From positions 9,672,001 to 9,736,000 of the forward strand of contig OY740813.1 of assembly GCA_963514005.1 (NCBI GenBank): a stretch of 64,000 nt of DNA. The letters run 5' to 3'. This document shows, piece by piece, positions 1 through 64,000 of the stretch. Under the pieces are notes generated by a model. The model saw nothing but the letters and a program-made list of their open reading frames with translations, had not been told where the DNA came from and ran no database searches. Source of the DNA: Raja brachyura (lineage: Eukaryota). Position 1 is the first letter of the stretch. The number at the start of each line of letters is the position of its first letter. The position numbers and the translations under genes were made by a program.

Positions 1-53
1 AGGACAAATTTATATGTTTAATCAAAACATGAATTGTGTTACTTGCAACCTAC

Positions 54-179
54 ATCATCTTTACTCCGCCGTAGTTGAGTCAATTCTGTTTTTGTTCTGC
101 TCAATTGAGCCTCAAGGTCCAGGATTTTGTTCTGTGCAGTCCGCTCCTTTGAAGTAGCTCTCTCTCTGGATTGGTCCAC
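54..179 (-). CDS. ODF2: ODF2 (cenexin extension) exon (VDQSRERATSKERTAQNKILDLEAQLSRTKTELTQLRRSKDD)
   Basis: tgtag acceptor, gtaggt donor; final exon lies left of the window. Confidence 0.92.
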
Positions 180-3100
180 CTACACAAACAAATGGATATG
201 GCCATAACAGCTAAACTTTTCCTGTTGAGGATTTGTCTTGCATACCAGGAATTGTTTCATCTCATAGAAGTGCGAGTAGAACGGCTTCATGGTAATTGAC
301 AAAATAAAACAATGGAGTAAGGAAATTCAATGGATTTTTTTTGAGAAGCATTAGCATCTGTAATAATGCACTTAAAAAAGTGGGATGAAAGCAATGAAAC
401 AACTTTTAAATATAATTTAATCATTTGGAAAAACATCATTAATAGTTCTTGTTGTGATACAGATACCGGACCACAAAGTACAACAGTTCTAAAATAAATT
501 GGCAGTGGTGAGACTTAAAATGAATAGCAAGAATCTGACATTAAAATTATGGGCTCAGGGGTCTTCTGCACAAGTCCAGAACTTCACCTGCATCTCCAAA
601 AACTCACATCTACCACCTCAATGGCTCAGGGCAATGGAGGCACAGGAACATCCTCTCCATAATCACCTTGTCAAGATCCTGCAGGATGTTATATGTTTTA
701 ATGTCATTCTCCTACACAAGACTCGTCTGCCCAACCCATCATCTAAGACTATCTACGCATTCCACGTACCAGAAAATCTTCTAGAAACAAAGAAAGTGCA
801 GATGCTGGTTTATACCAAAGATAGATACAAAATGCTGGAGTAACTCATCGGATCAGGCAGCATTTCCGAAGAAAAGGATATGTTTTAATCTTTCCTTAAC
901 AAAGGAGACAAATACTGTATTGCAGATCTCACCAATGCCCTATATACTGGGGCTAAATGACCTTACTGCTCTCTTCCTACTGTTAGTAAATCCCAACTAA
1001 CTAACCTGGCGCCTGGCATCATCGATGGAAGTCTCCAGCTGACGAGCTAGGCTAGAACACTCACGGGATTTCTCCTCCAAACGCTGCTGATTATGATGAA
1101 TTGTGTCCTCCCGTTGTGCCACCACCAGTGTTAGCTCTCGATTATGTGTACTGACATCTTCCAGTTTCCTACAAAAGTGATCAATGCACTCTTTAAGATG
1201 CAATATCCTTACAGTTCACAAATTGCTTTGTCTGTATTTGTAACAAGACATACCATTTAATTTTGATTATTCCATTCAGCCCCCCTTTAAAGAAAAAGTA
1301 GGCTTCAACCTCACTCCAGGGATTGAGCGCTTAATCAGGCAGGGGTAGTGATAATCTTTGAGATGTGATATTAAACTGTTGCCAATTTAGCTATTCTTAT
1401 AGTTCGGGAGTATATTGACCATCCCATAGCATGATTAGGGTTACTTTCTCATTGTTAGGTTTAAATGGTGGAACTCTGTATCAACAGGGCCATCTGTAGC
1501 ATTAAAAATGTGAAAGTAGATGAGAAAACGAATTCTCCCAATATTCTGGTCATGTTTTCTACAAATACCAGAGACTGATTAACTTTTCATTCACCTCTTC
1601 ACTGTTTGTGGCAGCACACCAAGCACAAATAGCTGCCACCTTTGAGCATATTGTGCAAATTATGTTAAGAAATTTGACATTATGTAATTTACCCTGGTGA
1701 GAACGTTTATGTTATTGGAATATAAACATATCTCATTCAACTCGCCAAACAAGTTCAGGATTTAACCAATTCCAAAAAGTCAAAGTCGTAATTGCACACT
1801 GCAAAATGTTTTGCAAGGATGTGACTATACCACCATGAAATGAAATATTTTACATCTGGCAGTGTTGATCTGACTCTTCAAGAAAACATGGCCTCATGGG
1901 TATATGCATCCCCTTAATTCATTACCCATCCGTGTTATCCAAATATTGTCATTTCACTTGTTTATTGGCTTTGTACTCATGATTGGTTGATAATTTTTGA
2001 ACGTTTGCAAGGAATGCACTTTTTAACAAGTGACAGACAGTGCAATAATTTCATTTTAAAATTTGGTAGAAAGTTTATCAATTTTCAATCAAAGCTCAGG
2101 TTAGGCTACATCATTGCACAATAGTATTTGGATCTCTCCATCCCATCTCCTTAAAGACACATTCCATTGCAGAGATGCAAAAGATTTGTTTAGAATCTGC
2201 AGCAAATTAGATAAACTGATTTTATCATGAACTGGGTCGTTTCAAACAAAAATCTAGAATAGTTGGGAATGATGAATCGGAAATTCCAATACCTGGCCAA
2301 ACAAGCCAAGGAAACAATAGCCGTTTTAAGAGCAGGTCATTAGGACAAGGGGGAATAACTTGTTAACAGGTAAGAAATCTCGCTGAGACACCAACCCCAT
2401 AAAATGTACAATAAGGCTATATACATTTTATTTTAAATGTGAAGGAATAAATAATTTCCTCTTACAATATAACAAGAATTTCAGTGCGAACTACCTCCTT
2501 TAAATTACACTCAACTAACCTTTCCAAAGTTTCAAATTTCAACTTTAAATTATGATTTTCTTCTTGCACACCGTGATACTTCTCTCTTGACCTTCCACCT
2601 AGTTCCTCAATCTGTGAAAATAAGGAATCAAACTGCAGAAAGTTAAAAATAACTAAATTTAATGTATAGACATAAAAAGCTGGAGTAACTCAGCGGGACA
2701 GGCAGCATCTCTGGAGAGAAGGAATGGGTATTGTTTTGGGTCTGGACCCTTCTTCAGACTGGTTAGGGATAAGGGAAATGAGAGATATAGACGGTGATGT
2801 GGAGAGATAAATAACATTGAATGAAAGATATGCAAAAAAGTAACAAAGCAACAGGCCATTGTAAGCTGTTTGTAGGGTGAAAATTAGAAGCTAATGCGAC
2901 TTGGGTGGGAGTGGGATAGAGAGAGAGGGATAATGTGTTAGTCAACATTTCAGGCAGAGATCACGCATCAGAACGGAAGACGAACAGGAAAGATTTTCAG
3001 CATATAGCAGGACAAAGGAGGATGGGATAGATGGTAGATACAAAATGCTGGAGTATCTCAGGCAGCATCACTGGAGAGAAGGAATGGGTGACGTTTCGGG

Positions 3101-6100
3101 TGGAGAACCTTCTTCAGACTGATCATGGGATCAGACAGAGGATGGGATAGAGGCAGGTGGGGGACAAGTGGAACTAGATGAGCAGATGTAACCAGGTGGT
3201 GGAAGATAATGGGAGGGATGAACAAAGGAAGAGGAAAACTAGGTAGACATTTGAATGTTCGTAAGAGGAGAGAACCAGAAGCACGTGTTATTTTCCAACT
3301 GCTGTTTTTTGTTGAAAACACAAAATAATGAAAGCTAGCCACCACTGCCAAGAAAAGTTTAACCTCCACGGATTTATACTGGCTATCCCATTGGTAGCTT
3401 CTCATCCACATACATTTAGTAAATACAATAGTCAACAAGACATGTGTCAAACTAGAGGCAAGGAATAAATTGAGACAACTGCTAGAGCAAAGCCAGAGCT
3501 TTCTGGTTTTTGCAGTGAGTTATTAATCACACACTTTAGTGGTTTTGTTTAAAACCTTGCATCCCACATTTCACAAATGACTTATGTAAGCAGTTATAAA
3601 AGCTATTTTACAAACAGCAAACTCTCACATGATACAACATAAATTAATTTAGAGTTGTTGACTGCCATTAATATAGAACCTTTTACATTCAGTTAATCAC
3701 GGAGTTTAACATAAAAAGCTACATAGACAGAATTTCCAAACCTCCATCCTGAGATCACATATAATGGAGGACTGATCCACATTTTTCTTCTCGTACATGG
3801 CCAGCTGCTGCTGGCAGTCCTGTAGTTTATGTTCGGTTAACTTCAACAACTCAGGAACAGATTCGAGATCACTCAGTTTTTTCTGCATTTGTCTACGCAC
3901 CTGCAGCAGAAATACAGATAATAAAGGGACCGTCAAAAGTATATTCATTGCTGTAAACCAAAATGTTAATACCATAAACATTTGAAAACAAATGCCCTAT
4001 TGTTCCCCAGTACATTCATCCAGTAATTAACCGAGTCATCTGAGAAGAAGGATGTTGCCAGACCCCACTAAAGCTGCGTACTAAAGCTGGAAATATGTTA
4101 CACTGCTGGACTAGCATACAAAATAGTTCTCTGATCTAATGCAAGTCAAATTCAGGTTAGTTTATTGTCACATACACCCCAGTGCAATGAAATTCATTGT
4201 TAACAAAGGGGAAAGAGAAAAGTGAAGGAGTTGAATTGATAAAATAAGCTTTTTGGTCAGCAAAATTAATGTCATGTAGATTTATCTTTAATAATATCAA
4301 ATGACTTTTCACAAAAAAAATTTCCAAAATGTATTATTTCTGTTAAACTCTAGCGAAATAGAACGGTAATTAAACCTTCAAGGCCACATTTCTAAATAGC
4401 CGCAGTTATAGACACCATTCTGTTTCCCTTTCTATCTCCATCTGAAGGGCCAGTGGAGAATTTTAAAATATAAATAATAGCCGCTAGCATAAGGGAATTA
4501 TTTCCTACTTCACAACCAGTGGTCACCTGGTCAATTTCGATATTCACTTCATCTTTCAGTAACTTGTTCTCCCTCTCTGCCTTCTCCAGCTTTATATTGT
4601 AATCATCTGCCTCCAAACGTGTCTTTATCACCTAGATCCATTGACAAGAATTTTATTACATTGGAATTTTAAAATAGTGAAATGCAAAATTTGACAAACT
4701 TTGCCACACAAAGAATATACCCACTTTATAATTATATTCAAAATCCCTATAATGAAGCTGTTGAATATTTTGTCAGCATTGCCAATGTACACCTCCCTCA
4801 ATGATTAACCACAGGGATTGTAAAGTAATTTTAATTCACATTTAATGTTTATTTTTACTATCGTCTTCTTACATTGTACAAAAACCTTCTCACGCAACCA
4901 CACAAAGAAAATTAACATTCCCTCTGCATTGGAAGAACATCCAAAATTGTGAGTGCCAAAGGTTGGATCATAGGATTAAAATTACAAAAAATATTTGGAA
5001 ATATTGGTCAAGCACACTCTCAGATGTTCCAAAATCCCCAACTATTTACCTGAGATTTGTAACTGTCCACCAGCCCTTCATAGTGTTTGATAGAGACTTT
5101 TAGTTGTTGCATCTCAGTCTGAGCAAACATGAACTTTTCCTCCAAAGCATTCATATTTGCCTAAATATGTTTGGGAAATACAAAAATATTCAATGTGGGG
5201 TTTGCTGTGATTGCAATAAAAATGTCAAATTAATCATTTTAACATTCTAGTCTGCTTTAAAATATCCTCTTGGGTACATTGCACAGTGATTGCACACTTA
5301 CAGAATCATGCACCATATTGCCCAACATCTAATCTTAGAGTAACTCAGGGGACTAATCTATATCCCAAGAAGGTCTTTCAAATGCAAACTCAAAACACAC
5401 CACTGAAACAAGATCACATATGAATCATTAATTTAGTTTAATCTACACAAGTATAAATTAAGATAATATATATGAATCATAAATAATATTCCCCATCCTT
5501 TAGATGCTATTTTGTTGCAGAGTAGATTAGTCTACTATCAAGGACAAAGGAGGGAATCTATGCTTGGAGTCGGAGGATGTAGGCGGCATACTAAATTACT
5601 ACTTTGCATCTGTATTCACCGAGAAGGAATTGGACAGGAATTGGAGATCGATGTGAAGAATACAAATAAGCTGGGGCAGTTTGAGATCAAGAAGGTGGTG
5701 TTGCAGAGGCTCTTGAAGAGCATGAAGGTGGATAAGACCCCAGGGCATGATTGGATCTATTCTGGGTTATTGAGGGAGGCGATTGTGGGGGCCTTGACAA
5801 GGATCTTTATTTTTTTTCTCTAGCAAGGCAAGATTTCACAGGCAAGATCCCGAAATACTGGAGAGCGGCCAGTATTGTTCCTTCGTTTAAAAAGGGAAGT
5901 AGGGAGAATCCAGGGAATTGGTTCAGCAGCATGATAACGTGGGAAAGATGTTTTTTCGCCTGGATGTTCAGGTTTTCAACCTTCTATATGTTCTCCCGAA
6001 ATGTAGAAGAGAAAAAAGGGATTTCTCTGTCTTTGACAATATTTCCAGCCTTCCTGATGCAATGTACTACAAAGATAGTCCAGATGGAAGGAAGTGATAA

Positions 6101-9100
6101 GCTTGTGCAGGCATGGACAGTGTTCATCAATCTCTATCGGTTCAGGCAACCAAAAGCAGTGCAGTTGTCATACTAGTCCTCGTGGACATGCCAAATCGTC
6201 TCAGCTGTATAAAAACGTAAAAACTATGATGCACTCCTTGATCATTTAATCAATGCGAGGGGTCCAGGCAAGGTTTCTGGTGAAATTAAGGGTAACGAAC
6301 TGTCCATCGACTCCATCTGGATTGATCGCTTTCCAAGAGTTTACCCTCATGAAAGTAGATGTGCCACCGAGATGGAAGAGGACACCTTGGTAGAACTTTC
6401 TTTATTTCAAAATGGGTGTAAAAGGAAGAATGCATTGTTGCAAGAAATCACCCATGATTTTAACTTTAGCCCATGATGGTATTTAGGTCCTGCCACATTT
6501 GCATGGCCAGTTGACTTTTATACACCTTGACTTTTATATTACCTTCATTGTCTCATTCTCTATTTTGATGGTTGTGCTTTCTGAGGACATCTTGTGCAGT
6601 CTGTCCACGAGTGAATCCAGGTCTCCTCGAGCCTTATCCTCCACATTATGACTTTGATCCAGTAGATCCGTAACACGGCTGCCAGAAGAAAACTTATTAC
6701 CTTAAAGATACTGTCCACATGATCTCCTTTTGCACATACAATTCATTTCAGGTCAAAATCTTTGTTCATATGTTGGCAACATTAAAAAATGCCAATGTAA
6801 TTAGTCAATTGAAATTTGTTTTGCAAATAGATTTAGTTTATGCTTTTGCTAGTTTGCAGCCACTAAGTGTATTGTTATCACCTTATATCCTGCATTACTC
6901 TCCATTTGAAAAACTTGTAATGCCAAAGAAGATCATCTGGCTAAGGAAAGGGAGTTATGTAACACATCAAATAAATTCAATGCCTCATAAATGAATATCA
7001 ACAGCTGTGTTGCAAAGGTAATTGTTGTTTCAGAAAATAAAACGGTCACAATATAAAACCGAGCTGCATCTCTACTTCACCACAGTTTTGCATCACATGG
7101 TTTTTAAAAAAATAAGAATCACATTTCAAAAATGTGTTTTAAAAATAGACTTTAAGGCAACTTTGGGTCCTAATGTATCCCATAATACTTCATAAACTGA
7201 ATATTAAGACAATCTGGTTTATTTGTTCAAAAATATTTAAACAGTGAAAAAGGAAACTCTACTGAAGGTCAACCTGGGAAAAGCCATGAGTAGATACCAT
7301 AAACAATTGCTATCTTGCTCAAACGAGCACTGCAAAGTCTCAGTGCAAATTCACAATTAAAAATACTAATCATGGCTAATGTACGATCAGACTAAATTAC
7401 ACCAAGTTTGTATTTTTTCCCGAATTGTTCAAGCTCTCAAATTTCTTACTTGTTCAAGATTGAGATCTCAATCTCCAGTTGACTCTTTTCTTTCATCACC
7501 TTGTTATAACGACTTCTCCAAGTCTCAGCCGATGACAGCGCATCTGCCAACTGCGTCTCCTATAAACAAGCCAACCACACAAGGTTCACAATGAAAGTGA
7601 CATTTTATTACTGCTCGTTTTAAATAAGGAATGTAAAGTTAAAGATACTACAACAAAAATTACAATGTAGCTTATTTTCTAAAAAAACTTAGTTATTTGG
7701 GTACATAGTTGACATGTCTAAAGACAGAGTTTTAGACAACTCAGCGTTATATTTCAGTGTGGAGGAAGTAAACTTCTGCCTTTCATCATTTGCTCCAGGT
7801 ACATGGTATGATTAATTCAATTCAATATATACTTGTTATTCAATTTCAGTTTTAGATGCCAACATTCCATGGCACTCTATTTCCCGATACTAATTGAATA
7901 CCTTGCCAACAAGCTGGGAATTAAGCAGCTCGACTGCATCTTCACTGCGTTCAGCTCGTTGTTTCTGAGCCTTTGTGGCTTTCTTTAAGGCCTCCTTGTC
8001 TCTGTCCCCTTTGTTTTGAAACAATCTTAATTGCTCTGTTAAGTAGTCCACTTGCCCTTTCTGCTGCGCAATGGTACGCTCAAAATTCTGAAGGAGTAAT
8101 ATTAGAACAAATTGAAAACTTCAGCTGGAGACCATAAAATATAGAACAGAACATGTAAAGGTAGTCCAGAAATGACATGCACATATATATAGCAAGTTGT
8201 TGCATCCCTTAAAATCTACTAAATAATTACAATTTAAAAAATTAGTTTTGCATTTAATTGATGTTGGTACAAATAGCGGCTATTTTGCATGAACAGAAAT
8301 TCTACAAGAGTGACAATGAGAATAATGATGATTTAAACCACTTTCAATTGTGTTCATTTGATGAGCAATATAGGGCAACGCACTTGGAGAACATGCTGCT
8401 GTTCAAACACTGTCGTGAGACCTTAAACATACATCTGAGCATATAATTATGGCAAGAGCTGATTATCTCACTAAGTGGTATCCCTAATCTCTCAGTCCTA
8501 CGTTTAAGCACCAATTTAGATGCTTAGTTGGACAGGAGTGCAACAGTGAAGAATACACGCATGTATCTCTGTGGGAGGTCATGGAGTCGGGTAGCCCTCC
8601 AGATGTCCACATCTGCGCCAGGTGTGTCGAGATGGGGTTCCTAAAGGAGTGTGTTAGGAACCTGGAGCAGCAGCTCGATGACCTCTGTCTGGTCAGGGAG
8701 AGTGAGGAGGTCATAGAGAGGAGTTACAGGGAGGTAGTTTCTCCAAAACCACAGGAGGCAGACATGTGGGTCACGGTTAGGAAAGGCAAAGGGCAGAGGC
8801 GGGCACTAGAGAGTACACCAGTGGCTGTACACATTGGAAATAAGTACTCCTGTTTGAGTGCTGTTGGGGGGGGACAGCCTACCTGGGGGTAGCAACAGAG
8901 ACCTGGCCTGCGATACAGACACCGGCCCTGTTGCCAGGGTCCGGGATGTGTCTGAACGTGTCCAAGATATTCTGAAAAGGGAGGGAGAGGAGCCTGAGGT
9001 CATGGTATATATTGGTACCAATGACATAGGTAAAAAAAGAGAAGAGATCCTGAAAGGAGAATTTAGGGAGTTAGGAAGAGAATTAAGGAAAAGAACCGCA

Positions 9101-12100
9101 AAGATAACAATCTCAGGATTACTTCCTGTGCCACGCGACAGTGAGAGTAAGAATGGAGAAAGGTGGAAGATAAATGCCTGGCTGAAGGACTGGTGCAGAG
9201 GGCAGGGATTCAAGTTTCTGGATCAATGGAACCTCTTTTAGGGAAGGAGTGACCTGTATAAAAAGGACGGGTTGCATTTGAACCCGAGGGGGACCAGTAT
9301 CCTGGCAGGGAAATTTGCAAAGGCTACCGGGGGGACTTTAAACTAGAATGGTTGGGGGGAGGGACTCAAATAGAAAAAGCCAGTAGACGGGGTCTGAGGC
9401 AGGAGGCAGAGAAGGGAAGCACCCAGACCCAACATGTAGGGGGGAAAGAAGAAAAAAAATAATAAACAGAGAATAAGAGGTGGTGGGTTTCCAGGGCAAA
9501 AATCAAAATGGGCCACTTGTCAACATAATTGTATAAGGAGTAAGAGTGTTGTAAAAACAAGCCTGAAGGCTTTGTGTCTCAATGCAAGGAGCATTCGTAG
9601 CAGAATGGCAGGCAGAGACTAGTGGGGTACCGCAAGGCTCAGTGCTGGGACCCCAGCTATGTACAATATATATTTATGATTTGGACAAGGGAATTGAATG
9701 TGACATCTCCAAGTTTGCGGATGACACTAAGCTAGGGGGTAGTGTTAGGTGTGAGGAGGATGCTAGGAGGCTGCAAGGTGACTTGGATATGTTGGGTGAG
9801 TGGGCAAATGCATGGCAGATGCAGTATAATGTGGATAAATGTGAAGTTATCCACTTTGGTGGCAAAAACAGGAGGATAGACTATTATCTGAATGGTGGCA
9901 AATTAGGAAAAGGGGAGATGCAACGAGACCTGGATGTCATGGTACACCAATCATTGAAAGTAGGCATGCAGGTGCAGCAGGCAGTGAAGAAAGCAAATGG
10001 TATGTTAGCATTCATAGCGAAAGGATTTGAGTATAGGAGCAGAGAGGTTCTACTGCAGTTGTACAGGGATTTGGTGAGACCAGACCTGGAGTACAGTTTT
10101 GGTATCCAAATCTGAGAAAAGACATTCTTGCCATAGAGGGGGTACAGAGAAGGTTCACCAGACTGATTCCTGGGATGACAGGACTTTCATATGAGGAAAG
10201 ACTGGATAGACTTGGCTTGTACTCGCTATATATATGTAATAGAAAGTCAAATCCATGGATACTCATGGGGCAAGTCAGATTATGTTTTATATTTTGGTTT
10301 AGTCACAGCAAATTTTGAAAAGACATTGAAATACCCTAATCTGCACAGCCATGCGATTGTTTTCTGCCTCTTTACTGCGAAGCTGTCCCTGTAGATGGGC
10401 TCGAGTGCTTTCAAGTGATTTGGATAACTCAGCTGCTGCGTGAGCATTATCCTAAAGAGGAAGAAAGAAAGTGGCTCAATAAACAGTTCATTGCTCTTTC
10501 CTGAGTAACAAATTAATTATAATGCCAGCTTACCAAAGCAATGATTTAGTTTTAGTATTTGGTGAAATAGGTTATATCTTACGATCAAAGAAAATGGCAT
10601 ACAACTCAATAATATCTTGCTGATTGGTGGGAAGACTAAGAAGTAATAATTTGGGGACAAAAAAGTTCCAGAACGTGATACTAATACAATCTCCAGTTAG
10701 CCTCAATAATCCATTATGAATTTGAAAGCTTCACATGATAATATCACATTATTTCCCTCCGTAAAGACAAGGCATTTTGATTGAAACAGAACTGTGATGT
10801 AGCTGTGCCAACTCACATGCATGGTTCTAAAAAGGTCTATTGAAAGAGCTACTTTGGAAATGTAATTCTATGTTGAATACACAACCTTCATAGAAGACCA
10901 GGAAATAATCAATATTTATTGTTCTTAATTTAGTTTTAAACCACACAATCCGAGAGTCAGGATATATAAACACTAACTACATTAACATCTCTCATCATTA
11001 TTTTTGTGTTGATCTAAATATTTATTCTCATTAACCACAAATTCATCAATACTGCTTTCCTTGATGTATCTTTCAAAAATTTATCTTGATGTCAAACACC
11101 TTTATCACATCTCAATCTTTATTCTACTCAAGAAAATACCATTCCTCTTCTGTCATTATAACAGTCTCTAATTTCATCTTTCCAATACATCAAATTACTT
11201 AACGGAGGAATTCCTATCAAGTGAAAAACAAAATAATAATTAGACATAGACGACTTCCTCCAAAATCTGGGATGACTGTGCATCTACCAGCACATTAGTA
11301 GGTACGTAACGCTTGAGGTTTATCCGTTGTGCTACTGTCACCAGGCCCTGATTATCCAAACTCAAAGCAATTTATTAAACCCAAGATCATAAAAAATGAA
11401 CTAATCTGAATTGGTCTTCTTTTACCATAGAATCTGACACGCTCACTGACAATGGCTGAGGGATGTCTATTTTCAAAACCAGAAACTTAAAAATGGCAAT
11501 TTGCCAGCTCAAGACCTCACGAAAACTGTGCTGATTACCAAAACTATCAAAATTGGGAAGAAAATCTTGTTCAAATAATTTGTTACTTTCACTTGATATG
11601 GAAATTGCATTGCATGTACATGTTTGGCAACATTTATTCAACAAATTCAGTGAGCTTTATCCAATAGAAAGCCTTACTCAATGGAAATGAAAGTAGGAAA
11701 TTTTTCAACACAAATGTGAGTGGATCAGTGAAAGGAACTATGTAAAAGCATCTGAGAGCTGCATATACAGAATATAAATGTAGCAAAAGGCAAGAGAACG
11801 AAACTGCATACATTGTTAACCATGCACAACCATTTTAACACACAGGCCTGAATATAACAGTGTTTATATTAAATGGAGACAGTAAGTTCAATCTATTGCT
11901 TGTAATGTTTTTTTTCTTTTTATCTCTGCTTACTTTTTCTGCTTGATACTGAGTAAGAAGCTGGTCAGTCCGGCGTTCAATCTCCTGCAGCTTCACCGAC
12001 AAGTGCTGAAAAGGAATAATGAACAATTTAATAAAATTCGTAACTTTAAAAATCCAAATGCTTTCTCAATAATATACTTCTACTTGGCACACACCAATCC

Positions 12101-15100
12101 TTCTATAAGTATTTTGAATTCTCCTTCAGATTTCATTTAAAACTTGTGTCATTTCATTTTCACTCTATGCTGATAAAATTGTCTTTGATTGAAAAAGACC
12201 ACCTAATTCCACCAGCATTACTTCACTCAACCCTGTTCTTCTCTTCGTTCATCCACTGCTGAATTCTAGAGTAAACCAGAGTCAACTACGGCTCGCCTGA
12301 TAGGCCTCTGTCAAATATTTTTCATAAACCCCATCCCATAAGGTTTTGTTGGCACATACCAACCCACACTACATTTATCGGTGACTCCCTGCTCACTGCT
12401 CTGATTTGGCACCTAGTCCAACAACAACTTGCGTTTAAAACTCCCATATTTGTATTAAAAGGCCTCAGAGCTCATTTCTGCCACATACAGTGGCTTGATA
12501 TAGACCAACACAAAGTGGTGCATAATTGTGAAGTGGAAGGAAAATGATGCATGGTTTCCAAATTTTATTACAAATAAATGCGCCATTTTGTGTTGGTCTA
12601 TCACATAAAATCCCAATAAAATACATTTACGTTTGTGGTTGTAACGTGACAAAATGTGGAAAAGTTCAAGGGGTATGAAAACTTTTGCAAGCCACTGTAT
12701 CTGGCTTCTCCTCTGATCCTACTACACTCCAAGAGTTCTGCATTCTACCAACTCTAGCCTCATGCACCTTCCCCACTTCCGTGATTATTACCCTTTCTCC
12801 ACAACTCCCATCATGTCCACTACACCATCCCCTGAATATTTCTCGCTATTCCTTCAAAAACATCCCTAAAAACCTAACTGTTTCATCAGGCTTGTTGATT
12901 TTTTTGCCTCATGTCAATTTATGTGCCTCTGAATTATTTGGGGATTTTTTATAATATGAATTATAATGTTTATCATTTTACAAGCATGATTACATTCACA
13001 TTTTTCTTGCAAATCATCACCATCTTATCTAGAGATATTGTTCTTTCCTAAATAGTCATTATATCCCCAAGAAAAGCTACTTGAGTGAAGAAGACAACAC
13101 AACTGAACCGATTTCTCACATACACAAGTACTGGGAAAAGTATACAATAATGTTATGGGGGAAAAACTACTTTCCAGCCACTACTGAAAGCACAACTAAA
13201 ACATAAACAGATGGCGATACCGGTCAAAGGTAGACACAAAATGCTGGAGTAACTCAGCGGGACAGGCGGTATCTCTGGAGAGAAGGAATGGGCAACGTTT
13301 TGGGTTGAGACCCTTCTTCAGACCAGTCAAGGTCTTTTGCCATAAATAATATCACCAACTGCAATATGTTCTTCTCACCGCATTTTCAGCTTCTGACTGA
13401 GCCAGTTTTTCAAGGAGGGCTTCTTTTAGTTCGAATAGCCTCAAAGCATCAGCCTGGGTTAAAAAAGAAGTGGAGATTAAACCATGAAAAATCTTCCTGA
13501 AACAAAGTAGTTACACAGTACCAGGGCTCAAAAAAAAAAACCCTGGACATTTATTATCAAATGACCCAACTCCAACAAAAGTGAAACAGAAGAGAAAGCT
13601 TTTCTAATTGAGTACAACTAAGGAAGAGAATTGACCAATCCAAGCACGGACAAATTCTTACCTCCTGTGCATGTTGTTCTCTTAGTAGCTCCCGAACTGC
13701 TCGATTTGTTGCATCAAAGGTCTCCAATTTCTGCAATAGCAATTCCTTCTGACGTATTAAGAAGTTACATTCTGAAGTTGACATTTGTTTCTCCTTAATG
13801 CAGAGAAAAAAACAAGTTTTGAGGCACTGCAGTTGCACACTGCAAATTTGGAGAAGAATTTTAAGAAAAGGGACCATTGAGAAATTTGTACTCTACCCTC
13901 TTTGGGATTACCAATCAGTTCATTAATCAGTTTCTCTTTTTCCCTTATCACAGCATTACACATCTGCACTGAATAGTCACAAACTTTTCTATCTGTTTCC
14001 AACTTTTTCTTGACAAAGTCCAGTTGCACATTCGCACCCAATATTTTTGCAAACTCTTACTGATATATCAGTTCTTGAGGAAAAATAATATGATACCATC
14101 CGTTACACCCCCCCCCCCCCCATCCCCTCCAACAACCAGTATTAACCCCAGGAGCCACTTCGATCTGTACCATAGTTTTGGCCAAGATTCCCAAGTTATT
14201 TACAGTATTATGCTCCCATACACATCTTCTGGTACCGTACCTCACAAACAGTAGCTATTTCTTCAGGCATCAATTTCCTAGTTTCAGGAAAACCCATTAA
14301 AAAACACTCCTACCCATCTTCAAGTCTTCAAAAAAACTCTATTTGGACGTTCAACCAAACCGAAATTTCTGTTCCACCTCTCTTCCACCAGTATTTATTC
14401 TCTAATTAAAAAAACGTTTTCTCTTTCTCATTGTTTGTCATTCTTTTCAGTAATAGTTATTTTGTCATACCCACACCGCCCCCCCCCCCCCCCCGAAGCA
14501 AAGCCGAAGGTAAACAATCTTCCGCATTAAACACCCTCAAAATTCATCTCTCAGTCTTGGAATTCCCTTCAACAATCCCATATCTCTCTTTGCCCAAAAC
14601 TGTCTAACACCCCCCCCCTTCCAATTTCCTAATTTGAACAAGATCCTTGGCACAACAACAAGGTGGACACAGGGTCACGCTACGTTCATGGGCATAGAGC
14701 CTAAGCCAAAGCGCAGGGGTACATATCTTCAAGTATTAAGACGGGAAGACCAAGGACACTATAATGATTTACTACTCTATGGAATAACACTATCCACAGG
14801 AGTTCCCTGTGTATCTTGTAATTGTGCAAGACCACATTGCATCAGTCCACAACAGTCAGCAAAAGACCAAACTGCATGGGAAATCAATGAACTAGTAGTT
14901 TCAACTTTAAATGTATCCTCCAAAATTAGCTATTTGATACTTTCCTCTTGGTCTCAGGACAGAATACCAAGTGCGTCAACTTTCTGGAAAGAACAATTCA
15001 ATTGGTGATGTCTTGTACAAATACTCCCAAAATTGAATGGAACATATCTACACACAAGGTAGACCACCACGTAACAACAGATATTTCATGTAATTCAGCA

Positions 15101-18100
15101 AATCTTTCCAGTATTTCCGTTTCAGCAGTTCTCCATTAGTAAAATGGCCAAATTACAAGGCAAAGAGAAAAATCTCCTCATAGAAAAGAAACGACATGGT
15201 CCAAGATAAAAAAAAGTTATACTTACGCTGCCCAGCTTACTGATAGTGCTGTGTAGAGCTGCAACCTGTTTTGCTGCAGCAGCTGCATCCATTTCAGCCT
15301 CGACCAGCTTTTTCAACACTGTGTCACTTTTTCGCGAATGCTTTTTTTCTGAGCTTTGAAAAACAACATGCACTTCAGTAATTCTCATTATGTGCAAGAA
15401 GATGTCTTGAAGCAAAGAGAACAAAGTAATAATTACTCAGCGGGAGGGGAAGGATATTTAATTCGTTCATCAGATTGGGCATCAATAGCATGGTTGGCAA
15501 ATTATTGCCCATTCGCAGTCACCTCTGAAAAAAGAAGAGAATTAACACTTGTGGATTTGGAGACACGTATTGGCCAGACCCAGTAAGAAAAAGTCAAATG
15601 TGGCTCATTTAACTAGCTCTAGTATCTAGGAGATATAGTTTCACTAAATCTCAGTCAGTCTCCTTTATAGAATTTTTTTAATAGAGGCTATTCAGATTTT
15701 TCGTTAAAAGTGATTAAAAATGAATCCAGAACTCCAATTCATTTGGTTTTATCAACACTCTCAATAGACTCAATTTAATGCCATTCTTTGCTAATATTAT
15801 TTACTAGGTTAAATGATGTTTATTTTGCATCAGCCAATCCATACTGGTCCTTCTATGGTAATTGCTAGATTGACTGTTCTCTCAATTGCAGTAATTTGAA
15901 TGGAGGAGAAATTGTTGGTCGAAATCATACAGAAGAAAGGAAGCACTTTGTACCGGGAATTTTCTTGGTCCTCTTTCATCATTTCAATGCTCCTTTGTAG
16001 TATTTCATTCTTATGCTCAGTAAGAACAAGCTCCTTGGTGACTTCAGCTAATTCCTCCTCCTTTTCTTCAATCAACCGCTTGGATAGGTTTAGCTCCTCC
16101 TCTTGCTGTTCCAACAAATGATTTTTCTTTCTCAATTCAACCTATAATTTACACATAAATCACCATTAGGATTCGTCTGCTTCAGAGCTCAGCAATTGTA
16201 TGTATTCAAGGCCAAGATAAATTCCTGAATGCCAATAGATTTGATGGAATTGTACAGAATAAGAGACTTGCCATAATCATAATGTATAGACAGGCACCAA
16301 GTCTGTTGATATGTAGCCTGCATTCTTCCCTCAAGCAATGCAATTCAAGACACCAGACTTACCAGTCTTGAACGTAGCCAACAGTTCATGTTTTAAGTGA
16401 AGTGTTTGATTATACAAAACTTACTGCACTTTATTTTGTGAAACCCATTGAAATTCCAAGAGGTGTGACAGTACAAGGATGCCATTAACAGCCTGTAAAA
16501 TAACATCTTCCTTCGTGCTGCACTAGAATATTACCTCGCTCTTTAATGATCCCACATGCTTCATAAGACAGTTGATTTTTTTCTCATATTGATTCATCTT
16601 CCCATGTATAACTTCCTCATCATCAGTGGAGAGGTCACTCAGGTGAAGTGTTGAGTGGAATTTCTCAGTGTCAATAGGTGTTATATCCAGTCGGTGTGTT
16701 GGACCCTGCAATAAAAATAGTATGACAGCAATTGTTACTAATAATTAACACCTTATCCAAACAAAATGTAGATTTGAAGTTATTACCATCTTGAGACAAA
16801 TATTAAAAGCTGAAACACCCAGAAAAATAGAGTAGTCCTGATCAAGCATAATAGGCCCAACCTAAAGATCTTAAAAGGTTTATCTGTTCTCTCGCAGATA
16901 TTCATAAACCTTGTTGAATGTAAATCTACAGGTTGTCCATTTTGCCCAACACTTTAATCCTCCGATATTTGATTGTATTATTATATATTTTTTACAAAAG
17001 CACTATTTTCTGTGTCCTCTTTCATCATTTCAATGTTCCTTTGTAGCAGCTCATTCTTATGCTCAGTAAGAACAAGTTCCTTAGTGACTTCAGCTAATTC
17101 CTCCTCCTTCTCTTCAATCATCCACTTGATTTCCATATGATCAGGGGCAGCATGGTGGTGTAGCAGTAGAGCTACTGCCTTACAGCGCCAGAGACAGGAC
17201 ACCAGAGGGTTTGATACTGACTATGGGTGCTTGTCTGTACGGAGTTTGTATGTTCTCCACGTGACCTGCATGGGTTTTCTCTGAGATCTTCGATTTCCTC
17301 CCACACTCCAGATGTACAGGTTAGTAAGTTAATTGGCTTGGTACAAATGTAAAATTGTCCCTAGTATAGTGTTTATGTGCGGGTATCACTGGCTGGTGTA
17401 TCTCCAAACTAAACTAAATACTAAACACTACAGCTAAATATCATCCCATCTTCATCAAAATTCGTTGATGTGCACTTGCGACTCACAGTTGCTAATCCAA
17501 TTATGGAATTATGATCAGATTTTCCATCACATTTGGAATATGGAAGTTAATTCTTGTTACCTCAGCCTAGACCAGAGAATTAAGATGATCATCCCAGTCT
17601 TTATCTTTCAGCTACTTACCAGCCAAAATGACTAGGTGTGTTGTATTAAAATTATCTATGGAATCAGTAATAAACTTCTTTTAATAATGCTATGTAAACC
17701 ATTAAATTAATTCAACTTTCTGAAGAAAGCAACATCTCTATTGAGTGTTCCATTTGCACATTTACACCATCTAGTGGTATAAAAAAAACTAGTCAGACTT
17801 TCTCTGTATTCTCAAGAAATACAGTTCTGTTCGCCATCATGTAAAATTAAGCATCCACTTTCAAAGCCACTGACAGCACAAGCTCACTGCTCAGTAAAAG
17901 GCAGAAAAGTACAGACGTACCATCACCCTGCTCCAGCCAGGTTTTTGGACTTACTGGAAAAAGTGGCTTTGTTTTGAGAATTCTGAGAAACTGTGAGACA
18001 ATGAGAGCAGCAGAAAAACCTGTATAAATAGCAGAGAAACACACTATTGTTCACCCTCAAATCTCCCTAATCTCTCTCCGAAATCATTATGACAACAGAA

Positions 18101-19468
18101 CTTAAATAAAAACTTTAACATTAATATAAACTAGGAACCCCACTTTCACTATATTCTTAAATCAAAACCACAGGCATATCCAAGGAATTATTATACAAAC
18201 CTCCCATTTGTAGCCAAGTTCTCTTACTGATGTTTTGCCTGGTGGAATCCATGGTACTTTGGTCTTTACCTTGCTGGTTGGTCGCAGATTGCCACATTCC
18301 AATGCTCCTTTCAGCTTCTGCTGTATATTGAAAGTAAAAAGGCTGTAATGCCATCAGGCGCAATGTATGTCAATGTTGTGAGAATTTCATGAAAGACCAT
18401 AAACGGTGCAGGGTTCACTTGAAACAGGCTAAGCAGCATGCTGGCAAAACAACCATGGTAGCATGTTATGTTCTAACCTAAATAATATTTTGATGTGGAG
18501 ACAATAAGTTAGAGAGAAAGGATTATATCTCCACCATGATCTTTTACTTCTGATTTCCTACAAAGGAAATCTTCTACTTGGTCAGGAGGGAGGGGCAAGA
18601 AAACAGCAAAAGGGAGGGGAAAAGTGGATGGAGCAGGTGGGAAAATGCTTTCATCGAGAAGAGTGTGCAATAGAGGATGGAGCAAAAACAGATGAGAGGC
18701 AAATTTTCTTGTAACAAAAATTTCATAGCTGCATATGCAGCTACTGCCACAATGGTGAAAGCCAGCAGAATATATCTCCACCACTGTCATCTGAGGACAA
18801 CAGGTAAGCGTGCAAGTTAAGCTTTGCTCACCATAATTTTCAAACTGTGATATTTGGGTGTCATTCTTACAAACTCTGCAATCTGTAAATTACAAACTCT
18901 GTAATCTCTCAAGCATATGGGCCAGGAGAATTTGTGGAGAACATATGCGTTCTCAAACTGAAGTTCCCAAAAGATGTCACATGATGGGATGTGGGAAGAA
19001 ATAACATACATCAGTGCAACTTGTGTCCTGATTTTACTGTAAATATCCCAGTTTAAAAGGACAATTGATGAAGGTACAAATATTGTTAGCGCAGTTATTG
19101 GTGTGAATAAATTGCATCTTGGTGCTGACTTTAAAGAGCAATTTCCACTCAAAATAAGAGTATGAATATGCAAGATGCAAAAGAATTGCAAAGTGTTTTT
19201 TTAAGAGCAAATCAAATGTATTCCAATTTAAAAGGTAATAAACATGGAAGATGAAAATATTTTAATAGTTGTAGAAAACATGCACAAATCAAGAAGAGGT
19301 GTGCGAGGTGGAAAGCGTGCAAGATTGACATAGAGTATTGTTATATTGCTAGAACTATGTAATTACCTGGACCCTCTTTCCTTGCTTCGGACTCTTCTTG
19401 ACATGAACGTGAACAGGAGTAGTTTCATCAACATGAACATGAAGTAGAGGAGAGGTTCTTGTTTTCAT
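54..19468 (-). CDS. ODF2: Outer dense fiber protein 2 / cenexin; 18 coding exons in window, 3' end outside window
   Basis: Exons 19367-19468, 18201-18320, 16535-16705, 15954-16141, 15227-15353, 13662-13793, 13379-13453, 11934-12005, 10335-10451, 7902-8087, 7450-7559, 6543-6678, 5050-5160, 4527-4631, 3742-3900, 2520-2611, 1006-1168, 54-179. All introns GT-AG with concordant phases (2292 nt = 764 codons, open). Peptides LHVHVDETTPVHVHVKK, KTKVPWIPPGK, LSDLSTDD, KLVEAEMDAAAAAKQV and AQNKILDLEAQLSRTKTEL match ODF2 as I recall it. Confidence 0.95.
1006..1168 (-). CDS. ODF2: ODF2 (cenexin extension) exon (KLEDVSTHNREL...RLEEKSRECSSLARQLETSIDDARRQ)
   Basis: ttgtag acceptor, gttagt donor. Confidence 0.92.
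2520..2611 (-). CDS. ODF2: ODF2 (cenexin extension) exon (IEELGGRSREKYHGVQEENHNLKLKFETLE)
   Basis: tcacag acceptor, gttagt donor; phase 0/2. Confidence 0.85.
3742..3900 (-). CDS. ODF2: ODF2 exon (VRRQMQKKLSDLESVPELLKLTEHKLQDCQQQL...DLRME)
   Basis: ctgcag acceptor, gtttgg donor. Confidence 0.92.
4527..4631 (-). CDS. ODF2: ODF2 exon (VIKTRLEADDYNIKLEKAERENKLLKDEVNIEIDQ)
   Basis: tctag acceptor, gtgac donor; conserved KTRLEAD. Confidence 0.92.
5050..5160 (-). CDS. ODF2: ODF2 exon (ANMNALEEKFMFAQTEMQQLKVSIKHYEGLVDSYKSQ)
   Basis: tttag acceptor, gtaaat donor; conserved YEGxxDxYKSQ. Confidence 0.92.
5520..5920 (+). mobile_element. CR1 ORF2 fragment (degenerate)
   Basis: KTPGHDWIY and WRAASIVPSFKKGSRENPGN motifs. 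Confidence 0.75.
6543..6678 (-). CDS. ODF2: ODF2 exon (RVTDLLDQSHNVEDKARGDLDSLVDRLHKMSSESTTIKIENETMK)
   Basis: ggcag acceptor, gtaat donor; phase 2/0. Confidence 0.9.
7450..7559 (-). CDS. ODF2: ODF2 exon (ETQLADALSSAETWRSRYNKVMKEKSQLEIEISILN)
   Basis: Conserved WRSRYN; tatag acceptor, gtaaga donor. Confidence 0.92.
7902..8087 (-). CDS. ODF2: ODF2 exon (NFERTIAQQK...KGDRDKEALKKA...LVGK)
   Basis: Conserved KGDRDKExLKKA; ttcag acceptor, gtatt donor. Confidence 0.92.
8530..10227 (+). mobile_element. CR1-clade LINE, internally deleted (ORF1 esterase, start of endonuclease, RT C-terminal part)
   Basis: ORF1 CxxC/zipper (HICARCVE..LEQQL); SGNH esterase motifs IGTNDIG, ISGLLP, DGLHLN; LKALCLNARSIR joined at ~9600 to SGVPQGSVLGP...KFADDTKL...KANGMLAFI. 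Confidence 0.9.
10335..10451 (-). CDS. ODF2: ODF2 exon (DNAHAAAELSKSLESTRAHLQGQLRSKEAENNRMAVQIR)
   Basis: Conserved HLQxQLRSKEAEN; tttag acceptor, gtatt donor. Confidence 0.92.
11934..12005 (-). CDS. ODF2: ODF2 exon (HLSVKLQEIERRTDQLLTQYQAEK)
   Basis: tttcag acceptor, gtaagc donor, 72 nt. Confidence 0.85.
12488..12697. mobile_element. Tc1-family deletion derivative
   Basis: TA|cagtggcttg ... caagccactg|TA; internal inverted tagaccaacacaaa. Confidence 0.82.
13379..13453 (-). CDS. ODF2: ODF2 exon (ADALRLFELKEALLEKLAQSEAENA)
   Basis: cccag acceptor, gtgag donor, 75 nt. Confidence 0.85.
13662..13793 (-). CDS. ODF2: ODF2 exon (EKQMSTSECNFLIRQKELLLQKLETFDATNRAVRELLREQHAQE)
   Basis: Conserved RQKELLLQKL; gtaaga donor. 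Confidence 0.92.
13900..15000 (-). mobile_element. Possible degenerate L1/Tx1 ORF2 C-terminal fragment
   Basis: CWRG....G..HI zinc-knuckle-like peptide in ORF 14057-14245; heavily decayed. Confidence 0.4.
15227..15353 (-). CDS. ODF2: ODF2 exon (SEKKHSRKSDTVLKKLVEAEMDAAAAAKQVAALHSTISKLGS)
   Basis: Phase-compatible aag acceptor, gtaagt donor. Confidence 0.88.
15954..16141 (-). CDS. ODF2: ODF2 exon (VELRKKNHLLEQQEEEL...MMKEDQENSR)
   Basis: Coiled-coil; tatag acceptor, CG|gtac donor (phase 0/2). Confidence 0.9.
16535..16705 (-). CDS. ODF2: ODF2 exon (GPTHRLDITP...HLSDLSTDDEE...VGSLKSE)
   Basis: Within ORF 16523-16711; ttgcag acceptor, gtaat donor. Confidence 0.92.
17004..17128 (-). other. Intronic duplicate of the 3' two-thirds of ODF2 exon 15954-16141
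   Basis: IEEKEEELAEVTKELVLTEHKNELLQRNIEMMKED versus IEEKEEELAEVTKELVLTEHKNEILQRSIEMMKED; no indels. Confidence 0.9.
17143..17426 (+). mobile_element. tRNA-derived V-SINE (HE1-like)
   Basis: tRNA-like head, V-domain ggagtttgtatgttctcc, (TAAAC)n tail. Confidence 0.8.
18201..18320 (-). CDS. ODF2: ODF2 exon (QKLKGALECGNLRPTSKVKTKVPWIPPGKTSVRELGYKWE)
   Basis: tatacag|CAGAAG acceptor (tandem NAG), GAG|gtttgt donor, phase 0/0. Confidence 0.88.
19367..19468 (-). CDS. ODF2: ODF2 exon with conserved start (MKTRTSPLLHVHVDETTPVHVHVKKSPKQGKRVQ)
   Basis: ATG at 19468-19466; acceptor after 19480; donor CAG|gtaat. Confidence 0.88.
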
Positions 19469-19791
19469 TTCTCTTCTCAGCTGAGCAAAGTAATGCAAAG
19501 AATCAAATTGGTTCTGCTTATCTTCAAAAGATTCTGGTCACAGAATCATACAATGCAGAAGCAGGTTCTTCAGTTCATTCCAACAGTCAAATGCTAATTT
19601 ACACAAAGTCCTAGATCTTGGTCCTTAATCATCTACACCGTGGCAATTCAAGTGCTCGTCCAGAAATTTACTTCAGGGAGTGCATTTGATATTTCAAATA
19701 CGTTCTCCATGAAAAAATTTACTATTTTGGTTGGCAAGGATTTGGTGGGCCAAAACACTTGTTTCATGTTGTATCTCTAAATCTATGTTAT

Positions 19792-20090
19792 GGGTGGCAC
19801 AGCAGTAGACTTGCTGCCTCACATTGCAGACCCGAGTTTGACCCTGATTATGGACGCTGTCTGTATGGAGTTTGTACGTTCTCCCTGTGACCACGTGGGT
19901 TTCCCTCGGTTGCTCCAGTTTCCTCCCACACTCCAAAGATGTGCAGATTTGTAATTTAATTGGCTTTGGCAAAAATTGTAAATTATCCCTAGTGTGTAGG
20001 ATAGTGCTAACATACGGGGATCGCGGGTCAGCGAAGACTCAGTGGGTCGAAAGGCCTGCTTCTGCACTGTCTCTCTAAACTAAACTAAAC
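19792..20090 (+). mobile_element. V-SINE (HE1-like)
   Basis: ggagtttgtacgttctccctgtgacc; (TAAAC)n tail. Confidence 0.82.
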
Positions 20091-20247
20091 CCAAGGATGC
20101 TCAAGAAGATGAATAGTCTACTGCCATAGTAGTAGCAATGCAACTATTTTTGAGAACCCAGACTATTTGCAAACTAAACTACTGGGAATCAGTTAGTAAT
20201 CAAAATCAAAAGACTCAACTTATTTAAAATATTGGGTAACAATTCTT

Positions 20248-20334
20248 TTTTTGTTAAAGTTAAATTTTTATTAGAGGCATGTACATATCATAGTCCAAAC
20301 CACTACAAACTTTGTTAAACGGTTACATATTAAA
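20248..20334 (-). mobile_element. Short poly(A)-tailed retroposed insertion
   Basis: Perfect 15-bp TSD tgggtaacaattctt (20233 and 20335); AATAAA plus A-tract on the minus strand. Confidence 0.75.
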
Positions 20335-21218
20335 TGGGTAACAATTCTTCATCGGCATGAAAGAAAAAAGCAAAGAGTTTCAACTGAGAATACTTCATTC
20401 CCTTCCAAAATTTATCGTGATTTAAGTCAATTATCTGTGGAATTGAATTCTATTTCCAGCACTGCTGTTTGCAAGTGGCATTCATTATAATATATATCTG
20501 AACTGAATTAAAATGAAACAACACAATGCAGATGCAATTGAATTTCCTTATGCAATAAGATTAATAATGCAACCACTCGTGATTATCACATCACAAAAAA
20601 ACCCATAAAGATTGATTTGTGTTGAAACATCATCTTGAAGCTCAAATATTGCAAACACCATGATTTATGTTGAAATTCTAAATGCTCTATCAAGGCAGCT
20701 GCTTTCAAACAAGCAAGTAACCTTAAGTAGAGCATTCAGTTAATTGGCTTCTCATGTATCTAATAGCAACATATTGCAGATGGTAGAAATCCAAGAATAA
20801 AAAGAAAATTATGGATATTCTCAGCACATCAGATAGTACTTTTTGAGAGAGAATCAGTATGTATTTCAGGTTGATGAAATGTCAGTGAGCTGAAATATTA
20901 ACTTTATTTCTCCCCTCATCAATGCCACATGGCCAGCAAAGTATTGTATGCAATTTCTTCTCTTGCAGATTCAATATCTGCAGTTTACACAGACACAGAT
21001 GTTGGAATCTTGAGCAAAAGCCAAACTGCTGGTGAACTCAGTGGGCCGGGCAACGTCTGTGGAGGAAATGGACAGACGATGTTTGAGGTCGGGAACCTTC
21101 TTCGGATTGGAGCAGATCCCGGTCTGAAAAGTCACCTGTCTATTCCCTCCACGTATACTGCCCGATTCTGAGTTTCCTCCAGCACTTAGCTTTTAGTCTG
21201 CAGTTTTTATTTTCAATT

Positions 21219-21575
21219 AGAAACATAGAAAATAGGTGCCAGGAGTAGGACATTCGGCCCTTCGAGCCAGTACAGCCATTGAATATGATCATGGCTGATC
21301 ATCCAAAATCAGTACCCTGTTCCTGCTTTCCCCCCCATATCCCTTGATTCTGTTAGCCCGAAGAGTTAAACCAACTATCTCTTGAAAACACCCAGTGAAT
21401 TGGTCTCCACTGCCTTCTGTGCCATGGAATTCCACAGATTCACAACTCTCTGGGTGAAAAGTTTTTTCCTCATCTCAGTCCTAATTATTCCTCATCTCTA
21501 CCCCTTATTCTTAAACTGTGACCCCTGGTTCTAGACTCCCCCAACATCAGGAACATAGTTCCTGCATCTAGCCTG
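21219..21575 (-). mobile_element. CR1 3' end
   Basis: (TTCTATGT)-type tail read on plus as tagaaacatagaaaatagg; body resembles the 33130 copy. Confidence 0.8.
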
Positions 21576-21892
21576 TTTTGAATTACTGTTTAATTCACAG
21601 CTAGGAATGTGCTCTCACCATCACATCCATGACATCTGCCAGTTTGACATTTTCCCTGGTCCCCATTGGCTCACCAAGGATATCAAACCCATTTAGATGC
21701 CCAGAACGCCCAACCAGTTCCCTGTCCACCACTACTCTCATTCACCTTCAGAAGAAATGCATAGGTTGGTGAACTTAAATGGCAAGTTTCTCTCTCCACA
21801 TGTATTGCCTAATCTGTTGAGTGTTTCCTCTATTTTCTGTTGTCGATAAAGAAAGTAATGCTGATAATGAAAGTGATACTTTCACAGCGGTT

Positions 21893-22127
21893 AAGAAAGA
21901 ACTGTAGATGCTGGAAAAAGCGAAGGTAGACAAAAGTGCTGGAGAAGCACAGCGGGTGAGGCAGCATTTATGGAGCGAAGGACTGTCGGTATCTATAGTT
22001 CGGGTTGGGTCCGACTGGGAAGTTGGGAATTGGAGCTGGAAACCGTGAGGTTACAAGATGGAGCACCTACTCCTCCGCTCCACAGATGCTGCCTCACCCT
22101 CTGAGTTTCCCCAGCATTTCTGTCTAC
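21893..22127. mobile_element. Fold-back PLE mini-element
   Basis: Inverted arms; 14-bp TSD ctttcacag(c/t)ggtt at 21879 and 22128. Confidence 0.75.
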
Positions 22128-22692
22128 CTTTCACAGTGGTTGCAGCTCAACTTAAACTATAGAGTAACAATGATGTTCCAGTGTCACAAAGCTAAACTAC
22201 CATCGTTACAATGGGTCACACTCTACGTCTGCAACACTTCCAGTATAATATGTACTTCAAATAAAGACCAACGCAAACCAGCTGTGTAGTTTGCTCCAAA
22301 TTCCGGCATCAGTGGTATCTTATGCCTGCTGCCTTAGTATCGAATTTAAGCGTTCCAAATTTCCTACGGCAGCTTGGGCACACGCCCTTAACGTCAGTGT
22401 TGTCGTTTGTTAAAAGTCAGTCTGTCTGTCTGTCTGTTTCGACGTCTAACTAGTGATTGTCGCGATCCTAGACTGAAATACTAGCAGACGAATGGGTCGA
22501 AAACGTGTAAACCTGGTCGCCGATGAGTTAAGGAAGTGTTTGTGGCATTCGTCCCATCCAAGGAAGCGAAGGTAAACGTGGGATTGACTAAAAGGGCCGG
22601 TGAGATATGAAGAGAAGAGCACCTAAATTATAGGTACACCTAACCACTGGTTAGTGTCCACCCCCACCTTCCACCACCTCTCCTCTTCAATA

Positions 22693-23235
22693 AGTGGCGC
22701 AGCTGGTGAGCCTCCTCCCTCACAGAGCCTTCTTTTCCCTTTCTTAACCCCGCCTCCCCCCGCCCCTATCAGTCTGAAGAAGGGATTCGGCCCCAAACGT
22801 TGCCCATTTCCCGCTGAGTTTCTCCAGCATTTTTGTGTACCTTCGCAGAGCCAAAGATCGGGTTCGACCCTGACCTCGGGTACGGTTGTCTGTGTGATGT
22901 TTGCACGTTCTCCCTGTGATCAAGTGGGTTTCTTATGGGTGCTCCGGTTTCCTCACACACCTTAAGGACGTGCAAGGTTTGAATGCTATTTGACCCTTGT
23001 AAATTGTCGCCATTGTGCAGGGAGTGGATGCGAATGTGGGATAACATAGAACTGGTGTGAACGGGTGACCGATGGTAGGCGTGGACTTAGTGTTAAAGAA
23101 GGAACTTCAGATGCTGGAAAATCGAGGGTACACAAAATGCTGGAGAAACTCAGCGGGTGCAGCAGCATCTATGGAGCGGCGTGGACTTGGTGGGACGAAG
23201 GGCCCGTTTCGATGCTGTATCTCTAAATTAACCTA
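22693..23235 (+). mobile_element. V-SINE hit twice by PLE terminal fragments
   Basis: V-domain at ~22900; inserts 22730-22845 and 23093-23177 with flanking duplications. Confidence 0.72.
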
Positions 23236-23409
23236 ACCATTCACCCAAAGAGTGTAGAGAAGCGGCTGCTCACCTTCCAAAGGGCACGCTGCCTTTACAC
23301 TTCACCACACCATCGACAATCCTTTTGTTTTACATCCTATCCAACATCCCCAAGTACGAATGACGTGGTACGTTCATTGATTCAGCCTTTCCCTCCGAAC
23401 AGACTAGGA

Positions 23410-23630
23410 GGTAGACACAAAAAGTTGGAGTAACAGCGGGTCAAACAGCATCTCTGGAGAAACGGAATGGGTGATGTTTCGGGTCGAGACCCAAAAGGGT
23501 CTTCTCGAGGGGTCACGACCCGAAACGTCGCCTATTCATTTTCTCCAGAGATGGTGTCTGACCTGCTGAGTTACTCCAACTTTTTGTGTCTATCTTCGGT
23601 TTAAACCAGCATCTGCAGTTCCTTCCTACA
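23410..23630. mobile_element. Fold-back PLE mini-element (inverted terminal repeats, tail on one arm)
   Basis: tagacacaaaaagttggagtaac... versus ...ttactccaactttttgtgtcta; two opposed GAAAC cores. Confidence 0.8.
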
Positions 23631-23958
23631 CAGACCAGGTACTTGGCGATTTTGCTGTGCACATAAAATGGCGATCATTTGTTGTCACCCAGCAGAAGTC
23701 ACTGCCCCGTTTTGATTGTCTTCGCGGGTTGACAACACTTCTAAAATCGGAACTGATTAAACAGAAGGGATCTATGCTTTCACTAATGAATCCACCCATG
23801 CCATTGTTTGGTTAAATGACTGAAAGCGCCTCCATTGATAACCCTTACCGTACAGTACGAATATTGATTTATCGAACTTCAAGTAACCATTGCTTTCCCT
23901 CTTTCTCAATAGTCAAGAGTGTTTTATTGTCATATGTCCCAGATAGAACAATGGAAGC

Positions 23959-23986
23959 CTGAAGAAGGGTCTCGACCCGAAACGTT
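23959..23986 (+). ncRNA. Minimal hammerhead-like motif in solo PLE terminal fragment
   Basis: CTGAAGAAGGGTCTCGACCCGAAACGTT. Confidence 0.55.
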
Positions 23987-24271
23987 GCCTATCTCCTTCG
24001 CTCCATAGATGCTGCTGCACCCGCTGAGTTTCTCCAGCATTGTGTTTAAACCCTCGATTTTCCAGCATCTGCAGTTCCTTCTTTAACACATCTGCTTAGA
24101 TCTGTCGTTTTCACACCTTACTACCCTTCCTTATCTCTAGTCTCCCTCTCCCCTGACTCTCAGTCTGAAGAAGGGTCTCGACCTGACCCCTCACGCCTTC
24201 CTTCCCTCCAGAGCAGCTGCTGTGTTTGTTCCGCTGAGTTAAAGTTACCCCAGCATTTTGCGTCTGTCGTC

Positions 24272-24515
24272 CTCACCTGGTGAAGCTCCGTCGCTAACGT
24301 CCACCTGAAGCGATTGATTGAAGCTTGCAGCCACTTCCGACAGATGTGCAGCCGAACGTCACGTCCGGATGCGCTTTCACCGCCTCTGGTTGGTCCATTC
24401 AAATCGCCTCAACGGATCCTGCCGCGCTCCGATTGGTTGCGCTCCTGACCCCACCCATTCAAAGCGAGCGTCTGGACTTCCGGGTTATGCTTGCTGTTGA
24501 TAACCATGGCAACCA
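24272..24515 (-). promoter_or_regulatory. Putative ODF2 CpG-rich promoter and non-coding first exon
   Basis: Local CpG enrichment; minus-strand donor CAG|gtgagg at 24277/24276; RFX X-box-like ATAACCATGGCAAC 24500-24513; CCAAT 24432-24436; ETS ACTTCCG at 24333 and ~24477; CHR-like TTTGAA at 24398-24403 and 24458-24463. Confidence 0.6.
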
Positions 24516-24636
24516 CTCCAAATATTAACAGCCCTTTGTTGGCCTTTGCAATCCGAGATATACAAGCAGATGGTTACACAAAAAGCTGGAGAAACTCAGC
24601 GGGTGCAGCAGCATCTAAGGAGCGAAGGAGATAGGC

Positions 24637-24664
24637 GACGTTTCGGGTCGAGACCCTTCTTCAG
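24637..24664 (-). ncRNA. Minimal hammerhead ribozyme-like motif (mirror copy)
   Basis: Exact reverse complement of 26538-26565. Confidence 0.65.
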
Positions 24665-25749
24665 ACTGGTCAGGGATCAGGGAAACGAGAGATATAAACA
24701 GTGGTGTGGAGAGATAAGGAACAATGAGTGAAAGATATGCAAAAAAGTATTGGTGATAAAGGAAGCAGGCCATTGTAAGCTGTTTGTGGTGTGAAAATGA
24801 GAAGCTAGTGCGACTGGGGGGGGGGGGGGAGATGGAGAAGGAATGTCAGGGCCAGAGGGCTGAGGGAGAGGTGGGGGGGGAGGCAGTCTGGGTTAACAGA
24901 ATTGAGAAAATTCAATGTTTAAGCCCAGAGGATGCAGACTCCCAAAGCGGAATATGAGGTGCTGTTCCTCCAACTTGCGGTGTTGATCACTCTGGCCGTG
25001 GAGGAGGCCCAGGACCGAGAGGTCGGATACGGAGTGGGAGGGGGAGTTGAAGTGCTGAGCCACCGGGAGGTCGGGTTGGTTATTGCGGACCGAGCGGAGG
25101 TGTTCGGCGAAACGATCGCCCAGCCTCCGCTTGGTCTCACCGATGTAGATCAGCTGGCATCTGGAGCAACGGATGCAGTAGATGAGGTTGGAGGAGGTGC
25201 AGGTGAACCTCTGTCGGACTTGGAATGACTGCTTGGGTCCCTGAAAGGAGTGGATGGGGGAGGTGAAGGGACAAGTGTAGCATCTCTTGCGGTTGCAAGG
25301 GAAAGTGCCCGGGGAAGGAGTGGAGCGGGAGGGAAGGGAAGAATTGACGAGGGAGTTGCGGAGGGAGCGGTCTTTGCGGAAGGCAGACAGGGGGGGAGAT
25401 GGGAAGATGTGGCGAGTGGAGGGGTCACGTTGGAGGTGACGAAACTGGCGGAGGACTATCTGTTGTATGCGCTGGCTGGTGGGGTGAAAGGTGAGGACCA
25501 GGGGGACTCTGCCCTTGTTGTGAGTGGGGGAATGGGGAGAGAGGGCAGTGTTGCGGGGTATGGAGGAGACCCTGGTGCGAGCCTCATCTATAGTGGGGGA
25601 GGGGAAACCACGTTCTCTGAAGAACGAGGACATTTGCGATGACCTGGTGTGAAACACGTCATCCTGGGAGCAGATGCGGCGTAGACGGAGGAATTGGGAA
25701 TAAGGGATGGAGTCCTTACAGGAAGCAGGGTGGGAGGAAGAGTAGTCCA

Positions 25750-25850
25750 GGTAGCTGTGGGAGTCAGTTGGTTTGTAGTGGATGGTAGCTGTGGGAGTCA
25801 GTTGGTTTGTAGTGGATGGTAGCTGTGGAAGTCAGTTGGTTTGTAGTGGA
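25750..25850. repeat. Three 34-bp tandem units at the hairpin apex
   Basis: ggtagctgtgggagtcagttggtttgtagtggat at 25750, 25784 and 25818. Confidence 0.95.
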
Positions 25851-26537
25851 GTCATCGCAAATGTCCTCGTTCTTCAGAGAACGGGGTTTCCCCTCCCCCA
25901 CTATAGATGAGGCTCGCACCAGGGTCTCCTCCATACCCCGCAACACTGCCCTCTCTCCCCATTCCCCCACTCACAACAAGGGCCGAGTCTCCCTGGTCCT
26001 CACCTTTCACCCCACCAGCCAGCGCATACAACAGATAGTCCTCCGCCAGTTTCGTCACCTCGGTGAGACCAAACGGAGGCTGGGCGATCGTTTCGCCGAA
26101 CACCTCCGCTCGGTCCGCAATAACCAACCCGACCTCCCGGTGGCTCAGCACTTCAACTCCCCCTCCCACTCCGTATCCGACCTCTCGGTCCTGGGCCTCC
26201 TCCACGGCCAGAGTGATCAACACCGCAAGTTGGAGGAACAGCACCTCATATTCCGCTTGGGGAGTCTGCATCCTCTGGGCTTAAACATTGAATTTTCTCA
26301 ATTCTGTTAACCCAGACTGCCTCCCCCCCACCTCTCCCTCAGCCCTCTGGCCCTGACATTCCTTCTCCATCTCTCCCCCCCCCCCCAGTCGCACTAGCTT
26401 CTCATTTTCACACCACAAACAGCTTACAATGGCCTGCTTCCTTTATCACCAATACTTTTTTGCATATCTTTCACTCATTGTTCCTTATCTCTCCACATCA
26501 CTGTTTATATCTCTCGTTTCCCTGATCCCTGACCAGT

Positions 26538-26565
26538 CTGAAGAAGGGTCTCGACCCGAAACGTC
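26538..26565 (+). ncRNA. Minimal hammerhead ribozyme-like motif in PLE 3' terminal repeat
   Basis: CTGAAGA-A-GGGTC-TC-GACCC-GAAA-CGTC: catalytic boxes, stem II and palindromic ACGT; same strand as and downstream of the GIY-YIG frame; stem I is very short. Confidence 0.65.
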
Positions 26566-26984
26566 GCCTATCTCCTTCGCTCCTTAGATGCTGCTGCACC
26601 CGCTGAGTTTCTCCAGCTTTTTGTGTAACCCTCGATTCTCCAGCATCTGCAGTTCCTTCTTTAACACATATACAAGGAGATGATAGACACACAATTATCT
26701 TCGATGTAAATCAGCATCTGCAGTCCCTTCTTACAAAAAAAAACAAAAGATGAGTATACCTCCTAAATATAATGTTCGAATACACTGTCTGTATAACTCG
26801 TTATCACCTACCGCACATTTTAATGGACCATTGCGGGGTCCACCTTTAGAAAATAGGTGCAGGAGGAGGCCATTCGGCCCTTCAAGCCTTGATCATTGTT
26901 GCTTTTTGCATAACTTTCATTCAGTTGTTCAAAGGTCACCGAGGAACATATACAGGCACCACAGGCAATTGGGAAGGCAAATGG

Positions 26985-28380
26985 CACATTGGCTTTCATC
27001 GTGAAGGACTTGAGCAGAGAAGCACTGCAATTATATAGAGCTTAGACAAGTCCACATCTGGAGGTTTGTGCACTTTTAGTCTTACCTATAAAAGAATATA
27101 CCTTCCATTGATGGAGTCCAGTGAAGATTCATTAGCCTGATTCCAAGGTGAGGCAGAGGTTCACTTGCACCTCATCTACTGTATCCACCGTTCCTGGGAC
27201 AACTTCTGTACATCGGCAAGACCAAGCGCAGGCTCGGCGATCGTTTTGGTGAACACCTTCGCTCAGTCCGCCTTAACCTACCTGATATCCCGGTAGCTCA
27301 GCACTTTAACACTCCCATTCCCAATCTGACCTTTCTGTCCTGGCCCTCCTCCATTTACAGAGTGAGGCCCAGCACAAATTGAAGGAACAGCACATCATAT
27401 TTTGTTTATGCAGTTTACACTCCCACAGTATGTACATTGACTTCTGTAACTTCAAGTAACCCTTGCATTCTCACACCGTACACTTCCTTATCTCTGTATC
27501 TCCCCCTCCCCTGACTCTGTCGGAAGATGTGTCTCAACCCAAAATGTCACCCATTCCTTCTCAGTCATTAAGTGCTACAGAGTGAAACACTACGACCCCA
27601 CTAGCTCACACCGGCCAACATGTCCCAGCTACATGCATTTGGTCCATATGCCTCCAAACCTGTCCTATCCATGTATCTGTCTGTTTCTTAAATGTTGGGA
27701 TAGTCCGTGCCTCAACTACCTCCTCTGGCAGCTTGTTCCATACACCCGCCACCCTTTGTGTGAAAAAGTTATCCCTCAGATTCCTATTAAATCTTTTCCC
27801 CTTCTCCTTAAACCCATGTCCTCTGGTCCTCGATTCATCTACTCTGGGCAAGACTCTGTGCACCTACCCAATCTATTCCTCTCAACATCTTATACACTTC
27901 TATAAGATCATCCCTCATCACCCAGCGCTCCAAGGAATAGTGTCCCCCCAGCCTACTCTCTGGAGATGCTGCCTACCTCACTCAGTTACACCAGCATTTT
28001 GTGTCTATCCAGGGATGATGGGCTTGTTGTAGGTGTGATTGAGTACACTAAGGTTACATAATCTAGAGTGTGGAATAAGAAATCACATCAAAATTTAGCA
28101 CTTAAGGACTTGACAGAGGATAGTCTAGAACCAGAGATCGTCAGAACAAGGGGGTGGATCATTTAGGACTGAGATGAGGTTTTCTTTTTCATTTAGAGGA
28201 TGATGAATCATTGGATTTGTCTTCCGTGGAATGCTGTGGAGGTTTGGTCATAGAGATTATTTACAAAGAGATTGAATTTTAAAATGAATATAATGAAGTA
28301 ACAGTGAGGTAGATCTACCATCATGTAGATGATGGTTGAACGAACTAAAAGGCAAAAGGACTATATCCTGTTCCTATTTA
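26985..28380. mobile_element. Nested CR1(+) > PLE(+) > CR1(-) cluster
   Basis: CR1 RT remnant breaks at ~27147 and resumes at ~28008; PLE GIY-YIG remnant 27148-27560; CR1 3' fragment ~27590-27940 (TRGHGFK...FFTQRV..VWNKLP). Confidence 0.7.
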
Positions 28381-30050
28381 TAATGTTCAATTCATGACTC
28401 TATTATTGCCTTTTGTAAACAAGCATTTAATAAAGCAGAATGCAATAAAATTCAGATTTTGATTTAATATTACTTGCATCATCCATCTACAAATGCAGCA
28501 AAGGATTCCCCTTCACCTGAAGATCTCATCAATGGATGAAGAGATTTCATCTCAACCCCAAAAAGCATCAACAGAAAATGCATCTCATAAATAATCAGAT
28601 TCCGATATAGCCATTTTATCACTAGATAAGTAGACAAAGACAAACGCTAGATAAGTAGTCCAAAGAAGGGTCTCGACCCGAAACGTCACCCATTCCTTCT
28701 CTCCAGAGATGCTGCCTGTCCCGCTGAGTTACTCCAGCATTTTGTGTCTACCTTATCAATAGATAAACTGACTTTAGGGAAATGGAGTTTTGTTGATTCA
28801 ACAAAATGCAACTGCAAGTGATAATCATCGGGAGAGATAGAAGCAAACAAAAAACAGAGAGGGAAGACATTAGAAACACTGCACTTCTGAGTGATATTCC
28901 AAATGACTCCCACTCTCATAAGATGGAAATCAAGTGGTCTTGAAGTTGGTACCTGGCCACCACTTTGCCAAAAATTCAAACATCTCAAGGGCAGCAGTAT
29001 TGGGCTGTTATATAGAGCCTAGTGAGTCCACACCTGGAGGTTTGTATTTATTAAATTGCCTTAGCTAAAAGAGGACAGTCTTTCTTGACCCTGCTAAACA
29101 AACCTGGTGTATCCTGGATTGTTAAACTACTGTCGATCTAAAAAGAGGTAGAATTGAATTTTCCTGCAATTAAGCCAGGATGGAAAGTCATGAATCAAGG
29201 TGCATCTTAATGGAAAACCATGTATCAGGGTATTTGTATGTTCACAGCACCAAAGGAAATTGATTCAATACAAAAAAAGGAAAAAAGAGAACTTGCAATT
29301 TTACAGCGCCGTTCTTGGGCTCTAAAATGATTTGATATGCCCAGTGAAACCGTGAGAATGGCAATTGTTGCCATGTTGAAAATATGGCAGCCAATTGCAA
29401 TTGGAACAATTCAATACAAGATGAAGATTAGATAATATGGTTCCATTCTTGCAGAAATAAATATTGGCTCAGACCTTAGAGAATATTCTTCTGCTCTCTA
29501 ATTTTACAGGAAAGGGAAAACAGCACTCAAGTGAAACAAAGGGCCTTGAAAGAGACAACATGTACATGTAACAGTCTTCCTACCAATAATTCTATCTGTA
29601 TATTTTGGTTCCTTTTTCTCTTCTGTTCCTTGTTCCTAATTAAAAGCAGACCACTGTTATTAGTTCTTAAGTAACGCAGCAGAAACATTAACTTGTTCAA
29701 TCCCTCCACAAATGCACTGGATTGCTGTGTGTTTAGGATAATTCAGTTCTTTATTTTATTTTTGCATTTTATTTTTGCCTGATCCATTGAGTTCCTCCAG
29801 CACTTTGTGATTTCCTCAAGATTCCAGCACTTGAATGGAGTTAGGAACAGAACAGCACAAGACTACATTCATCAATTTTATTTTAATATCAAGCTTGCCC
29901 TGATGTTTGCATTAGACCTGATTGAAGCTACGGATTGCACCAATTCACACTCTGCTAACAAAGAGTGAATGTTTTGTGAGCTTTTAAATAAATCCCATTC
30001 CTCTCTGCATAAAGATCCAGTTGTCTGTTCAAAATCATGAATGGAAATGT

Positions 30051-38716
<8,666 letters not shown>

Positions 38717-39829
38717 CTTTACGTCGCGGGAAGAGGTTCAGTCCTGGTATTTTTAAAGGCGCGTTGCATTGCTTCAATGACGATTTTATGTTCTCCTTTC
38801 AGATGCCTTCTTGGCAGTTCAACTGTACAACAGAGTTTCTCGTCGGTTGAGTTCCTGAGCTATAACAATGCTGATAAAATAATTTTGTTTGTGCAACTCC
38901 AATGTAATGTAAGCAATGTAAGCTAACTCCAATCATTGCTCAAATCAAACGTCCAACAATCACATTTAGTCCTTTTAACCTTACCATGAGAATTGCCTCG
39001 GTGTCACCAGCCCCAAAACATAACAAGTGTGCCATTCTTTATAATAAAAGCACAATATATGTTTTAATTTAACAAACAAAAACAAATAAAAACCTTTGAA
39101 AAACGAGATACCTCCATATTTTAATAGGTAATCACTAGCTCTAATATCGCAAAGGCAAACAGTCTAATCAATTGACTCAGTCAGACCAACAACTGATTTT
39201 TTTTTAATTGGCCTCTTGTCCCTGGAGAGGATAAGCATTGGATTCCAACACACAATCATCATCAAATCCCCTTCACCTGTATCTACCTAACACTTGCCAG
39301 GCTTTGTCCCACACTACCTCTTTTCCAGCTTTCTCCCCCTCCAACATTCAGTCAGAAGAGGGGTCCCAACCTAAACAACGTTTGTCCATTCCTTCCATGA
39401 ATGCTGCCTGGTGGGACTAGCATAGATGGGCATCCGAGTCAGTATGGACAAGTTGGGCCAAATGGCCTATTTCCATGCAGTATAACTCTATGACCTGCAG
39501 TGTTACTCCAGCACTGTGTATTTTGCTCAATAATTCTACATTTGCACTTCCTTGTGTTTCCTTCTAAATATGATAGTTTGTGAATCTGCATTTTCTGAAA
39601 TATTTTAATTGGTTAAAATAGGAGTTGAAAATATAAGGTAGAACTGGCAATTTTTTGGGGGAAAAAACAAAGTGCTGGAGCAACTCAGTGGGTCAGGCAA
39701 CATCTCTGGAGAACATGGTAAAGTGATTTATTGAGTCCCACCCTTCTTCGCTCCTTGTGTCTTTACTGACATTTTTGGACCAACTTTCACAACTTGAAAT
39801 TCCTGTGTGCTTTTCAAGAACACCATAAA

Positions 39830-40450
39830 ATAGCAGTCTCCTCGCCCCCTCAAGCCTGCCCCCCCCCCATTCAATACAAACATGGCTGATCTGCCGAAGG
39901 TCTCATCTTTTCTTTTGCACCAATTCCCCAAAGCTCTCAGTTCTCTAATCTTTCAAAAATAATGAGCCACCTCTTCCTTAAATACCTCCAATTATCCCGC
40001 TTCCACAATCCTCTGGAGAAGAGAATTCCAGAGATTCGCCATTGTCAGTGGGAAGAACTTCATGCGCTCTTCAGTTTTAAATGCCAACCCTATTTCTCAT
40101 GAATTTGTCCCCTCATTTGAGAATCCCACTCTCCAGGTGGGGCTCCTTCGAGACTCTCTCTCTCAGTCAGGCCTCCATGAATCTTGAATAAGCTCACCCT
40201 TCATTCTTCTAAATGCCAAAGAATAGAAATCCAACTGCTTTAGTTGTTTGTGACAAGAAAATCCTTCCATCAATTAGCCTTGTCAATCATTTGTGACATA
40301 TTTTCTTAAATAAGGAGTCCAAATAATATATAGTACGCCAGACAACCTCGAACAACCTGTACAATTTTAACCTTTTTTATTGTTAAACTTCAAATTCCCT
40401 TACAAAAAAAAAATGCTATTTGCTTTCCTATACTACATGCTGCACCCACC
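39830..40450 (-). mobile_element. Degenerate CR1 3' fragment
   Basis: Diffuse similarity to the 33130-33930 copy. Confidence 0.5.
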
Positions 40451-41597
40451 TGCTGTTTTGTTTTCTGATTCATGCAAGGGATCCCTCTATAACGCACTTA
40501 TTTACAATCACACTCTTTTTAGATAATAATCTGCCCTTTGATATTTTTTACACAAATGCATTACTTCATCTTTTCCCCACATTTAGTTTCCACTTCCTTC
40601 ACTCAAATCATAAGTAGAATTTTGCAGAGTCAGACATCCTCAGCACAACATGCCCATCCCAATTATTTTTTTAATCTTTGGCAAAATTGACCCTGTCCCA
40701 TCCTCCAAGTCAGTCCTATAAAAAGGAAATAATTGAAATAAAACTGGTCCTTGGGGCACTCCTTCATTTGCATCCTTTCAGCCCAAGAAAGACTGATTTT
40801 GTGAAAACGGATCCATATTAACATACTTCCCCCAATACTGTGTCCTATTGCCACTGAAGACTTTCAATGTGGAAATGGCATTATCAGTGTGCACTACTAC
40901 ATTTGAAGATGTGGGATTAAAAATTATGTGACCTCAGATCTGACTAAATGAATTATCTGCAACTCAACGCTGAATATGTACTGTGGAGGTGGTCTCTTCA
41001 GCATCAATCCTGGCCCCCCCAACTCCCCTCTCAGATCTAAACCCACAACACCACGTTGATACACAGCACGTGAATTCTTCAAAAATCTGATATACTTATT
41101 TATTAACAAACATGCGTTTCACACTTCAATCAGTATTATGTTGTTTCTGGCCTCTACACAGTATTGGTTGCTGTGCATCTTACATTATAGCTATGATAAG
41201 ATTTTTTTGGTTACAACGTTTCTCAGGGGTTCTTGGAGGAGCTTTTCTTACTTTAACAAATGCTGTGGCCTGAAGTTAATGACTTTCTATTATTTTCCTC
41301 CAGGGTTTTTAAGCGAACCCTTTCAACCAAGGGCAAACTGCTGACATTGCAACAAGATCGTCCTCGCAGCCGACTGTCTGCCTCGCTGCCGGATACTATG
41401 ATAATCCTCCGAATGATGTTCTTTTTTTTTGTACTGGAAATGATTTAGGAAAAAATAATTGAGGAAATAAGTGAGCTCTTCTCAGGCGGGTTGGGGACAC
41501 CCCGTGTTAGGGCCCCTTGTAGCCGGTTGTTACATTGAGGTCAGAGGTGAAGTTCCAGTTGCTACAACCCCGGGGGGGAAGAGAGGATTTTGCTGCA

Positions 41598-44500
41598 ATG
41601 TCGGGGCCGAATGGAGATCCGGTTGTTAATGTGGAGCATGAAGAGGACGATGTACCCGCTGAAGGTAAAAGTCAGTGGTGGACGGAAACTCAAAATACAA
41701 AATGCTGGAGGGACTCAACGGGGCAGGCAGCGTCCGTTGAAGGAATGGACAGGCAACGACGCCTGAGCCGCTGAGTTACTCCAGCATTTCGTGTTTTACT
41801 TCTTCAGATTGATCAAGAGACAAGCCAAGAGTGTTTTATTGTCATGTGTCCTAGATAGAACAATGTCATTCTTACTTGCAGCAGCATAACAGAATATGTA
41901 AACATAGTACTCTGTAAACGATATAATAAACGACAAAAACAAGTTCAGTGTGTGTGTATATATATTTATATATGTGCGATAGATACAAAATGCTGGAGTA
42001 ACTCAACGGGTCAGGCAGCATCTCTGGAGAGAAGGAATGGGCGACGTTTCAGGTCGAGACCCATCTTCAGACTGATGTCGGGAGGGGGCGGGACAGATAG
42101 AATGTAGTCGGAGACAGTAACACTGGTGGGAGAACTGGGAAGGGGGAGTAGATGGAAAGCAAGGGTATTTGAAGTTAGAGAACTCAATGTTCATAACGCT
42201 GGGGTGTAAACTACCCAAGCGAAATATGAGATGCTGTTCCTCCAATTTACCCTGGGCCTCACTCTGACAACCGAGGAGGCCCAGAACAGAAAGGTCAGAT
42301 TGGGAATGGGGAGGGGTTGTTAAAGTGCTGAGCAACAGGGATATCAGGTAGGTTAAGGCGGACTGAGTGGAGGTGTCCAGCGAAACGACCGCCGAGCTTG
42401 CGCTTGGTCTCGCTGACGTGAAGAAGTTGACATCAGGAACAGCGGATACAGTAGATTGGAGAAGGTGCAAATGAACCTCTGCCTCACCTGAAAAGACTTG
42501 GTATCCTTGGATATAGTCGAGGGGGGAGGTAAAGGGCCAGGTGTTGCATCTCCTGCGGCTCCAGGGGAAAGTACCGAGGGAAGGGGGTGGTTTGGGTGGG
42601 AAGGGACGAGTTGACCAAGGAATTGCGCAGGGAATGGTCTCTATGGAAAGCAGAAAGGGGGTGCAGATGGGAGGATGTGGCCAGTAATGGGATCCCGTTG
42701 GAGTTGGCAAAAATTTTGGAGGATCATATGCCGTAAATATATATATATGTGTGTGTGTGTGTTCGCTAACAAATATATCAGACGTTGGATAGAATTTGCA
42801 TGTTTGGCATCCTATGTAGTGTGTGGGGTTTATGTTTGGATAACATGAAAAATAAAGCTTTTTATTGCACCTCAATACCTGTGATAATAATAAACCTAAA
42901 GCTAATATGTGAAAGTAGCGGAGAGAAGCTACCAGATCCAGTGCCTCACACCAGACATGGATATGAACCAGCTGATTAATTATGGAGGGATACGTACATC
43001 TTTCGACTTAAACGCGTAAAAAAAGGACACAATGTGCTGGAGTAACTCAGCAGGTCAGGCAGCATCTTTGGAGAACATTGAGAGATAATGTTTCGGGCAG
43101 AGACCCTTCATCATAATGATTTTGGGAGGGAGCTGGGTGGATGTTTGTAGGATAATGATCTAAAATTGGAGAATGTAATGTTCATATCGTTAGGTTGTAA
43201 GGTACTAAAGCGGAATCTGAGATGCTGTTCCTCAGTTTGCGCCTGGCCTCTCTGCCAATGGAGGGGCCTAGGGCATAAAAGATAGCATGGGAAAGGGTCT
43301 TAAAATGGTTAGCAACTGGGTGATTTAGCAGGTCTTACCGAGATTTAAACTTTAGGGATACAGCAGGGTAACAGGCCCTTTGGCCCAATGAATCCATGCT
43401 GACCAGCGGTCACCTCGTACCCTCACCTACATACTAGGGACAATTTTACAACTCACTGAAGTCAATTAACCTTCAAATCTGGACATCCAAGATGTCCTCA
43501 TTCTTTAGGGAATTGGGGTTCCCCATTACCATCATAGATAAGGCCCTCACTTGTGCCTCCTACGGTCCCTGCAGTTCTGCCTTTGCTTCCCTTCCCTCTA
43601 ATCCTTACCTTTCACCTCATCAGCTGTCGCATACAACACATAATCCTCTGAAACCTTCGCCACCTCCAACGGTAATCACATCTTCCCATCTCCACCCCTT
43701 TCCGCCTTCCACAGAGACCGTTCCCTCCCTGGTTACCTCATCCCTTCCCACCCAAGCCATTCCCGCCCAGGTACCTTCCCCTGCAACACCTGTACCTATA
43801 CGTTCTCCCTCGACTCTGTCCAGGGATCCCAATAGTCCTTTCAGGTTGGGCAGAGGTTCACATGCACCTCCTCCAACCTCATCTACTGTATCCATTGTTC
43901 AAGATGTGGACTCTTAGACATTGGCAAGACCAAACGTAGACGGGGCGATCGTATCACTTAACACCTTCGCTCAGTCCGTCTGAACCTACCTGATCTCCCA
44001 GTAGGTAAACACTTTAATTCTCCTTCCCATTCCCACACAGACCTTTCTGTCCTAGAACTCCTCCATTGTCAGAGTGAGGCTAAACGCAAATTGGAGGACT
44101 AGCATCTCATATTTCGCTTGGGCTGCTTACAGTCCAATGGATAGTATGAATTGTGATTTCTCTGACTTCATGTCGCCTCAGCATTCCCTCTATCCCTCCC
44201 CCACTAGCTTCTCATTTTAACCCAACAGCTAACAATGACTTGTTTCCTTTATCATTGGTACTTTTTTTGCATATCTTTCATTCATTGTTTTATTTCTCTA
44301 TCATCATCCATATCTCTCGTTTCCCTTATCTTTAATCAGTCTGAAGGGTCTCGACTCGAAACGTCACTCATTCCTTCTCTCCAGAAATGCTGCCTGTTCC
44401 AGTTACTCCAGCTTTGGTCTTACACCAGCATCTGCTGTTCCTTCCTACAAATCTGTACGTCTTTGGAATGTGAGAGGAAACCGAAGCACCTGGAGAAAAC

Positions 44501-45933
44501 CCACAGTTACCAGAACATATAAACTCCATATAGACAGCACCCCTGATCAGGATTGAACTCGGGTCCCTGGCACTGTAAGGCAGCAACTCTACCATTGTGT
44601 CACTGCGCCGATCACGTCTTCACTTGGTCTCGCCAATGTAAAGGAGGCCACATTGAGAACACCAAATGCAGTAGATAAGATTAAAGGAGTTACACATGAA
44701 TATCCGTTTCACCTGGAAGGACTGCTGGGGTCCCTGGATGGATGTGAGGAAGGAGGTACAAGGATAGGTGTTGCATCTACCGCAGTTGCAGGGGAATGTA
44801 CCAGGGGAGGGGGCAGTTTGGGTGGGAAGAGATGAGTGAACCAAGGAGTTTTGGACGAAGCGGTCTCTGTGGAAGGCGGAAAGGAGTGGTGATAGGAAGA
44901 TGTGACTGGTGGTGAGATCACATAGCAGGCGGCGGAAATGCAGAGAATGAGGTGTTGGATACGGGGGACATGATGGGGTAAAATGTAAGTTTCAGTGAAA
45001 CCCTCCTTGCACGATCTGGGCATAGTGGGGCACGAGTGCAGAACAACGGGATACAGGTGAGAGGTTCATCTATGGCAATGGGGAGGTGGGGTTGCAAAGA
45101 GACCATGTTTATAAAGATCTTGGTTGTCCTGGAATGGAAAGTTTCATCTTGTGAGCAGATGCAGAGGAGACAGAGAAATTGAGAGTAGAGGATAGCATCT
45201 CTGCAAGAGGCAGGGTGGGAGTGGTTTACTTCCGATAACTAGTTGATCAGTTTGTAATAGATGTTACGTGATACTCTCTCCTCTGTGATGGAGATCAAGA
45301 AAGAATAGTCCAAGTGAGTTTGATGGCAGGTTGTAAAGTTAATGAAATCAACGTGTTCTGCATGAGTGCAGAAGGCAACCCCAATGTAGTCGATGCAGCA
45401 GAGAGTTGATGGATGGGGCCAGAGTATGTTGTGCAATAAGAACTGCTCCAAACAGGCATGTCTTCCCTCTACAGTGGATGTAATTTCTCATATTATTGAA
45501 AATGCGTGTATTCTTTCAGGTGTTTTAATTGGTCATCCCCCAGTGAGTATCCTTAGAAAACACTTCATTGCAATCGTCGCAGTCATGTGAAAACCCTTAT
45601 TGTTTGAAAATCTTATATTATAATGGACTACCCGCCAAAATAAGTTAATTGTCTGCAAATGTGACTCAATGTTGTACTTTTGTTATTTCTGTTGTGACTA
45701 ATTCAGTCTGTAATTAAAGATGTATTCCTCACCTCTGTCCATCTTTGGCAGAATATGATACACTCAACGTGATGCTTGATCAGATCAACTCTTGCTTGGA
45801 CAACCTTGAGGAGAAGAACGATGCGCTAAATGCTAAATTTCAAGAACTGTTGGAGTCAAATCGCCAAGCAAGGATGGAATTTAGGCAGCAACAAATTGAT
45901 GCAACAATAGAATCCAAGAACCAGATGGCTTGA
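41598..45933 (+). CDS. BBLN: Bublin coiled-coil protein (C9orf16), 2 exons, 82 aa
   Basis: Exon 41598-41664 (MSGPNGDPVVNVEHEEDDVPAE, G|gtaaaa) plus exon 45752-45933 (EYDTLNVMLDQINSCLDNLEEKNDALNAKFQELLESNRQARMEF...*); 249 nt in frame; characteristic MSGPNGD start and LDQINSCLD motif. Confidence 0.93.
41978..42735 (-). mobile_element. Penelope-like element fragment (GIY-YIG and terminal repeat)
   Basis: HSQSDLSVLGLL..KLEEQHLIFRLGSLHP..NIEFS in ORF 42003-42875. Confidence 0.88.
42043..42070 (-). ncRNA. Minimal hammerhead-like motif in PLE copy
   Basis: Reverse complement CTGAAGATGGGTCTCGACCTGAAACGTC, downstream of the GIY-YIG remnant on the same strand. Confidence 0.5.
43020..43340 (-). mobile_element. 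Degenerate PLE 3' fragment
   Basis: Terminal repeat plus gatgctgttcctc GIY-YIG C-terminal remnant. Confidence 0.65.
43488..44447 (+). mobile_element. Penelope-like element fragment inserted in a V-SINE
   Basis: MSSFFRELGFP..IDKAL, GIY-YIG remnant, terminal repeat and tail; SINE halves on both sides. Confidence 0.85.
44612..45420 (-). mobile_element. Older Penelope-like fragment (RT C-terminus to GIY-YIG)
   Basis: PGTFPCNCGRCNT...NLIYCIWCSQCGLLYIGETK (44620-44844); RT thumb-like remnant 45239-45420. Confidence 0.82.
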
Positions 45934-48900
45934 CAGAGATCATTTTCCTTTGAAGTTGTAATAATTTTGTTGATTGTAACTATTGCACAACTTTCCTGTG
46001 ATGCACATTACGATTTTGATCAGTCGTGCTCCATTGATATCTTTTGACAATGCAGCTTATTTTTTCTTAAGGGTCCCGACTCAAAACATCACCCGTGTCC
46101 TTCAGTGATGCTGCCTGATCTGCTGAGTTACTCCAGCGCTTAGTTGGTTTTTGGAGACCAGCACATGCAGTTCCTTCTTTCTCCATCTTTTTTTCTTGCC
46201 TGTTTTAATTGTGTAATTCCCCATTCATCTCTTCAAGGAACCAGTACTGCATCTTCTAATCATAACTTTTGCTGGATAAGAACACATTTATATTTCAAAT
46301 GGAACACCTTGATGTTTGTTTTTTATGCAACAGTGTACTTGGACAGGTCTGAAAGGCTACTAGTTTTTTGTAAGCTTGCCCAGTTAATCTTCAAAGTAAA
46401 CAAATCCCACAATCATTTTCAAAATTTTGAATTCATGTTTTTCAAGACAATCCAATTTTCCCTTTAATTTACTGCTGTAGCCTTCTGCCGACTCCGTCCA
46501 TTCACCAGATTCTGCAATAAACTTCACTCTATAATGTCTAATCTTCCTGCTGCTAAATCAAGAGTGGTACCCTTATTATGCTAATCATTTGCTTTATCTT
46601 TTAATTTCTTGACTATTTTCAAAGATAATTTGAAAGTGTTCTCTAACTCAAACATTCCCAGCTTCCACACTTCTCCCCCTCATTCGAGTGTTTGCTGCCA
46701 GAAACAAATGTATTTGTTTTTTATTGTTGTTTTTCAGTTCATCTATTACTTAGGAATGATGAGTATAGAGCTCTGTGCTTTTTTGAAAATTAAATGGTTC
46801 TGTAATCCAGTTAAAGCCATTCCATTGGCCGTCTTGTAGGACATGGATGATGAAGGAAAATTAAAAGAACGTCTTGCACGGCTCTGCTTCACTTATTTAA
46901 ATGGAATAAGCTGCTGATATAAAAGCTAAAATCTTTTACACTGGCTCAAGAATTAGTTAAATGGAAATAAAATGTTATAACTGCTTTGAAAGTTATAATC
47001 ATCACACAAATGAATAATTTAGTACTACCAGCACCAATAGTAATTCAACTTGCTGAGTATTCAGTGTTATTTCAGTTTCACTGAAGTGCAAGATTTCAAA
47101 ATTAGGCAGGGAACAATCCAGGCAATTGGGTATGTTAGTTGGTACCCAGGTAATGGCAAAACATTTGTATAAAGTTTGGAAATGATTCCTGCAGTAACCG
47201 GAAAATATAGGTATTGTATATCTAACATGCAGGATGACTGGGAAAGATGAATGTCCACGCCTCTAAATTAAGCAAGACACTTTATATAACATGTACATTC
47301 ATTCTAAGTGTTATTTCACTGGTGTTTCCTGCGCAGGCTATTCAAATAAAAACCATTGTGAGATATGCAGATTACCAATCAGAAGAGATTGTTAAAAAAT
47401 AACTTTGGCCACAGATGCCAATTTTAGCCTCTCACACATATTCTCTTCTCTTGGAACCCAGGCAAGATGATTTTTAATTTTTGGGAAAACGATGTTAACA
47501 ATAATACAATTATTTTTAATTAATTTAATTTAACATTCAATTCTATTAAATAACTGCTTCACCGATGCTGAGCATACGGGGAGAATATTTAGGTGAGCAC
47601 CTGATTTTAACAGTAAATTAAAAGAATATCTACCTTTTGGTGGTTGGGAAAGAAATTAGAATCTAATGGCGTAGGTTGAAAAGGACTAAGTGTTTGAAGT
47701 ATCCCCAAATTGGAAAAGGCACAATTTCCCTCTGTATTAAAACTGCTTTGAAATGAATTGAGTTTGAATCTGCAATAAACTAACTTGTTACGAATTTGTT
47801 TATATTAATAATATCCATCTATTTGGGCATTTAAGAAACATGTATATTGGTGTGAATGGCTGTTCTAGTCATTGATATGACTTTATGACTGACAGATTTC
47901 CTTTACATAAACGCATGGCTAAAAGCAAACAAGATTATTTTTCCCTCATTAATCCCAAAACTTGCATTTATAGCCATTTGATTTTGGACCATTACTGCTC
48001 CTTTACTTATTTTTTAATACTTTAAAGAGTACCAACTTCCTTCGCCAGGAGAAAAAAAAGGCTAATGACACAATATTGAATGCGTGCTTGTACTTCAGTG
48101 TGTTCCTAGCATTCTGTTCAGAAAACACAAGTTCCTGGTTCTTTCCAATGCAAAGATTATAAATTAAACTAATCAGAGGAGATTACAAAAGAAACCCTGG
48201 CCATAGTTATGCAAAAATTAGCTCCCTTTGAACCTGGATGAGGTGATTATATTTTGGGTAAGTGACCATTTGCTCAGACATCAAAACAATGTATATAATT
48301 CTAATAGACAATTATATATAAAGCTTCTGGCTAGGTATTGGTTGAAACACCAGATGAGAGTGATTTAAATCAAATGAGGTTGGGAGGGGGGGAGATGCTG
48401 CTGGTGCGACTGTGTACTTGTACACTAAAACTTGCATTTGGTGCAGATGCATTACAAATTTAAAAATCAACAAGTCAAGGACTTAAGTAGAAAAACCAAA
48501 GTTGCCATGTATTTAACATATCATTTGAAACAGGTATGGCTGAAACTTTGTTCCTGCAATTTTATTCCTGAAACCTAAGAGCAAGCTATTCAACCATCAA
48601 CTTAAACATGGTTTTCAAACTACGCCAGAAACAGCATTTTCACTAAGAAAAATGACAGTACTCACAAACAGCAACGTTTATAACAAAAATTCAACGTTAA
48701 AAGGGAAATCTACCTCCAAAAAAGTTATCTTTTTAATGTGCCATTACCCTAAATACATGACTGTCCATCCAAAATTTGCTACATATCAAATGTCACATTT
48801 TTAGAGAATTTAAAAATTAAAAAAAACATTAATTTTGTATTTTACAGATCATTATCTTCATGGGTGCATATGAGGCAGGGGATCTTCGCCTCCTGGACTG

Positions 48901-51102
48901 CAGTATTTCACCCAAATAGATTAAATGAGACAGCAGTAAATGGGGAAACTCAATTCGGCAGAATTTCATTGAGAGATGTACTATATGACGAAGGAACCAA
49001 ACCTAGTTTTGGTATATTTACCATTTCACATTTTTATTTATTTGTCTTTCTTCCGTTATATTATTCCACAAGTGGATCTCCAAGAACGAAGGATCTCACC
49101 ACCCAAGAAATGGAACAAAGATTTAATGGGAAAACTCTGGCTCATTTGAATAAATTCCCATCATAAATAGCTGGGTTTAAATTTTAAGTTTGGTCCATCA
49201 AATTGGAAGAAAAATAAATCCACAGATTTATTAATTTTTTTTCAGACATTATTAAAGTCATTCTGGATTTTGACTTTACAGAAAGTCAGATGTTTTCTCT
49301 TGTAAGTGGGGACAGAGCAATGCATGTGGAGTGAGCAATGTGATCATTAATTCTGAAATAACCAATATATGATATGAATGTGAAAAATAAGCTCATATAT
49401 GGCTATGATATGAAGACGATGCAGCATACTAGTACTTGAATTGTAGGTTGAAAACAGCATCAAGGACAGTCAAACACACTTTCCATTTCACCTGTTCAAT
49501 TTCTCTTAGAATAACAATGTTTAAAATAGCTTTAAAGTAGGAGAGAAGACTTGGCAGGGTTCAGAATATAAAGTAACACAATGGAAATTCTATGACTACA
49601 ATGTTGAAGAGAAACAAAATAAGATTGAATTTCCAGGGAAAACAAGGTTAAGCACGGATTTGACTATCGTTTCAAGATACTGGTGAATTATACAGATGTG
49701 GGAGGGATAGTAACAGAAGAGGGAAACTTTTTTTTTCATTGGTTAGGCTTGAAAAGTACGGAAGATTTCAAAAAACTATCAGTGATCATGTAAAAACTTC
49801 AACACTCAAGGGATGATAAAGATTTGAAGCCCTACTGCTAGATCAACTTCCAACTTTGAATCCAAAAATGTAAGAGTTCGAAGGAGTTCTAGGACATGGT
49901 ATTAGTTAACAGATAATCCATATTTTCATTGATCAGCAGACAAGCTGGAGGAGCTAAATAACCTTGTACTGTTCCTTGCGTTACAGATGCTGGAACACGC
50001 CTAGTCTCATTGCTTGTGTTTTTGTTTAAAAGTAAACATATTATTTCAGTTGTATGATGTTATCAATTCTATATTGGCATCAATATCAAGAAGAGTCTTG
50101 TACGCTAACATGAGAACTAAATGTGACGATGAAATTGCTCATCACGAAAAGGTGCTTTGAAAAGCGATTTGGAAGGTTTGTTGGGAATACATCAGAAATT
50201 ATCCCCATACATGCCTGACTTTAATCTATTTGCATGTGCAAAGAACCTGAACTTGATAACTGAGGCTAAAAACAGCATCTATCAAGTTGCTCCCTATTAC
50301 CCACTGTAACTGGAATTCTCTTTTCTGGATCATTGGCCAATAACCCTTCCCTCAATGCTTCAAGAGGGTAGATTGTTAGAAATTGCATGACTTCCTAGGT
50401 GAGGTATGTCTGTGCATGTAAGTATGCAGTTCACACAACATGCAATTAATCTTGCATTGCACAGCAAGTTGTCTACATTGTACCAAGTGAGGTGCACATA
50501 CTGTTTAAAAGTAGATTTATCATGGTACTGGGAATTGGTTTGATCAGTGATACAAGTTGCATATGATGATCACAAAGCAAAGGCATCCTAGTTGGAGTAA
50601 TTACAGTCTACTCAACAACACCAACTTCACAATCGCTTGCCAATTTGAAAGGAAACATTTTTTTTCAGTAAGCAAAGGTCTCAAGCCTACAACTGATCAT
50701 TCATTCCGTTTACCCAAGCTTGACTCATCAGCCATGAAGAGCAATGGTTGATCAACTGGTATAATTCAACCACCGTAAATAAAGTCTGTAATGACACCTT
50801 AAAATAAAAACACTGAAGACAAATATTCTTAAGATGCAATCGTAAAATCTTTGGAGCACTGCGGTCATCTCTAATTCCGTAACAGGATGGAAAATATTTC
50901 TGAATGGATACTGCATTGAGATTTTACACTCACAACCAGCAATGGACTTACACATGATTCTTCCCTCACTGAGAAAGGGAAATATATAACCATTGATGGG
51001 CGACTGACCCACTGAATTTAAAATGGTGGCAGAAGTATCTTATACGCTGCAGGCGGTGACATTTAGCCCAGTGGTGTACAATTAACCCCCCACAAAAATA
51101 AA

Positions 51103-52089
51103 TTACTTCTTCCGCCTCAAAGCGGGACGACGACCACGCACTGCCCTGCCAGATCTTGTTCTTGGAATTTTGCGTTCCACAGGCTCATCCTTCTCACCTA
51201 GCTCATTTTCTTCGCCTTTGACATCTGTCTCTTCGCCCTCCTTCTCTGCCAGGCAGCTATCAGTCAGGTGCTCGTCTTCACCATCCTCTGTCTCACTGGG
51301 GTCCTCGGCCTTGGACGAGCCCAGGTCACATTCCTCATTCCCATCCTGCTCTTCACCTGCCACCTCACTGCCCACAATAGAGCTGGACTCACATTTGTCA
51401 GAGCTGGGTTCCTGCTTCCCCTCCACTTCGACACTTGGCATTTCGTTCTCTGTACACGGGCTGTCTGTTAAGTTGCAATCAAACTTTACATCCGGCATAT
51501 TGCCAATGACTGTATTATCTTGATCACTGCCATCCAGATTCTCAGGCTGGAGCTTCTGCAAAGGGGAACAACTATCTATATTGTTACGATTGGCTGCATT
51601 GGGAATGATACCGTCATCTGAAGGTGTAGCACTTTCAGCTTCACAACTCGACTCACATTTGTCAGATCTGGGTTCCTGCTCCCCCTCCACTTTGCCACTT
51701 GGCATTTCGTTCTTTGCACATGGGCTGTCTGTTAAGTTGCTATCAAACTTCACATCAGGCATATCGCCAATGACTGTATCACCTTGAGCACTGCCATCTG
51801 GATTCTCAGGCTGCAGCTTCTGCAAAGGAGAACAACTGTCTATATTGTTACCGTCGGTTGCATTGGGAATGATATCGTCATCTGTAGGTGTAGCAGTTTC
51901 AGCTTCACAACTTGTCACTTCCATTTCAGGATTGCTGCCAGTGATGTTTGCAGATTTTAGGTCTTCCTCCGCTTGGTTCCCACTTGCTAGTATTTGATCA
52001 TCTGTTGAACCAAGGCTGTCCACCACAGAAGCCACTGGTTCTTGATAAGATACGGATAAATAATCCTGGGCTCTTTGTGCTTTGTAACC
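51103..52089 (-). CDS. CIZ1: CIZ1 terminal exon, 328 aa, acidic with basic C-terminus
   Basis: atacag|GGT TAC AAA GCA continues the frame (cf. KYKA after MH3); long open frame to TAA. Confidence 0.8.
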   Translation of the reverse strand, partial: GYKAQRAQDYLSVSYQEPVASVVDSLGSTDDQILASGNQAEEDLKSANITGSNPEMEVTSCEAETATPTDDDIIPNATDGNNIDSCSPLQKLQPENPDGSAQGDTVIGDMPDVKFDSNLTDSPCAKNEMPSGKVEGEQEPRSDKCESSCEAESATPSDDGIIPNAANRNNIDSCSPLQKLQPENLDGSDQDNTVIGNMPDVKFDCNLTDSPCTENEMPSVEVEGKQEPSSDKCESSSIVGSEVAGEEQDGNEECDLGSSKAEDPSETEDGEDEHLTDSCLAEKEGEETDVKGEENELGEKDEPVERKIPRTRSGRAVRGRRPALRRKK

Positions 52090-55000
52090 CTGTATCAACA
52101 AAGAAATCAGGAAAAAACTGACAAAGGCTCATATCTCAGATTACTGCGAACAAATAGTATTAATACTTCCTCTTCAAGATCCAATGCTTTGGTTTTTTCT
52201 GCTTAAGAATGTTGTGAAGTGACCACTTAAATCTTTGTCATCTTGTAACTGATGTCATAAAATTATTATAAATATTTCTCACTGTCCCAATTCCCCCCCC
52301 CCCCCCATTTTACTGGGAATTATATTGATGCTGAACAACTTACTCAGCACAAAGTATTTACAATATGTAAAACAACCCCACTCCTAATAAGTCAATGACC
52401 TGTTACATTGATGAACCTCAATGCTATCGCTACACCTGTTTGTTCATTCCAAATAATCACCCGTTTGGTCATTCCAAATTTATTTAGATCTTAAGGGTTT
52501 TCACATCCCTCCAAGTCCTCAAACAACCCATGTAACAGGGGTACTATCCCAAATCCTCCAAGATCTCGTCACTTCACTCATATTGGCACCTTGCAGTTTT
52601 AATCCTTGCAATGTCCTTCTTGCCACCCAGATCCAAAGTTTTTCTTCTAATTCAAGATGATCTTTAAAACTTGCTTCTCTGTTCTAACCTTTGTCAACCG
52701 TATACTGACAGAAATATGGATTTTCTTTTATGTGTACCTCCGTGGGAGTAGATGAATTCAAGAGGAGGAGATGGTTTCTACAGGAGAAGGTGCTATTGGA
52801 ACAATTGAGTGATAATTTAAAACATATTTCGCCTACCACTGACCCATTTCACCTGACAAATGGGAACCACTTTACCAATACTTCAGAGACATTCTCAAAG
52901 TGCATTTTGGATCTATTAGGAATTTGTTCCGAAACACCAAATATTAGATGCAAAGGAAATAATTCATGATACATTTACTTAAAATACAGAGCAATATAAC
53001 TTCCTGTATGTTAGGTTGTTTGAGAATCTAATCTAAAGAGTACTCTTTCCAGCCTTCTAGGCATCCTAACATATACTCCTGAAAAATCACGAGTTACCAA
53101 AGGACTGGGCGAATAGAGTAGACACAAATAGCATTATGCCATCGAAATGCTGACAGCAACACCAGCACCAATGGCTTGTTGCAACATAAGATGGTATCCA
53201 AATTATGCAATTGGAGATCTGAAAACGCTGGAGATTTTTGATTGGGGTTTAAGGTGAAATTTACAGTCTGTGAAAGCAAACCCATGACACGTTTAAAGCA
53301 TTATTTTAAAAATACCAGTCACAAATGTGTATGTAAATGTAAAAGATGGTGCACAGTGTGGAACTGCACTAACTAAATGTAATTATATTGGGTTTTTTTT
53401 GCTTGGAATGGATTAGATGCAACAAAAGTACGAAGCTGTACAGCTGCAAATTTTCTTAACAGTTACTTGAAAAATTCAATGACAAAGTCGCATAATTGGA
53501 AAATGTGTGAAGACATGGCATCTTTTGCTGCTTCTCCTTAAACTCATAAATGCATCACATGCGTTGGGGGTGGGGACGGGTTCATTCAAATCCCTAATAA
53601 TGTGTGGAGTTGTTCCCTCATTTTGTGCTTGGGCTAGCGTGGTACTAAAGGAGGAAGTCAGCTCGAAATTGAACTACAAAAATGACAATGTAACTTTTTG
53701 CTCAATTACTTTCTATAGAACAATTAACACGCCAAGAAACATATGCTGCAATATTAAGATGGCAAAGAGAAATGTGAAACCCCAAGAATTAGTAGGTTAA
53801 GCAAGCAGCTTGTAGTCCAGCAAACAATAACTGCATGACGACAGACTACAAATTAGTGAAGAGGATTCAAATAAATGAGAAACAACATAAGATGACAATT
53901 GGACTGCCATTATAAATTCAAATGAAAAATAAGTAACACAGTAGCCATAATTTAAACCTTCAAAGCTCAATAGAAAATCAATGCTTAACAGGTCACAGAC
54001 TTGCTCCAATTTTCTTTCATGAGGATACATTATCAATACCACTTCATTAGCATTTTGTATTGAGGGATCGGTAACAACATTAAACGCATCCAGATCTAGC
54101 AAAGGGATAGATACAACGCTAACCTAGTTTGCCAAACAATGCACCTCAATGCCCATGTCCTTTCCCACATTCCTGATTCCACAGCATCTCTGGATTGCAG
54201 TACCTCAATTATAAATTTTAAAGGTGTTTTTTCTGGTGAATCATGTCTATAAAATTCTTTAATTTAAATCAATGGAGCTAAGTTCACAAACATGGTATTC
54301 TCATCTAGTTTGGAGCTATTAAAATTATTGATTTTCCAAATATAAACCACTTCATTCTTATTTTGACCAGTTAAAGAGAGGTACGCTGAATAGGACAAAA
54401 CTTTAAAGCTGCATGGTACATTTTCACCAACACAACATGGATGATTAAATGCTCGATCAAACAGGAGATTAAATACTTCAGATACATTTTCTTAAACTGG
54501 GAACATTCTAGTTGCTTACATAAAACTGAAGTACATTTGGTAGAAGTGAAGGGATTTTAAAGCAAGCCTGAGACTACGCTAAACACCATCATTAGATAGA
54601 GGCCCTGGAGAAAGGGCCCAGGAAGGAAGGGGGGGGGGGGGGGGGGGGGGAGGTGTGGATTGGGGCTAGGGGTGAGAAAGGGCGGCAGTAAGAATAAAGG
54701 TGGGTTAAAAAAGATGGAAAAGAAAGGTAAATAAATTAGGTGGGTTGAGAGATGATAAAGATAGCGAGGAGAGAAAGAAAATGAAATATTGGCCACTTAA
54801 TGCAACAACTATCTCACCTGAAAGTTCTGAAAATGCATCAGTGACTTGCAGTGGGTAAATCTGGCAGTGGACTCAGAATGGTAGAATTTATGACACAACT
54901 TGCAGAGGAAACCTGTCACAGGGACCACATATTCCTGGCCTGTGGAGGAGAGGGGAACCAAGATTATCACTAAGTTACATTGAATGTGCCCTAATCATAA

Positions 55001-58000
55001 AAGCACACAAATCAAAAATAAACATGGAATTGCACACAATATTTACTTAAAAAAAACTAAAATTAACTGTATAATAATTAACAGAAAATTGGCACAATCA
55101 GCATTATGAATTAAGGCTCCACATAAAAATAAACCAACTTCCAGATTCAGAGATAAATGGAGGTGCATAGTGAAAGGTTTTCATGGTATTATAAGGGAAA
55201 TTTACAATCATTTAATGGATACAAATTGTTTTGGTACAAGAACCAATTTAGTAATCTGTACTAGATATAACTAGGCTCTTAGGGTAGGCTCAGCAACAGG
55301 AGAATAACAATCAGAACTGGAATCTATTGTTCGTAATCAACTGATTCTAAATAACTTACTAGGCAATCTATATTTTTTTAATTGAATGGAAAAGACTGAA
55401 CTTTGGAAAAACATGTCCCATTTAAACTTGTTTTTAAAGGTTCTGCTGCTTGGTGTATGAGCTCAATGTCTGAGAGGTCAAATTTTAAAACAAAGGTAGA
55501 CAAAAATGCCGGAGAAACTCAGTGGGTTAGGCGGCATCTATAGGGCGAAGGAATAGGTGACGTTTCAGGTCGGATTACCTTCTCTGGCCAGCTTTCCAAT
55601 CTGAAATTGTATTCTATAAAAAACTAATTGGATAAATTTGGAATTTGAAGGATGATTTATAAAGTACGTGTAAAGGCAAAAGACAAAGATGGAGCTTTGA
55701 CGCTGTGCCTGAAATGGTTAAAATATGAGGCTACGGACAAAGTGCATCTGTATTCTCGAGTTTAGAAACTTGAAGGGTAACATACTCAAGATATTTTTTA
55801 AAAATTCAGATGTGATAGTAATTGCTGTGACTATTTCTTCTCGTGGAAATATCTTGAACAAAAGATCGTATAAATGCTATCAGGGAATTTCAATTCACTA
55901 GCATCTTCACATCTGGAATTTGTTCCCCCAAGGAAACTGTGGACGGTGGAGCTCCATTGAAATTTTCACATTAGGGACTGCCAGATTTTTGAAATCAGGT
56001 ATTGAAGGATAAAATAAAAGATGAAAAATGGAGTGAAACGAAAGTTCAATCACAATGCAGCTCAATGGCAGGGTACAGGCCCGAGGAATGAAGTCTGATT
56101 ATTCCGAAGTTGACAATATTTTCAGGGAGACATCACCCTTGTCATTTTCATGCAAGATAGTGAAGTTTGGAAAACGGCAGAGGAATGGTAATGTTTATCA
56201 CAGAAAGAGATGTATCCAGACTTACATAAAGGCATTTAGGATAGGATATTTCTGGTTATATTTGCAGATTAGTCCAAAGTACTGAAACAATTTCGATGAA
56301 TACAGTAATTGGAGAAGGCAGATAGGTATCTCTATCCTGTCAGTGGGTGCTAAACCAGGTAGCTCCGAAAAAAAGTTGCGAGGAGAAAAAGGATTTTAAA
56401 AAATGGTTTCAATGTGTTGAAATGGGGATGAGACACCCAAGGCTTCACACTTTACTTTTAATGAGAGTTTTCCTATTTTGCACACTAATATAGTGAGAAT
56501 AATAAACCACTGATCAATCCATGCACACAAAATGCATTTCTTATTTATACCCAGACAGTATACCTATCTGCTCCCTTCTTCCCCCCAAATTATTGCTCAT
56601 TATAACACCAGTCCTTTTACAATCTATTATTCTACTATTCTTTAATTGCTAAATTAAATGAACAAATCTGAGGGCAGATGTGTGCAATGGATTTGTACAT
56701 CTGAGATCAGAACAAACTATATGCAGAATGTTTGAGTTATCATAATTGATGCCAAATCATGTCCATAATTTAATAATTAGAATCTTGTTAAAAATACAGC
56801 ATGGGGGTAATTAGACTAACAGCAACCATTTAAAACCAGTGATGATAATCACAGTGCATAGCAGCCTTCTGGAGATAAGTATAATATCACAACTCAATTG
56901 GAATAATCAGATAATCTATTTTGTTTTAACTCCCAATGCACCTCTTTAGATCAATGTATGTTGCCTGGCAAACAGTTAATTATATTTCTTTAAACTAAGG
57001 GGAAAATAATGATTCTGTTCCTTCTGTATTCTACCTATCCCCCAAGCTAAACTTTCCCCATAATTGGTCTCTAGCCCAATCCTGAACCCACATTTTCCTT
57101 GAGATATTTTCCCAGTTCCACAGTCCCCTTCAGATGCACCATATAGACCCAGTAGTTCTGACAATCCTATTTGTACTAAACTGCTCCAATTAAACCAATT
57201 AAACTTAGAACTAAACCAATTTCCCTTCTCAGTATGCATGCTAGCTGATGATGTCATCTGCTTTCTGATCTTCCTTTCAAACCTGGCACCTTCATCCCAA
57301 CATGATTGTCTTCACTATTTATTTACTCCCCTCAGCAATATCTCAGACCAAACCATTTGTCACATGGGGTTTTCTTTTTGACTCAACATGAACCTCACAC
57401 ACATCGAGCCATGGCATTTCTCTTGTATTTTTGCAACTTCTTTGAAGCCGATAATTCTCTGATTCTTATTTCTTTGCATCTACCATTATCAGCCATGGCC
57501 CCAGCCATCCAAGTTTTCAATTATCGAATTGTAGTCAACTTTATATCATTCTCTTTGGGATCCTGTTCAGAATCTACATTTCCAGCTGAATGTTTCTGAC
57601 ACCAATGCTGAACTTCCCTTTACTTGGTGCTTATCTGATTATGATAATGTAAGATTCCTTGATATCTTACATTGGATATATTACAAAAATCCAGTGTAGA
57701 AAATGAGGAACATTTCATTAAATTAAAAACTAACATTTGTGTGATTTTCCCAGTCTACATTATTAAGTTCGCCTTACTTGGGTGAATTTATTAGGGTATA
57801 ATGAAGAAAAGCACTGATCAACATTACTTTTTTCAGTACTCACCGTATACAGTCTCTGTATCATATGGCTCCTTCCGGTATTCTGGCATCAAGGTCTAAA
57901 TATGCAAAGCAGATGTTTATTTTTTTCTCCCCCATTCTAAAATACAAATTGTAAATACCATGAATGTTATTTCAGAGATGTCAAGCAAACCCAGAGGGCA

Positions 58001-61000
58001 TAATTTTGAGGTGAAGGGGGGGGGGGGGGGGGAGAGAGAAAGGAACAAGCTTTTCCACAGAGGGTGATGAGTATGTGGAATGAACTGCCAGAAGAAATAA
58101 TAGAAGCAGGTACAATTATAATTTTTCAAAGGCATTTAGACAGATGCATGGATAGAAAAGGTTTAGAGGGAATGTGTAGGAAGGAACTGAAGATGCTTGT
58201 TTAAACCACAGATAAGACACAAAAAGCAGGAGTAACTCAGCAGGTCAGACAGCATCTCTGGAGAAAAGGAATAGGTGATGTTTTAGGTTGAGGAGTGTCT
58301 CGATCTGAAACGTCACCTATTCATTTTCTCCAGAGATGCTGTCTGACCCGCTGAGTTACTCCAGCTTATTGTGTCCATCTAAAGGTTTAGAGGGATATGG
58401 ACCAAATACGGCAAATGGGACTAGTTCAGGTAGGCAAATGGGTCAGCATGGGCGAGTTGGGCCAAAACTTACATTCCATGCTGAGTTTGTTTATGATTAC
58501 CATGCTACCATGTTAACTGTTAATTTCCTAACTAAATGACCTTTATGTGTTTCTTCTCCCTCTTATGAGGGAATTTTAAAAAAAAAAGCAATCCCCACAA
58601 TTTTTTAGTCCTCTTTCTCAGTAGCTTTCAATCTCCAAATAAGCTATCCTTTCAGCAGTACCATGTCACACGACTGCCAAACTTTGTGATTCATAACCTC
58701 CAATCTGTTCAGAGTTTCGGAAATTTGTTTCAATTACCCCGATTGAGTATTTATCAATTTTAGTCTGATAGTCTTCATTATTTTAGAGCTGCATTTTATC
58801 ACTGCAATTCCTTTGCATCCTGGAAAAAAATATGAATTGACGATTCCTACCAAATAATTTGCTAATCTAGACTAACCGCTACTCATCTCGCAACATCTTA
58901 ATTTTAAAATCCTTTCATCTCTTCCATCCTTCCCATTTATGCAATAGACTCCTGCTCTGTCTGCCTGGGACTTTAAGCTCTTGCACATACCCTATTTTCT
59001 TCACACTGGCAATGATTGCTATTTTGTCCATTCTCTGGCTCCCAATTTATAAAAATCCTTCTCTAAACTTTTGTTTCTACCCTCATTTAAGATACTCTTT
59101 AAAATCTCCTTCATAAGGTGTTTGGTCATCTGCCCTTGCCTCATTTTATAGTTGGTATCAAACTTTGATAATGTGGTAAAAAGCCTTTAGTACATTAGCA
59201 ATACTGTACAAATGAGTACCTGTAGTAACACATTAAAACAAAATTGATCTTCCATGACAAATGATTTCATTAGAGTTGTAAAGATTAACTACATAAAAAC
59301 AGTAATAGAACAGTTAAAGATATAGCTTCATCATCCATATTGTATTGAATAACAATTATTAAACATGACGGAATGAGGAATTGCAAGCCGTTCTGACAGC
59401 ATATTGACAAACCTGAGAATCACTATCACTTAAGCTACCAGAATCGCAGTCGTCACCCTCGGTCATTCCTTCTTCATCATCTTCATCAAAGCAACCAACT
59501 GCATCAACCGTAATCATGTCCTCTGGATCATCTTGTCCAGCTTGATCTTTATCCAGGGAGCTGCGCTGCAGCTTAACCTGGCAACAAATGCAATTTAACA
59601 ATGTACAATTACACAGGGTGATGAACATAAAGAAGTGGTATACCTGCCTAAATCTCAAATGTGTATATTTCCTGAATACCTTACTCAAGTAGCAACCCGC
59701 CCATCCTTCTTGTCCTTCCAACTCTCAATTATGTGGCTTAGATAGTACCAGTTTTTAAATGAATTGTCCATATTTGGACTTTGCATTAGCAATTGACACT
59801 ACCTACGTATGGAAAAGTCAAGAGATGAGGTTCATCAACACAAATGCAAAATTTTGAAATGTTTGGATGCTTCCGCCTTGGGACAGGAGGAAGAAGAAGA
59901 GGGAGCAAAGGAGAAACCCTTGGATGTGTCCAGAGATACCAGAATGAGTTACGAAAAATCACTGGTGGAGACACTCTCCTATAAGATAATTGTTTTGATA
60001 TTTTTAATGTACCAATGATATAGGGACATGAATATAAATGTAACTGTTGCAAAAGATTTTAAAGACAATCAATTAAATTTGTGATCAAAATCTTGCAACA
60101 TGAATCAAGGCGAGCATTTATCTATCATTGCATAAATCATTAAATTATAATCAATAAATTATTTATTAATACCAATACAAAATGGATTGGTGCATTCTTT
60201 CCAAATAGTTAGACCTACTCAGCCAAAACATGCCTGTTGATCTTGGGGTCAGAAGGAAATGTACATAATTTCTATCTTTTAAGCAGGAGAAAAGAGCATT
60301 GTTTAAAAAGATTATAACAAGAGTCATTGAGCAACACAAAATATAAACAGGTCCATCACCCCTGCAATCAAACTGCAGACTGTTAATTACTCATATTTCA
60401 GTAATGCTAAATTAATCTCATTTTTAAAAATGTTCTAAGCATTCTCTTCAACACCCCCAGATACTACACATCTCCACACTAGAGGCAAATTACAGTGTGG
60501 GGTCTAGGAGGAAACCAAAGAACTTGGAAGAAATCTATGCAGTCACAGTGAAAATGTGCAAATTCCATACAAACAGCACTTGATTATGATTGAAATCTGC
60601 CTTTTGGGCTCCGAGTCAGTTGAATGCAATACTTTTCAGCTTTAACATCCATTTGACCATGCAAATAAGAATGTAGGTCTATTAAAAGAATGCGTTGCAC
60701 ATAAATATTAGCCTACTCTGGGTATGGAGTTGAACACACAACTTTCTAAAGCTGACAAAACCAAGTCCAAGTGCAAAAGTGGGATCCTAAAGAACATATC
60801 CAAATGAAGACATTTTTCAGATAGGTATCTCAATGGTCTCTATGCAAGTCATGGATAACAGTCCAATCGTCACAAAGCACCTTGGTCATTGCCTTTACAC
60901 TTGTCCTAAGACAGCAAAACCTCAAATTGAAAATCCTCGTTGTTCAAGTGACTTCATAATGTTGGTCCTCCTAATTATGTGCAATCTCAATTACTCCTAC

Positions 61001-63642
61001 ATCCATTCAAGAACTCCCTGCTTCCTTAATGCCAGCTTCTTGCACATGCCTGATTTTGCACCCAGTCTCTGCCAATCTGTTTTTCCACTCATCCAAGCTC
61101 TGAAACATCCATAATAAACTATAACACTATTATTTTTTACGCTAAATTATAAAACTCACTTCTTAGACGTCACTTGTTCAGCTGTTCTAACATCATCTTG
61201 TGTCTCATTGGTAAAAATGTATTCAATAACACAATTGTGAAGCCCCATTTCAGTTTCAATACATTGAAGGTTCCGTATAAATGTTGCCATTGAAAGCTGT
61301 AATTCATCTGCACTGCTCTAGGACACAGGAATAGCTATTCCAAATGCATGAAAGTAAATTGACCTAAAAATGTCCCACAAATCCCACTATGGAAACAAGT
61401 GAAAAGCTTAGAAAAAAAGGTTAGTGTACCTCTTCCACTTTCTGCTTGTGTTCTGGCGACTTCATGTGCTCCACAAACTTGCGGGGGGTTTTGAAATGTC
61501 TGCTGCAAACTGTGCAGAAAGGCCGCAGAGAGTACTTAGAAAGCTAGTGAGAAACAGAGAACATAAATAACGTAGCTGCAGCATGGGACGGGATTTGCCT
61601 AGTGGTTTCTTTTTTTTTTTTTTAAATGGAGCACAAAAGAAACTGAGTGCCCGTTTCTTGATTATTATACTATTCACATCGTTTTGGCTGGGGCTACATC
61701 CATCTCGAAATTAAAGATAGTAGTGCATGCACCACTACACCGACAACCCGGAAAGAATATACACAAATAGTGTAGAGCAAATTTCAAAACAACGTATGGG
61801 CAGTCAAATATTTTTGTACAGCTGGGCATTATGACATGATGAAAATAAAAGTCCTTCAGCTGTGACTTCCCTTGCCCAAGTGACCTTCTGACTTATACAG
61901 ATTCCAGTACCACTACAATCAGTCTGAAGGGTCTCGACCCGAATCATCGCCTTACATGTTCCCCAGAGCTGCTACCTAATTTGCTGATTTACTTCAGTAC
62001 TTTGTGCTTTGTTTTTTCCAGTACTACACACAAGTGTGAGCATCAAATCCAACAGCAATATCATCATTTTCAAAGTAGGAGGCTTTTTAACAAATCATTT
62101 TGCAATTCTAACAGGATAGCGTATTACAGCATGGAAACAGGCCATTCAGACCATCATGCCCATACCAACCAGTGGGGAGCCATCCCTATTAATCCCATCT
62201 TTCAGCATTTGGCCCATCGCCTTAAATGCCTAGGCGGTTGAAGGGCTTGTGTGGACACTTCTTAAGTGCCGTCAGTGACCATTTTCAGCATTCTATCAGG
62301 CAGTGCAACCCAAGCACTCATCCTCTTTCGCAGAAAGCTTCTCCTCAGATTCCCTCCAAATCTCTTACCCCTTACCCTAAACTGCATCTTCTAGATTTGT
62401 TCACCTTTGATAAGGAAAACTTATTGAACATCCCCGTGACTTGTGTGAGTTTTCTCGGGGAGCTCCGGACTCCTCCCACACTCCAAAAACGTATAGGTTT
62501 GTGGGCTAATTGTAAATAGTAAATTGTCCCTAGTGTGTGTAGGATAGTGTTGTGTACAGGGATCCCTGGTTGACACAGACTTAGTGGGCCAAAGGGCCTG
62601 TTTCTGCAGTGTATCTCTAGACTGTCAATCCATTATGGGTACTGACCTCCAGCTACAGGGATCTACAAGCATCGTATCGTCAAGGAGGCAGGTAGCATCG
62701 GAGACTCAGACCACCCTGGCCACACTCCCATTTCACTCCTGCCATTATTATTTGTCATGGTATTTACATAAAACCATGTTTACATATCTGTAGTGCTGCT
62801 GCAAGTAAGAATTTCATTGTTCTGTTTTGAGACAAACGACAATAGAACTTTCTTGACTTGACTCATGATGATGCAAGCCAAAATGTTTTGAGGATATTTT
62901 GTTATAGTAAAAAATATTTAAGCATATTTAAACAAAAGCAAGAAAGAAAATGCTTTAAATGCATAAGATTCGTTAAGACCTGAAATGTTAGTCCAAAGCT
63001 TCAGAGGAGCTCTCAGTATTCAAAAGGAAAACTAACTTTTCACTTGAAGACACTCATCAAATGGAGGTACAACACAAGCAATATCTGTGGAAAGATTCTC
63101 TGTCTACCTTGTGCGTCTGTGTCCTGCGGTGTTCAATTGTATTCCCTCTGAAATGACCCTGGCAGGTACTGCACCATCTAGGTCGTTTTTTGTCACTGTA
63201 AAGCAAGAAAGAGTTACTTGGAACTGGCTGGGGTATCCAATCCTCAGATTTTACCTGATCTCACCTTCCAAAAATTGCTCCAGTGGGGAGTGTTTGGAAT
63301 ATTTAGGGAATGGTAGATAAATACAGGATAGAAAATTAAAATTATACTTGCAAGATTCAAAAGTGAGGTAGAAAGAGGCTTCGGAATATAAAACTATAAT
63401 CTGTTTGTGCTGACCATTATACATAATTCAACACTTAAGAGATTTCTTTCTGTAGCGATTTTAATGTCAAGTGTTTCAAAGCGCTCCAAATTATCAATCT
63501 CCAGCAATTGTACTCACCTTTCTCTGCTTCTTCCCACTGAGCTTGTCGCTGGAATTAACGTGGACAGACAAGCATTACTCATCTGCTGAATCTCCAAGAG
63601 TCTCTGATGATGGCGTGTCCCAATCATGTGCTTCTGAAAGTT
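51103..63642 (-). CDS. CIZ1: CDKN1A-interacting zinc finger protein 1, 3' seven exons (5' part outside window)
   Basis: Exons 63518-63642, 63108-63195, 61430-61543, 59413-59577, 57844-57895, 54818-54939, 51103-52089, GT-AG and in phase. Motifs RWCSTCQ...EHRRTQTHK, LRPFCTVCSRHFKTPRKFVEHMKS, ITVDAVGCF plus acidic tract, matrin-type CKLCHKFYHSE...HCKSLMH. Adjacent to BBLN as in human. Confidence 0.92.
51385..51912. repeat. Two tandem 264-bp (88-aa) units in the CIZ1 last exon
   Basis: gactcacatttgtcag at 51386 and 51650; peptide SCEAE...CSPLQKLQPEN...MPDVKFD...DKCES repeated. Confidence 0.95.
54818..54939 (-). CDS. CIZ1: CIZ1 matrin-type zinc-finger (MH3) exon
   Basis: GQEYVVPVTGFLCKLCHKFYHSESTARFTHCKSLMHFQNFQ; ccacag acceptor, gtgaga donor. 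Confidence 0.93.
57844..57895 (-). CDS. CIZ1: CIZ1 small exon (TLMPEYRKEPYDTETVY)
   Basis: tttag acceptor, gtgagt donor; phase 0/1 links the flanking exons. Confidence 0.82.
57980..58490 (+). mobile_element. CR1 3' fragment interrupted by a fold-back PLE mini-element (58172-58380)
   Basis: CR1-like tttccacagagggtg...tggaatgaactgccaga; perfect 15-bp TSD aaaggtttagaggga at 58157 and 58381. Confidence 0.75.
59413..59577 (-). CDS. CIZ1: CIZ1 acidic-domain exon (…MITVDAVGCFDEDDEE…)
   Basis: tgccag acceptor, gtttgt donor. Confidence 0.92.
61430..61543 (-). CDS. CIZ1: CIZ1 zinc-finger exon (LSKYSLRPFCTVCSRHFKTPRKFVEHMKSPEHKQKVEE)
   Basis: cactag acceptor, gtacac donor. Confidence 0.93.
62430..62620 (+). 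mobile_element. V-SINE 3' part
   Basis: ctcccacactccaaa...aattgtccctagtgtg. Confidence 0.7.
63108..63195 (-). CDS. CIZ1: CIZ1 zinc-finger exon (DKKRPRWCSTCQGHFRGNTIEHRRTQTHK)
   Basis: ttacag acceptor, gtagac donor. Confidence 0.9.
63518..63642 (-). CDS. CIZ1: CIZ1 exon (NFQKHMIGTRHHQRLLEIQQMSNACLSTLIP...)
   Basis: ttcaaag acceptor, gtgagt donor. Confidence 0.85.
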
Positions 63643-64000
63643 CTTTGAAAGAAAAAAGTAAATTGAGACATTAACAATTTTTTAACCAAATATGCAAAAT
63701 CCTAGCAATACTGGACAGGATCATAAGTTTTCTTCAGAGGCAAGATTTACATCTACTTTGAGCGCATTTCTGCATCCGTCATCCAACGGATATGGCGAGA
63801 ATTTGTCAAGCGCCTTTCTCGAATGCTTACCTTGACAATAACTTGACAAGTCTTGCTGATAGGGCATTCCATAAGACACGTGGAGTCTTTGCTGTAATAT
63901 GCATTTCTCCTTCACTTGTTGCATTATACAATTTCTAAGATATATCTAAGACAGGTTCTGGGCACCAGGTTATGGGAAACATATTGTCAAGCTTGAAAGG

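Follow-up and report, generated by a model that had tools for sequence, protein, structure and literature searches.

Minimal type I hammerhead ribozymes in the pseudo-LTRs (pLTRs) of Penelope-like elements (PLEs) were published as a class in 2014 (PMC4209133), and the function of Penelope hammerheads has been called unclear (PMC8557442). In the D. virilis element the start site lies 46 nt before an intron that ends at helix I (PMC2377424). For PAc, the Poseidon element of Anolis carolinensis described by Frangieh et al. (2024; PMC11167929), the substrate was mainly uncut RNA, and cleavage, which required the protein, was dispensable in vitro. Short, non-coding, hammerhead-bearing derivatives of PLE pLTRs have also been described as non-LTR retrozymes, in a sample that included one chondrichthyan (bioRxiv 10.64898/2026.07.22.740005). 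Here we analysed a window of 64,000 nucleotides (the whole stretch of DNA, from the skate Raja brachyura) through which a repeated hammerhead-like motif is scattered. We consider it probable that these motifs are passengers of a Neptune-like Penelope element, likely inserted from uncut RNA and then left to neutral decay. What is new here is the insertion-junction evidence, which points to templates that were mostly uncut and to transcripts that likely start three bases before the core.

Identity and abundance of the hammerhead motif

By its base-for-base fit to the published consensus, the repeated motif is a minimal type I hammerhead in the pLTR of a PLE, which is the identity that the original prediction had given it; the skate motif adds a member to a class that was itself already known (PMC4209133). 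Like that class as described, it has a CUGANGAH core with an unpaired base, a G10.1-C11.1 pair, a palindromic 15.2-16.2 and no helix III, and it lies in pLTRs, mostly in solo truncated copies, with some pairs on opposite strands. Its 2-bp helix I matches those of Culex and D. virilis in Fig. S3 of PMC4209133, where the 56 motifs include no cartilaginous fish. Its stem II of only 4 bp is unlike that of the class as presented in the same paper, and its tens of thousands of identical cores contrast with the ~4,000 (coelacanth) and ~9,000 (Xenopus) heterogeneous motifs given there. Literature searches on Penelope elements and hammerheads in sharks and skates, on elasmobranch Neptune, and on insertion junctions and pLTR structure, which covered mostly listings and excluded subscription papers, found neither a paper on this skate family nor a junction census.

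A strict descriptor (full core plus 4-bp stem II) matched the window four times, against a mean of 0.015 (maximum 1) in 200 Markov controls, whereas the Rfam hammerhead models gave zero matches in the window, even at E<=10. An Rfam mir-1270 match (31.7 of 90 bits) was rejected, being the head-to-head hairpin at 58.2 kb. Genome-wide (2.7 Gb), the exact 27-mer core occurs 53,803 times (control 0), evenly on the two strands (26,974 vs 26,829). Family matches in the window number 30-36 by nhmmer, varying with the query, and 32 with a profile built on the sequence 3' of the cut. Over 774 kb this profile found 250 copies of all ages (reversed control 0), comprising 18 intact copies, 31 with the core kept and the stem or palindrome damaged, 95 with core changes and 106 without part of the core; extrapolated from this sample, which was not random, the family would hold ~0.9 million copies genome-wide. 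When the descriptor was loosened it gave 6,374 genome matches, of which the first 100 were almost entirely mutated members of this one family; other stem II families were not found among those 100.

All five copies singled out in the original prediction (23959 and 26538 on the plus strand; 24637, 42043 and 3090 on the minus strand) were located, recognisable family sequence lies at every one of the 17 positions called decayed, and the predicted cut after GUC indeed falls at 26565. Five copies in the window carry all core bases (CUGANGA ... GAAA ... UH). The description of the five as intact or nearly so holds for their places and needs qualifying for two of them: in 3090(-) U faces C in stem II, leaving 3/4 pairs, and in 42043(-) the 10.1-11.1 pair is G-U and the extra base is U. 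A CUCG loop closes stem II, which has 4 bp; the alternative of 5 bp around a 2-nt loop was discarded as sterically impossible.

Further detail came from 140 copies. Stem I, for which 2-3 bp had been suggested, has 2 bp, position 2.3-1.3 being A-C in 77/140. Between 9 and 10.1 the unpaired base is A in 120/140; given as a caveat in the original prediction, as an extra A, it is in fact conserved and belongs to the consensus CUGANGAH of PMC4209133. Position 10.1-11.1 is G-C in 95/140 and G-U in 19/140, and position 1.1 is A in 90 and G in 41, both of which pair with U2.1. A palindromic 15.1-16.1, ACGU in intact copies, replaces helix III; its centre is CG in 65/140 and mostly CA or TG in the others, from CpG decay. 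Between subfamilies the core is constant, which fits constraint acting on the source elements, while loop 2, position 1.1 and downstream sites vary. Stem changes between subfamilies are one-sided only, in the single lineage found, and although stem I (2 bp) and stem II (4 bp) can pair, covariation on 26 copies was no higher than in shuffles.

Table 1. Hammerhead copies and element features in the 64,000-nucleotide window.
Feature	Position	Strand	Context
Core complete, stem II with 3/4 pairs	3090..3117	-	Sense, ODF2 intron; best genic candidate
Dead copy (G12>A, palindrome and U16.1 lost)	2730..2757	-	Sense, ODF2 intron also holding 3090(-)
Dead copy (G12>A)	13294..13321	-	Sense, ODF2 intron
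Head-to-head short-copy pair, both without 5' half of core	23410..23632	.	Window
Solo short copy, tail present, core 23959-23986 intact (H17 = U)	23956..24090	+	Intergenic
One 5'-truncated inverted Penelope-like insertion	24569..26668	.	Arms 99% identical; tail on right arm only
Intact hammerhead	24637..24664	-	Left arm, same insertion as 26538; intergenic, ~4 kb beyond RNA-covered PTGES2 3' end
C-terminal 312 codons of element frame	24893..25831	-	End of RT region, C-x4-C-xx-C linker, GIY-YIG
Internally deleted frame fragment, right arm	25851..26310	+	Insertion 24569-26668
Intact young-subfamily hammerhead (C3 to C17)	26538..26565	+	Right arm of inverted insertion, intergenic
U4 and G5 changed	28660..28687	+	Antisense to PTGES2, edge of RNA-covered 3' region
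Near-intact older-subfamily hammerhead (G10.1-U11.1)	42043..42070	-	Antisense in BBLN intron 41666-45744
3-nt deletion in CUGANGA box	44341..44365	+	Sense, BBLN intron
Copy without CUGA box	46069..46144	+	Sense, 3' of BBLN stop, ahead of first poly(A) signal
Copy without CUGA box	55495..55592	-	Sense in CIZ1
Head-to-head short-copy pair, neither core intact	58173..58380	.	CIZ1 intron
3-nt core deletion	61924..61948	+	Antisense in CIZ1

The Penelope-like element and its insertion junctions

Two of the intact copies, 24637(-) and 26538(+), represent one event, since the arms that carry them are nearly identical and the target is duplicated (~15 bp, one mismatch). The hammerhead lies ~230 nt behind the stop of an RT/GIY-YIG frame, in which the GIY-YIG match (E 3e-4) is just under the Pfam cut-off. 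Genomic relatives (127 scored) are 97-100% identical, with open frames of up to 1,203 aa. At the locus with the 1,203-aa frame (L103) the 5' pLTR is truncated and the target is duplicated over 13 bp; the frame matches RVT_1 (E 2e-4) and GIY-YIG (E 2e-3), both below the curated Pfam cut-offs. The element protein has 936 homologues, with RVT_1 in most of the 120 listed, and no match in a phage collection. A single frame with RT followed by a C-terminal GIY-YIG is the EN+ Penelope-like arrangement, and a pLTR, an optional tail, an inverted 5'-truncated partner and a target duplication are all present in the family.

The C-x4-C-xx-C linker of the frame falls within the form C-x2-5-C-xx-C, which, placed between RT and endonuclease, is a feature of Neptune and also of Nematis (PMC8557442). 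The linker thus points to the Neptune or Nematis type and we call the element Neptune-like; the label Poseidon-like was discarded because the cysteine linker fits Neptune-like. Judged from its sequence, this would be a young, very abundant Neptune-like Penelope retroelement of skate. The linker sets the skate protein apart from PAc, and the PAc frame opens in stem II whereas the skate frame opens after the tail (PMC11167929). Skate and PAc are alike in having two RT start sites that bound the tail and no helix III, and also, as read from insertions in skate and from in vitro work on PAc, in the apparent extension of both target strands on an uncut RNA template (PMC11167929).

For the junctions, a 38-mer that lies 3' of the cut and occurs 51,713 times genome-wide served to pick 102 young copies, all within the initial 4 Mb of one contig. 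Their 5' ends fall at -6..+3 of C3 in 53 cases, at -19..-7 in six and farther upstream in 30; ten more lie within the core, one at the cut and two beyond it. The 5' ends of the all-age set of 250 likewise peak at the 5' foot of the ribozyme. Across the genome, 3,806 copies have their start at -3, preceded by two non-element bases, against 178 at the cut and 79, 77, 79 and 120 at +25, +27, +30 and +31. The excess of -3 over cut starts is ~20-fold in raw counts and ~12-fold after correction for the share of flanks that each search pattern captures (~0.63 for -3, ~0.36 for the cut), and ~1% of young copies start at the cut. Because -3 starts so far outnumber starts at the cut, the templates were likely mostly uncut RNA. 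Starts at the cut are ~2-fold above neighbouring positions, which may be a hint of cleavage.

The base before a -3 start is G in 56 of the first 100 of the 3,806 matches (expected 26%; p 3e-10), and cap copying would place a G at this position (PMC3287187). This G signal is weaker in the smaller sets with resolved junctions: at 26 solo loci the base before AGT is A in 14, G in 11 and T in one, and the element-adjoining base of 14 untemplated inserts is G in five, A in five, T in three and C in one. We take the -3 base to be the A of an initiator-like YYANWYY. A target duplication of at least 10 nt was absent at 17 of 32 resolved loci; six of the 32 resolved -3 junctions have inserts of 0-3 nt and one an insert of 13 nt, while two more, whose gaps are longer, belong together as arms of a single inverted pair. 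The 3' ends of young copies form two clusters ~36 nt apart, before and after the tail, and 11 of 13 simple two-arm loci have the tail on exactly one arm.

The short skate copies resemble non-LTR retrozymes in being non-coding, hammerhead-bearing derivatives of a PLE pLTR, but retrozymes form head-to-tail arrays with a ribozyme in each unit (bioRxiv 10.64898/2026.07.22.740005) whereas the skate copies are mostly solo. Close pairs (n=66) are head-to-head in 42 cases and on the same strand in 15, instead of forming tandem units that each hold a complete ribozyme. Close neighbours being mostly head-to-head, they would yield double strands rather than double hammerheads.

Two kinds of unusual insertion were also observed. 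At three loci (L279, L284 and L299; ~1350-1750) there are arrays of 4-5 head-to-tail units of 61-63 nt, without the hammerhead core, each of which runs from G1.1 to the first RT start site; the array at L284 is enclosed by one target duplication. By their junctions these look like repeated template jumps on cut RNA, although two of the three have a common junction and may not be independent, and the search pattern selects for arrays. No 61-63-nt arrays were seen in the four control start listings (+25, +27, +30 and +31). The other is an older-subfamily inverted insertion (L303:1120-1600; G000:C16 near 43.67 Mb) with a precise leader-core joint on both arms, where the end of the post-tail leader meets the first base behind the CAG that precedes the core, much as spliced or back-spliced RNA would show it. 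As an exact 21-mer this joint occurs at one locus genome-wide, and splicing was rejected on this count as the main source of short copies.

Decay after insertion and the host genes

Among 85 young copies, non-CpG changes were found at 13/850 core positions and 13/1275 free positions (p 0.32), so that the core was not conserved above neutral after insertion; host domestication would imply such conservation. No compensatory changes in stem II were seen among the 140 aligned copies. Neither part of the sequence test that the original prediction had set for itself, excess conservation of the core and compensation in stem II, thus turned out in its favour. G12>A is present in 44/140 copies of all ages, the general base G12 falling in a decaying CpG; after insertion, CpG decay would strike G12 and the ACGU palindrome first. 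Taken jointly with insertion of uncut RNA by a Neptune-like element, it is probable that the inserted hammerheads decay neutrally, like junk. Domesticated amniote hammerheads such as those of RECK and C10orf118 are type I motifs in sense introns, single-copy, conserved and with tertiary contacts; the skate copies, as apparently neutrally decaying insertions, are unlike them. Both amniote examples are named in PMC6155905. Copies 44341 and 61924 have lost the same 3 nt from the GAA repeat within their cores, which is either recurrent slippage or the mark of a dead sub-lineage.

The coding exons of ODF2 run on the minus strand from 19480 down past the window start, one of them being 98% identical to a protein named from Amblyraja radiata, which marks the host as a skate. 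BBLN lies on the plus strand (exon 1 41599-41665, exon 2 from 45745). A CIZ1-type zinc finger occupies 63060-63260 on the minus strand, and the exons at 51-60 kb probably belong to CIZ1. The minus-strand gene at ~30.0-38.7 kb, with a GST/glutaredoxin match, is presumably PTGES2. Contigs from runs guessed to be RNA cover 28725-30207, in the PTGES2 3' region; placed on 23100-31200 only, they give no strand or RNA-end information and bridge only that region.

Several other features were noted in the window. A CpG-rich stretch at 22000-24500, upstream of the first ODF2 coding exon and adjoined by the young 2.1-kb inverted insertion, is probably the ODF2 promoter. Two minus-strand segments, 17002-17127 and 15953-16138, both match ODF2 residues ~150-191, and the former breaks the exon order, as it precedes the exon that encodes residues 69-129; this is a duplicated exon or an assembly quirk. 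An in-frame 264-bp tandem duplication, 90% identical, lies at 51383-51910 in a 341-codon acidic frame, which is probably the final exon of CIZ1. A different retroelement, presumably CR1/L2-like, with an RT and a first frame of GDSL/SGNH type, has left fragments at 8488-10300 and 33369-33930. A second short interspersed repeat family, which we assume to be SINE-like, is present at 22861-23092, 31295-31536, 36666-36889 and 62445-62623, several of its copies adjoining or interrupting Penelope fragments. Pfam matches to 7TMR-DISM and Toxin_18 on short frames were below cut-off and taken as chance.

The orientations of the copies relative to ODF2, BBLN and CIZ1 are as the original prediction had them. 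Ten copies in the window are genic and sense, four in ODF2, one in PTGES2 (a tail fragment), three in BBLN and two in CIZ1, a count that omits copies at 21.0-23.5 kb. Not one of the ten is fully intact. The three intact copies of the window are intergenic, two of them being arms of one inversion, and the near-intact fourth is antisense to BBLN. Even the best sense candidate, 3090(-), has one mismatch among the four pairs of its stem II, and the palindrome required for dimerisation is gone from the neighbouring copy at a distance of 360 nt.

Folding predictions give stem II a probability of ~0.01, other hairpins being favoured. Relative to the best fold, the catalytic dimer is predicted to be less stable by 15 kcal/mol in the short RNA, 17 in the tail-less RNA and 24 in the tailed RNA, tertiary contacts not entering into these energies. 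In the tailed RNA the core is predicted to pair with the tail. For 26535-26668 the predicted fold is a single long hairpin (z -1.6) in which the tail pairs both with the body (8-9 bp) and with the core's 5' half, and the body-tail helix, judged by eye, looks retained in the older subfamily.

Proposed life cycle and its alternatives

We propose that the transcript of the element starts at the A three bases before C3, a position read from the insertion junctions, and that the ribozyme would form its first 31 nt; a start at -3 would limit stem I to 2-3 bp at the 5' end. Reverse transcription would begin internally, ~95 or 130 nt downstream, and run to the 5' end, giving rise to a swarm of 100-135-nt copies. 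Going by the relatives of the element, cleavage would require another copy and, probably, the protein that the element encodes; it would serve the element, not the host.

The -3 boundary may instead have arisen through splicing, through RT halting at structured RNA or as the terminus of an antisense template, and not from a transcription start, which we regard as possible but unlikely. A pyrimidine tract and CAG stand directly before the core in all long copies, both arms of L303 show the exact donor-acceptor junction, skate and D. virilis have in common a 3' splice site at the 5' end of helix I, where the D. virilis intron ends (PMC4209133), a model of antisense self-priming has been published (PMC3846280), and a weak hairpin is predicted just upstream of the core. 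Yet the splice junction of the element is confined to that one locus, the resolved -3 junctions bear short inserts rather than exons, and the ends peak at -3/-4, not at -1. Cutting of the element RNA to unit length by the ribozyme, with cut or circular RNA as the normal template, is a model proposed in PMC4209133 that would account for the excess of starts at the cut over 77-120 nearby and for the three arrays that begin at G1.1. We nevertheless think it quite improbable, as the cut is the start of only 1/102 young copies and is far outnumbered by -3, 37 of the first 100 cut-site matches are fold-back joints or array units, and a re-ligated circle would leave the stop at -3 unexplained.

It had further been suggested that host transcripts may carry latent self-cleaving or dimerising modules from these insertions, with possible effects on host genes. 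With so many exact cores in the genome many must be sense-intronic, 18 same-strand, core-intact pairs lie less than 3 kb apart among loci selected for the motif, and family sequence is abundant in contigs of the runs guessed to be RNA. Against this, the window holds no fully intact copy in the reading direction of a gene, so that cutting of host transcripts is unlikely; core conservation and covariation show no excess, the catalytic dimer is disfavoured in the predicted folds, and inverted pairs would give long double strands. Published minimal hammerhead monomers showed no cleavage and dimers were weak (PMC4209133). Retrozymes are reported to be depleted from Xenopus introns (bioRxiv 10.64898/2026.07.22.740005). 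We therefore consider working hammerheads in host transcripts very improbable and do not uphold that part of the original prediction.

Within a transcript starting at -3, the hammerhead might be the capped first 31 nt of the element mRNA and act as a protein-triggered decapping switch, a tentative suggestion that we would not expect to hold. The core would be held off by pairing with the tail and few RNAs would be cut, these leaving fossils in the form of ends at G1.1 and template-jump arrays starting there, while the acceptor at the foot of helix I would join the tail to the core and give short tandem or circular units. If this were true, tens of thousands of junctions would constitute an in vivo record of the firing of a Penelope ribozyme.

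To conclude, the value of this family lies in its scale, since more than 50,000 identical cores let junctions reveal the transposition cycle. For the host, we argue that the ribozymes are a load cleared by CpG decay and not regulatory modules. For the element, the skate junction counts agree in vivo with the findings in the anole: nearly all templates would be uncut, and most short copies end at one upstream boundary.
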